In this document: positions 1 to 40,679 of the stretch, one piece after another
Layout of the letters: each line of letters begins with the position of its first letter
Numbering within the stretch: position 1 is the stretch's first letter
Assembly (NCBI GenBank): GCA_020860185.1
Contig: JAJBUT010000212.1
Span: 1-40,679, forward strand
DNA length: 40,679 nt
Origin: Lachnospiraceae bacterium
GTDB lineage: Bacteria; Bacillota; Clostridia; Lachnospirales; Lachnospiraceae
Direction: 5' to 3'
The notes under the pieces: model-generated
What the model saw: only the letters and a program-made list of their open reading frames with translations
The model's database searches: none
What the model was told of the DNA's origin: nothing
Program-made: the position numbers and the translations under genes

Positions 1-48
1 GTATTTTCTTTAGTCAACCCCCTCTACACTTTGAATTATACAGGAAGC

Positions 49-1494
49 TTAACTGAAGAACGCCGTAGCAATCGGCATGAACACGATACATACCACAAAC
101 GAAATCACTGCAAACAGAATCGTATATTTGCATGTATCCTTGATGTTCACATGTCCCGGTCCGAAGAAGAACGGAGACGGAACCGCCGCGGACGGTGTGA
201 CCGTCGCCATGCCGGCAGCGATCGCAATCATTACCGTGAATGCCGCCATATTCGTATTGCCTGTTCCGAGAAGTACGGCACCGATATTGAAGAAGAGGAC
301 CATCGTAACCGTATTCGAGAGGAAGTTCGTCATGATGATCGACAGCAGGAACAGGATGACGATAATACCGAACGTCGGCAAATTGCCGAGAACCGGCTGC
401 AAAACGTTACCCAGCCAGGTCTGGATACCGGTCGCCTCAGAGGACAGCGGTGTCGCAAACATGGACACAGTACCCGCAAAGATAAGCGGCGGCCACGGAA
501 CCTGCTTTAACGCGCTCGGCACATTCAGTATCGGTTTCCCGCCGGCCGGTACAATCGCCAGAAAAGCAATTGCCAGAATCGCCGGGACCACGACGCCGCA
601 GTCATTCAGATAGCTGAAGAAACTGGAAACACCCGACAACAGCGAAGGTGCCAGAACAAAGAAGATCACGCAGATAAACACAACTGCCGCGATAATACCA
701 TCCTTGCCGAGCGGTTTCTGCTTTGCCTTTACTTCCTCGACATTGAAATTCGTGAATTTGCTCATATCGGGATGCCAGATACGGCAGATCAACATAATCA
801 CCAGGTACATCACAAACGCATACGGCACGCCGATGGCCAGCCACTGTGCGTAGGTAATGGTAATACCAAACTGCGTCTCCAGTGAAGCGATAATAATATT
901 CGGAAGCGCATGCGCAATCGGGGAACAGATCGACAGAAGCACATTGCCGAGCATAACGCCCGTAAAGATACAGGTATAGAAAGGCTCTCCCTTCTTCACG
1001 CCCATCTCCTTACACAGAACCTCTGCGATACCGATGTAGATAACCGCCAGAGACAGGTTATCCATAAAAAGACCGATGATGACGTTGGACGCAAAGAACA
1101 TCGCCAGGAACGCGTACGGTCTGCCCTGGACAAACTTCCGGGTCACAAAGAACATCGCGATCTTATTGATAACCCCCGTCTCACTCAGACATACGTTCAG
1201 CACCATGTAAACCAGCACGGTAATCACGACAAAGTGTCCCATAGAACCGGCCCACACCTCGTTCGCCGTCATCGCCTGTGTCATAACCATCAGGCCGAGC
1301 GCCAGGATGGATACCCAGTGTGTGTTCACCGTAAGCCACAGATACAGAATCGGGATAAGGATCGCGATGACGCGGACACCCAGTTCCGTCAATCCGTTCG
1401 TCGGCTGAAGCACGGCATAAATCACGATACCGATGATCAGCGCAACCAGATAATGAATATAGTTTTTCTTGTCTGCTGCTGCCATTTTTGCCAT
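49..1494 (-). CDS. SLC13/DASS family anion (carboxylate) permease
   Basis: 481-aa highly hydrophobic ORF with DASS-like motifs (GLFMDN, SPIAHALPN, MTNFLSNT, TPSAAVP); SD AAAGGAG upstream. Confidence 0.8.
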   Translation of the reverse strand: MAKMAAADKKNYIHYLVALIIGIVIYAVLQPTNGLTELGVRVIAILIPILYLWLTVNTHWVSILALGLMVMTQAMTANEVWAGSMGHFVVITVLVYMVLNVCLSETGVINKIAMFFVTRKFVQGRPYAFLAMFFASNVIIGLFMDNLSLAVIYIGIAEVLCKEMGVKKGEPFYTCIFTGVMLGNVLLSICSPIAHALPNIIIASLETQFGITITYAQWLAIGVPYAFVMYLVIMLICRIWHPDMSKFTNFNVEEVKAKQKPLGKDGIIAAVVFICVIFFVLAPSLLSGVSSFFSYLNDCGVVVPAILAIAFLAIVPAGGKPILNVPSALKQVPWPPLIFAGTVSMFATPLSSEATGIQTWLGNVLQPVLGNLPTFGIIVILFLLSIIMTNFLSNTVTMVLFFNIGAVLLGTGNTNMAAFTVMIAIAAGMATVTPSAAVPSPFFFGPGHVNIKDTCKYTILFAVISFVVCIVFMPIATAFFS

Positions 1495-1551
1495 TTTAAA
1501 TCTCCTTTCTTTTGCAAAAAACTGTGTCTCTACTCAAAAAACAGCAAAACT

Positions 1552-1582
1552 ATTTTAGGCTATGTTCTTACTATACAGTCAA
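1552..1582 (-). promoter_or_regulatory. MerR-type promoter of SLC13 gene: TTGACT-19bp-TAAAAT with operator CTGTATAG-TAA-GAACATAG
   Basis: Read on the minus strand: ttgactgtatagtaagaacatagcctaaaat; closely resembles the promoter at 36011-36041. Confidence 0.75.
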
Positions 1583-1692
1583 TAAAAAAACAGCGATAAA
1601 AAGTGAAAAAACGGGCATTTTCGCTTAATGTCATTTCACTTTCCATCGCTGTCTTGTGCAAAATCACAAGGTTCATATTCAATTCTGTTCTG

Positions 1693-2193
1693 TTATGACT
1701 CACAAATGTCTTTTCTGACACTTATCTCATAAACAGTATCCGCATAATCCCTGAGACCGGCTCCCAGCACACGTCCCGTCAGAATGACATCCGTCTCCTC
1801 CGAACGGAGACGAAGCAGCGACAGCAGCTCCTCCTCCGATATGATGCCGTAATCCACCAGGCCCAGCACCTCATCCAGGATCAGCACGCTGCACTCTCCG
1901 GTCTGGAGCACCTTCCGGGCATAGTTCATACCGTTTTTCATGTTCATCTGCTCGTCAATCTGCCCCTGTTCATCCAGCTCCTCATAATTCCGACCGGACT
2001 TCTGAAAACGGAACACGCGGATCTCCGGTTCCAGACGCTTCAGAAAAGCGGACTCATCCTCGTTTTTCCGTTTCAGGAATTCAATGATAATGACGGAACC
2101 CAGAGCGCTCGCCTCATGTATGGCACAGCCCAGAGCAGCGGATGTCTTTCCTCTGCCATTTCCGTAATATACCTGTATCTTTCCCATGCTCAT
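1693..2193 (-). CDS. cobO: cob(I)yrinic acid a,c-diamide adenosyltransferase (CobO/BtuR family)
   Basis: IQVYYGNGRGKTSAALG P-loop, LILDEV and VILTGR motifs; SD GAGGAG. Confidence 0.85.
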   Translation of the reverse strand: MSMGKIQVYYGNGRGKTSAALGCAIHEASALGSVIIIEFLKRKNEDESAFLKRLEPEIRVFRFQKSGRNYEELDEQGQIDEQMNMKNGMNYARKVLQTGECSVLILDEVLGLVDYGIISEEELLSLLRLRSEETDVILTGRVLGAGLRDYADTVYEISVRKDICES

Positions 2194-2280
2194 GGTTTTC
2201 TCCTCTCAGATATATGCACGTTTCAAAGATAATCGTGCCTGATTGTAAGAGATTACCACATTTACTGTAAAAACACAAGC

Positions 2281-2913
2281 TTAATCCTCGGGAATCAGGT
2301 CGAGTTTATTGACAGAAACCTCATAGGCCACTCTCCGCTCCGTCTCCTCCTCGCTGATCTTTTTGACATATTCCCGGCTCTGAATACGTCCTTCCAGATA
2401 GATATGACTGCCGACCTCAAAGCCGGAAGCAAAACGGGCGTTTCTGCCCCAGCAGATACAGGGTATGTAATCGGACTTCCCATAGGAACGGTTGACCGCC
2501 AGCAGCACATCCGCGATCTCCCTTCCGAGCGGAGTTTTCCGGTAAACCGGCTCCTTACAGATAAATCCTTCCAGACAGATGAGGTTCGTATTCTCTCCGT
2601 CCTCTACCTCATCCAGGAATTCCAGTTCTCTCACAAAAACCGAGAGAACCAGCCGGTTTTTCCTCTCCTCATGTCGGTTGTAGGATCGGAACTGCCCGGT
2701 CACACGAACGATCTGTCCCATGTAATCCCGCTCCGTGTCGATCAGGCGTTCCGATATCATAAGCGGTATAAAATCGGCATTGCTGCTCAGCCGGTTCACC
2801 GCGATTTCAACCATATAAAAACCTTCTCCGTACACCTCATGACTGTAGCGGAAATCTGAAACGATCTCCCCAATCATAGACACCTGATTGTTTTCAAACA
2901 TTTTATCCGTCAT
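2281..2913 (-). CDS. ssb: Single-stranded DNA-binding protein, clostridial tandem-OB-fold type
   Basis: FRYSHEVYGEGFY, YRKTPLGREIADVLLAVNR, DYIPCICWGRNA and GRIQSREY motifs; start moved to ATG at 2913 (MTDKMFENN) after SD AAGGGAG. Confidence 0.9.
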   Translation of the reverse strand: MTDKMFENNQVSMIGEIVSDFRYSHEVYGEGFYMVEIAVNRLSSNADFIPLMISERLIDTERDYMGQIVRVTGQFRSYNRHEERKNRLVLSVFVRELEFLDEVEDGENTNLICLEGFICKEPVYRKTPLGREIADVLLAVNRSYGKSDYIPCICWGRNARFASGFEVGSHIYLEGRIQSREYVKKISEEETERRVAYEVSVNKLDLIPED

Positions 2914-3182
2914 TTCGTAAGCTCCCTTCTTCACATGTACGCGTGTTTTACAATCCCAAGACGCATTGCTTGCGCTCATCATAGCACAAAAAAGGCTCGA
3001 ATACACGTACTTTATGTCAATAACTGAATTTCGTTCAAATAATTTCTTGCCAAATTCTTTTTTTATGCTACAATAAGTGATGCTTTGTACCGGCAGCGAT
3101 CCGTCTGCCGGCTTTATAGTAAACGTCAAAAATATTTGCCGTCCATTATAAATATTGATTGAACAAACGGAAGGAGCATGCT

Positions 3183-4214
3183 ATGTCAGATGAAACAACG
3201 GCAGAATATTACCGGACACACGCGGATTCCATCCTCTATGCCAACGGCAATCTTGTTCTGGGGATATCCTCGGAGGAGAAGGTTCTGCAGCTGAGTGAAA
3301 ATGACTTTGTCGACCTGGCAGCGAACACGACGGATGCCGCCCGGTTTGAAAAAGACATCCTGATAAAAAAAGACGGTACCCTGGTGAGTCCGGTGCCGAT
3401 GGTTCGGAGCTGGGATCACATCATCGCCCTCGGAGGCGGGATGAACGGCTCTTATAAGAAGTTTTACGTCGGCCTGAGGGATGACGGCACACTGGTCGCC
3501 ACCGGTTCGAATGCCTGCGGGCAGGGCGACGTCTCAGACTGGAAGCACGTGACATCCGTATCGTGCGGCTACCGGCACACGGCTGCTCTATTGGAAAATG
3601 GCCGGGTTCTCGCGACTGGTTCGAACAAAAACGGTCAGTGCAACACGTCCGATTGGGAGGACGTCTCTTCGGTCTGCGCAGCTTTGGACTGCACCTTCGC
3701 CCTGAAAAAAGACGGCACCGTGCTGTCAGCCGGCGCGGCACGGTACGGCTGCGACACCTCAGGATGGAAAGAGATTGAAGAACTGATTGTTTCAGAGGGA
3801 ACGGTATCTGCCACCTGGAACGGAGGCGTTACGCTTGCCGGTCGGCGCAAGGACGGCACCGTTCTCACTACCGGCTTTAACGCGAACCCGAAACACGGCG
3901 GCAAACGCTGGAATACGGAAAACTGGGAAGACATCGTATCTGTATCATCGCACGGAGAACATCTGCTGGGGCTGAAAAAAGACCGGACCGTGGTCGCCGC
4001 CGGCCCGAACGACAAGGGTCAGTGCAATGTATCCGAATGGCGGGATATCATCGGCATTTACGGCGGATACGGCAGCGTCTCGGCCGGAATCCGGTCAGAC
4101 GGGCATGTCATCTACACCGCGCACCGCGTGGAACCCGGACGCGTGACCTACAAGATCATTCTGAGCAAGCCTGTGATATCCAGACAAAAGCTGTTTACCA
4201 CAGATGAATCATAA
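3183..4214 (+). CDS. RCC1/BLIP-II repeat beta-propeller protein
   Basis: Repeated units L-x-x-DG-T-V-x-A-x-G-x-N-x-x-GQC-[DN]-[VT]-S-x-W; SD AAGGAG before ATG 3183. Confidence 0.8.
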   Translation: MSDETTAEYYRTHADSILYANGNLVLGISSEEKVLQLSENDFVDLAANTTDAARFEKDILIKKDGTLVSPVPMVRSWDHIIALGGGMNGSYKKFYVGLRDDGTLVATGSNACGQGDVSDWKHVTSVSCGYRHTAALLENGRVLATGSNKNGQCNTSDWEDVSSVCAALDCTFALKKDGTVLSAGAARYGCDTSGWKEIEELIVSEGTVSATWNGGVTLAGRRKDGTVLTTGFNANPKHGGKRWNTENWEDIVSVSSHGEHLLGLKKDRTVVAAGPNDKGQCNVSEWRDIIGIYGGYGSVSAGIRSDGHVIYTAHRVEPGRVTYKIILSKPVISRQKLFTTDES

Positions 4215-4346
4215 CTGAACGAATAGCCGCAACTCCATTTATTTATCTGATGGGATGTTCACCGGAAAGCACTGCCGCTGACAGGAAAGAGGAAAATTCC
4301 GCAGATCAGTGCGATACACGAACAAGGCGGCGACATGGAGGCGAGT

Positions 4347-6182
4347 ATGAAAACAACAAGAGAAGACATACGCAACATCGCGATCATCGCGCATGTTGAC
4401 CACGGGAAAACCACCCTCGTAGACAACCTGCTGAAACAGTCCGGCGTTTTCCGGGAGAACCAGGTCGTCCGGGAGCGCGTGATGGATTCGAACGATATCG
4501 AGAGGGAGAGAGGTATTACCATCCTCTCCAAAAACACAGCAGTATTTTATAAAGACACAAAAATCAACATTGTGGACACTCCCGGACATGCCGACTTCGG
4601 CGGAGAGGTAGAGCGCGTCCTGAAGATGGTGGACGGCGTGATTCTGGTCGTTGACGCCTTTGAGGGCGCCATGCCACAGACGAAATTCGTGCTGATGAAA
4701 GCGCTGGATCTGAATCTGCCGGTCATCGTCTGTATCAATAAAATCGACCGGCCGGAAGCACGGCCGGATGAAGTCATCGACGAAGTACTTGAGCTTTTCA
4801 TGGACCTCGACGCCTCAGATGAGCAGCTGGACTGCCCCTTCGTCTATGCATCTGCCAAATACGGCTATGCCACCCTGCATCCGGAGGACGAGCCAAAGGA
4901 TATGAAACCTCTGTTCGAGACCATTTTAAACTATATACCGGCTCCCACCGGAGACCCGGACGCCAACACACAGGTGCTGGTCAGCACGATCGACTACAAT
5001 GAATATGTCGGCCGAATCGCGGTCGGCAAGGTAGACAACGGCTGCATCCGGGTCAACCAGGATGCCGTCATCGTCAACGCGCACGATCCCGAAAAGCAGC
5101 GGAAAGTCCGGATCAGCAAATTATATGAATTCGACGGACTGGAGAAGGTCGATGTAAAGGATGCCCGGATCGGCTCGATCGTCGCCATCTCCGGCATCGC
5201 GGACATCCACATCGGGGATACCATCTGCGCACCGGAACATCCGGAGCCCATCCCCTTCCAGAAAATATCCGAGCCGACGATCGCGATGAACTTTCTCGTA
5301 AACGACAGCCCGCTCGCCGGACAGGAGGGCAAATACATCACCTCCCGCCATATCCGCGACCGGCTGTTTAAGGAACTGAACACCGATGTCTCTCTCCGCG
5401 TGGAGGAGACAGACAGCGCCGACTGTTTCAAAGTATCCGGACGGGGCGAGCTTCACCTCTCCGTACTGATTGAAAACATGCGCCGCGAGGGCTATGAGTT
5501 CGCCGTATCCAAGGCGGAGGTTCTCTACCACACCGACGAGAACGGCAAACGGACCGAACCGATGGAACTGGTCTATGTCGATGTGCCGGAGGAGTTTACC
5601 GGCGTCATCATCGAAAAGCTGAGCCAGCGAAAGGCGGAGCTGCAGAACATGGGCGGCATCAGCGGCGGCTACACCCGCCTCACCTTCCGCATGCCGGCGC
5701 GCGGCCTCATCGGCTACCGCGGCGACTTTCTGACGGATACGAAGGGCAACGGCATCATGAATACCATCTTCGACGGCTACGATCTCTACAAGGGAGATAT
5801 CCAGTACCGGAAGCTCGGCTCCCTCATCGCCTATGAGCCAGGCGAGTCCGTGGCCTACGGCCTGTTCTCCGCCCAGGATCGCGGCGCCCTGTTTATCGGT
5901 CCGGGCGAGCGGGTTTACTCCGGCATGGTCGTCGGACAGTGCTCCCGCTCCGAGGACATCGAGCTGAATGTCTGTAAGAAAAAGCACCTGACCAACACGC
6001 GCTCCTCCTCCGCGGACGAAGCTTTAACACTGACGCCGCCGCGAATCCTGAGCCTGGAACAGGCGCTTGATTTCATCGACACAGACGAGCTTCTGGAGGT
6101 CACGCCGGAGAGCCTGCGCATCCGCAAGAAAATCCTTGATCCGACCCTGCGGAAACGTGCCGCCATGAAGAAAAATCAATAA
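4347..6182 (+). CDS. typA: Translational GTPase TypA/BipA
   Basis: [47 protein letters not shown] and C-terminal [11 protein letters not shown]; start at ATG 4347 after GGAGG. Confidence 0.97.
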
Positions 6183-6188
6183 TCTAAA

Positions 6189-6224
6189 AAACCGACCGTC
6201 CCGCATACGCGGAACGGTCGGTTT
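6189..6224. terminator. Probable bidirectional intrinsic terminator between typA and dctQ
   Basis: Stem AAACCGACCGT(C)CCGC / GCGG(A)ACGGTCGGTTT between convergent genes, A/T-rich flanks. Confidence 0.8.
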
Positions 6225-6234
6225 ACTTTGTCTG

Positions 6235-6744
6235 TTACTCTTGTCCTTCAATAGGTTTTGCGTTCGGCAGTTCCTGAAAATACTCCAGAGCCGTCAGGAT
6301 GATCGCCAGAGTATAGACGGCGAAGCCCACACCCATGATCAGTGAAAACGGCCAGTACGGCAAATGCAGGATCTGAGACGCTTTTCCGACGGAGTAGTTC
6401 GTACTCACCTGTTTAAAAGACTGAATCGTCAGAAGCAGGCAGAAGAACGCGCACACCAGCTGCAGGATACCATTCATGGCGCAGCGCCCCTTCGGAGGCA
6501 GCTTGTTCACAAAGAGATCCACCCTTACATGGCCGTTCTCTAACTGTGTGACACCGAAGCACAGGTACATCATAATGATCATACCCAGCTCAACCATCTC
6601 CATGTTGCCCAACACACGATAGTTTGTAAACAGATGCAGAATAACGTCTATCACCGTCACAATCACGGCATACATCAGAACTACCATAGATATATACCGA
6701 ATCGCATGGCAAAATTTCTCTAACCCGGAGCGGAATTTTTTCAT
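6235..6744 (-). CDS. dctQ: TRAP transporter small permease subunit
   Basis: 4 TM segments and GHVRVDLF motif; start ATG 6744 (MKKFRSG) after AAAGGAG. Confidence 0.9.
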   Translation of the reverse strand: MKKFRSGLEKFCHAIRYISMVVLMYAVIVTVIDVILHLFTNYRVLGNMEMVELGMIIMMYLCFGVTQLENGHVRVDLFVNKLPPKGRCAMNGILQLVCAFFCLLLTIQSFKQVSTNYSVGKASQILHLPYWPFSLIMGVGFAVYTLAIILTALEYFQELPNAKPIEGQE

Positions 6745-6781
6745 AAAAACAACTCCTTTCTGGATCGCTTCATAAACACAA

Positions 6782-7942
6782 TTACTGGTTATTGGCGATG
6801 CACTCCATCGCGGTGTCATAGATGGCCTGGCCGTCATAACCCGCCGCATCCATGGACTCAATCCACTCGTCGATGGTCTGCTGAGCAACATCTTCCAGCT
6901 TCGCCCTCTCCTCATCGCTCAGGTTATAAAGCTTATCCGCTACGGCTTCCTTCACTTCCTCTTCATACTGATCCCATACTTCCGTATACTTCAGGGAATC
7001 CTCCGCAACGTCATCCAGCAGCTGCTGAAGCACTTCCGGAAGCGCATCATAGGAATCCTGGTTCATAACCATGAAGTAGGTAGAAACGCCGATGTTCTCA
7101 TCCAGATACCAGGACAGAACCTCATCCAGCGAGAAGGAATTGACTGCATGCCAGTCAGTAATGCATCCGTCAAGCGTACCCTTGTCAAGGTTGCTGTACA
7201 GATCGTTAATGGAAACAGATACCGGGTTCGCGCCGAGGTTCGTGATAAAGTCGGTCGGCGGTCCGGCATTGCCGCGCAGCTGCATGCCCACAAGATCATC
7301 CAGTGTCTCAATCTTTGTGCTGACAGTCTCAATCGCGCTCTGGCAATTGGTATGAAGCAGTAATACATGGAAGTTGGAATACTCCTCATCCATATAATCC
7401 GTAGTGTTCCAGAACTCCCAGATTGCCTGCGAACCGTTGGTCGCGCTCTGGATATCGATCAGAGGAAGCATGAACACTTCGGTTACAGGGAAGGTGTCCG
7501 CATAGAAAGACTGCAGACCCCATCCGATATCCGCGGAACCGTTCAGTACATAATCATAGGTATCCTTCGGACCCGCGAGCGTAGCTCCGTGGTAAACCTC
7601 GATGGTCAGATATCCTTCGGAAGCCTCCTCGACTGCAGCCGCAAAGTTGTTCAGGAATGTTCCAGTCGCGGAATTTTCCGGGTCATGCTGGGTCAGAGTC
7701 AGCGTATAGGTCTGATCCAGACCGCTCAGGTCATATTCGCCGACGCCAGACTCATCTTCCGCATCAGCATCCGCCTCGGCATCAGCATCCGCCTCGGCTT
7801 CCGCGGAAGTCTCCTCCGCTGCGGACTCGGTGGTATCGGTGGTGTCGCCGGAATCATCCGACGAGCTGCCGCAACCGGCCATTGCGCCCATGGACACAAC
7901 AAGCGCCCCGGCAAGTACGATAGAAATCACTTTCTTTTTCAT
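6782..7942 (-). CDS. dctP: TRAP transporter substrate-binding lipoprotein (DctP family)
   Basis: Signal peptide with lipobox MAGC, acidic linker, DLVGMQLR, GANPV, LDKGTLDG; start ATG 7942 after AAGGAGG. Confidence 0.9.
   Translation of the reverse strand: MKKKVISIVLAGALVVSMGAMAGCGSSSDDSGDTTDTTESAAEETSAEAEADADAEADADAEDESGVGEYDLSGLDQTYTLTLTQHDPENSATGTFLNNFAAAVEEASEGYLTIEVYHGATLAGPKDTYDYVLNGSADIGWGLQSFYADTFPVTEVFMLPLIDIQSATNGSQAIWEFWNTTDYMDEEYSNFHVLLLHTNCQSAIETVSTKIETLDDLVGMQLRGNAGPPTDFITNLGANPVSVSINDLYSNLDKGTLDGCITDWHAVNSFSLDEVLSWYLDENIGVSTYFMVMNQDSYDALPEVLQQLLDDVAEDSLKYTEVWDQYEEEVKEAVADKLYNLSDEERAKLEDVAQQTIDEWIESMDAAGYDGQAIYDTAMECIANNQ
7761..7796. repeat. 18-bp tandem duplication (GCATCAGCATCCGCCTCG x2) encoding the EADADA linker repeat
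   Basis: Direct read; lies within the acidic linker of DctP. Confidence 0.85.
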
Positions 7943-8018
7943 AAAATCCTCCTTCTTTTTTTTGCGTATACGGTGCACATGCGCCGTATACATTGAAATA
8001 TTGAAAACTGTATCTCCG

Positions 8019-9332
8019 TTATCCGGCGGAACCGTATAGCAGAGTAGGCAGCCCCAGTGACAGCGGTTTAATCAAAGCAACGAGAAGAACCGTCACGATC
8101 AGCGCAATGACAAATGGCACAACGCCCTTGAAAATCTTCATGATCGGAACGTCCTTTGCGATGCCGCCCATGACGTATACGCACATGCCCACCGGAGGCG
8201 TAATCAGACCCAGCTGCATGATCATTACCATCAGAACGCCGAACCACACAGTGTTCATGCCCATCTGCTGAACAATGGGCAAAAAGATCGGCGTCAGAAG
8301 CACAATCAGCGGCAGGGAATCAATAAAGCAGCCCAGCACCGCGTAGATAGCCAGAATCAGCAGGATGACCACGAGATTCGGCAGATTCGACGCTGCGATT
8401 CCGTTTGCCAGAGTGGTCGGGATCCGGGAAATTGTAAGGAAGTAACCGAATATGTACGCGCCTACCATGATCATGAAAATCATGCAGGACGTCCGCAACG
8501 TATCCGCCAGAGACTTCCGGATATTCTCCCAGCTCGCCTTTCTCTTTCCAATGAGGAACAGAAGCGCGATAAACGCTCCGACAGCAGCACCCTCGTTCGC
8601 GCTGAAAATACCGCTGAAGATACCGCCGAGCACGATCACGAACAGGATCAGAATCGGGATAACGCCCTTGAGCGACTGCATCTTTTCCTGCATGCTAACC
8701 TTTTCGCCCTTCGGCGCCAGGTCAGGATTCATCTTAACCTGAATCATGATGGTCATGACATAGATCGCGGCCAGCAGAATACCCGGGATAATACCCGCGG
8801 CAAACATCGTGCCGATCGACTCTTCCGCCGCAATGGCATACAGGATGAATCCCGTACTGGGCGGAATCAGGATGCCCAGCGTACCGCCCGCTGCTATGGA
8901 GCCGCAGGCCAGCGTGTCCTTATAGCCATATTTCCTCATCTCCGGCAGGCAGACAACGCCGAGCGTGGCGGTGGTGGCTGTCGAGGAACCGCAGATCGCC
9001 GCAAAAAACGCGCACGCCACGATCGTCGCGGAAGAAAGACTTCCCGGAACCCGTCCGATCCATTTATGGCAGAATGCATATAGATCCTGACTGATCCCGG
9101 CATAAAAGGCGAACTGCCCCATCAACACAAACAATGGAATTACCGAGTAGGAATAATTCGCGATCGTACTGAACGGCACAGACGAAAACAATCCCATCGC
9201 GCCTTTCATATTGACAATAATCGCGTAACCGAAGAACCCTACCACGACCATCGTGAAACCGATATTCATGCCCATGAACAGCAGAATCAGCAGCACGATG
9301 ACACCAATAACTCCAATCACCAATGGACTCAT
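8019..9332 (-). CDS. dctM: TRAP transporter large permease subunit
   Basis: IPLFVLMG, FAAICGSS, GTLGILIPPS and GLITPPVG motifs; 437 aa. Confidence 0.95.
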   Translation of the reverse strand: MSPLVIGVIGVIVLLILLFMGMNIGFTMVVVGFFGYAIIVNMKGAMGLFSSVPFSTIANYSYSVIPLFVLMGQFAFYAGISQDLYAFCHKWIGRVPGSLSSATIVACAFFAAICGSSTATTATLGVVCLPEMRKYGYKDTLACGSIAAGGTLGILIPPSTGFILYAIAAEESIGTMFAAGIIPGILLAAIYVMTIMIQVKMNPDLAPKGEKVSMQEKMQSLKGVIPILILFVIVLGGIFSGIFSANEGAAVGAFIALLFLIGKRKASWENIRKSLADTLRTSCMIFMIMVGAYIFGYFLTISRIPTTLANGIAASNLPNLVVILLILAIYAVLGCFIDSLPLIVLLTPIFLPIVQQMGMNTVWFGVLMVMIMQLGLITPPVGMCVYVMGGIAKDVPIMKIFKGVVPFVIALIVTVLLVALIKPLSLGLPTLLYGSAG

Positions 9333-9515
9333 AAGCTCTCTCTCCTTTCTGTAAAACAGCCATTTCTGTTCTTTTTTTGAATAAAAAATACTCCCTGTTC
9401 AGACTTTTCTCAAAAGCCTGATTATGAAATCAGCAACCTCCTTTCTTACTATACCGTACGTCCTGTATCTGTATGATTTACATACGGCATGTATTCGTAC
9501 CTCTACTCATTCAAA

Positions 9516-9546
9516 ATCATAGTCTGTATAGTTACTATACATTCAA
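9516..9546 (-). promoter_or_regulatory. MerR-type promoter of TRAP operon: TTGAAT-19bp-TATGAT with operator ATGTATAG-TAA-CTATACAG
   Basis: Minus strand ttgaatgtatagtaactatacagactatgat. Confidence 0.8.
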
Positions 9547-9715
9547 GCACTTTCTGACCAGTAACCGGATTTTCATGAGATATTGCATAAATATTTTTTA
9601 AGTTTTTTTATTTTTTTGTTCAAATTGTACATGTATTTTTTTTAATACATCTATTGACATTTTTTTGTCTGTATAGTTCTCACAAATGTATACGTAAATT
9701 TCCGGCGTGAAAACA

Positions 9716-9777
9716 CAGATACGCACCGGCACAGCTCCCGACTATCATCCATCGGTCACCGTCCGGTGCGTATCTGA
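9716..9777 (-). terminator. Stem-loop downstream of lpdC (terminator or 3' stabiliser)
   Basis: Perfect 14-bp inverted repeat CAGATACGCACCGG / CCGGTGCGTATCTG with a large loop, followed by TGTTTT on the minus strand. Confidence 0.6.
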
Positions 9778-9802
9778 TCATATTTCAAAACAGGATTGCT
9801 GT

Positions 9803-11272
9803 TTAGAACATATCCGGAAGCCACTTCTTCGGATCAACATCCAGGAACTTTGACCTCTCAAAGTGCTCTTTCAGCTTGAACGGCATCGTGCAGTCAAAGA
9901 TCGTCTTGCAGGAAATACCGAGATCGCTGATCATCGGATTGTAGGATGTCTCCTGCGTGTGATCCAGCGGATGACATCTCACACCGGGGATCATCACCGT
10001 ATCAATATCTCCCTGATAGCGCGTATTCAGCGCCCAGAGAACGTCGTTGCTGTCGAACGGATCTACATCCTCGTCCACCAGAATGACATGCTTCAGCTCA
10101 GAGAACGCGGAGAACGCGAGCAGCGCGGCCTGACGCTGGCGTCCCTCATCACTCGGGATGCTCTTCTTGAACTGCATGATCGCCATGTACTTGCCGCCTC
10201 CCGACGGATGCGCATATACATTCAGCAGACGTCCGGGCATTGCAGTCTCTACCATATTAATAATGCTGGCTTCGGTGGGAAGCCCCGCCATATGCACATG
10301 CTCCTCGGAAGGACCAATCGTGGTCTGCATGATCGGGTTCACTCTGTGTGTCACAGCCGTCACCTTGATAATCGGAACCATCGGAGCGGGGCCGGTCTGT
10401 CCCGGGAACTCGGGCATTGCCTTGCCTGTGCCTGTGGAACGATCCTCCGGCACTCTGTCATGAGGCATCAGCAGACCCTCAATGACGTACTCCGCATTTG
10501 CAACCGCCGTCTCATCAATTGTCAGACATTTACACAGCTCCACCGGTTTCTGACGGATCGCACCCGCGCAGCCCAGCTCATTATATCCGATCGGGGTCGT
10601 CGGCGGCTCAAAGCCGGACGCCAGATAGATCGCCGGATCCAGACCAATACTGACAGAAATCGGCATCGGCTTATTCAGCTTCTCATACTTATCATAGAAC
10701 GCGCCCAGATGTCTCGCACCCGGCGTGATCCACATCGACATCTCATCCGCGCTCTGCAGACAGAGTCTGTGAATCGTCACGTCGGTATCGCCGTTCTCCG
10801 GATCAGTACCCGCGCAGAGCCCCATCGTCACATACGGACCCGCATCCTCCGGCGTGTTCGTCGGAGCAGGCACGAGCTTGCGAAGATCAAAGCCCTCGTC
10901 CGTCGCATAATGTACAACCTCCTGACACGGAGGCTTTTCTCCGGTATATGCCACCGGCGGGATCGGCGTCTTTACGGCATCGCGCATATAAAAACCCAGA
11001 CGCTCCGGCTCCACATCCAGAAGCGCCGCCACCCTCTTGCGGCTCGCCAGCACACCGATGATCACTCTCGCGTCCGGATGTCCCTTGATACTGTTAAACA
11101 TCATGGCCGGGCCGATTTTCGTCGGGCGCATCACGGTGCCGCCGGCTCCGACATGACGGTAAACGCCGGAGAGCTCCGCTTTCGGATCCACTTCCACATC
11201 CGTCTCCACATACTCTCCCGGAAGGCTTTTGAGCAGGTCGATCGCTGAACGCAGATCAATTACGTTGTTCAT
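9803..11272 (-). CDS. lpdC: UbiD-family gallate/protocatechuate decarboxylase catalytic subunit (LpdC/AroY type)
   Basis: ETDVEVDPKAELSGVYRHVGAGGTVMRPT-x2-GPAMMFN, TIHRLC, AMPEFPG, EEH, GGGK, DEGRQRQAALLAFSAFSELK and CHPLD match LpdC/AroY; start ATG 11272 after GAAGGAGG. Confidence 0.92.
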   Translation of the reverse strand: MNNVIDLRSAIDLLKSLPGEYVETDVEVDPKAELSGVYRHVGAGGTVMRPTKIGPAMMFNSIKGHPDARVIIGVLASRKRVAALLDVEPERLGFYMRDAVKTPIPPVAYTGEKPPCQEVVHYATDEGFDLRKLVPAPTNTPEDAGPYVTMGLCAGTDPENGDTDVTIHRLCLQSADEMSMWITPGARHLGAFYDKYEKLNKPMPISVSIGLDPAIYLASGFEPPTTPIGYNELGCAGAIRQKPVELCKCLTIDETAVANAEYVIEGLLMPHDRVPEDRSTGTGKAMPEFPGQTGPAPMVPIIKVTAVTHRVNPIMQTTIGPSEEHVHMAGLPTEASIINMVETAMPGRLLNVYAHPSGGGKYMAIMQFKKSIPSDEGRQRQAALLAFSAFSELKHVILVDEDVDPFDSNDVLWALNTRYQGDIDTVMIPGVRCHPLDHTQETSYNPMISDLGISCKTIFDCTMPFKLKEHFERSKFLDVDPKKWLPDMF

Positions 11273-11350
11273 AATAAACTCCTCCTTCATAAATACATGG
11301 CAGATTTATACAAAAAAACTGCCGAAATCCAATTTTCTCTACTCCTTTTC

Positions 11351-11382
11351 AGTATAACACTGTATAGCTGATATACAGATAT
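11351..11382 (-). promoter_or_regulatory. lpdC promoter: extended -10 (TGTTATACT) with operator CTGTATAT-CAG-CTATACAG; poor -35
   Basis: Dyad at 11360-11378; -10 at 11351-11356 on the minus strand. Confidence 0.7.
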
Positions 11383-11462
11383 TCCTTTTTAGATTAAAAT
11401 TTTCACAATTTTTCACATAAATTTCTGTGCAACATTACCATCCGCAAAAAACAATCTTTCTT

Positions 11463-11492
11463 TTGACTGTATAGCGCTATACAGATTATAAT
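11463..11492 (+). promoter_or_regulatory. lpdB/ubiX promoter: TTGACT-18bp-TATAAT with perfect palindrome CTGTATAGCGCTATACAG
   Basis: Direct read; palindrome at 11467-11484. Confidence 0.85.
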
Positions 11493-11569
11493 AAAAAAAG
11501 CAGTGTCTGATCGGAGCCGGTCACGGACATCCATGTATCCATACAGCCGCTGCGGAAGGAGATTTTTTT

Positions 11570-12130
11570 ATGAAGCGTTTGATCATCGGCATCAGCGGAG
11601 CCAGCGGTATTCCCATCGCCGTCAGTGTACTGCGCGCTCTGCGGGAACTGCCTGACTGGACGAGTTGTCTCGTCATCTCCAAAGGCGGAGAAAAAACCAT
11701 CGAACTGGAGTCCGATTACACAGTGAGAGAGATCACCGCCCTGGCGGATGAGCTCTACGACAATACCAATGTCGGCGCCTCTATCGCCAGCGGCACCTAC
11801 CGGACCGAAGGCATGATCGTCGTGCCATGCAGCATGAAGACGGTCTCCGGTATCGCAAACGGCTACTCGGATACGCTGCTTCTACGCGCAGCCGACGTCG
11901 TGATCAAGGAACGGCGGAAGCTGCTCCTTGTAGCGCGGGAGACCCCCTTAAGTACCATACATCTTAAGAATATGCTTTCCCTCTCGCAGATGGGTGTGAT
12001 TATCATGCCGCCCATGCAGACTTACTACAATCGCCCGGAGACTGTGCAGGATATGACCGACCATATGACCGGCAAGATTCTGGACGTTTTCGGTATCGAT
12101 TACCACCGCTTCCGCCGGTGGAATCCATAA
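11570..12130 (+). CDS. ubiX: Flavin prenyltransferase UbiX (LpdB)
   Basis: IIGISGASG, ASIASG, VPCSMKT, RAADV-x2-KERR, RETPL and YNRP motifs; divergent from lpdC. Confidence 0.96.
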   Translation: MKRLIIGISGASGIPIAVSVLRALRELPDWTSCLVISKGGEKTIELESDYTVREITALADELYDNTNVGASIASGTYRTEGMIVVPCSMKTVSGIANGYSDTLLLRAADVVIKERRKLLLVARETPLSTIHLKNMLSLSQMGVIIMPPMQTYYNRPETVQDMTDHMTGKILDVFGIDYHRFRRWNP

Positions 12131-12230
12131 ACCACAAGAGAGATCTGTTTCATTCGCGCCGTGAGGAGTCCATGTTGCCAAACGGCGCAAATGCATTCAA
12201 ATCTGAAAATGCGTATGAACACATCCGTGC

Positions 12231-12665
12231 TCATACGCATTTTACATCGTCAGAAACAACGCTTCCAGACTCTTTCTTACATCCTGACGCGCTGAGTGCC
12301 AGGGCAATCTCATGCCCCATTTTCTCCACTGCAGCCGACACTTCCCGGATCTGATCCTCAGAAATATTGTCGATATGGAACCCGCCGGCACAAACCGTCA
12401 CCGTTCCCAGCATACTGCAAAACATCTCTGCCGTCCGCCGGCAGAGGACTTCGTCTTTATGCCCTGTCACATTCAGCACGGAGGAGGTGGTACTCATGGC
12501 TCCGCTGCCGGTTAAGGACTGACGCGGCACAGCCAGGACAGTACAGCCAATATGCGGCTTTCGTCCGCCCTGCAGGAACACGAGAAGATCCTCTCCTGCC
12601 CTCGCCACATTCATTTCAACGGGAAAGCCTGCGGCTTCTCCCTGTTTTGTGATCAACCAGTCCAT
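12231..12665 (-). CDS. lpdD: LpdD-family prenylated-FMN chaperone (gallate decarboxylase accessory protein)
   Basis: GEDLLV-x3-GG-x2-PHIG, GHKD and GFHIDNIS-x2-QI motifs as in LpdD; next to ubiX and lpdC. Confidence 0.85.
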   Translation of the reverse strand: MDWLITKQGEAAGFPVEMNVARAGEDLLVFLQGGRKPHIGCTVLAVPRQSLTGSGAMSTTSSVLNVTGHKDEVLCRRTAEMFCSMLGTVTVCAGGFHIDNISEDQIREVSAAVEKMGHEIALALSASGCKKESGSVVSDDVKCV

Positions 12666-12711
12666 TCCTATTGCCTTTCACCACAAGCTGTAAACCTGAA
12701 TCACACTATAC

Positions 12712-12742
12712 ACTATACGATATATAGCGGCTATACACGCAA
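12712..12742 (-). promoter_or_regulatory. MerR-type promoter of lpdD: TTGCGT-19bp-TATAGT with operator GTGTATAG-CCG-CTATATAT
   Basis: Minus strand ttgcgtgtatagccgctatatatcgtatagt. Confidence 0.75.
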
Positions 12743-12844
12743 GACTTTTTTATAAAAAACCGAAAAAAATCCACCTGTGTGGTTGAATGATCTTCGGAGC
12801 ATCCAACCCGACTCCTGCATGCGCCGGGAACAACAGAAAAACAG

Positions 12845-14041
12845 TCAGACAACAGTTCTTGTTTTCTTCGACAGCTTCAGGAATATCAGGCCGAACAGCA
12901 TCAGCAGGGAAAAAATCGTACCAAACAGAAATCCCGTCTGAAGATCATCCCCGAACCGCACGGAGACGGCCCCGGTGATGGCCGGTCCCGCGCCGCAGCC
13001 CAGATCACCCGCCAGCGCAAGAAAACCAAACAGTGCTGTCCCGCCCTTCGGCATGAGCTTTGAGGCAAACGTAAATGAGCCCGGCCACATCACACCGTTG
13101 GAAAATCCCGCTATGGCGCACGCCGCCAGCGCAACAGCCGCCGAACCTGAAAGCCCGATGACGACATAACAACCGCCGCATACAATCGTACAGGCCAGCA
13201 TAAACTGCCACAGCTTCGCGTCGTTTCCCTTCTTCCCATACCAGGTTCTCTCCGCACCCTTCATCGCGGCAAACAGACACGGACCCAGCAGGTCACCCAC
13301 CGCTTTGGATACATGCAGCCCTTCCTCCGCGAAATCGGATGCCCACTGGGCGATCGCCATCTCACAGGAGCCGGCGCAGAACATGAAAAGCAGGAGCAGC
13401 CAGAACAGACCCGAACCCGCCAGCGTGCGCACCGGCATCCGCTCCTCCTTTGATACCAGCTCGTACATGGGAACGAACAGAAAAAAAACCGCGTTCACCA
13501 GCGGAAGCAACGCCCACAAAACCGCCAGAAGCTTCCATTTCTCTATACCCGCCAACTGAAAAAAAACTGTGGAAACCAGAATCACGATCACACTGCCCCA
13601 GCAGTAGAACGAGTGGAGCATACTGACTGCCTTGTCCTTGCGTTCAATCGGACAAGCCTCCACAATGGGAGTCAGAAGCACCTCCGTCAGACCGCCTCCC
13701 GCTCCGTAAATGACGACCGCCAGGACCAGGCCGGAAAACGGATTCCGAAACAGTTCCGGCAGGTACGCCAGCCCGCTGATGCCGGCCGCCGCCAGGATAT
13801 GCGCCAGAAAAACGCACTTCCGGTATCCGAACCGGTCCGCAAACGCAGAAGCAAAGAAATCCACCACGATCTGCGCGCCGAAGTTCACTGCGATCAGTGC
13901 GGATACCTGCGAAAGACTGATCTCATACTGTGTCTGGAACGTCACAAACAGAAGCGGCGCAAACGTATTGATCATGGACTGGACGACATAGCCGACGGAG
14001 GAAGCCCGCACCGTCTGATGATAATTCTCTGTTCGTCTCAT
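12845..14041 (-). CDS. MFS transporter
   Basis: About 12 TM segments, motif A-like FADRFGYRK, LHSFYCWG; starts 3 nt after the dapL stop. Confidence 0.9.
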   Translation of the reverse strand: MRRTENYHQTVRASSVGYVVQSMINTFAPLLFVTFQTQYEISLSQVSALIAVNFGAQIVVDFFASAFADRFGYRKCVFLAHILAAAGISGLAYLPELFRNPFSGLVLAVVIYGAGGGLTEVLLTPIVEACPIERKDKAVSMLHSFYCWGSVIVILVSTVFFQLAGIEKWKLLAVLWALLPLVNAVFFLFVPMYELVSKEERMPVRTLAGSGLFWLLLLFMFCAGSCEMAIAQWASDFAEEGLHVSKAVGDLLGPCLFAAMKGAERTWYGKKGNDAKLWQFMLACTIVCGGCYVVIGLSGSAAVALAACAIAGFSNGVMWPGSFTFASKLMPKGGTALFGFLALAGDLGCGAGPAITGAVSVRFGDDLQTGFLFGTIFSLLMLFGLIFLKLSKKTRTVV

Positions 14042-14044
14042 ACT

Positions 14045-15259
14045 CTACAGTTTCTTAATGCGTTCCAGCGCCGCCAGCGTGTTCTCATATGTACCAAACG
14101 CCGTCAGCCGGAAGTACCCCTCGCCGCTGGGTCCGAATCCGGATCCCGGCGTGCCGACCACATTGGCTGTCTCAAGCAGGTAGTCAAAGAACTCCCAGGA
14201 GGTCATCTGATCCGGCGTCTTCAGCCAGATATACGGCGCATTCACACCGCCGAATGTCTCAAAGCCCGCCTCCGTCAGACCGTTCCGGATCGCGGCGGCA
14301 TTCTTCATATAATAAGCGATCTGTCCCGCAAGCTGCGCCTTGCCGGCCTCGCTGTACACCGCCTCGCCGGCGCGCTGCACGATGTACGGAGCGCCGTTGA
14401 ACTTCGTTCCGTGGCGTCTCGCCCACATCGCATGGAGAGAAACATCGCCGCATTTCAGTTCCTTCGGAACCACCGTGTACCCGAGGCGGACGCCGGTAAA
14501 TCCCGCGTTTTTGGAAAAGCTCTTCAGCTCGATCGCACAGGTCTTCGCACCTTCGCACTCATAGATCGTATGTGCCACATCACTCTCGGAAATGTAAGCC
14601 TCATAGGCGCCGTCGTAGATGATTACCGCACCGACCCGGTTCGCATAGTCCACCCATTCCTGCAGCTGCGCTTTCGTGAGCGTCGTCCCCGTCGGATTGT
14701 TCGGCAGGCACAGATAGATCATGTCCGGCGTCTCCCTCGGGAACTCCGGGACAAAGCCGTTTTCCTTCGTGCAGGGCATGTAGATCACCTTGCTCCACAC
14801 CTCGGATGACGGATCATACGTACCGGTTCTGCCGGCCATCACATTGGAATCTACATAAACCGGATAGACCGGATCGCAGACGGCGATGCGGTTGTCCACG
14901 GAAAAGATCTCCTGAATATTCCCGGAATCACTCTTCGCTCCGTCGGAGACGAAAATCTCATCTGCACTGATCTCGCAGCCCCGCGCCCGGTAATCATTCT
15001 GTGCAATGGCATCGCGCAGAAACTCATATCCGAGATCCGGCGCATACCCGCGGAAGGTCGCGGCGTCTCCCATCTCATCCACCGCACGGTGCAGCGCATC
15101 GATGATCGCCGGAGCCAGCGGCTGGGTGACATCACCAATGCCGAGACGGATCAGCGTCTTGTCCGGATGAGCCGTCTGATACTCGCTCACCTTTCGCGCA
15201 ATCGTACTGAACAGATAGCTGCCCGGCAGCTTCTGATAATTATCATTTACCTTGAACAT
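14045..15259 (-). CDS. dapL: LL-diaminopimelate aminotransferase
   Basis: [53 protein letters not shown] and YFRLTAF. Confidence 0.96.
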
Positions 15260-15329
15260 ATGTACTCTCCTCTTCTTTAAACAGATTAACGCTTACAGTA
15301 TACACATTTCAGCATAAAAATTCAATACT

Positions 15330-15878
15330 CTACATATCCATCATACTCAGGATCATCTGCGCGGTCTCCGTAAAACTGGTACCGTTGTCCATGCTGGTTT
15401 TCTGGAGATAACGGTGCGCCTCCTCCTCCGTCATGTTATTCCGGCTCATCAGAATCCCCTTGGCACGGTCAATCAGCGCCTGCTCCTCATCCGACCGCTT
15501 CCGCGGTTGCTGTCGCCGCCGTCTTTTTGCTCTCTCGACGCTGTAGGAGACCATCTCAACAGTAGAGACCAGCTCATGTACCCTGAGCGGCTGCGACAGG
15601 CTGACCACATCGGGATCGCCGTTTTCCGCCCAGTCCTCCTTCGACGTAATCGCAACCATCTGAAACCCGGCAGGAAGATATTCTTTTAATTCGCGGTAAA
15701 TCATATCCGGCAGGCGGTAGCTGCAGATCATCACGCCGTACTGCAGTTCATTTGCCTCCTGAATAGCCTGCGCTCCGTTCGTACAGATGCCGGTCACCTG
15801 AAAACCACTTCGGACTAATATTGATTTTATTTTTTTCCCGGTATCCGCTTTGGGAAATACAACAATAATTCCTGTCAA
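15330..15878 (-). CDS. ANTAR-domain RNA-binding regulator with pseudo-receiver domain (NitR-like)
   Basis: C-terminal IDRAKGILM-x3-NMTEEEAHRYLQKTSMD; TTG start; directly downstream of glnA. Confidence 0.88.
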   Translation of the reverse strand: MTGIIVVFPKADTGKKIKSILVRSGFQVTGICTNGAQAIQEANELQYGVMICSYRLPDMIYRELKEYLPAGFQMVAITSKEDWAENGDPDVVSLSQPLRVHELVSTVEMVSYSVERAKRRRRQQPRKRSDEEQALIDRAKGILMSRNNMTEEEAHRYLQKTSMDNGTSFTETAQMILSMMDM

Positions 15879-15893
15879 GCTCAGCTGCCCCTT

Positions 15894-17225
15894 TTAGTAT
15901 TTATTCAGATATTCCGCCAGTTCCCATGCACTGACGGTGTGGCAATAGGCATTCCATTCCTTTTTCTTTGTCTCCAGATAAGCTCTGTAAATATGATCTC
16001 CCAGCACCTCACGCACAAAGCTGTCCTGCTCCATGGCATCCAGGGCGATCTTCAGATTCTCCGGCAGCTTCTTCACGCCGAGCTCCTCACACTCAGCGTC
16101 AGAGAGATCGTAGATATTTTTCGCAATGCGCGCAGGCGGCAGAATCTGATGTTTAATGCCGTCCATACCGGCCGCCAGACAGAGCGCCAGCACCAGATAT
16201 GGATTCGCCGCCGAATCCGGACTGCGCAGCTCAATGCGCATGCCGCCGTCCCGGGTCGAAGGAATGCGGATCAGCGGGCTTCTGTTTTTCACGGACCACG
16301 CGATGTGAACCGGCGCCTCAAAGCCGGAAACCAGCCGTTTGTAAGAATTCACCAGCGGGTTCGTGACCGCGCACATGCCATAGACATGCTTCATCAGCCC
16401 TCCGATAAAATAATATGCCTCCCTGCTCAGTCCGTTCTCATCCGAAGGATCGGCAAATATATTTTTGCCGTCCCTTGAGAGCGATATATTGATGTGCATG
16501 CCGGATCCGTTCACACCGGACTTTGGTTTCGGCATAAAAGTAGCATACATACCGTGCCGTTTGGCGATGGTCTTCACCGCCAGCTTGAACGTCATGATAT
16601 TGTCCGCCGCGTGAAGCGCGGGCTCATACTTAAAATCAATCTCATGCTGTCCAGGAGCCGCCTCGTGGTGGGAAGACTCGATCTCAAAGCCCATATCCTC
16701 CAGAGTAAGCACCATATCGCGGCGGGCATTCTCTCCGAAATCATTCGGACCCATCTCGAAATATCCGGCAATCTCCCCGGTCTCCGTCGTCGGGCGTCCC
16801 TGATCGTCCGTATTAAAAAGGAAGAACTCACACTCCGAACCGATCTCACAGACATACCCCATCTCATGAACCTCCCGCACCATTTTTTTCAGCGCCAGAC
16901 GCGGGTCTCCCTCAAACGGCGTACCGTCCGGGCCGCAGATATCACAGATAAACCGCGCCACCTTGCCCTGCTGCGGACGCCAGGGAAAAATCGTAAACGT
17001 ATCCAGATCCGGATGCAGATACATATCCGACTCCTCAACCCGCACGAAACCCTCGATGGACGATCCGTCAAACATATAGCAGTTATCCAGCGCCTTCTCC
17101 AGCTGGCTGCTCGTGATCGCCACGTTTTTTAAACCTCCTGAGATATCGGTGAACTGGAGACGGATGAACTCAACATCCTCCTCCTCCACCATACGCATGA
17201 TGTCCTGTTTCGTATATTTGCCCAT
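15894..17225 (-). CDS. glnA: Glutamine synthetase type I
   Basis: IRLQFTD, FDGSSIEGF, SHHE-x-APGQHEIDF, ATFMPKP, NGSGMH, NSYKRLV and RIELRSPD. Confidence 0.97.
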   Translation of the reverse strand: MGKYTKQDIMRMVEEEDVEFIRLQFTDISGGLKNVAITSSQLEKALDNCYMFDGSSIEGFVRVEESDMYLHPDLDTFTIFPWRPQQGKVARFICDICGPDGTPFEGDPRLALKKMVREVHEMGYVCEIGSECEFFLFNTDDQGRPTTETGEIAGYFEMGPNDFGENARRDMVLTLEDMGFEIESSHHEAAPGQHEIDFKYEPALHAADNIMTFKLAVKTIAKRHGMYATFMPKPKSGVNGSGMHINISLSRDGKNIFADPSDENGLSREAYYFIGGLMKHVYGMCAVTNPLVNSYKRLVSGFEAPVHIAWSVKNRSPLIRIPSTRDGGMRIELRSPDSAANPYLVLALCLAAGMDGIKHQILPPARIAKNIYDLSDAECEELGVKKLPENLKIALDAMEQDSFVREVLGDHIYRAYLETKKKEWNAYCHTVSAWELAEYLNKY

Positions 17226-17314
17226 TGTACCCTCCCGATTTTAAAAATAGTATTTATGTTATAAATAATGAAATCTTCTGAATCTATTCATCCCGCAATC
17301 CCGGAAAACTTCCC

Positions 17315-18100
17315 TCATGATACTTTGTGTGAAAGGAATTCCAGCACATCCTCAAATTTCATGTTTCCTCCGAAGATATCCAGAGCGCTCCCGATCGTCA
17401 CATGCAGATGATCCTGCCCCCATTCCCGCAGCTGCGTCAGATGTTCGAAACTGCCGACCCCGCCGGCGTAGGTGACCGGGATCCGATGCCACCTGCCGAG
17501 CATCTCGACCAGACCGCGCTCAATGCCGGAGGCTTTTCCCTCCACATCCGCCGCATGTATGAGAAACTCATCCGCATAATCCGACAGGCGATCCAGCAGA
17601 GCTTCCGAGATCCTCTCATCCGTGAACCTCTGCCAGCGATCTGTCACGATATAATAGGCTCCGTCCCTCTTCCGGCAGCTTAAGTCCAGCACAAGATGTT
17701 CTCTCCCGGTGACGGCGCAGAGCTTTTCCAGGTTATCATAATTCACAACTCCGTTTCGGAACACCCAGGATGTGACGATCACATGGGACGCTCCCGCCTC
17801 CAGAAACTCCGGCGCGTTATCCGGCGTCATCCCGCCGCCTGCCTGCAGCATACCCGGAGCCGCGCGCAGCGCCGACAGCGCCTGACGCTTTGTCTCTGCA
17901 TAATACGGTGAATCCTTCGCGTTCAGCAAAATGACATGCCCGCCCCGGATCTGATACCGCCGGTAAAGCCGCGCATAGAACGCGGCATCCTGCTCCGAGA
18001 CAAAATTCTCCTCTGCCCTGTCCCCGGCGTCCCGCAGAGAACCGCCCACGATCTGTTTCACCTTTCCATTGTGAATATCAATACAGGGTCGAAATTTCAT
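17315..18100 (-). CDS. hisA: Phosphoribosylformimino-5-aminoimidazole carboxamide ribotide isomerase, His6/eukaryote-like type
   Basis: MKFRPCIDIHNGKVKQIVGG, ASHVIVTS, LVLDLSCR, EFLIHAADVEGK, TYAGG and GSALDIFGG. Confidence 0.92.
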   Translation of the reverse strand: MKFRPCIDIHNGKVKQIVGGSLRDAGDRAEENFVSEQDAAFYARLYRRYQIRGGHVILLNAKDSPYYAETKRQALSALRAAPGMLQAGGGMTPDNAPEFLEAGASHVIVTSWVFRNGVVNYDNLEKLCAVTGREHLVLDLSCRKRDGAYYIVTDRWQRFTDERISEALLDRLSDYADEFLIHAADVEGKASGIERGLVEMLGRWHRIPVTYAGGVGSFEHLTQLREWGQDHLHVTIGSALDIFGGNMKFEDVLEFLSHKVS

Positions 18101-18209
18101 TCCAACACTCCTTATCCGACAGAAGGAGGACGAAATGACCGATTTAAGTCATCATATCCACGTTCGTGACGGCAATTCCTTCATCAAAAACAAAACACCT
18201 CTCCCATAA

Positions 18210-19865
<1,656 letters not shown>

Positions 19866-19879
19866 TTCAAAACAGTTCC

Positions 19880-19910
19880 TTACAGCCACTCATACACAGA
19901 GTGGCTGTAA
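19880..19910. terminator. Stem-loop after guaB (no clear U-tract, so read-through into mobAB is possible)
   Basis: TTACAGCCACTC / GAGTGGCTGTAA 12-bp perfect stem. Confidence 0.55.
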
Positions 19911-19954
19911 ATAACAGTATATCTCAGTAAACCCAATCTTGTCCGGAGGTATCT

Positions 19955-21121
19955 ATGAAAAAAGCACTTGTCATTTTATGCGGCGGCCTGTCCACCCGGA
20001 TGGGGACCAGCAAGACCTTCCTTCCGTTTGGCAGCACCTCCCTGTTAAAATATCAGATCGCCCGCTTCCGGCCATTTTTCGAGACGATCTATCTGTCCGT
20101 ACCCTCGCAGGAGGACGACCGGTTCCCCTATGAGGATTACTGCGGCTGCAAAGCCATTCCGGACGCATATGCCAGAATCGGTCCCATGGGCGGTCTGTTC
20201 AGCTGTCTCGGCAGCGTACCGGAGGATATGCTTTTTTTTACGCCGATAGACGCTCCTTTCACGAATCCGGCTCTCGCCGCCGAGATCTGTGCGCAGCTGG
20301 AAGCGGATGAGACAAAATACGCCTGCGCGATTCAGAATCCCGAGGGCCGCATACAGCCGCTCTTCACCGCATATACCAGGCGCTGCCTGCCCGTGATCGA
20401 GGATCTCATCCAAAAAAAATCCTACCGTCTGAAGTTTATCCTGACCCCGGCCGACACCCTGATTCTGGACCGTTTTCTTCCGCCGGAGCAGTTTTTCAAT
20501 ATGAACGATCCGCAGTCCTACTACTATGCTCTGCAAAAGCTGTCCGCCGAACGCCCGGGTGAGTTTCCGCCGGACTTCGGGAAGCAGATGAAGACAGGCT
20601 CCCGTCCTGTTCCCGTTCTGTCCTTTACCGCAAAATCGGGGACCGGGAAAACGACCTATCTGGAGAAGCTGATCCCGCTCCTGAAGCAAAACCAACTGCG
20701 GATCGCGGTCGTCAAACACGATGCCCACGGTTTCCAGATCGACAAGCCGGGCAAGGACAGCTACCGCCTGACGCAGGCGGGCGCCGACCATATGGTTCTG
20801 ACCAGCGAGGATCAGACCGCGGCCATCCTCTCCCATCAATCAGAAAACCCGTCACTGGAGAGCATCCTGGCCCGAATTGAGAATGTTGATTTCATTATCA
20901 CAGAGGGCTATAAACTCGGCAGCCAGAAAAAGATTCATCTGCTCCGCAGAGGACACAATGAAACACCCGTGGGGAATCCGGAAAATACGATCGCGTATGT
21001 CACAGATTTTCCCTTCGAAGCAGACGTACCGGTATTCGATCTGAACCGACCGGAGGATATCCTCCCGTTTTTAATGGACTATATCCGCGGCTTTTCCGCT
21101 TCGCCTGAGCCGAGGACCTGA
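19955..21121 (+). CDS. mobAB: Fused molybdenum cofactor guanylyltransferase MobA / MGD biosynthesis protein MobB
   Basis: N-terminal LCGGLSTRMG-x2-K, GPMGG, QPL and FFNMNDP (MobA); C-terminal KSGTGKTT, VKHDAH, DKPGKDS and EGYK (MobB). Confidence 0.92.
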   Translation: MKKALVILCGGLSTRMGTSKTFLPFGSTSLLKYQIARFRPFFETIYLSVPSQEDDRFPYEDYCGCKAIPDAYARIGPMGGLFSCLGSVPEDMLFFTPIDAPFTNPALAAEICAQLEADETKYACAIQNPEGRIQPLFTAYTRRCLPVIEDLIQKKSYRLKFILTPADTLILDRFLPPEQFFNMNDPQSYYYALQKLSAERPGEFPPDFGKQMKTGSRPVPVLSFTAKSGTGKTTYLEKLIPLLKQNQLRIAVVKHDAHGFQIDKPGKDSYRLTQAGADHMVLTSEDQTAAILSHQSENPSLESILARIENVDFIITEGYKLGSQKKIHLLRRGHNETPVGNPENTIAYVTDFPFEADVPVFDLNRPEDILPFLMDYIRGFSASPEPRT

Positions 21122-21356
21122 GGCCGGTTACAGCTTTATATTGTCCCCTTTATCTGAAACAGGATTGTATACAAGTGTTAGTTGTACTGTACTGTAATCC
21201 ATATTTCGAATCATAAATTGCATTTTCCGAATCACTGGAATACCAAAAAAATATTAAAATAATACATATAGAATTCATTCTGCTGCATCCATTCTCCGGG
21301 ACGGATGATCAGCAGGTGAAATGGGGCGGAAATATTGCAAAAAGGGGGCAGGATAC

Positions 21357-22328
21357 ATGCAGCAAATATCCTTTGATTCGATCAACCGGAAATTATCTAT
21401 TTCGGAAATGGCACAGATTCATGACATCAGCCGTCAAACCCTGATCTATTATGACAAGATCGGTCTGTTCCGACCGGCCATCATCGACGACGTAAACGGT
21501 TACCGCTATTACAGCACACTTCAGATCCCGCTGCTCAGAGAGATTTGTTTTTTGCGTTCCATCGGCATGTCCCTCGAGGATATCCGGAAACACAACGAGT
21601 ACAACACCTCCACCTCCACGATCGGACTTCTGGAATCTCAGAGGGACAAACTGACCAGACAGATGGAGACATTGCAGGAACAGATCCGTCAGATTGACAA
21701 GCGCGTGAATGTCTATCGCGATGCGAATGATTACGACAACGAAGACTATAAACCGACGATCACACATTTCCCGGACCGCTGGGTGCTCTACCACGAGTGG
21801 GAAGCGGACGACATGACGCGGCACGGCTATCATTTCTCTCTGATGCGGGTATGGAACGACGCCGAACGATACGATATTCTCCCCTCCAGACGATGGGGCA
21901 CACTGATCTTTAAAGATGAGGTCGAACGTGGAACCCCCTTGCATAATTGCGGCGCCTGTTGTATCATAGACGAAGATAAAATGCCCGATGTGCCGGGAAT
22001 GTATCTCTTAAAAGAGGGGGATTATGTCTGTATGCCGAAATACGGCATGTCCTTTAATGTAGAGCCTCTCGACAAACTGGTAAACTGGATCAGGGAAAAC
22101 GACTATGAGATCATCGGTGATATCTACGACGAATGTCTGCTTGACACCATTTTCTATGATGACGACCATGAGCTGGATTTCGGAGAGCTGCAGATTCCGA
22201 TACGCAAAAAAGAGGTATCTTCGATGAATTCCTTCTCGCAGATCGTGCGTGATCAATCCGACGAAAGGAGTCCCCATGGCTTATTACATCAACAAGAAAA
22301 ACAAAAAACCGGCAGAAGAACTGCCTGA
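21357..22328 (+). CDS. MerR-family transcriptional regulator with GyrI-like ligand-binding domain (BltR/BmrR type)
   Basis: ISEMA-x4-ISRQTLIYYDKIGLF-x-P...NGYRYY, LRSIGMSLEDI, coiled coil, GDY-x-C and ELQIPI; start may be 21321 or 21357. Confidence 0.92.
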   Translation: MQQISFDSINRKLSISEMAQIHDISRQTLIYYDKIGLFRPAIIDDVNGYRYYSTLQIPLLREICFLRSIGMSLEDIRKHNEYNTSTSTIGLLESQRDKLTRQMETLQEQIRQIDKRVNVYRDANDYDNEDYKPTITHFPDRWVLYHEWEADDMTRHGYHFSLMRVWNDAERYDILPSRRWGTLIFKDEVERGTPLHNCGACCIIDEDKMPDVPGMYLLKEGDYVCMPKYGMSFNVEPLDKLVNWIRENDYEIIGDIYDECLLDTIFYDDDHELDFGELQIPIRKKEVSSMNSFSQIVRDQSDERSPHGLLHQQEKQKTGRRTA

Positions 22329-22434
22329 GAAGAAAAAACTGAGCCGAACCATGCGTTCTTTTTACCAGATTCTCGGCTGTGTGATCGTACTCGTCATTGT
22401 ACTGATCATCTGGTTTGTACGCGGCGGTGAATAA
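22276..22434 (+). CDS. Small single-pass membrane protein (52 aa)
   Basis: SD AAAGGAG then ATG 22276; basic N-terminus and hydrophobic ILGCVIVLVIVLIIWFV; followed by a terminator. Confidence 0.65.
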   Translation: MAYYINKKNKKPAEELPEKKKLSRTMRSFYQILGCVIVLVIVLIIWFVRGGE

Positions 22435-22465
22435 GAATTCTACAGGCAGTTCTGAAAAACCTGAC

Positions 22466-22498
22466 ATCCCCGACACCACTGTGCCGGGGTATTTTTTT
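22466..22498 (+). terminator. Intrinsic terminator after the merR/small ORF unit
   Basis: CCCCGACAC / GTGCCGGGG imperfect stem followed by a T7 run. Confidence 0.65.
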
Positions 22499-22571
22499 GC
22501 ATAGAAAAAACGTCCGCAGGGACGCTTTTTCTATTACTGAGGGTATACAAATTTTAGATAATTATCTTATA

Positions 22572-23540
22572 TTATTTCCCTGATTTTCTCTTTCCGAACA
22601 TATCGATCGCCACGACCGCGACAAGCACCGCGCCGATGACAATGTTCTGTACCGAGGAGGTCACGCCCATGATGTTCAGTCCGGTACTGATGACACAGAT
22701 AACAAACGCGCCGACCACTGTCTTTGCGATCTTGCCTTCACCGCCGGAAAGACTGGTTCCGCCGATCGCCGCCGCCGCAATCGCGAGAATATTGTATCCG
22801 CCGTCGGCAATGTTCGGGCTTCCGGTCCGCAGCCGGGATGCCAGCACCAGTCCGGCAATCGCTGCCGCAAGTCCGTTTAATGTAAAGATCAGAATGTTAT
22901 ATCTGTCTACATTCACTCCGGAAAGTCTGGCGGTCTGCTCGTTGCTGCCGATCGCGTATGTATAGCGGCCGAGCTTCGTATTCCGGATCAGATAAAAGCA
23001 GATCACGAAGAAGATGATCGCCACAATAAACTGGGAAGGAATGATACCGATGGTCTTCGAACCCCAGAAAGTAAACTGTACCGCCGCGTTTTCATTGTCC
23101 GCGATACGGATGGACGTCTCGCGTGTGATGACCAGAGCCAGACCGCTGGCTGCATACATCATACCCGCCGTCATAATGAAGAACGGCACCTTCAGCTTCG
23201 CGATGCATACACCGTTGACAAATCCGCAGGCGAGACCGATCGCTATGCCGACCAGGGATGCCGGAATCGGCGTCATGCCTGCCTGCATGCAGATAGAAGC
23301 CGCGCAGCCCACCAGCGCTGCGATCGAACCGATGGAGAGATCGATCTTACCGCTGATCATGACAAAGGTCATGCCGCAGCCGAACAGAATGTAGACCGCT
23401 CCCGTCCGCAGCAGACTCGTCAGGTTGCTCAGCGAGAAGAATCCGCTCCCGGCGACCGAGAAAAGTACGACAAGAGCCACCAAGATAATATACACGCCGA
23501 ATTTGTCGTATATCTGTTTCCCCTTTGATACGTTGTTCAT
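22572..23540 (-). CDS. CUT2 (ribose-type) sugar ABC transporter permease
   Basis: GMTFVMISGKIDLSIGS, GRYTYAIGSNEQTARLSG and IGGTSLSGGEG. Confidence 0.92.
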   Translation of the reverse strand: MNNVSKGKQIYDKFGVYIILVALVVLFSVAGSGFFSLSNLTSLLRTGAVYILFGCGMTFVMISGKIDLSIGSIAALVGCAASICMQAGMTPIPASLVGIAIGLACGFVNGVCIAKLKVPFFIMTAGMMYAASGLALVITRETSIRIADNENAAVQFTFWGSKTIGIIPSQFIVAIIFFVICFYLIRNTKLGRYTYAIGSNEQTARLSGVNVDRYNILIFTLNGLAAAIAGLVLASRLRTGSPNIADGGYNILAIAAAAIGGTSLSGGEGKIAKTVVGAFVICVISTGLNIMGVTSSVQNIVIGAVLVAVVAIDMFGKRKSGK

Positions 23541-23565
23541 AAAATCCTCCTACTATCGCCGGAAA

Positions 23566-25083
23566 CTAAATATCCAGCATCAATTTCAACATCTTTTCTT
23601 TCAGGTTGTCCTCTCCCTCAGAGAACTCGCCGACCTTTTTGCCCTCGCGCATCACGATGATGCGGTTGCACAGTCCGATCAGTTCATCCTCCTCCGAGGA
23701 AATCACAATGACTCCGATATGCTGCTTCACGAGATCCTGAATGAGCTGATAAAAATCCGCTCGGGCTCCTACATCCACGCCCCGGGTCGGCTCATCCAGC
23801 AGCAGCAGCTTTGAGTTCGTCATCAGCCACTTCGCCAGGCAGACCTTCTGCTGGTTTCCGCCGCTCAGATTCTCAATTCTCTGCTCCATGCCTGTCGTTT
23901 TTATTTTCAAACTGTCAATCAGTTTATTTACGCCATCTTTCTCCTGACCGTTTCGGATATGAAGTCCTTTCCCGAGAGACAACATACTCGGCAGGCTCAT
24001 ATTCTCGCGAATCGGGCGCACCGCCAGGATACCTTCGACCTTCCGGTCCTCGCTAACATAACCTATGCCCTGACGCACCGCGTCCACCGGGCTTTTGACA
24101 TCCAGTTTTCTGCCTTCAAAAACAAACTCACCCTCATCCAGATCATAACAACCGAAAATCGTCTTCGCAATCTCGGTTCTCCCCGCTCCTGCCAGACCGG
24201 CAAAGCCGAGGATCTCACCCTCTTTTAACTGAAAACTCACATTCTCATATAAACCCTTACTGGTCACGTTCTTCGCCTCGAAGATCACCTCTCCCTCGTG
24301 ATGAAACTTCTCCGGAAACTGATTCGTATTCTCGGAACCGACGATACCGGCGAGCAGCCTCTGATTATTCACATTCGCAATGTCGTCGGAAAAGATCAGT
24401 TTTCCGTCCCGCAGTAATGTGATCCGGTCACAGATCTGATAAACCTCCGACATACGATGCGTGATATACACCATACCGACGCCCTTTTCCTTCAGACGGC
24501 CGATCAGAGCAAACAGAATCTCTGTCTCCTGCATCGTCAGGGAGGATGTCGGCTCATCAAAGATGATGACGTTGGAATTCAGATTCAGCGCACGCGTGAT
24601 CTCGATCATCTGCTGCGTCGCGACCGGCAGGTCGCCGGCTCTGGCGTCCAGATCAAAATCAACGCCCACCTCATCCATAACCTCTTTCGCGCGTTTGCGC
24701 ATCGCCTTCCAGTCGTAGATACCCCTGTTCACGATCTCATTCGCGATGAAGATATTCTCCAGCACGCTCAGGTGCGGAAGGATATTCAGCTCCTGAAACA
24801 CCATGGCAATGCCGTCCAGCTGAGCGTCATGTACCGTTCCCTTCAGCGGGATCACACGGCCGTTGTGCGCGATCGTTCCGCTGTCCGGCAGGTATACACC
24901 CGCAAGAACCTTCATCAGGGTGGATTTCCCGGCACCGTTCGCTCCCATCAGCGCATGAACCTCCCCCGCGCGGAGATCGAAATCCACATCATGCAGCACC
25001 TGTGTCCCGGCGAAAGATTTGCAGATGTCCGTCATCTTCAGTATTTCTTTCCCGACCTGCTCCGGTCTTTTTTCATTTCCCAT
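23566..25083 (-). CDS. CUT2 sugar ABC transporter ATP-binding protein (RbsA/MglA-like, two NBDs)
   Basis: GANGAGKST, FDEPT, EDRK, LSGGNQQK and LDEPTRGVDVGA. Confidence 0.95.
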   Translation of the reverse strand: MGNEKRPEQVGKEILKMTDICKSFAGTQVLHDVDFDLRAGEVHALMGANGAGKSTLMKVLAGVYLPDSGTIAHNGRVIPLKGTVHDAQLDGIAMVFQELNILPHLSVLENIFIANEIVNRGIYDWKAMRKRAKEVMDEVGVDFDLDARAGDLPVATQQMIEITRALNLNSNVIIFDEPTSSLTMQETEILFALIGRLKEKGVGMVYITHRMSEVYQICDRITLLRDGKLIFSDDIANVNNQRLLAGIVGSENTNQFPEKFHHEGEVIFEAKNVTSKGLYENVSFQLKEGEILGFAGLAGAGRTEIAKTIFGCYDLDEGEFVFEGRKLDVKSPVDAVRQGIGYVSEDRKVEGILAVRPIRENMSLPSMLSLGKGLHIRNGQEKDGVNKLIDSLKIKTTGMEQRIENLSGGNQQKVCLAKWLMTNSKLLLLDEPTRGVDVGARADFYQLIQDLVKQHIGVIVISSEEDELIGLCNRIIVMREGKKVGEFSEGEDNLKEKMLKLMLDI

Positions 25084-25103
25084 TAAATCCAGCCTTTCTG
25101 AAC

Positions 25104-25129
25104 ACCGGCCGGCACGAAGGCCGGCCGGT
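25104..25129 (-). other. GC-rich hairpin between SBP and ATPase genes (probable mRNA stabiliser)
   Basis: ACCGGCCGGC / GCCGGCCGGT perfect stem without U-tract. Confidence 0.55.
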
Positions 25130-25159
25130 AAAATCCATGCTCAGTTAAAACAAACCGAT

Positions 25160-26341
25160 TTACAGAGCGTCAAACAGTTCATTACCCTTGTCGATGAACT
25201 CCCACATATAATCAGATACGGACTCTACATCGGTACCCATGGTCCACTCAGCCAGTTCCTCGCCGTGAGGCAGGTACTCGTCAATATTCTCGCTGGTAAC
25301 AATAGTGTCCGGTGTAAAGGTATACAGACTGTATACATCATCGTCATAGTTCGGCTGATACTCCCACTCGCTCGAATCCGTGCCGTTGATCAGATCGTAA
25401 GCCTGATATACCGCGTAATAGCCCTGAAGGATAGACCAGTCGTATGCGGATGCGTACAGCTTGCCCTCGTCGATGGACTGCAGTGCCAGGAGGTTTCCGT
25501 CAATGCCGGCCACGAGAACACCGTCCTCGCCGACCTCAATGCCGTTCTCCTCAAGTGCGGTGACCGCGCCCACTGCCATCAGGTCGTTGCAGCAGAGAAC
25601 GATGTCGATATCGCTGTGCGCCTGGATCAGATCGGACATGGTGGTTGTCGCGGTATCCTGGTCATAGCTGGCGCTCTGGGAATCGAGAACCGTCACATTA
25701 TCATACTCAGCGATCGCGCGCTCAAATCCGGCTGTCCGCTCGATGGAGGAGCTTGCCGCGTCCACACCGCGCAGGATGATAACATTGCCTTCGCCGCCGG
25801 CCGCGTCAATGACTGTCTTCGCCAGCTCATAAGCCATCTCCTCGTGGTCTACACCGATGTAGTTCGGCATATAGTCGTCAATCTCATCGCCCCACACATT
25901 CGTGATCTCGGTATCCACCGTCACAAACGGGATACCCGCGTCATGCGCCGCGTCAACCGCACCGGATACACCGTCGGAATCATTCGCCGTCAGAATCAGG
26001 GCGTCCACACCGGCAGAGATCATGTTCTCACACTTCGTAACCTGTCCGTCTACATCAGACTCAGTCGTCGTGTTGTCCACTCTCACCTCAACGCCGAGCT
26101 CCTGTCCCGCCAGAACCGCGCCGTACGCGATATCCTGGAAATGAGCATTCGTCGCGGTCTTAACAACGATACCGATCGTAAGGTCGGAATCAGCCGTGGA
26201 AGTCTCAGCCGCGCTACTGCTCTCGTCCGCTGCCGAACCGTCGTTCGTGCTGTCTGAGCTCGAGCTGCCGCAGGCCGCCAGGCTCATTGCCATCGCGCCA
26301 ATCACCGCGATGGAGAGAATTTTTGTCATTCTTTTCTTCAT
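25160..26341 (-). CDS. Sugar ABC transporter substrate-binding lipoprotein (RbsB-like)
   Basis: Lipobox LAAC, NAHF, GIPFVTVD, ERTAGF, NDLMAVGA and GIDG; ATG 26341 after AAGGAGG. Confidence 0.92.
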   Translation of the reverse strand: MKKRMTKILSIAVIGAMAMSLAACGSSSSDSTNDGSAADESSSAAETSTADSDLTIGIVVKTATNAHFQDIAYGAVLAGQELGVEVRVDNTTTESDVDGQVTKCENMISAGVDALILTANDSDGVSGAVDAAHDAGIPFVTVDTEITNVWGDEIDDYMPNYIGVDHEEMAYELAKTVIDAAGGEGNVIILRGVDAASSSIERTAGFERAIAEYDNVTVLDSQSASYDQDTATTTMSDLIQAHSDIDIVLCCNDLMAVGAVTALEENGIEVGEDGVLVAGIDGNLLALQSIDEGKLYASAYDWSILQGYYAVYQAYDLINGTDSSEWEYQPNYDDDVYSLYTFTPDTIVTSENIDEYLPHGEELAEWTMGTDVESVSDYMWEFIDKGNELFDAL

Positions 26342-26677
26342 AAATATCCTCCTTTTATGAATGGCATTATTTATACAGATTGCCATCTTTGATGGCAATA
26401 GTATATCATTTTTGATTTTTTCCGGTTATTCAACCGAATTTACTAATTATGAATAAATGAAATGATTGTACCCCGGAAAAACACGGTTTGAATTCATCCG
26501 GTTTTTTATCGGTTTTTGCCCGGTATACCAGATGTATTTTTCTGATATTAAAAAAAGCTACTGATATTTCAGTAACTTTTCACAAAATCTTTCTGATAAT
26601 TTTATTTGATTTATACAAAGGCAATCCATATTTATACCGTTTCCACTTACATATAACTTTTTCTTTACAGAAACTAT

Positions 26678-27373
26678 TCAATATCCATCTGGGGAAAAGC
26701 CCTGTTCACACATGTCAATCGTCCGGCGGATCAGCGCAACCGTGCTCTCCACCGGATAACCGAACAGCAGTCCGGTCACCGCAAGCTCCTCCTCGCCCAG
26801 GCAGTTGTGAAGCTCAATCGGACACTCCTCCTCGTGGCCGAACCAGGACATCTCCCGCTGAAAAAAATCCCGCATTTTCTCTCTGTCCAGATGTACCTCA
26901 CAGGAATCATAGACAGCCAGAATCTCTTCGAGATTAAAATAATCTCCCAGGGTGCCCTTCCTGCTGATATAGAGCATAAACTCGTACTCCTGTATGTGAT
27001 ACGGATAGCAGTAAAATGCATCTCCGACCTCGGCCAGAATCCGCATGTAATCATCGCCGGACTCCGGATAGATCGTCGCAGCCAGCTTCTTTCCGTTCTG
27101 CACCGACTCATTCATATAGGAGACAACCGGAATCGGGCCATAATTGTTGCTGCAGCAAATCAGGTTATACCAGCTCAGCCACGGACTCTCATACTCCGCA
27201 CGCACCGGAAAAAAGATCTGCTTGCAGACCACCGGTCCCGCGCCTGACCGCTGAAACTCATAGGTGAGGGTGACCGTCACCTCATCCCCCTCCTGTTCAC
27301 GATACAGCGAAAAAGTCAGCGGCTCTCCCCCCATATCATACTCCTGTTCAAAAATCAGATCCTTTACTGCCAT
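26678..27373 (-). CDS. Hypothetical protein (231 aa)
   Basis: Acidic globular-looking ORF overlapping the GntR stop by 10 nt; C-terminal GLLFGYP; no family recognised. Confidence 0.7.
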   Translation of the reverse strand: MAVKDLIFEQEYDMGGEPLTFSLYREQEGDEVTVTLTYEFQRSGAGPVVCKQIFFPVRAEYESPWLSWYNLICCSNNYGPIPVVSYMNESVQNGKKLAATIYPESGDDYMRILAEVGDAFYCYPYHIQEYEFMLYISRKGTLGDYFNLEEILAVYDSCEVHLDREKMRDFFQREMSWFGHEEECPIELHNCLGEEELAVTGLLFGYPVESTVALIRRTIDMCEQGFSPDGY

Positions 27374-28053
27374 ATGTTGTACCTGCCGGTCACTAATTTA
27401 CTGATATAATACTTTTTGATGTACTGACTGTGCTCCCGCTCTGCGGCGATCGCGCCGTCCAGGTCACGGGCGAGAATCGCCTCGTAAATCTTATGATGCT
27501 GCTTCGTCGTCTCCTTGCCATGCTCCAGATCCTCGAAGGATGTGACGTCAAATCTGCGCTTCTGGTTCAGCAGCAGCTCGAACATCTTATCCAGCCATCG
27601 GTTGTGAACCGAATGGATGATAAAGCTGTGAAACTTCACATCCCAGTCCATCCGCTCAATCAGGTCTCCGACCTCCGACTCCTTCTCCGTCTCCTCCATG
27701 ATCTGGGTCAGCGTCCGGTCCGAGACCGCGTCATAGTTCTTAAGAGACACCTGCAGCGCATAGACCTGCAGCACCTCCAGCAGATCATAGACGCCCAGGA
27801 TATCCTCCAGCGTGTAAACCGGTACGACTATCCCCTTCCCCGGCTCCTCCGTCAGCAGCTCCTCACGCACCAGCTGGCGCAGCGCGTAACGCACCGGAGA
27901 ACGGCTTACATGGTAGGTCTCAGAGAGCTGACGCTCTACAAGGACAGTGCCCGGTTCATATTCATTGCGCAGGATCGCCTCCCGAAGCTGGTGATATACA
28001 GCCATCTCCTTCGTCATACCTGCGGTGCTATTCACATCTCCTGTTTTTCCCAT
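27364..28053 (-). CDS. GntR-family regulator (FCD subfamily)
   Basis: LREAIL-x4-PG-x2-L-x-E-x2-L, VSRSPVR, D-x2-FH and QHHKIYEAI. Confidence 0.92.
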   Translation of the reverse strand: MGKTGDVNSTAGMTKEMAVYHQLREAILRNEYEPGTVLVERQLSETYHVSRSPVRYALRQLVREELLTEEPGKGIVVPVYTLEDILGVYDLLEVLQVYALQVSLKNYDAVSDRTLTQIMEETEKESEVGDLIERMDWDVKFHSFIIHSVHNRWLDKMFELLLNQKRRFDVTSFEDLEHGKETTKQHHKIYEAILARDLDGAIAAEREHSQYIKKYYISKLVTGRYNIWQ

Positions 28054-28090
28054 ACCTCAACCTGCTCCTTTTATCTGTCATTCATATATC

Positions 28091-29044
28091 TCAGCCGCCA
28101 ATCTGATTCATATAGCGATTCGTCTCGCTCACATTCCCATATGTCAGTTTAACATGCTGTGCAGGTTTGTCAAGGATGGATTTTCTCATCGCGTCCGCAA
28201 GCGCCTCGCCATGGAGCCCTCTCACCACGACCTCGTCCCTTGAATGAAGGCAGGGTTTGATCCTGCCGTCACAGGTCAGCCGGATCCGGTTGCAGGCCAG
28301 ACAGAAATGCTGATTCACCGCACTGATGATACCGATCCTGCCGCGCCCATCCGGGAACGAATACATCCGCGCCACGCCGGAATCATCCATCGGAACGAGC
28401 TCCGGCACCTTTTCCAGCACCAGATCCCCCTTCACAAAGGCATGCTTCGGGAAGGAAGCGCAGGCGCCGATCGGCATCAGCTCGATAAACCGGACCTCCA
28501 CATCTCCGTCCCGCGCCAGATTCACAAAATCAACGATCTCATCGTCGTTAAAACCGCCGATCAGCACCGTATTCAGCTTGATCGGAACCAGACCCGCCTC
28601 CCGCGCCCGGTCGATCCCCTCAATCACCTCGGAGAACTTTCCCCGCCGCGTGATTCGGGTATATTTTTCAGTCTGCAGCGTATCTAGACTGATATTCAGG
28701 CGGGCAACGCCGGCATCGCGCAGTGCATATGCCATCTCCGCCAGCATAATCCCGTTGGTCGTAAGCGCAAGCTCCTTCACCCCGGGAATGGCTGAAATCC
28801 TCCGGCAGATATCGATCACATCCGGTCGGATCAGCGGCTCACCGCCTGTCACACGAATTTTCGATATACCTGCCGCGACAGCCGCCTCCGTAATCTCCAC
28901 AATCTCATCCGCGCTCATCAGGTCGGTGTTCGAGGAGATACAGTCGGTCCGCTTGTCCGGCATACAGTACAGACAGCGCAGGTTGCACTCATCCGTAATC
29001 GAAATCCTCATATAAGTGATGTCTCTTCCGTATTTGTCTCTCAT
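28091..29044 (-). CDS. moaA: GTP 3',8-cyclase MoaA
   Basis: RISITD-x-CNLRCLYC, TGGEP, NISLDTL, RFIELMP, FC-x2-CNRIRLT...PC and terminal IGG. Confidence 0.97.
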   Translation of the reverse strand: MRDKYGRDITYMRISITDECNLRCLYCMPDKRTDCISSNTDLMSADEIVEITEAAVAAGISKIRVTGGEPLIRPDVIDICRRISAIPGVKELALTTNGIMLAEMAYALRDAGVARLNISLDTLQTEKYTRITRRGKFSEVIEGIDRAREAGLVPIKLNTVLIGGFNDDEIVDFVNLARDGDVEVRFIELMPIGACASFPKHAFVKGDLVLEKVPELVPMDDSGVARMYSFPDGRGRIGIISAVNQHFCLACNRIRLTCDGRIKPCLHSRDEVVVRGLHGEALADAMRKSILDKPAQHVKLTYGNVSETNRYMNQIGG

Positions 29045-29068
29045 GTAATGGTTGTCTCCTGTCAGGTT

Positions 29069-29125
29069 AGGAACTGTCCTGAAATAACCTGCGCCAGATG
29101 TGTATATTATTTCAGGACGGTTCCT
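29069..29125. other. Long intergenic stem-loop between moeA and moaA
   Basis: 19-bp inverted repeat AGGAACTGTCCTGAAATAA / TTATTTCAGGACGGTTCCT with one mismatch. Confidence 0.7.
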
Positions 29126-29143
29126 TAGTAGCGAATTATAACA

Positions 29144-30361
29144 CTAAATAATATATGCGTCCAGCATGGTTCCCGCTTTTACCGCACCGCTTTCTGCTGG
29201 AATGACTGCAAAGATCCCCGTGCCCTTCATCGCACTGACGCTGCCGTTCTCCTGATGCTGATTCAGATGAAAAAGGGCATTGCCATCCTCCAGACTCAGA
29301 CCGCCTTTTAACACACGAAGCACCGGACTCTTCTTTTTGAAGGTCTCCGCCAGGCAGACACGGATCTTCTGAAGCATATAATCATTCCTGCCGCAGATCT
29401 TTCGCAGAGCGGGAACCGCAACCAGGTGGAATGTCGTCATGGCAGCGGACGGATTCCCGGACAATCCGAAGACAGGGACTCCCTTTAAAACCGCAAGACA
29501 GCAGGAGGAGCCGGGCTTCATCCGTATTTTGTCGACCAGAATCTCCGCGCCGGCGCGTTCCAGCGCATCCTTTGTGTAATCATATGTACCGACGGAAACG
29601 CCTCCCGTCATGATCACCGCGTCATACATACTGACCGCAGTCTGCAAAAACTCTGAAATCCGCTCCATCTGATCCGGGACAATCCCCAGATAGATGGACG
29701 GGAGATTCTCACGCTTCAGTGCCGAGTGAAGCATATATCGATTTGAATTATATATTTTCCCTGACTGTAATGTCTCGCCCGGATCCAGCAGCTCATTACC
29801 CTGTGAAATGATACCGATCAACGGAACGCGGTATACCTCCACCGCAGAAATCCCCTGCGACGCAATCATACCGTGGATAGCCTCATCCACAACCGTCCCC
29901 TTCGGAGCAATCACTTCAGAAAAACGAACATCCTCGCCCCTGCGCACGACATTATCCCCCGCGTGAAAACTCTGAAAGATAGTCACATATCCGTCCGCAG
30001 CGATCGTATCCTCAAACTTCACCACCGCATCCGCTCCCTCCGGGATCGGTGCTCCGGTCAGAATCTTCACAGCGTAGCCGTGCTTTAATGTTTTGTGAGA
30101 AACTGACCCTGCCGGAATCTCCTCCGCGACAGCCAGTCTGACCGGCTTCTCTCCGGATACCGACTGTGTATCAGCTGCGTGAAACGCATATCCGTCCAGA
30201 GGGGATTTGTCAAACAGGGGCACATCATACCGCGCTTTCAGGTCAACAGCCAGGACCCGGCCGGACGCCTTGTCGACAGGAACCACCTCCGTATCCAGAC
30301 ATCTGCACCGCTCCAGCATCAGCGCAAGAGCGTCATCCAGATCAAATACATAATTTTTCAT
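29144..30361 (-). CDS. moeA: Molybdopterin molybdotransferase MoeA
   Basis: P-x-FDKS-x2-DGYA, ILTGAPIPEGADAVV, GEDV, YNSN, TGGVSVG-x2-D, KPG and LSGNP. Confidence 0.95.
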   Translation of the reverse strand: MKNYVFDLDDALALMLERCRCLDTEVVPVDKASGRVLAVDLKARYDVPLFDKSPLDGYAFHAADTQSVSGEKPVRLAVAEEIPAGSVSHKTLKHGYAVKILTGAPIPEGADAVVKFEDTIAADGYVTIFQSFHAGDNVVRRGEDVRFSEVIAPKGTVVDEAIHGMIASQGISAVEVYRVPLIGIISQGNELLDPGETLQSGKIYNSNRYMLHSALKRENLPSIYLGIVPDQMERISEFLQTAVSMYDAVIMTGGVSVGTYDYTKDALERAGAEILVDKIRMKPGSSCCLAVLKGVPVFGLSGNPSAAMTTFHLVAVPALRKICGRNDYMLQKIRVCLAETFKKKSPVLRVLKGGLSLEDGNALFHLNQHQENGSVSAMKGTGIFAVIPAESGAVKAGTMLDAYII

Positions 30362-30367
30362 TTATCC

Positions 30368-30973
30368 TTACTCTCCCATTGCCAGTGATTGTCCGACAGA
30401 ATAAGCGTGCGTTTTCAATCCGCGATTGTTTTCCGCCGCTTCAGGGTCATTTCCCCCGACACAGACAATCCGTTTCTCATCTGCAAAACCAAACCCGGGG
30501 AAGACGGCTGCAAGATAATCAAAATACATGGAAAACATATTCGGATCTTCATTGTCCTGCGTATAGACCGTGACAATCTTCTTCTGTCCGTACCTCGGAG
30601 TGCCGTCCAACCCAATTAATGGAAAAAGCCTGTCATACAGGTTTTTCACCATACCGCTCACCTGCATAAAATAAACCGGGGATCCTATTACTACAGCATC
30701 CGCATCCTTTACTTCTTTCAAGGCTTTGCTGAGCTCATCGTCCACCAGACAACACCAGTCTTTTTTAGCCACATCATACTTATCTTCTACCATAGTACCT
30801 TCTCCGACACGACAGGCAAAACAACCCTGACAGGCCATAGCACGCATCTTGAACAACGTATAACTTTTAACTTCAGCATTATGCTCTTTTGCGCCGCGCT
30901 CAATCATTTGCAGAATCGTGGCTGTATTGCCGTCCATTCTTGGACTCCCATTAAATATTACTACTTTTTTCAT
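30368..30973 (-). CDS. Flavodoxin-like NAD(P)H-dependent FMN reductase / iron-sulfur flavoprotein
   Basis: NGSPR-x2-GNT, CQGCFAC...C, ADAVVIGSPVYF and K-x3-DR. Confidence 0.88.
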   Translation of the reverse strand: MKKVVIFNGSPRMDGNTATILQMIERGAKEHNAEVKSYTLFKMRAMACQGCFACRVGEGTMVEDKYDVAKKDWCCLVDDELSKALKEVKDADAVVIGSPVYFMQVSGMVKNLYDRLFPLIGLDGTPRYGQKKIVTVYTQDNEDPNMFSMYFDYLAAVFPGFGFADEKRIVCVGGNDPEAAENNRGLKTHAYSVGQSLAMGE

Positions 30974-31108
30974 GTACTGTCTCCTTCATAAATGATCGGG
31001 AGTCACCGGACATCACATCGCACGGCAAATATCCCTTTATAACGCAAACAAATGTCAGCAAGAATACATCAAAGAAAAGATGCATCCCCCGACACTTTGT
31101 TTACAAAT

Positions 31109-31138
31109 CGTGCCCATGCCTCTGACAGCATGGGCACG
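31109..31138 (-). terminator. Stem-loop after bthL (terminator with weak U-tract)
   Basis: CGTGCCCATGC / GCATGGGCACG perfect 11-bp stem, 14 nt past the stop codon. Confidence 0.7.
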
Positions 31139-31152
31139 CAAACCGAATCCTT

Positions 31153-31974
31153 TTAGAACTCGATATAATCAAGATTCAGTGATTCACCGGCAATCTCGAC
31201 ATCAATATCCTTTTTATTGCCGGCCGCATCAATGCTGATCACATACTTGCCGTCGTCAAGTCCGTCGAACTTGAAGTCGCCAAAGAAGTTCGTCTTCTGC
31301 GAATCGACCAGCACGCCGTCCTTCCTGAGCTCGATGGTGGCGTTCTCGTAGCAGTCTCTGTTCACAAGAATACCGCCAGCCACAAAATTCTTGGTGAACT
31401 TATAGAGGTTCTTGTAATATACATGTGGATTCAGACCTAACTCCGGTCTGTAAACCTCAAGCTTCTCCGTCTCGATCATCGCCTGCATCTCGAGCGGATC
31501 AAGATGATATGCCTGGAATGTCTTTGTCGGGCAGGAGTGAACACACCTCGGTACACCGGGCTTCCAATCCGGATCATCAAGCAAATGAGCACACATGGTA
31601 CACTTCTGTGCAACATCTTTTTCATCGTTGTAATAAACCGCACCGTAAGGACACATGGAAGCCACTTCCTTATGACCTCTTGCCTTATCCATATCGATCA
31701 GGACAATGCCGTCGTCTCTTCTGGTCGCATATCCGGCCGCTACAAGAGGACATTTCTCACAATGCTGGCAGGGCATTGAGAGATATACATAATCATTACG
31801 CGCGTATCTGCCGCGCTCTCTGCGCATTACATTCACCCAGCGATGTCCGTGACGCGGCTGAGACTCCGTATAACCGGGCCATTCATTTCCAACGTGCTCA
31901 TCTTTGCAGGACATAAGGCAGTTGTTGCAGTCATGACACCATCTGATATCGTGTACTAAATACCACTGTTTCAT
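31153..31974 (-). CDS. bthL: Pyrogallol hydroxytransferase (transhydroxylase) small Fe-S subunit
   Basis: C-x2-CNNC-x3-C-x-DEH-x2-NEWPGYT, HRW, RRERG, DGIVLID, CPYG, AQKCTMCAHLLDD and TNFFG-x-FKFD with C-terminal beta-barrel; matches the remembered P. acidigallici beta subunit along its length. Confidence 0.92.
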   Translation of the reverse strand: MKQWYLVHDIRWCHDCNNCLMSCKDEHVGNEWPGYTESQPRHGHRWVNVMRRERGRYARNDYVYLSMPCQHCEKCPLVAAGYATRRDDGIVLIDMDKARGHKEVASMCPYGAVYYNDEKDVAQKCTMCAHLLDDPDWKPGVPRCVHSCPTKTFQAYHLDPLEMQAMIETEKLEVYRPELGLNPHVYYKNLYKFTKNFVAGGILVNRDCYENATIELRKDGVLVDSQKTNFFGDFKFDGLDDGKYVISIDAAGNKKDIDVEIAGESLNLDYIEF

Positions 31975-32007
31975 CTCTTATTCTCCTTTCCTGGAGTATC
32001 TGCGGGA

Positions 32008-34608
32008 TTAATAAATCTCGTAGATACCTCCGTCCCATTTTTCTACTTCAACCTGAGCACTGTTCGGCGCCATACCACACGCATACTTGGACATGTAGCG
32101 ATCCGGTGTCAGGATATTCACGCACCCGCCGCGGTCTGCGGAGCATCCCGGTTTGCCGAGCGGAGCATACTCCGCGCAGGACTCATAGGAGTGAACGGTA
32201 CCGGGCTGTACGCGCTCGCCCACCTGTGCACAGAGAATTACGGATCCTCTGTCGTTGAACGCGCGAACCAGGTCGCCGTCCTTGATGCCGCGGGCTTTCG
32301 CGTCAACGGAATTCATACGAATGATCCAGTAATACCAGCCGTCAACCAGTACACGGTGATCCTTGATATCCAGCATGAAGGAATCCTTCGCGTCGCCCAT
32401 CGTATGGAAGGAGAATCTGGGATGAGGTGAAAGCATGCCGAGAGGATACTTCTTCGCAACCTCCGCGTGCCAACTCTCCCATGCCGGTACATACTTATGC
32501 ATGGCCGGACGATATTCATCAATATAACCCTGCTCCTCGAAACGAGATAAGCTGGTAGAGATAAACTCAATCTTTCCTGTCGTCGTCTGCAGGCCCTTTA
32601 AGCCGACAGACTGGTTCGGAGCGGGACCCCAGTCCGGAGTATCGCGCTCACGGTTCTCGGCGAACCAGCGGAATGCAACAGTCTTCTTGCGGTTCGGGTT
32701 GATCGGAACAACCATGTAACCCTTCTTGAAGAACTCATCAAACGTCATAACCTGCGGACAGTCTGTCGCGTTGTAATACTGTCTTACCCAGTCAAGCTCA
32801 TCCTTGCCCTCAGAGAAAATTTCATAAATGCCGAGCTTCTTGGACATCAGCGCGTAAATCTCATAGTCAGACATGGACTCGCCCAGCGGCTCGATACACT
32901 TTGCCTGCAGGGAGATCACGCGGTTGTTTGCTGTCTGATAGGTATCCGGAATGTAGCCGGAGCAGTTACCGAACTCGGAGATGTCCCAGCGCTCATAGTT
33001 CGTGCAGGCCGGAAGGATAACGTCCGCGAACATAACCTCGCCCTCGTTCCAGATCGACTGGCTCACTACAAACTCAAGCGTATCGGAGTGATACATCTTT
33101 GCGTAGCGGTTCGTCGCCGTCATCGTGCCGATATGCGGTCCGCCGTACTTCCAGTACATCTTGATCTTGCCGTAGCCCGGAGCCGGATACTGATACGGAT
33201 GCATCTGCGCCTCAATGGAAGCACCGCAGAATCCCTTGCCATACCACTCGAACTTGCCGTTCATGATACACTCCGGAATCTTCAGACGCGGAATGTGCTG
33301 ACCGGCCTCCCAGTTTACCTTGACCGGAGCCGGGAAGGTCGTGCGGCCGTCGAACATACGCCATGCGAACTTATAGCCCGCAGCAGAGTTGCAGCAGTCG
33401 CCGGAAATACCGCCGTCCGCGTAGCCCGGGAAGAAGAAATCATAGTCTACCGGCACGCCCTGTGTGGTGGACCAGATGTTGGAACCCGGCTTGCCCATGC
33501 CCTGCATTGTCGCAAGAGCGATCATACCGCGGGTCCACTCAATACCGTGCGTCGCACGACATGCGCCGCCCCAGCCGCCGAGTCCGCCGGCTGCAAGGTA
33601 TGTATTCTTCTTCGCCCACTCACGCGCCAGCGCACGAATCTCACAGGCAGGAACACCGGACTCTTTCTCAGCCCACTCACAGGTCTTCGGGTAATTATCC
33701 TCACCCTTGCCTAATACATACTCAGCCCACTCCTCAAAACCGTAGGCATGAGTCGCTACATACTCTTTGTCATATGTACCCTCTGTCAGCCAGGTGTATG
33801 CGATCGCGAAAGAAATCGCATGATCCGTACCAACCTTCGGGGACATCCACTTCATGCCCCACATATTCGCGGAATGGTTGAAGAAAGGATCAATAAATAC
33901 CATCTGAACACCGAGCTCATCAAGCCAGCGACGTCTGATATGTGACTCGTACGCAGCGTACAGTCCGCTGTTTACCTCCGGATCAGAAGACCAGAACACG
34001 ATCAGATCCGCATATTTCAGACCATCCTCAAGCAGATCGTACTGCTCCGGGTTTCCGAGTCTCCAGGAAAATCCCCACATATGCATGCCGCCCCAATGCC
34101 AGCCTTCCCAGCTGTCCGGGTTGTGATCCGCATAGGTGAATCCCATGAGGTTCATGAAACGGAAATAGGTGGAGTGACGGTAACCTACATTACCCCATAA
34201 GTGGTGAGAAGACGGTGTGGACATGATGGATGCCGGGCCGCTCTCTCTTTTGATTCGATTGACTTCGTTCGCGACAATGTCGGTTGCCTCGTCCCAGCTG
34301 ATTCTCTCATATCCTGAAATACCGCGGTTCTGGATATTTCTCTCACCGTTCGGGTCGAAGTCAACACGCTTCATCGGATACAGATTGCGGCGATCAGAAT
34401 AAATCATGGACTTCTGGCCGGCCGTGAACGGCTGAATCGTCGTATACCTGGGCGCCTTGAACACTCTGCCTCTCGCCTCGATTGTCCAGCCCTCCGGATC
34501 GGTCTCATCAAAGTCCATCGGTGTAATGCGGATAATCTTTCCATCCTTAACATATACGAACACCGGACCGCCGGTACTGGAGTTTGTTAAACGAATTTCG
34601 CCTTGCAT
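32008..34608 (-). CDS. athL: Pyrogallol hydroxytransferase (pyrogallol-phloroglucinol transhydroxylase) large Mo-bis-MGD subunit
   Basis: 866 aa from ATG 34608 (SD AAAGGAGG). RLTNSSTGGPVFVYVKDGKIIR, STPSSHH-x-WGNVGYRHSTYFRF, HNPDSWEGWHWGGMHMWGFSWRLGNPEQYDLLEDG, FPGYA, NCSGYIPD and terminal YEIY match the remembered P. acidigallici alpha subunit; no Tat signal. Confidence 0.95.
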   Translation of the reverse strand: MQGEIRLTNSSTGGPVFVYVKDGKIIRITPMDFDETDPEGWTIEARGRVFKAPRYTTIQPFTAGQKSMIYSDRRNLYPMKRVDFDPNGERNIQNRGISGYERISWDEATDIVANEVNRIKRESGPASIMSTPSSHHLWGNVGYRHSTYFRFMNLMGFTYADHNPDSWEGWHWGGMHMWGFSWRLGNPEQYDLLEDGLKYADLIVFWSSDPEVNSGLYAAYESHIRRRWLDELGVQMVFIDPFFNHSANMWGMKWMSPKVGTDHAISFAIAYTWLTEGTYDKEYVATHAYGFEEWAEYVLGKGEDNYPKTCEWAEKESGVPACEIRALAREWAKKNTYLAAGGLGGWGGACRATHGIEWTRGMIALATMQGMGKPGSNIWSTTQGVPVDYDFFFPGYADGGISGDCCNSAAGYKFAWRMFDGRTTFPAPVKVNWEAGQHIPRLKIPECIMNGKFEWYGKGFCGASIEAQMHPYQYPAPGYGKIKMYWKYGGPHIGTMTATNRYAKMYHSDTLEFVVSQSIWNEGEVMFADVILPACTNYERWDISEFGNCSGYIPDTYQTANNRVISLQAKCIEPLGESMSDYEIYALMSKKLGIYEIFSEGKDELDWVRQYYNATDCPQVMTFDEFFKKGYMVVPINPNRKKTVAFRWFAENRERDTPDWGPAPNQSVGLKGLQTTTGKIEFISTSLSRFEEQGYIDEYRPAMHKYVPAWESWHAEVAKKYPLGMLSPHPRFSFHTMGDAKDSFMLDIKDHRVLVDGWYYWIIRMNSVDAKARGIKDGDLVRAFNDRGSVILCAQVGERVQPGTVHSYESCAEYAPLGKPGCSADRGGCVNILTPDRYMSKYACGMAPNSAQVEVEKWDGGIYEIY

Positions 34609-34642
34609 GGCTAAACCTCCTTTAAATATGTGATAAATTATT

Positions 34643-34708
34643 GTATCCGCGAAACCTGCCGCAGCGCCAGAGTAGAGGATGCGCCGCCCCGGGCGGTTCC
34701 ACAGATAC
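34643..34708 (-). other. Long hairpin in athL 5' leader
   Basis: GTATCTGTGGAACC pairs with GGTTTCGCGGATAC (14 bp including G-U), GCC/GGC, GCGGCGC/GCGCTGC, loop ATCCTCTACTCTG. Confidence 0.7.
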
Positions 34709-34759
34709 CATTCGCTACAAAAAGGAACAAAAAAACTCTGCTGCCCCCTTCTATAACGC

Positions 34760-34790
34760 ATTGTAAGCTGTATTGTCACCATACAGTCAA
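34760..34790 (-). promoter_or_regulatory. MerR-type promoter of athL-bthL: TTGACT-19bp-TACAAT with operator CTGTATGG-TGA-CAATACAG
   Basis: Minus strand ttgactgtatggtgacaatacagcttacaat. Confidence 0.82.
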
Positions 34791-34819
34791 GATGAAAATT
34801 CAGGAAATCAGAAAAGTTT

Positions 34820-35737
34820 CTAAAAATCTCTCTTGGCGTGAAGATTGGAGTATTTCTGTGCATATATGTAAAAATCATTCAGCGCCGGGTTTTTGTTTTT
34901 GTTCTTGCGGACGAGCTGCATGGAAAGATACTTCTGCGGGACGTCCTCCTCGATGGGAATAAAACGGAGGTTCATATTCGATGTCACCTCATCCTCCTCA
35001 AACACCAGGGATACGCCCTCGCCCATCTCGATCGCCAGCAGCAGCTCCTCAAAATCCTCAAACTCAGCCGACACCTTCGGCACAAAATCAAAAGCCGCAC
35101 ATATATTATGAAGGTAATCATCCTCCGGCTTCAGTTTCATCGGAAGATAGCGCAGAAACGGGCTGTCCTTAAAATCGGAAAGCTTCACATCCCTCTTGCG
35201 GAACAGCGGATGGCTCTTGTGGATCACAATACCGACCCGGGAATAAAATAAGGTAGCTTTCTCGACACCCTGCACCATCTTCACATCGTGGTCGGCGATC
35301 AGGATTGCGTCGTAATAATCGTTCATCAGCCCCTCGACCAGCTTCCGCTGCGTGCAGCGCTCCTTCATGATCTGGATCTCCGGACGATCCTCGCGAAACC
35401 CGGACAGCACCTGTGAGATATAGCTGTTGGACTTGATGTGCTCCTGACAGCCGATCGAGATGCCGCCGCTGAACTTCTTGACGGAGTTCTTCGCGCGGGC
35501 CAGCGCATTCTGCCACTCGGTTACCATCTGCGAGAGCGTCTCCGCCAGCATCTGACCCTGGATCGTCAGCCGCACCCCCTTCGTGTTACGGTCAAACAGC
35601 GGCAGACCGAGCTCCTCCTCCAGAGAAGCGATCTGCCTGCTGATATTCGACTGGGAGATAAACAGTCCCTTCGCCGCCTTCGTGAAACTCAGGTGCGTCG
35701 CCACCTCGAGAAAACACTTTATCTGTAAATCGGTCAT
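34820..35737 (-). CDS. LysR-family transcriptional regulator
   Basis: LSFTKAA-x2-LFISQSNISRQI-x2-LEEELG-x2-LF-x-R...LT-x2-G; 305 aa. Confidence 0.95.
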   Translation of the reverse strand: MTDLQIKCFLEVATHLSFTKAAKGLFISQSNISRQIASLEEELGLPLFDRNTKGVRLTIQGQMLAETLSQMVTEWQNALARAKNSVKKFSGGISIGCQEHIKSNSYISQVLSGFREDRPEIQIMKERCTQRKLVEGLMNDYYDAILIADHDVKMVQGVEKATLFYSRVGIVIHKSHPLFRKRDVKLSDFKDSPFLRYLPMKLKPEDDYLHNICAAFDFVPKVSAEFEDFEELLLAIEMGEGVSLVFEEDEVTSNMNLRFIPIEEDVPQKYLSMQLVRKNKNKNPALNDFYIYAQKYSNLHAKRDF

Positions 35738-35811
35738 AATACAATCAGTCTCCTTAGTTCATGGGATATTTTGCATAAAAACATGAAAAAAACGAAATCT
35801 ATTTTATCAAC

Positions 35812-35840
35812 ATTATACTGTATTCTAAGAATACAGTCAA
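35812..35840 (-). promoter_or_regulatory. lysR promoter: TTGACT-17bp-TATAAT containing the perfect dyad CTGTATTC-TTA-GAATACAG
   Basis: Minus strand ttgactgtattcttagaatacagtataat. Confidence 0.82.
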
Positions 35841-36010
35841 TCTTTTCTTAAAAAAACAGATTCCAAAAACTGAACATATTATGGCATAATTATATCAGCA
35901 TACTCAATTCCCACTTATCCAAAAACCCCCGTTACTTATTTCGGTTCTGCATGAATGTCACAATTTTTCTTTCCATATTATATAAATTTTATATATTTTT
36001 AACATTTCGG

Positions 36011-36041
36011 TTGACTGTATAGTAGGAATACACTGTAAAAT
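36011..36041 (+). promoter_or_regulatory. MerR-type promoter of sodium:solute symporter: TTGACT-19bp-TAAAAT with operator CTGTATAG-TAG-GAATACAC
   Basis: Direct read ttgactgtatagtaggaatacactgtaaaat. Confidence 0.8.
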
Positions 36042-36084
36042 CACTGTATTGAGTAGAGGGATTTTAGTTTAAGGAGGTTACTTT

Positions 36085-37650
36085 ATGGCTTTAGTAATTG
36101 CTATTGTGTACTTTGCTGTGCTGATCTTCATCGCCAGTATGTACTCAAGAAAACGTGTAAAATCCGCTGAGGATTTTGCAAACGCGGGCGGCGGCCTCGG
36201 ATGGATCATGGTGACATTTTCCTTCGTACTCGCACCGCTCGGATCCGGTCACACGATGTCACTCTGGGAGAAGGCAGCAGGTGCCGGCGGCATCACCAGT
36301 CTGCTGGATTTCACCGGCATCGGTGCGGGCGCCATGTGGTGGGCACTCGGCGCAGGCGGTGTGTTCCTTCCTATCGCGATGCTCTGGATGGGACCCCTTT
36401 ATAAGAAGATCGGACAGCCGACGGCTCCGGCCGCTCTCGGCAAGATTTTCGGTAAGAAGATGGGCTATTTCCATGCGGCGTTCCAGACTATGACCTGGAC
36501 CGGCATCGGCATGTCTGAGCTGGTTGCCATCGGTACGGCGATCTACACGCTGTGTCAGGCCAGCGGCATCAACCTCGGTCTGTACGCATCCATCATTCTC
36601 GGCTTTGTCCTGATCATCTGCTATGTATACTTCGGCGGTATGCTTCAGATGGCATGGCTGAACTGTATCAACGCGGTCGTCATGCTCGGCGCGTCCTACG
36701 CAGCCATTGCGATCATCGCCGGCAGCTATCTGTCCGATTACTTCGGCGCTGACGTCGGCTTCTGGGCAGGCGTAAAGCAGGCCTATGACGCAGCTGGATA
36801 CAGCAGTGTTCTGACACAGACCGGTACGATCACGCAGCTTCCGATCTGGCTGTCCGTAATCATCCCGGTTATCGTATTACATACGACAGCCGGCGCCGTA
36901 TCCCAGACCATGATGCAGCCGTTCTTCGCGGCGAAGAGCCAGAAGGACTGCCGCAAGGGCGTCTTCCTCGGCTGCTCCCTGAACATTATGTCCAGCCTTC
37001 CGTGGATCTTCCTCGGTATCGCTGCCATGTCCATCCCGACCATCTCCTCTGTTGTAGGCGCGAACGGCATCGAAGCTGTTCCGACGATTGCTCAGCAGGG
37101 ACTTCCGATTCCGGCGATCGGACTGCTGATGGTAGCTCTTCTCTGTGCGACTCTTTCCACCGGCGGCGGCGTTGTTATGGCAAACTCGAACGTTATCGCA
37201 AACGATATCGTGATCGGCTGCAACTGCCCGGATGCCACTCCCGAGAAGAAGCTTCGCATCAACAAGATCTGCATCATCATCGCAGCGGCGATCATCCTTC
37301 CGGGTGCTCTGATCATGGCTCACGAGTTCGTGTTCAACCTGTTCCTATGGGTGTTCTCGTTTGGTATGCCAATCTTCGTGGTGTTTATCATCGGGTACAA
37401 TTTCAAGGTCAGCAGAAAAGCAGCCTGGTGCACGGTTATCGTTACGTATATCCTGAACTGCATCTGGACATTTGTTGACCTGTCCCCGTGGCTCGGCGGT
37501 GTATGGTCCATGAACATGTACATCACGATGGTTGCTTCCGTCATTCTCGGCGTTGTCTTCCACCTCATCTTCAAGGGTGAGCCGGCATGGAAGAAGACTC
37601 ATGCGGACATTATCGCAGCCAACGACGCGAAAGAAGCGCAGGTAGCATAA
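36085..37650 (+). CDS. Sodium:solute symporter (SSS/SLC5) family protein
   Basis: About 13 TM segments; DF-x-NAGG-x-L, YVYFGG, Q-x4-QPFFAAKS and A-x-LST...S-x4-ND; SD AAGGAGGT. Confidence 0.9.
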   Translation: MALVIAIVYFAVLIFIASMYSRKRVKSAEDFANAGGGLGWIMVTFSFVLAPLGSGHTMSLWEKAAGAGGITSLLDFTGIGAGAMWWALGAGGVFLPIAMLWMGPLYKKIGQPTAPAALGKIFGKKMGYFHAAFQTMTWTGIGMSELVAIGTAIYTLCQASGINLGLYASIILGFVLIICYVYFGGMLQMAWLNCINAVVMLGASYAAIAIIAGSYLSDYFGADVGFWAGVKQAYDAAGYSSVLTQTGTITQLPIWLSVIIPVIVLHTTAGAVSQTMMQPFFAAKSQKDCRKGVFLGCSLNIMSSLPWIFLGIAAMSIPTISSVVGANGIEAVPTIAQQGLPIPAIGLLMVALLCATLSTGGGVVMANSNVIANDIVIGCNCPDATPEKKLRINKICIIIAAAIILPGALIMAHEFVFNLFLWVFSFGMPIFVVFIIGYNFKVSRKAAWCTVIVTYILNCIWTFVDLSPWLGGVWSMNMYITMVASVILGVVFHLIFKGEPAWKKTHADIIAANDAKEAQVA

Positions 37651-37663
37651 AGGAGGTTAGAAT

Positions 37664-37771
37664 ATGTGGGTATTACAGGATATTATCACACAGTATGTCA
37701 TTGGTATCGTTCTTTGCACGATTATTTTCATCATCTGGAAAATTAATCACAAGAATGAAAAATTGTTATAA
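37664..37771 (+). CDS. Micro-ORF, 35-aa single-TM peptide (MWVLQDIITQYVIGIVLCTIIFIIWKINHKNEKLL)
   Basis: SD AAGGAGGT directly after the symporter stop; hydrophobic core and basic tail; below the ORF-track cutoff. Confidence 0.75.
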   Translation: MWVLQDIITQYVIGIVLCTIIFIIWKINHKNEKLL

Positions 37772-37786
37772 GGAGGGAATACGTAT

Positions 37787-37897
37787 ATGGGCGGAATTGC
37801 AACAGTATCAGTATATCTTCTCTGCGTAGCTATTGTACTTTTTATCATTTGCCTTGTAGGCGCGAAGAATCACAATATTCCGGATGAGGAAGATTAA
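37787..37897 (+). CDS. Micro-ORF, 36-aa single-TM peptide (MGGIATVSVYLLCVAIVLFIICLVGAKNHNIPDEED)
   Basis: SD AAGGAGG overlapping the previous stop; hydrophobic core and acidic tail; precedes the terminator. Confidence 0.75.
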   Translation: MGGIATVSVYLLCVAIVLFIICLVGAKNHNIPDEED

Positions 37898-37945
37898 AAC
37901 TGAATAAGAAACAGTATTCAAAATCTTAACTACTCAAGAACGACA

Positions 37946-37985
37946 AACCCGGCCGGGCGCAAATGCCCGGCCGGGTTCTGTTTTG
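37946..37985 (+). terminator. Intrinsic terminator of the symporter operon
   Basis: AACCCGGCCGGGC / GCCCGGCCGGGTT 13-bp stem followed by CTGTTTTG. Confidence 0.85.
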
Positions 37986-37989
37986 TATG

Positions 37990-38071
37990 CACAGGGGCGC
38001 AAAAGGAAACTCTGCAGCTATGCTGCACGCGCCCCGCGCGGCGAGCAGGAGGCTAAAGCTGCCTCCTGCTC
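37990..38071 (+). repeat. 82-bp structured intergenic repeat, copy A
   Basis: Aligns without gaps to the reverse complement of 39926-40007 (15 mismatches by manual count); nested hairpins. Confidence 0.85.
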
Positions 38072-38101
38072 GATTTGATTACTTTTTGTATCAAAAATAT
38101 A

Positions 38102-38130
38102 TTGACAATATTCTCCTTCCATAGTAGAAT
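38102..38130 (+). promoter_or_regulatory. Sigma-A promoter upstream of Uma2 gene
   Basis: TTGACA-17bp-TAGAAT. Confidence 0.7.
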
Positions 38131-38316
38131 CTGGCCAAAGCAATGATTCTTTTGCAAATGACACAGTTTCCTACCGATATCATTTGCGTTCTGTACAATC
38201 TGACGGTCTGTTTTTCTCAGAGATTCATGCTTTTATATATTCACTATCCAAAAGCAGAGAATCACGGATAAACACATCAGGTTCTCTGCAGCCAATGATT
38301 TCAGGAGGAAAAGAAA

Positions 38317-38919
38317 ATGAAAAACATTTTAAAACAAGTAGAAAAGGAGTACCTCGCCATGCCTGGTCTGGAAGGTTACAAGAAAATCGAAAAAATCGAC
38401 GGCGTGATTTACGAGATGTCACCATCCGCACCCATTTGTCACGGAATTATCAACGGCAACATATACACAGCAATCAGCAATCATCTGAAGGACAGTGTCT
38501 GCCGAGTTTTTATGGAAAACCTGGATTTCTATCTGGGTGAAGATGAGTGGCTTGTGCCGGATATCATCATTGTCTGTGATCCGCATGACATCAAGAACGG
38601 CCGATACCGCGGCACACCGAAATTCATCCTGGAAATCTTAAGTCCCTCTACTGCCAAACGGGACAGAACGCTGAAAAAGCGCAAGTATGAAACTGCCGGT
38701 GTCGAGGAGCTATGGCTCATCGAGCCGAAAGGCAAATCCCTTGAGATTTATTACCTCGAGGACGGAAAATACGAGTTAGAAGATACCTGGCTGCTGGAGG
38801 AAGATAGAGAGGACGAGGATTACAATGCCGACATCCGGATCAAACTGCGAGGGTTGCCGCATATCTCAATGACACTGGCAGATATATTTGAGAATTCCGA
38901 GTGGGGATCCGGGAACTGA
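38317..38919 (+). CDS. Uma2-family PD-(D/E)XK endonuclease-like protein
   Basis: E-x-IDG-x-IY-x-MSP...H, VPDI-x2-VCD, P-x3-LEILSPST-x2-RD-x3-K-x3-Y-x3-GV-x-ELWLI-x-P. Confidence 0.92.
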   Translation: MKNILKQVEKEYLAMPGLEGYKKIEKIDGVIYEMSPSAPICHGIINGNIYTAISNHLKDSVCRVFMENLDFYLGEDEWLVPDIIIVCDPHDIKNGRYRGTPKFILEILSPSTAKRDRTLKKRKYETAGVEELWLIEPKGKSLEIYYLEDGKYELEDTWLLEEDREDEDYNADIRIKLRGLPHISMTLADIFENSEWGSGN

Positions 38920-39046
38920 CAGAGTATATAACACGCAAACAAATATCATGACAACACAACATCTATTATTTCTTTTCGTATAAAAAGGCCACATCAACGA
39001 ATGCAGACACCGTTGAAATGACCTTTTTATTTTTCTCTTATTTCTC

Positions 39047-39535
39047 TTAACAATGCTCCACTTCCGCCCTGACAAAGTGCCCCGACTTACCTCCGTCCTT
39101 TTCCAGCAGGAGGATATCGCGTATCACCATCCCGCGATCTACTGCCTTACACATGTCATAGATTGTGAGCAGCGTAGCTGCAACGGCGTTCAGCGCCTCC
39201 ATCTCTATCCCGGTCTTCCCCGTCGTCTTGACGGAAGCAACTGCTTCAATCTCCGATACCTCCGGAAATAGTTTAAAATGAATATCCACGCCGGTCAGCA
39301 GCAGAGGATGGCACATGGGAATCGTCTCCCAGGTCTTTTTCGCTGCCATAACGCCCGCCACCTGAGCGACCGCCAGAACGTCCCCCTTTTTCACCTTTCC
39401 CTCCGTGATGAGAGAGTAAGTCTCCGGCTGCATGGAAATCCGACCGGAAGCGACGCCGATCCGGGCGGTATCCGCCTTCTCAGACACGTCCACCATCTTC
39501 GCACGACCCTGATCGTTAATATGTGTTAATTCCAT
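39047..39535 (-). CDS. moaC: Cyclic pyranopterin monophosphate synthase MoaC
   Basis: LTH-x5[10 protein letters not shown], [28 protein letters not shown] and K-x-GGKSG; ATG 39535 after AGGAGGT. Confidence 0.97.
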
Positions 39536-39552
39536 CCCGTACCTCCTGACAG

Positions 39553-39900
39553 TCAATATAAAATATCCCAGTCTGTCGGGAAACGCTGCACACCGATCAA
39601 CATGCCGTCGGTAATTTTGCGATAATTCTCACCAATGGTGTATCCCATCTTGTTCATATCTTCCTCAATATACCGAATCATTTTATGATTGTTCGGCACC
39701 GCCTTGTATTCCTCCGGCGGAAGCACACCATGCTTTTCATGTTCACTGTAGAAAGCGATATTGCAGGTCTCCGGACTGTTCCATATCCGGAAATAACCGA
39801 TTCCCTTGTCCTCATACTTAAATTCAAACCGCATCACCTGAAACACGGAATATCTCTCAAGCATCTCCCAGTGAATTTTCACCTGTTTTAATTCAGCCAT
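39553..39900 (-). CDS. Hypothetical protein (115 aa)
   Basis: SD AAAGAGGT before ATG; fills the gap before moaC; AT-richer than neighbours; no family recognised. Confidence 0.7.
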
Positions 39901-39925
39901 ATTTTACCTCTTTTTTACTTTAATA

Positions 39926-40007
39926 GAGCAAGAGGCAGCTTTTACCTCATACTCGTTGCGCGGGGCGCGTGCAGCAAAACCGCAAAATTTCCTTACGCGC
40001 GCCTGTG
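39926..40007 (-). repeat. 82-bp structured intergenic repeat, copy B (inverted relative to copy A)
   Basis: Minus strand CACAGGCGCGCGTAAGGAAATTTTGCGGTTTTGCTGCACGCGCCCCGCGCAACGAGTATGAGGTAAAAGCTGCCTCTTGCTC. Confidence 0.85.
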
Positions 40008-40050
40008 AATATCTTATGATAGCTCGGATTGCTTCCGCAATCCTGCATCA

Positions 40051-40679
40051 TCATTTTCCAAAACCGCAATTGGGGAAGGTACACACGCCGCAGTTCAGGC
40101 ATAGTCCGCCCTCGCCCAGACCCGCAATATCCTCCTGCGTGATCTCATCGTCCGCCAGCACGCGCGGCAGAACCAGATCAAAAATCGTGCGCTTTGCGTA
40201 CATCACGCAGCCGGGCAGACCCAGAATCGGAATCTGACGGCCTTCCTTCTCGTAATAGGAGACAAGCATCATCGCGCCCGGAAGGACCGGCGCTCCATAG
40301 GTGATAATGCGTGCGCCGGTATTCATGATGGCGCCCGGCGTGCAGTCGTCCGGGTCAACGCTCATACCGCCGGTGCAGATCACCAGCTCCGCGCCCGCGT
40401 CCAGCTGTTTGAAGATCGCCTCCGTGATATGCTCCTTCTCATCGTCCACATAGATCTGACCGATGACCTCGCAGCCGTACTCCTCCACCTTTGCGTAGAT
40501 GACCGGACCGAAGGTGTCTTTAATCCGTCCCTTGAACACCTCGCTGCCGGTGGTGACGATCCCGACCCTTTTCTTCTGAATCGGAAGGACATCGAAAAGC
40601 GGCGTCTCGCCCGCCGCCCTCTTCGCAGCCTCCATTTTATCCTTTTCGATCACAAGCGGAAGGATCCGGGTCTCTGGGA
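40051..40679 (-). CDS. Molybdopterin-binding (MoeA-like) protein, 5' end beyond the window
   Basis: TTGSEV-x2-GRI-x-D-x-F, TGGMSVDPDD-x-TP, YGAPVLPG-x-M, GLPGCVM and GGLC-x2-C-x2-C-x-FP-x-C-x-FGK; frame open to the window edge. Confidence 0.88.
   Translation of the reverse strand, partial: PETRILPLVIEKDKMEAAKRAAGETPLFDVLPIQKKRVGIVTTGSEVFKGRIKDTFGPVIYAKVEEYGCEVIGQIYVDDEKEHITEAIFKQLDAGAELVICTGGMSVDPDDCTPGAIMNTGARIITYGAPVLPGAMMLVSYYEKEGRQIPILGLPGCVMYAKRTIFDLVLPRVLADDEITQEDIAGLGEGGLCLNCGVCTFPNCGFGK

Follow-up and report, generated by a model that had tools for sequence, protein, structure and literature searches.

How might an anaerobe bring gallate degradation under common control when the genes for it are scattered among housekeeping genes? 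In this study, we analysed a 40,679-nucleotide stretch of a Lachnospiraceae genome (contig JAJBUT010000212.1; hereafter the window), in which typA, glnA, guaB and dapL separate the pathway modules. The original prediction had read it as a dispersed system leading from gallate to pyrogallol and on to phloroglucinol, and the gene matches and the clade of AthL bear this out: lpdC/ubiX/lpdD, athL-bthL, the molybdenum cofactor genes and three transporters all lie where they had been placed. Given the matches to AthL and to Eubacterium oxidoreducens, and a lower pathway on another contig (C54), the gallate route is known chemistry in a new genome. What is new is that scattered decarboxylase, molybdoenzyme and transporter genes carry a common promoter signature, of which a MerR regulator is the likely reader. 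Taken as a whole, we consider it quite probable that homologues of all gallate-route enzymes are encoded and that the operator shared by upper-pathway and transporter genes is bound by the BmrR-type MerR of the window, a predicted activator.

Decarboxylation of gallate to pyrogallol would fall to LpdC (9803..11272, minus strand), a prFMN-dependent UbiD-family gallate/protocatechuate decarboxylase whose start codon was picked by its ribosome-binding site. It scores 638 bits against the AroY 3,4-dihydroxybenzoate decarboxylases 5O3N/5NY5 (next group 223), although sequence does not separate a preference for gallate from one for protocatechuate. Both partners of an AroY-clade enzyme are present, namely the flavin prenyltransferase UbiX/LpdB (11570..12130, plus strand; above the TIGR00421 cut-off), which would supply prFMN, and an LpdD homologue (12231..12665, minus strand; PF21758; PDB 8P4W/8PZH/8PO5 at E 2e-5), presumably a prFMN chaperone. 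The same UbiD, UbiX and LpdD trio makes up LpdBCD of Lactiplantibacillus plantarum and accompanies AroY of enterobacteria, whereas here the three genes are separately promoted and bear a MerR-type operator. The L. plantarum Lpd system uses a LysR-type regulator. Its gallate route stops at pyrogallol (PMC13039779).

For the second step, the Mo-bis-MGD large subunit AthL (32008..34608, minus strand; 866 aa) matches Pelobacter acidigallici AthL (4V4C_A; EC 1.97.1.2, PDB 4V4C-E) over its full length at 1622 bits, the next family reaching 236 bits. In our tree, the PDB sequence is represented by P0114, a near-identical proxy (2050 bits to 4V4C) to which AthL is 78% identical; AthL groups with it (FastTree support 0.95-0.96), far from DMSO/TMAO reductases and apart from the sister paralogues, and not in another DMSO-reductase-family clade. 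With numbering checked on P0114, AthL retains 12 of 12 active-site residues of the enzyme (S143, H144, Y152, R153, D174, S175, W176, W354, Y404, F468, C557 and Y560), Ser175 being the Mo ligand. BthL (31153..31974, minus strand; 338 bits against 4V4C_B) has 12 Cys in three groups corresponding to three [4Fe-4S] motifs, as in P. acidigallici, except that one CxxCxxxxC motif there is CxxCxxC here, a variant common to 10 close relatives. The system further differs from that of P. acidigallici in its Firmicute host and in a second paralogue pair nearby. Judged by sequence, AthL-BthL is a putative pyrogallol-phloroglucinol transhydroxylase, predicted to form phloroglucinol with 1,2,3,5-tetrahydroxybenzene as recycled co-substrate.

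Downstream of bthL lies what is likely the distal part of the athL operon (26678..30973, minus strand), with a flavodoxin-like gene (fld, 30368-30973), moeA, moaA, gntR (27364-28053) and a gene for a 231-aa hypothetical protein, all probably co-transcribed with athL; in the majority of AthL1 loci, Deltaproteobacteria among them, fld comes directly after bthL. Further cofactor genes are a mobA-mobB fusion for MGD formation (19955..21121, plus strand) and, at 39047..40679 (minus strand), moaC and a MoeA-like ORF that is cut by the contig end and runs on into contig C178; a gene for a 115-aa hypothetical protein accompanies these two. MoaE was not found in the genome, which is 91% complete. Both cofactor supply lines had been counted as parts of the system; for molybdenum the genes are there, but this overstates the case, as two formate dehydrogenases in the genome and a second AthL pair would also be served, and mobAB and moaC lack the shared operator.

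Phloroglucinol reductase and dihydrophloroglucinol hydrolase had been said to lie outside the window, leaving either a location elsewhere or excretion of phloroglucinol. They are indeed absent from the window and present on C54, where pgr, tfd, dpgc and tal are adjacent (C54:5771-9736), with gntR and then a phosphate butyryltransferase-like gene next in line; with the lower pathway thus encoded elsewhere, excretion need not be invoked. PGR scores 420 bits against 5G4K, which we take to be the Clostridium PGR, the database entry itself saying only SDR oxidoreductase. DPGC has Trp20/Tyr22, and TAL has Trp15, the diagnostic Trp standing in place of Glu14. These four families and their diagnostic Trp/Tyr residues are those of the C. 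scatologenes PGR-DPGC-TfD-TAL cluster, for which DPGC Trp20/Tyr22 and TAL Trp16 are described (PMC10470551), whereas here they lie on a contig separate from the window and lack the MerR operator. In loci L032 and L037, pgr-tfd-dpgc-tal is directly upstream of athL. The four enzymes would convert phloroglucinol to acetoacetate and acetoacetyl-CoA, and then to acetate and butyrate, with extra reductant likely coming from formate dehydrogenase.

What appears to join the scattered modules is a promoter element. Eight window promoters bear TTGA-CTGTATAG-N3-CTATACAG, overlapping the -35 box. Two precede importers on the minus strand: a DASS-family anion symporter (49..1494; PF00939/TIGR00785; predicted gallate/hydroxybenzoate uptake) with its site at 1552..1582 (TTGACT-19 bp-TAAAAT), and a TRAP transporter (6235..9332; dctM 8019-9332, dctP 6782-7942, dctQ 6235-6744) with its site at 9516..9546 (TTGAAT-19 bp-TATGAT), conserved in G009, G017 and G023. 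In the decarboxylase module they precede lpdC (11351..11382, minus strand; weak -35, 20-bp spacer, TGn-TATACT), ubiX (11463..11492, plus strand; TTGACT-18 bp-TATAAT, a perfect palindrome with a 2-nt centre, identical in the same three genomes) and lpdD (12712..12742, minus strand; TTGCGT-19 bp-TATAGT). The remaining three serve athL (34760..34790, minus strand; TTGACT-19 bp-TACAAT, conserved upstream of E. oxidoreducens athL), its conserved neighbour lysR (34820..35737, minus strand; promoter 35810-35840) and an SSS sodium:solute symporter conserved beside athL (36085..37650, plus strand; predicted pyrogallol/gallate uptake; site 36011..36041, plus strand, TTGACT-19 bp-TAAAAT). Each of these importers may bring in pathway substrate. 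The DASS gene lies directly 3' of lpdC in E. oxidoreducens, G005, G013 and G042, and a TRAP set adjoins ubiX-merR-lysR-athL in L027.

The shared operator that had been proposed is real: compared with TTGACTGTATAG-N3-CTATACAG, each of the eight sites differs at 0-4 of 20 positions (the ubiX site fits perfectly if its centre is taken as 2 nt), a level reached by 1 of 300 AT-rich background windows. As this consensus was derived from the window sites themselves, independent support comes from conservation in other genomes. Of 28 genomes, 9 contain a strict operator pattern, almost all of them athL-positive, and the control gave 0 hits; G013 (athL- and MerR-positive) has no match to it and the athL-negative G004 has one. 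Sites stand beside lpdC in 7/7 athL/MerR genomes with upstream DNA versus 0/6 athL-negative ones, and athL bears the same operator in most relatives. No operator was found in the 11 regions tested before mobAB, moaC, fld, moaA, merR, rbsB, dapL, pgr, athL2, tetR2 and MOSC.

The geometry points to a MerR-type promoter. The spacer measures 19-20 bp in 6/8 window promoters (ubiX has 18, lysR 17 or 19), and the palindrome within it has its centre 8 bp off the -35 end, which agrees with the description of MerR sites in PMC5045206. MerR promoters are marked out by a fixed spacer of 19 bp (PMC9909328, PMC7722741). Across related genomes, the best -10 lies at 19 bp in 30 of 38 distinct sites (65 loci), compared with 14 of 139 background promoters of the genome, 79 of which have it at 17 bp. 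The -10 T/A/T at the 19-bp position is kept in 62, 63 and 63 of 65 sites (129 loci), at positions outside the search pattern by which these sites were picked.

A candidate reader is encoded at 21357..22328 (plus strand), one of four MerR-domain genes in genome G000. This full-length protein combines an N-terminal HTH, a coiled coil and a GyrI-like ligand domain, its profile aligns with BmrR across residues 5-258 (E 5e-27), and its structure model folds like BmrR and GyrI. This architecture, with a palindrome in a 19-20-bp spacer, is that of B. subtilis BmrR/BltR, at ~18% identity to BmrR, and the operator geometry presumably resembles that of the blt operator. In contrast to the adjacent efflux pump of BmrR/BltR, the predicted targets here are catabolic enzymes and importers, at no fewer than 8 promoters. 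At >=60% identity the regulator occurs in 5/6 athL-positive versus 0/18 athL-negative genomes of the genus, counts that are not independent, as these genomes are kin. Among 30 metagenome locus groups picked only by MerR similarity, 17 have lpdC/ubiX-type genes and 13 of these 17 an operator site, typically in the order merR-site-lpdC; a reversed-pattern control found 0. On the other hand, merR lies 9-13 kb from the nearest sites and has none of its own, two or three MerR paralogues that could share the motif are encoded in each of E. oxidoreducens, G005, G013, G042 and G043, and variant sites at 35-36% identical homologues precede unrelated genes (P-type ATPase region, L244, L249), so that the motif is partly family-level. 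On co-occurrence and synteny, the window MerR likely binds the operator, and it is predicted to activate the pathway genes in the presence of gallate or some related phenol. In E. oxidoreducens, Haddock and Ferry are said to have found in 1993 that the transhydroxylase is gallate-induced and the decarboxylase constitutive. Such a pattern agrees with a site before athL but is hard to square with lpdC being tightly controlled.

Other readings of the motif have to be set against this. The palindrome could be bound by GntR or LysR, which would then repress by covering the -35 box; both genes are conserved beside athL in Lachnospiraceae, E. oxidoreducens included, and half-sites of the TGTATA type resemble GntR-family motifs. 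We regard this as unlikely, since the fixed 19-bp spacer is a MerR trait and distant merR-site-lpdC loci lack any gntR homologue and, in most cases, lysR as well; moreover, in G021, which has lysR but no MerR, sites have decayed to 5 mismatches, and athL-negative genomes with LysR beside lpdC have no site. Far less probable still is chance or chimeric juxtaposition, with the motif being common promoter sequence only. The intervening housekeeping genes and the fragmented assembly (222 contigs) might suggest it, but contig C61 of G023 shows the arrangement of the window colinearly between 9226 and 40672, and this colinearity, the 19-bp geometry against canonical promoters that peak at 17 bp, and the distribution of the strict pattern largely refute it.

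A further alternative concerns the signal rather than the protein: LpdC may mainly serve protocatechuate or other hydroxybenzoates, for instance from flavonoid breakdown, under a general MerR response to which athL was added, so that gallate would be neither key substrate nor signal. The closest structures are protocatechuate decarboxylases, AroY/LpdC enzymes also accept protocatechuate, and no athL is seen in the vicinity of most merR-lpdC loci from metagenomes; with 4 phloretin-hydrolase-family loci in the genome and DPGC in 22/24 genus genomes, phloroglucinol can come from flavonoids. Yet the operator also stands before athL in most relatives, lpdC-DASS lies directly upstream of athL in L036, window-type lpdC (>=87%) is limited to athL-positive genomes of the genus, and catechol would have no evident onward route in the cluster; we therefore hold this reading, too, to be improbable.

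A MerR-read gallate regulon can be compared most directly with E. oxidoreducens DSM 3217, which has an orthologue of almost every gene: athL (88% identity), bthL (68%), fld, gntR, lysR, SSS (75%), lpdC (78%, its single homologue), ubiX (66%), DASS (59%), pgr, tfd, dpgc (88%), tal (87%), merR (53%) and athL2. Operator-bearing 19-bp promoters stand there upstream of athL and at either side of the intergenic region between merR2 and lpdC. Gene order is shuffled, with a second MerR beside lpdC there, whereas here there is one such MerR and a TRAP transporter. We think it rather probable that a BmrR/BltR-type MerR subfamily has been repurposed as a gallate/hydroxybenzoate sensor across gut and sediment anaerobes and, with similar assurance, that it would activate UbiD decarboxylases everywhere and a whole multi-locus catabolic regulon in these Lachnospiraceae and E. 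oxidoreducens. If true, multidrug-type MerR activators would reach beyond efflux into catabolism. The open literature searched gave no paper on such a MerR and no described regulator of anaerobic gallate/tannin fermentation, and the accessible entries in Table 1 of PMC9909328 include no MerR for phenolic catabolism. A named MerR with a precise operator makes this regulation testable in culturable E. oxidoreducens, and offers a candidate biosensor for gallate or phenolics and a marker to tell pyrogallol-stopping organisms from pyrogallol fermenters.

Just beyond the window end, C178 continues with a moaB/mogA-like gene, a MOSC gene, tetR and athL2-bthL2, an uncharacterised pair also found in E. 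oxidoreducens. AthL2 does not qualify as a bona fide pyrogallol transhydroxylase: it belongs to a separate clade of 33-34 sequences (support 0.996-0.998) marked by Cys557 to Asn, with pocket changes F554W, N556S, C557N and I561N and 62% identity to P0114. AthL2-BthL2 may be a redox partner, such as a pyrogallol hydroxylase priming the tetrahydroxybenzene co-substrate, which would make it a concrete candidate for how that co-substrate first arises; we put this forward tentatively, and it is doubtful that such a role and the repurposed MerR sensor subfamily both hold. Alternatively, the pair would be a transhydroxylase or dehydroxylase for another benzenetriol. In P. paucivorans, AthL2-BthL2 lies upstream of a membrane complex related to energy-converting hydrogenases.

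The window and its genome encode an established pathway, here in a further genome, together with a probably undescribed MerR-type catabolic regulon and an uncharacterised partner enzyme. The source genome (2.5 Mb in 222 contigs, 91% complete, the window being all of contig C189) has Lachnospiraceae/Clostridiales MAGs, Brotonthovivens and Eubacterium oxidoreducens as its nearest named relatives. All genes named in the original prediction were borne out by family scans of 35 open reading frames, and each enzyme belongs to a family already known. Over its full length AthL (32008-34608) matches the large subunit of the Pelobacter acidigallici transhydroxylase at 1622 bits, the next family reaching 236, and BthL matches the small subunit at 338 bits; LpdC matches AroY at 638 bits, and a 144-aa reading frame matches LpdD structures (E 2e-5). 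Placement of AthL with the characterised enzyme, on which its assignment had been made to depend, was found in a FastTree phylogeny of 166 distinct AthL-family proteins rooted on three alphaproteobacterial matches at 52-53%: AthL shares one clade (support 0.95-0.96) with P0114, a near-identical stand-in for the PDB enzyme (2050 bits). The two are 78% identical, and the alignment places in AthL all 12 residues that we take to form the active site. The orthologue of E. oxidoreducens, a named phloroglucinol degrader according to PMC10470551, is 88% identical and shares the neighbourhood SSS, lysR, athL, bthL, fld, gntR. The family is patchy, occurring in 6/24 genus genomes and in 0/400 other genomes drawn from the order. 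In most AthL1 loci, from several phyla, bthL is followed by a gene for a flavodoxin-like protein (window 30368-30973), which may serve AthL-BthL as an electron partner in its activation or priming.

A shared operator had been proposed to tie enzymes and transporters together, and we found its motif before eight pathway, transporter and regulator promoters: CTGTATAG-N3-CTATACAG lies in intergenic DNA upstream of DASS, dctM, lpdC, ubiX, lpdD, athL, lysR and SSS. Allowing two mismatches and a 3-nt centre, three of the genome's seven sites fall in the window (1.6% of the genome), as does the sole perfect site with a 2-nt centre; Markov controls for the genome scan gave 0-1 matches. The operator is missing from all 11 further upstream regions tested, those of mobAB, moaC, pgr and athL2 among them. 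Its left arm overlaps a TTGACT -35 box, with the -10 box at 19 bp for DASS, dctM, lpdD, athL and SSS, 20 for lpdC, 18 for ubiX, and 17 or 19 for lysR. In 65 loci of relatives the best -10 box stood at 19 bp for 30 of 38 distinct sites vs 14 of 139 background promoters, and in 129 pooled loci the T, A and T of a -10 box at this position, all outside the search pattern, were present in 62, 63 and 63 of 65 distinct sites. A palindrome inside a 19-20-bp spacer is described as the MerR signature in PMC5045206, PMC9909328 and PMC7722741. A LexA-like 16-bp box was rejected because, when the centre of the motif was varied from 0 to 6 nt, enrichment was confined to 3 nt (and 2 nt at ubiX).

Many genome matches with four mismatches, including one before athL2 and one in locus L173, are copies of a dispersed CTGTGAAGGTACTGAACAG repeat and not operators. 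A short palindromic repeat built around the core TAACTGTGAAGGTACTGAACAGTTA is scattered over many contigs of the source genome in at least 20 copies (e.g. C178:1882 and C156:15112). A near-perfect operator with one core mismatch at C128:205-227 has no -10 box at 19 bp, and a large surface-protein-like reading frame follows about 740 nt downstream.

The regulator most consistent with these sites is the MerR protein encoded at 21357-22328, which matches BmrR over its length, the isolated ligand domain 1BOW included, and whose model (pLDDT 80) has BmrR, EcmrR, BrlR and GyrI as nearest structures. The three other MerR-domain genes of the genome resemble it in the HTH only, at no more than 37% identity. 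Orthologues of at least 60% identity occur in 5/6 athL-positive (the G009 match being reported with two stops) vs 0/18 athL-negative genus genomes. The athL-positive exception, G021, also lacks lpdC and AthL2; its athL (G021:C13:7228-9828, L158) carries a TAG stop at the Trp176 column and its operator sites are decayed, so that it may represent a regulon under loss or an assembly error. A strict operator pattern was matched in 9/28 genomes, the reversed control giving 0 matches; it missed G013 and matched athL-negative G004, where the MerR match is 48-51% in two pieces. Next to lpdC, sites occur in all seven athL/MerR genomes having upstream DNA (none was available for G043, the P. paucivorans source) vs 0/6 athL-negative genomes. 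The most independent of the tests linking MerR and site used metagenome loci for which MerR similarity was the sole ground of choice; the best 80 of 327 form 30 groups. Among these best 80, lpdC/ubiX-type genes occur in 17 of the 30 groups, 13 of them with the site, and the remaining 13 groups include 6 with a motif match (before a more distant UbiD, a DASS gene and a DUF554 gene, one each; a variant before unrelated genes, two; the dispersed repeat, one). In the largest group within the same best 80 (38 loci), the DNA separating merR from lpdC carries TTGACT-19-TATTAT with a weaker palindrome. Were a GntR or LysR protein the reader of the site, each of these MerR co-occurrence and synteny results would be explained less well. 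In the open literature, most subscription papers being outside the scope of the search, we found nothing relevant on control of gallate or phenolic-acid decarboxylation by a MerR protein. The BltR-subfamily study to which PMC5045206 refers (Zharov 2011) may contain this operator motif. Gene-level markers (pgthAB, PGR) have already been applied in microbiome work, as PMC12203004 states, and these genomes may already appear in supplementary tables, either those of PMC10470551 or those accompanying annotation tools.

Contig C178 adjoins the right end of the window (past 40679), judging by colinearity with G023:C61, and encodes a second pair, athL2-bthL2 (C178:2333-5945), with no MerR operator; after it come tetR, a MOSC gene and one resembling moaB/mogA. 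AthL2 is 63% identical to AthL and forms its own well-supported clade, marked by F554W, N556S, C557N and I561N and a C-terminal extension of about 65 aa. Since the family was absent from the order-wide sample, co-occurrence was countable only within the genus and for three named genomes; of 31 genus genomes, 7 encode both proteins and none encodes AthL2 alone. In loci L040-L043 athL2-bthL2 lies immediately downstream of athL-bthL. E. oxidoreducens (90%) and P. paucivorans (83%) have AthL2 and Brotonthovivens lacks it, so the protein is not universally required. In P. paucivorans (L154:1431-12168, contig C31) the pair precedes a six-gene membrane operon resembling complex I or energy-converting hydrogenase, whose large subunit lacks CxxC nickel-binding motifs, a context that hints at net redox chemistry for AthL2. 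According to PMC13039779, the transhydroxylase requires a tetrahydroxybenzene co-substrate. AthL2-BthL2 would be an additional, uncharacterised partner enzyme, for which priming of this co-substrate and action on another benzenetriol are the two leads.

Regarding the fate of phloroglucinol, the original prediction held that the lower pathway is encoded elsewhere or that phloroglucinol is excreted, and the former is what we found. The genome's single cyclase and single BKACE genes are neighbours on contig C54, in the order SDR, 3-hydroxyacyl dehydrogenase, cyclase, BKACE, gntR, phosphate acyltransferase. The SDR matches PDB 5G4K, presumably the Clostridium PGR, at 420 bits. Cyclase residues Trp20/Tyr22 and lyase residue Trp15 agree with markers in PMC10470551, which also states that E. 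oxidoreducens requires H2 or formate. The genome further encodes a thiolase, 3-hydroxybutyryl-CoA dehydrogenase, acyl-CoA dehydrogenase, molybdate ABC genes and two formate dehydrogenase alpha subunits. In loci of other genomes the parts adjoin athL on its upstream side, as lpdC-DASS in L036 and pgr-tfd-dpgc-tal in L032 and L037. Because of this adjacency and the C54 genes, full fermentation is a better reading than excretion. DPGC occurs in 22/24 genus genomes, and a tannase search gave no match, its control being equally silent. Four phloretin/DAPG-hydrolase-family loci (C33, C31, C129 and C73, the last split in two pieces) suggest a polyphenol specialist.

No MoaE was found in this 91% complete genome despite four encoded Mo/W-bis-MGD enzymes; a MOSC gene stands among its Moco genes, and additional MoeA paralogues lie on C160 and C22. 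Rfam and ARAGORN gave no match over the whole window. Two hypothetical proteins of 231 aa (26678-27373) and 115 aa (39553-39900), matched by neither Pfam nor NCBIfam and with nothing usable in Atlas, are conserved alongside athL/moa genes in many relatives, E. oxidoreducens among them. The MFS gene at 12845-14041 sits after dapL and was not assigned to the gallate system. The stretch 15330-17225, where glnA precedes genes for an ANTAR-domain regulator and dapL, is housekeeping and unconnected to the gallate finding. The hisA gene (17315-18100) belongs to the eukaryote-like type, exceeding the TIGR02129 cut-off.

Follow-up and report, generated by a model that had tools for sequence, protein, structure and literature searches.

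Eight promoters built around a shared palindromic dyad are real and conserved in the window, a stretch of 40,679 nucleotides from a Lachnospiraceae bacterium (contig JAJBUT010000212.1). We judge it probable that these dyads are read by a MerR-family regulator and that the leader of athL, the gene for the pyrogallol hydroxytransferase large subunit, pairs through a hairpin loop with the 5′ ends of target mRNAs, which it is predicted to shield. The RNA-level element was missed by an earlier, sequence-only reading of this DNA and is the more novel part, compared with the MerR promoters.

Promoter architecture in the window and in relatives

All eight hexamer pairs that the sequence-only reading had assigned to promoters were found where it had placed them, strand included. 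On the minus strand they precede genes for an SLC13 transporter (1552–1582; TTGACT-19-TAAAAT, dyad 1560–1578, 36.8 bits), the TRAP operon dctM-P-Q (9516–9546; TTGAAT-19-TATGAT, dyad 9524–9542), lpdC (11351–11382; dyad 11360–11378, of a 20-bp class with an extended −10), lpdD (12712–12742; TTGCGT-19-TATAGT, dyad 12720–12738), athL (34760–34790, just past the lysR stop; TTGACT-19-TACAAT, dyad 34768–34786) and lysR (35810–35840; TTGACT, dyad 35818–35836). On the plus strand they precede ubiX (11463–11492; TTGACT-18-TATAAT, dyad 11467–11484) and an SSS transporter gene (36011–36041; TTGACT-19-TAAAAT, dyad 36015–36033, 41.5 bits). The palindrome common to all eight has its centre 14 bases from where the −35 box begins. 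Five 19-mers with at most three mismatches occur in the window against 0.10 expected, and none of 100 shuffles reached five; the SLC13 and lysR dyads each have four mismatches to the consensus quoted earlier. The guaB gene has a plain TTGACA-17-TATAAT promoter, as had been said.

Some details of the earlier description need adjustment. The dyad had been given a three-nucleotide centre, which does not hold at ubiX, where the dyad is perfect but the centre is 2 nt. At lysR, the proposed 17-bp TATAAT box is present, but it overlaps a second −10 box, TAATGT, at 19 bp; among five close genomes the 19-bp TAnnnT is found in all five and the 17-bp TATAAT in four. The lpdC promoters form a class of their own, with TAnnnT in the 20-bp register at 14 of 14 sites and in the 19-bp register at none of the 14. 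The ubiX promoter is likely a one-base deletion variant of the merR2-ubiX promoter of relatives, which has the 18-bp form in G067 and the 19-bp form in G062, G065, G066, G068 and G069. The promoter of the second merR paralogue is of the 19-bp dyad type in eight genomes and of the 18-bp type in one.

This geometry recurs in relatives. Among 72 sites selected by their dyad in 20 other genomes, 51 have TTG four bases upstream, so that the dyad occupies positions 5–23 counted from TTG; TAnnnT follows at 19 bp in 47 of those 51, compared with four at 17 bp. For the athL and SSS promoters, TTG stands at the start in 38 of 38 cases and TAnnnT at 19 bp in 36. The arrangement of spacer and palindrome is that of MerR-type promoter distortion, with the 18-bp ubiX promoter as the exception.

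We used a 31-bp model with a fixed spacer, trained on the other genomes only, to search the whole genome. Its six highest matches are six of the window promoters (30.6–41.5 bits), the ubiX and lpdC promoters having spacers that cannot fit such a model, and no further regulon member scored above the next best value of 16.3 bits. The expectation that the motif would also locate phloroglucinol genes failed: the four genes apparently concerned (SDR, dehydrogenase, cyclase and BKACE, of which BKACE was confirmed by family search and the other three were assigned from their sequences) lie on contig C54, and this cluster has no dyad promoter. A candidate operator at C128:209 was set aside, as it rather resembles the 5′ hairpin of a transcript.

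A candidate MerR-family reader of the dyad

The window encodes a MerR-family regulator (21357–22328, plus strand) with a winged HTH, a coiled coil and a GyrI-like ligand domain. The protein matches Pfam MerR_1, and its structure model (pLDDT 80) finds BmrR in Foldseek (E 7e-15) together with GyrI matches, the closest structural matches being BmrR, EcmrR and BrlR. This BmrR-fold protein is the likely reader of the dyad, and we hold it very probable that it binds the dyad and activates the promoters. MerR-type activation, as first proposed, is supported by the fixed dyad register and the 19- and 20-bp spacers in 20 other genomes, by a BmrR/EcmrR-fold regulator in the window whose homologues are embedded in such clusters, and by the dyad on promoters of merR genes.

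Indeed, all 16 homologue loci examined adjoin homologues of cluster genes, seven of them beside lpdC, and in Eubacterium oxidoreducens DSM 3217 the homologue lies beside athL. The homologues occur in these clusters across genera with a common recognition helix, RQTLIYYD, which is without variation in 18 of 18 aligned proteins; the three other MerR proteins of the genome studied here differ from it. Relatives also carry the dyad on the promoters of the merR genes themselves, and the 31-bp model finds none in the upstream region of the window merR. A TTGTATACAA box before merR was considered as a GntR site and rejected, being missing in G023 and four other relatives. The idea of one MerR factor holds for this lineage only, since most relatives have two paralogues that share the helix at about 35–40% mutual identity, which is also a difference from BmrR-type systems.

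In the proposed mechanism, the MerR protein with a phenolic ligand, most likely gallate or pyrogallol, would bind the dyad, untwist the spacer DNA and turn on promoters for gallate uptake, decarboxylation and pyrogallol transhydroxylation. The MerR helix and its operator may resemble those of BltR. The layout agrees with BmrR, BltR, EcmrR and BrlR in domain order and fold, and in the 19–20-bp spacer, the palindrome over the last −35 bases and the centre offset (PMC7722741, PMC9909328); in the first of these reports the BmrR operator is centred at −24 relative to a −35 box spanning −37 to −32, an offset that the window dyads share. The window protein is just 18% identical to BmrR in sequence. 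Moreover, the targets here are uptake and catabolic genes, whereas BmrR-type regulators act on efflux pumps, and eight promoters are involved, with 18-bp, 20-bp and dual 17/19-bp variants. The system would add a catabolic regulon to the efflux role of BmrR-type distortion activators, and its natural 17-, 18-, 19- and 20-bp variants probe the spacer rule. For the anaerobic breakdown of tannin products by Lachnospiraceae-type bacteria, among them the cultured E. oxidoreducens DSM 3217, it supplies a regulator, an operator and a likely class of inducer that can be tested, and a gallate or pyrogallol biosensor might be derived from it.

The cluster also encodes a LysR-type regulator (34820–35737, minus strand), itself a regulon member, and a GntR/FCD regulator (27364–28053, minus strand) within the athL operon. 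Either might read the dyad as a repressor or classical activator, the long spacer being incidental, a reading that we consider improbable. Both genes were found in seven of seven athL-positive genus relatives, gntR is co-transcribed with athL, the lysR promoter bears the dyad in several genomes, and the dyad fits the LysR T-N11-A core. However, neither family needs a fixed 19- or 20-bp spacer, and the 19-bp value is kept at most TTG-anchored sites, as counted above. The autoregulation expected of LysR is also not general, as 9 of 23 rows have lysR without a dyad scoring at least 9. In G135, gntR is just 39% identical, yet the dyad is unaltered and the recognition helix is preserved in both MerR proteins.

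Two genomes bear on this choice from one side and a third from the other. In G065 and G004, both incomplete assemblies, 19-bp dyad promoters and a related MerR are present, and the searches for gntR and lysR orthologues gave no match; G065 retains two genes for MerR alongside several dyad promoters, and no athL-orthologue match. G021, which is among the seven relatives with gntR and lysR, has no match to either MerR at E ≤ 1e-30, yet has three dyad promoters. Its athL contains a stop, its lysR is split and the genome is 92% complete; from these sequences, the cluster may be decaying.

Probable pairing between the athL leader loop and target mRNAs

The product of athL (32008–34608, minus strand) can be matched along its length to the transhydroxylase of known structure (PDB 4v4c, 1622 bits, residues 4–866). 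Translation starts at 34608, downstream of a ribosome-binding site, a longer open reading frame at 34878 not being the true start. The 5′ leader (34609–34753, minus strand) is predicted to form a 5′-terminal hairpin at about 34718–34753 and a long hairpin at about 34643–34708, whose terminal loop (34668–34680) presents the seed CCUCUACUC (34670–34678, minus strand). Of 18 athL leaders, 17 are predicted to hold the seed in a hairpin loop, with arms that are 28% identical and unrelated in sequence, and the mean unpaired probability of the seed is 0.79–1.0 in 18 of 19. Alignment of 16 leaders shows no invariant element apart from CCTCTACT and the ribosome-binding site. No terminator or separate RNA gene was found in the leader, and Rfam gave no match at gathering score and none at E ≤ 5 across it. 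Paralogues of athL (53–69% identical) have neither the seed nor a dyad promoter in register.

The complement of this loop occurs at the predicted 5′ ends of four regulon mRNAs. In the SSS leader, GAGTAGAGG lies at predicted position +4 (36051–36059, plus strand) and, among the partners of the athL loop, is the universal one. On the minus strand, the predicted TRAP transcript has GAGTAGAGG at +2 (9500–9508), that of lpdC has GAGTAGAG at +1 (11337–11344) and that of SLC13 has GAGTAGAG, an 8-nt complement, at about +11 (1528–1535). All 21 SSS leaders examined have the complement or a covarying variant 8–14 nt past the −10 box, beginning at 8–10 nt in 18 of them, where start sites are predicted. 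The distance of target sites to the −10 box is almost constant, and that to the ribosome-binding site ranges over 9–78 nt. There are 21 occurrences of GAGTAGAG in the genome, and the five in the window all lie within regulon leaders. Beyond the close clade the lpdC, TRAP and SLC13 targets are patchy; the SLC13 site is kept in G026 and absent from G017 and G063. In predicted folds, the SSS sites are partly paired in cis.

Across 19 genomes, 171 of 171 core pairs between the athL loop and its target hold, and flanking positions pair in 4–13 of the 19. Core positions 4–9 anchored the alignment, so the unselected test is confined to positions 1–3, where 57 of 57 are paired and six depart from the consensus. 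All six departures are compensatory or G-U, four of them changed on both sides, and they come from three lineages, within which kin are not independent. In G021, M133 and G135, both partners have changed. The G135 duplex has 16–17 contiguous pairs with G-U allowed and six otherwise, and 1 of 2,000 shuffles was equally stable. Permutation of cognate against other partners gave modest p values of 0.006 and 0.013, which are overstated by kinship. The conserved, compensatory core pairs thus point to mRNA–mRNA pairing, and we are fairly confident that the athL loop pairs with target mRNAs in the cell.

A second protein, LysR or GntR, could instead recognize GAGTAGAGG / CCTCTACTC as a double-stranded DNA site in either orientation, with no RNA duplex. 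The position just past the −10 box is a normal place for a repressor, drift in protein specificity would alter all sites in concert, and G065 keeps one site, the GAGTAGAG before TRAP, with no athL orthologue found. We nevertheless regard such a site as quite improbable: it would be 9 bp without repeat or symmetry, and the copy at athL, invariably antisense to the rest, falls in a hairpin loop with sequence-unrelated arms. In addition, the two DNA sites of G135 differ at three positions and agree via G-U pairs only.

As to what pairing would do, we lean slightly towards stabilization of the target mRNAs. The athL loop would pair with the four 5′ ends and shield them from RNase J, which the host encodes (TIGR00649 match, 608 bits, C190). 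This would create a feed-forward loop in which transporter and decarboxylase mRNAs last only while the mRNA for the pyrogallol-consuming enzyme is present. A further proposal, which we rate as evenly balanced, is that the athL mRNA, or a stable fragment of its leader, is a multi-target riboregulator capping the 5′ ends of the regulon's transporter and decarboxylase mRNAs. Import and production of pyrogallol would then be confined to times of athL expression, and further promoters would enter the circuit by acquiring both a dyad and a 5′ tag of 9 nt.

Less favoured, and on balance unlikely, is that the RNAs pair but to a different effect: the 5′ ends of the transporter mRNAs would act on the athL leader, or the messages would be repressed or co-localized. 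The pairing evidence is all direction-blind, just some 10 nt separate the SSS site from the ribosome-binding site in this genome, and the SLC13 site at about +11 is too internal for a simple exonuclease block. Against this, one loop facing several 5′ ends would be the usual pattern of regulator to target, and the athL hairpin ends about 20 nt upstream of an unpaired ribosome-binding site, in a leader where we detected no terminator. Blocking the target sites in silico in 24 leaders produced no consistent change in ribosome-site accessibility, and a translational switch in the targets was rejected.

Related RNA systems and distribution of the pathway

The predicted shielding of target mRNAs by the athL leader can be compared with the Listeria hly 3′ UTR–prsA2 pair, in which the UTR of one mRNA base-pairs in trans with a functionally linked mRNA at its 5′ end, in a Firmicute that encodes RNase J (PMC8722363). 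The donor here differs in being a 5′ leader hairpin loop, its regulon supplies as many as four partners, and the pair is kept across genera with natural compensatory changes. RoxS–yflS and FasX–ska set a C/U-rich single-stranded seed against a G-rich extreme 5′ end, as is predicted here, and yflS too is a transporter mRNA (PMC5419742). RoxS and FasX are free-standing sRNAs, whereas the athL leader has no terminator, separate gene or Rfam match. The athL case would be a rare, phylogenetically supported mRNA–mRNA pairing in Firmicutes, with a 5′ leader as donor and several partners; if true, it represents an mRNA-to-many-mRNA network traceable through natural covariation across genera. It also suggests a search recipe, in which invariant loops of variable leader hairpins are matched against 5′ ends inside one regulon.

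The corresponding anaerobic route from gallate through pyrogallol to phloroglucinol is described for E. oxidoreducens and Pelobacter acidigallici (PMC10470551). In the literature covered on the upper gallate–pyrogallol pathway, which comprised main texts outside subscription, we found no MerR or RNA regulator and no promoter motif. The SSS query had no match in 400 genomes of the order. Among 400 genomes of the family, four contain an athL orthologue at an identity of at least 84%, and among 399 of the class there is one; this class match, G1152, belongs to another family and lacks both dyad and seed upstream of athL. LpdC, a UbiD-type gallate/protocatechuate decarboxylase, matches AroY-type decarboxylases.

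Promoter geometry and the probable reader of the dyad

The eight promoters that a sequence-only reading of this DNA had assigned to a MerR regulon (SLC13, TRAP, lpdC, ubiX, lpdD, athL, lysR and SSS) all carry the claimed strings at the claimed positions. A consensus 19-mer of the palindrome overlapping their −35 boxes, allowing up to three mismatches, has five matches in the window versus 0.10 expected; the SLC13 and lysR dyads differ from it at four positions, and the ubiX dyad is perfect with a 2-nt centre. Dyads in related genomes were gathered by half-site score alone, from a matrix for which the eight window sites were the training set, retaining matches outside coding sequence and no more than 450 nt from a homologous gene (92 rows). 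With the window's own genome (G000) left out, there are 72 sites with a 3-nt centre in 20 genomes, which are not independent because close kin are included, and in 51 of them a TTG begins four bases upstream of the dyad. Among these 51, a TAnnnT element follows at 19 bp in 47, 17 bp in 4, 20 bp in 3 and 21 bp in 2 (double counting is possible).

The lysR promoter had been assigned a 17-bp spacer. TATAAT does occur at that distance in four of five close genomes, but a 19-bp TAnnnT is present in all five, and the more suitable reading is a 19-bp promoter overlapped by a 17-bp −10 element; more distant lysR promoters that have the dyad are of the 19-bp form. All 14 lpdC sites hold a 20-bp register. 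The 18-bp ubiX form is also found before merR2–ubiX in one relative (G067), with the 19-bp form there in five other genomes, and merR2, a second merR paralogue, has apparently been lost from the window lineage while its promoter was retained. According to PMC9909328, MerR-family promoters are defined by 19–20-bp spacers with a palindrome, and PMC7722741 places the BmrR operator centre at −24 and the −35 box at −37 to −32, the same offset as in the window promoters.

Three regulators are encoded in the window: MerR (21357–22328), GntR/FCD (27364–28053) and LysR (34820–35737). Comparative evidence makes MerR very probably the reader of the dyad. Sequence comparison matches the protein to Mta, BmrR, BrlR and EcmrR, and its predicted fold (pLDDT 80) matches those of BmrR, EcmrR, BrlR and GyrI-like domains. 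A species-genome scan located homologues at 21 loci; each of the 16 newly examined adjoins homologues of this cluster's genes (lpdC in 7), and the homologue in E. oxidoreducens adjoins athL, SSS and lysR. Many loci hold a second paralogue at 34–41% identity. All 18 aligned MerR proteins have an identical recognition helix, RQTLIYYD, which is also retained in G135 and from which the other three MerRs of G000 differ. A 19-bp dyad promoter precedes merR2 in 8 genomes and the first paralogue in G064, and in four loci a dyad covers the presumed start of the first paralogue; the window merR has no dyad promoter of its own.

Co-occurrence of the motif with MerR versus the other two regulators is mixed. 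Among athL-positive genus relatives, gntR and lysR orthologues are present in 7/7 and merR in 6/7; in the sole relative without merR, the incomplete assembly G021, athL contains a stop and lysR is split. Conversely, in the incomplete assembly G065, which contains two merR genes, lpdC, merR2, TRAP and SLC13 are preceded by dyad promoters, with no match for a gntR, lysR or athL orthologue, and in the incomplete assembly G004, which encodes a related MerR, an ABC transporter is preceded by a 19-bp dyad promoter, with no gntR or lysR match. Separately, in G019 and G018 (L063, L064) a distant SSS transporter is followed downstream by a MerR of 32% identity that has the same recognition helix, at a locus with a weak dyad outside the −35 register.

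A MerR regulon is of a kind already known, and a catabolic role is unusual; LiuR is one MerR protein with metabolic targets. Others, NmlR and Rv3334, appear in a table of PMC9909328.

A 31-bp promoter model built from the 51 sites of other genomes was run over G000 (2.52 Mb, 91% complete). The top six matches are SSS, athL, SLC13, lysR, TRAP and lpdD, at 30.6–41.5 bits; the next scores 16.3, and therefore the regulon is confined to the window contig (C189) within this assembly. The expectation that the motif would also locate phloroglucinol genes failed, as the phloroglucinol cluster on contig C54 has no such promoter. An athL paralogue (63% identity) and several more distant molybdoenzymes, on contigs C178, C19, C144 and C13, lie outside the regulon. 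Elsewhere, a dyad-like hairpin 4–5 nt past TATAAT (G000 C128:200–330, L013; G009 C7:3290–3420 and about 3577, L040) marks the beginning of a conserved non-coding stretch that includes a CU-rich, anti-ribosome-site-like tract; this stretch, which has no Rfam match, is a candidate unknown sRNA. Contig C128 also carries an Rfam match to Clostridiales-1 RNA (L013:12964–13116).

Complementarity between the athL leader and predicted 5′ ends of putative target mRNAs

Downstream of the −10 boxes, the SSS, TRAP, lpdC and SLC13 transcripts have GAGTAGAG at their predicted starts, and the athL leader contains the complement of this motif. Genome-wide there are 21 copies of the 8-mer, and all five window copies are in the target or athL leaders. 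SSS is the constant partner, having the motif (GAGUAGAGG near its predicted 5′ end in the window) or a variant 8–14 nt past the −10 element in 21 of 21 leaders; TRAP, lpdC and SLC13 leaders have the motif chiefly within the close clade, with sporadic cases beyond it. It is absent from ubiX, lpdD, lysR and merR leaders, and the 8-mer is upstream of none of 106 control gene rows.

Two hairpins are predicted in the athL leader, one at its 5′ end and a long one whose loop is AUCCUCUACUCUG; the leader as a whole has a z of −1.9, with 7/200 shuffles equally stable. In an alignment of 16 leaders, CCTCTACT and the ribosome-binding site are the sole invariant elements. The seed lies in a hairpin loop closed by 19–35 pairs in 17 of 18 leaders (the exception is G135), a placement equalled by 0–6 of 200 flank shuffles per leader, and the hairpin arms share 28% identity. 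Six close leaders show two-sided change at 5 of 36 predicted pairs. The leader matches no Rfam family, and athL paralogues lack the seed.

Pairing was counted in 19 genomes with both partners, leaving out G013, G067, M132 and three metagenome loci for a missing partner, weak dyad or near duplication. Pairing holds at each of the 171 core cells, and flanking positions pair in 4–13 of 19. Core positions 4–9 served as the anchor; at positions 1–3, outside the anchor, there are six departures and pairing is kept in all: G-C to A-U in G021, G-C to A-U and A-U to U-A in M133, and U-G, G-U and G-U in G135. Complementary motifs could instead be a shared DNA site rather than halves of an RNA duplex. 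However, the G-U pattern of G135 is predicted by RNA pairing and not by a shared DNA site: its two sites form only 6 Watson–Crick pairs, 16–17 contiguous pairs with G-U allowed, and its loop is the best of all 19 for its own target (1/2000 shuffles equally stable). The SSS and athL genes diverge in the window and are arranged in tandem in six of the 19 genomes, and therefore RNA pairing must be possible in trans.

Outside the window, a second CTCTACTC is present in the 3′ UTR of the paralogous athL2–athS2 operon (G000 C178:5969–5976, L014; also L039, L037 and L068), where, in four of the five genomes compared, it stands just before a terminator-like hairpin. It may be a second donor of the hly type; it may also be inertia, because the flanks are conserved too and cis pairing is possible. 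CTCTACTC also falls in the predicted leader loop of a 111-aa ORF (G000 C54:14316–14700) that is flanked by spoIVA and a nucleoside phosphorylase, at 5 kb from the phloroglucinol cluster.

A putative stabilising role

We propose that the athL leader would stabilise transporter and decarboxylase messages by pairing with them. The target site is fixed relative to the 5′ end rather than to the ribosome-binding site (9–78 nt apart), in-silico blocking of this site does not consistently alter the accessibility of the ribosome-binding site, no terminator was found in the athL leader and the genome encodes RNase J; together these favour stabilisation. If the pairing occurs, we consider this outcome slightly better than an even bet, with pairing in the reverse direction, repression or co-localisation as possible alternatives. 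The TRAP leader separately contains a conserved AGAAAGGAGG (about 9430–9440, minus strand) roughly 100 nt upstream of the dctM start, and no start codon that follows it is conserved in G000, G009, G017 and G026. It is possibly a ribosome-stalling stabiliser, a known concept.

Distribution and gene content

An athL orthologue is present in 4 of 400 sampled genomes of the window's family, and one match in another family has neither dyad nor seed before athL; among genomes sampled, the system is found only in the window's family. Evidence for both regulon and pairing is comparative throughout. A listing-level search of open literature found no paper on a MerR or RNA regulator of this pathway, and the accessible text of the pathway paper (PMC10470551) names none for the upper pathway. 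Leader-loop pairing, which carries most of the interest of the finding, would be a new form of 5′-end-directed mRNA–mRNA regulation.

The gene identities in the window were borne out: UbiD decarboxylase, UbiX, LpdD-like protein, TRAP, SLC13 and SSS transporters, and molybdenum-cofactor genes. AthL matches the solved pyrogallol hydroxytransferase across residues 4–866, and LpdC matches AroY-type decarboxylases. In most related loci, two proteins without a Pfam match (26678–27373, 231 aa; 39553–39900, 115 aa) accompany the athL/gntR and moaC blocks. A sugar-type ABC transporter (22572–26398) adjoins merR or gntR in many related loci, with a dyad promoter in 0 of 6 rows. In G005 and G013 (L025:5350–10479; L028), an extra molybdopterin oxidoreductase operon runs divergently from lpdC, with one dyad region common to both, and in G135 (L159:17250–17385) an Rfam match to the Moco riboswitch precedes mobAB–moeA.
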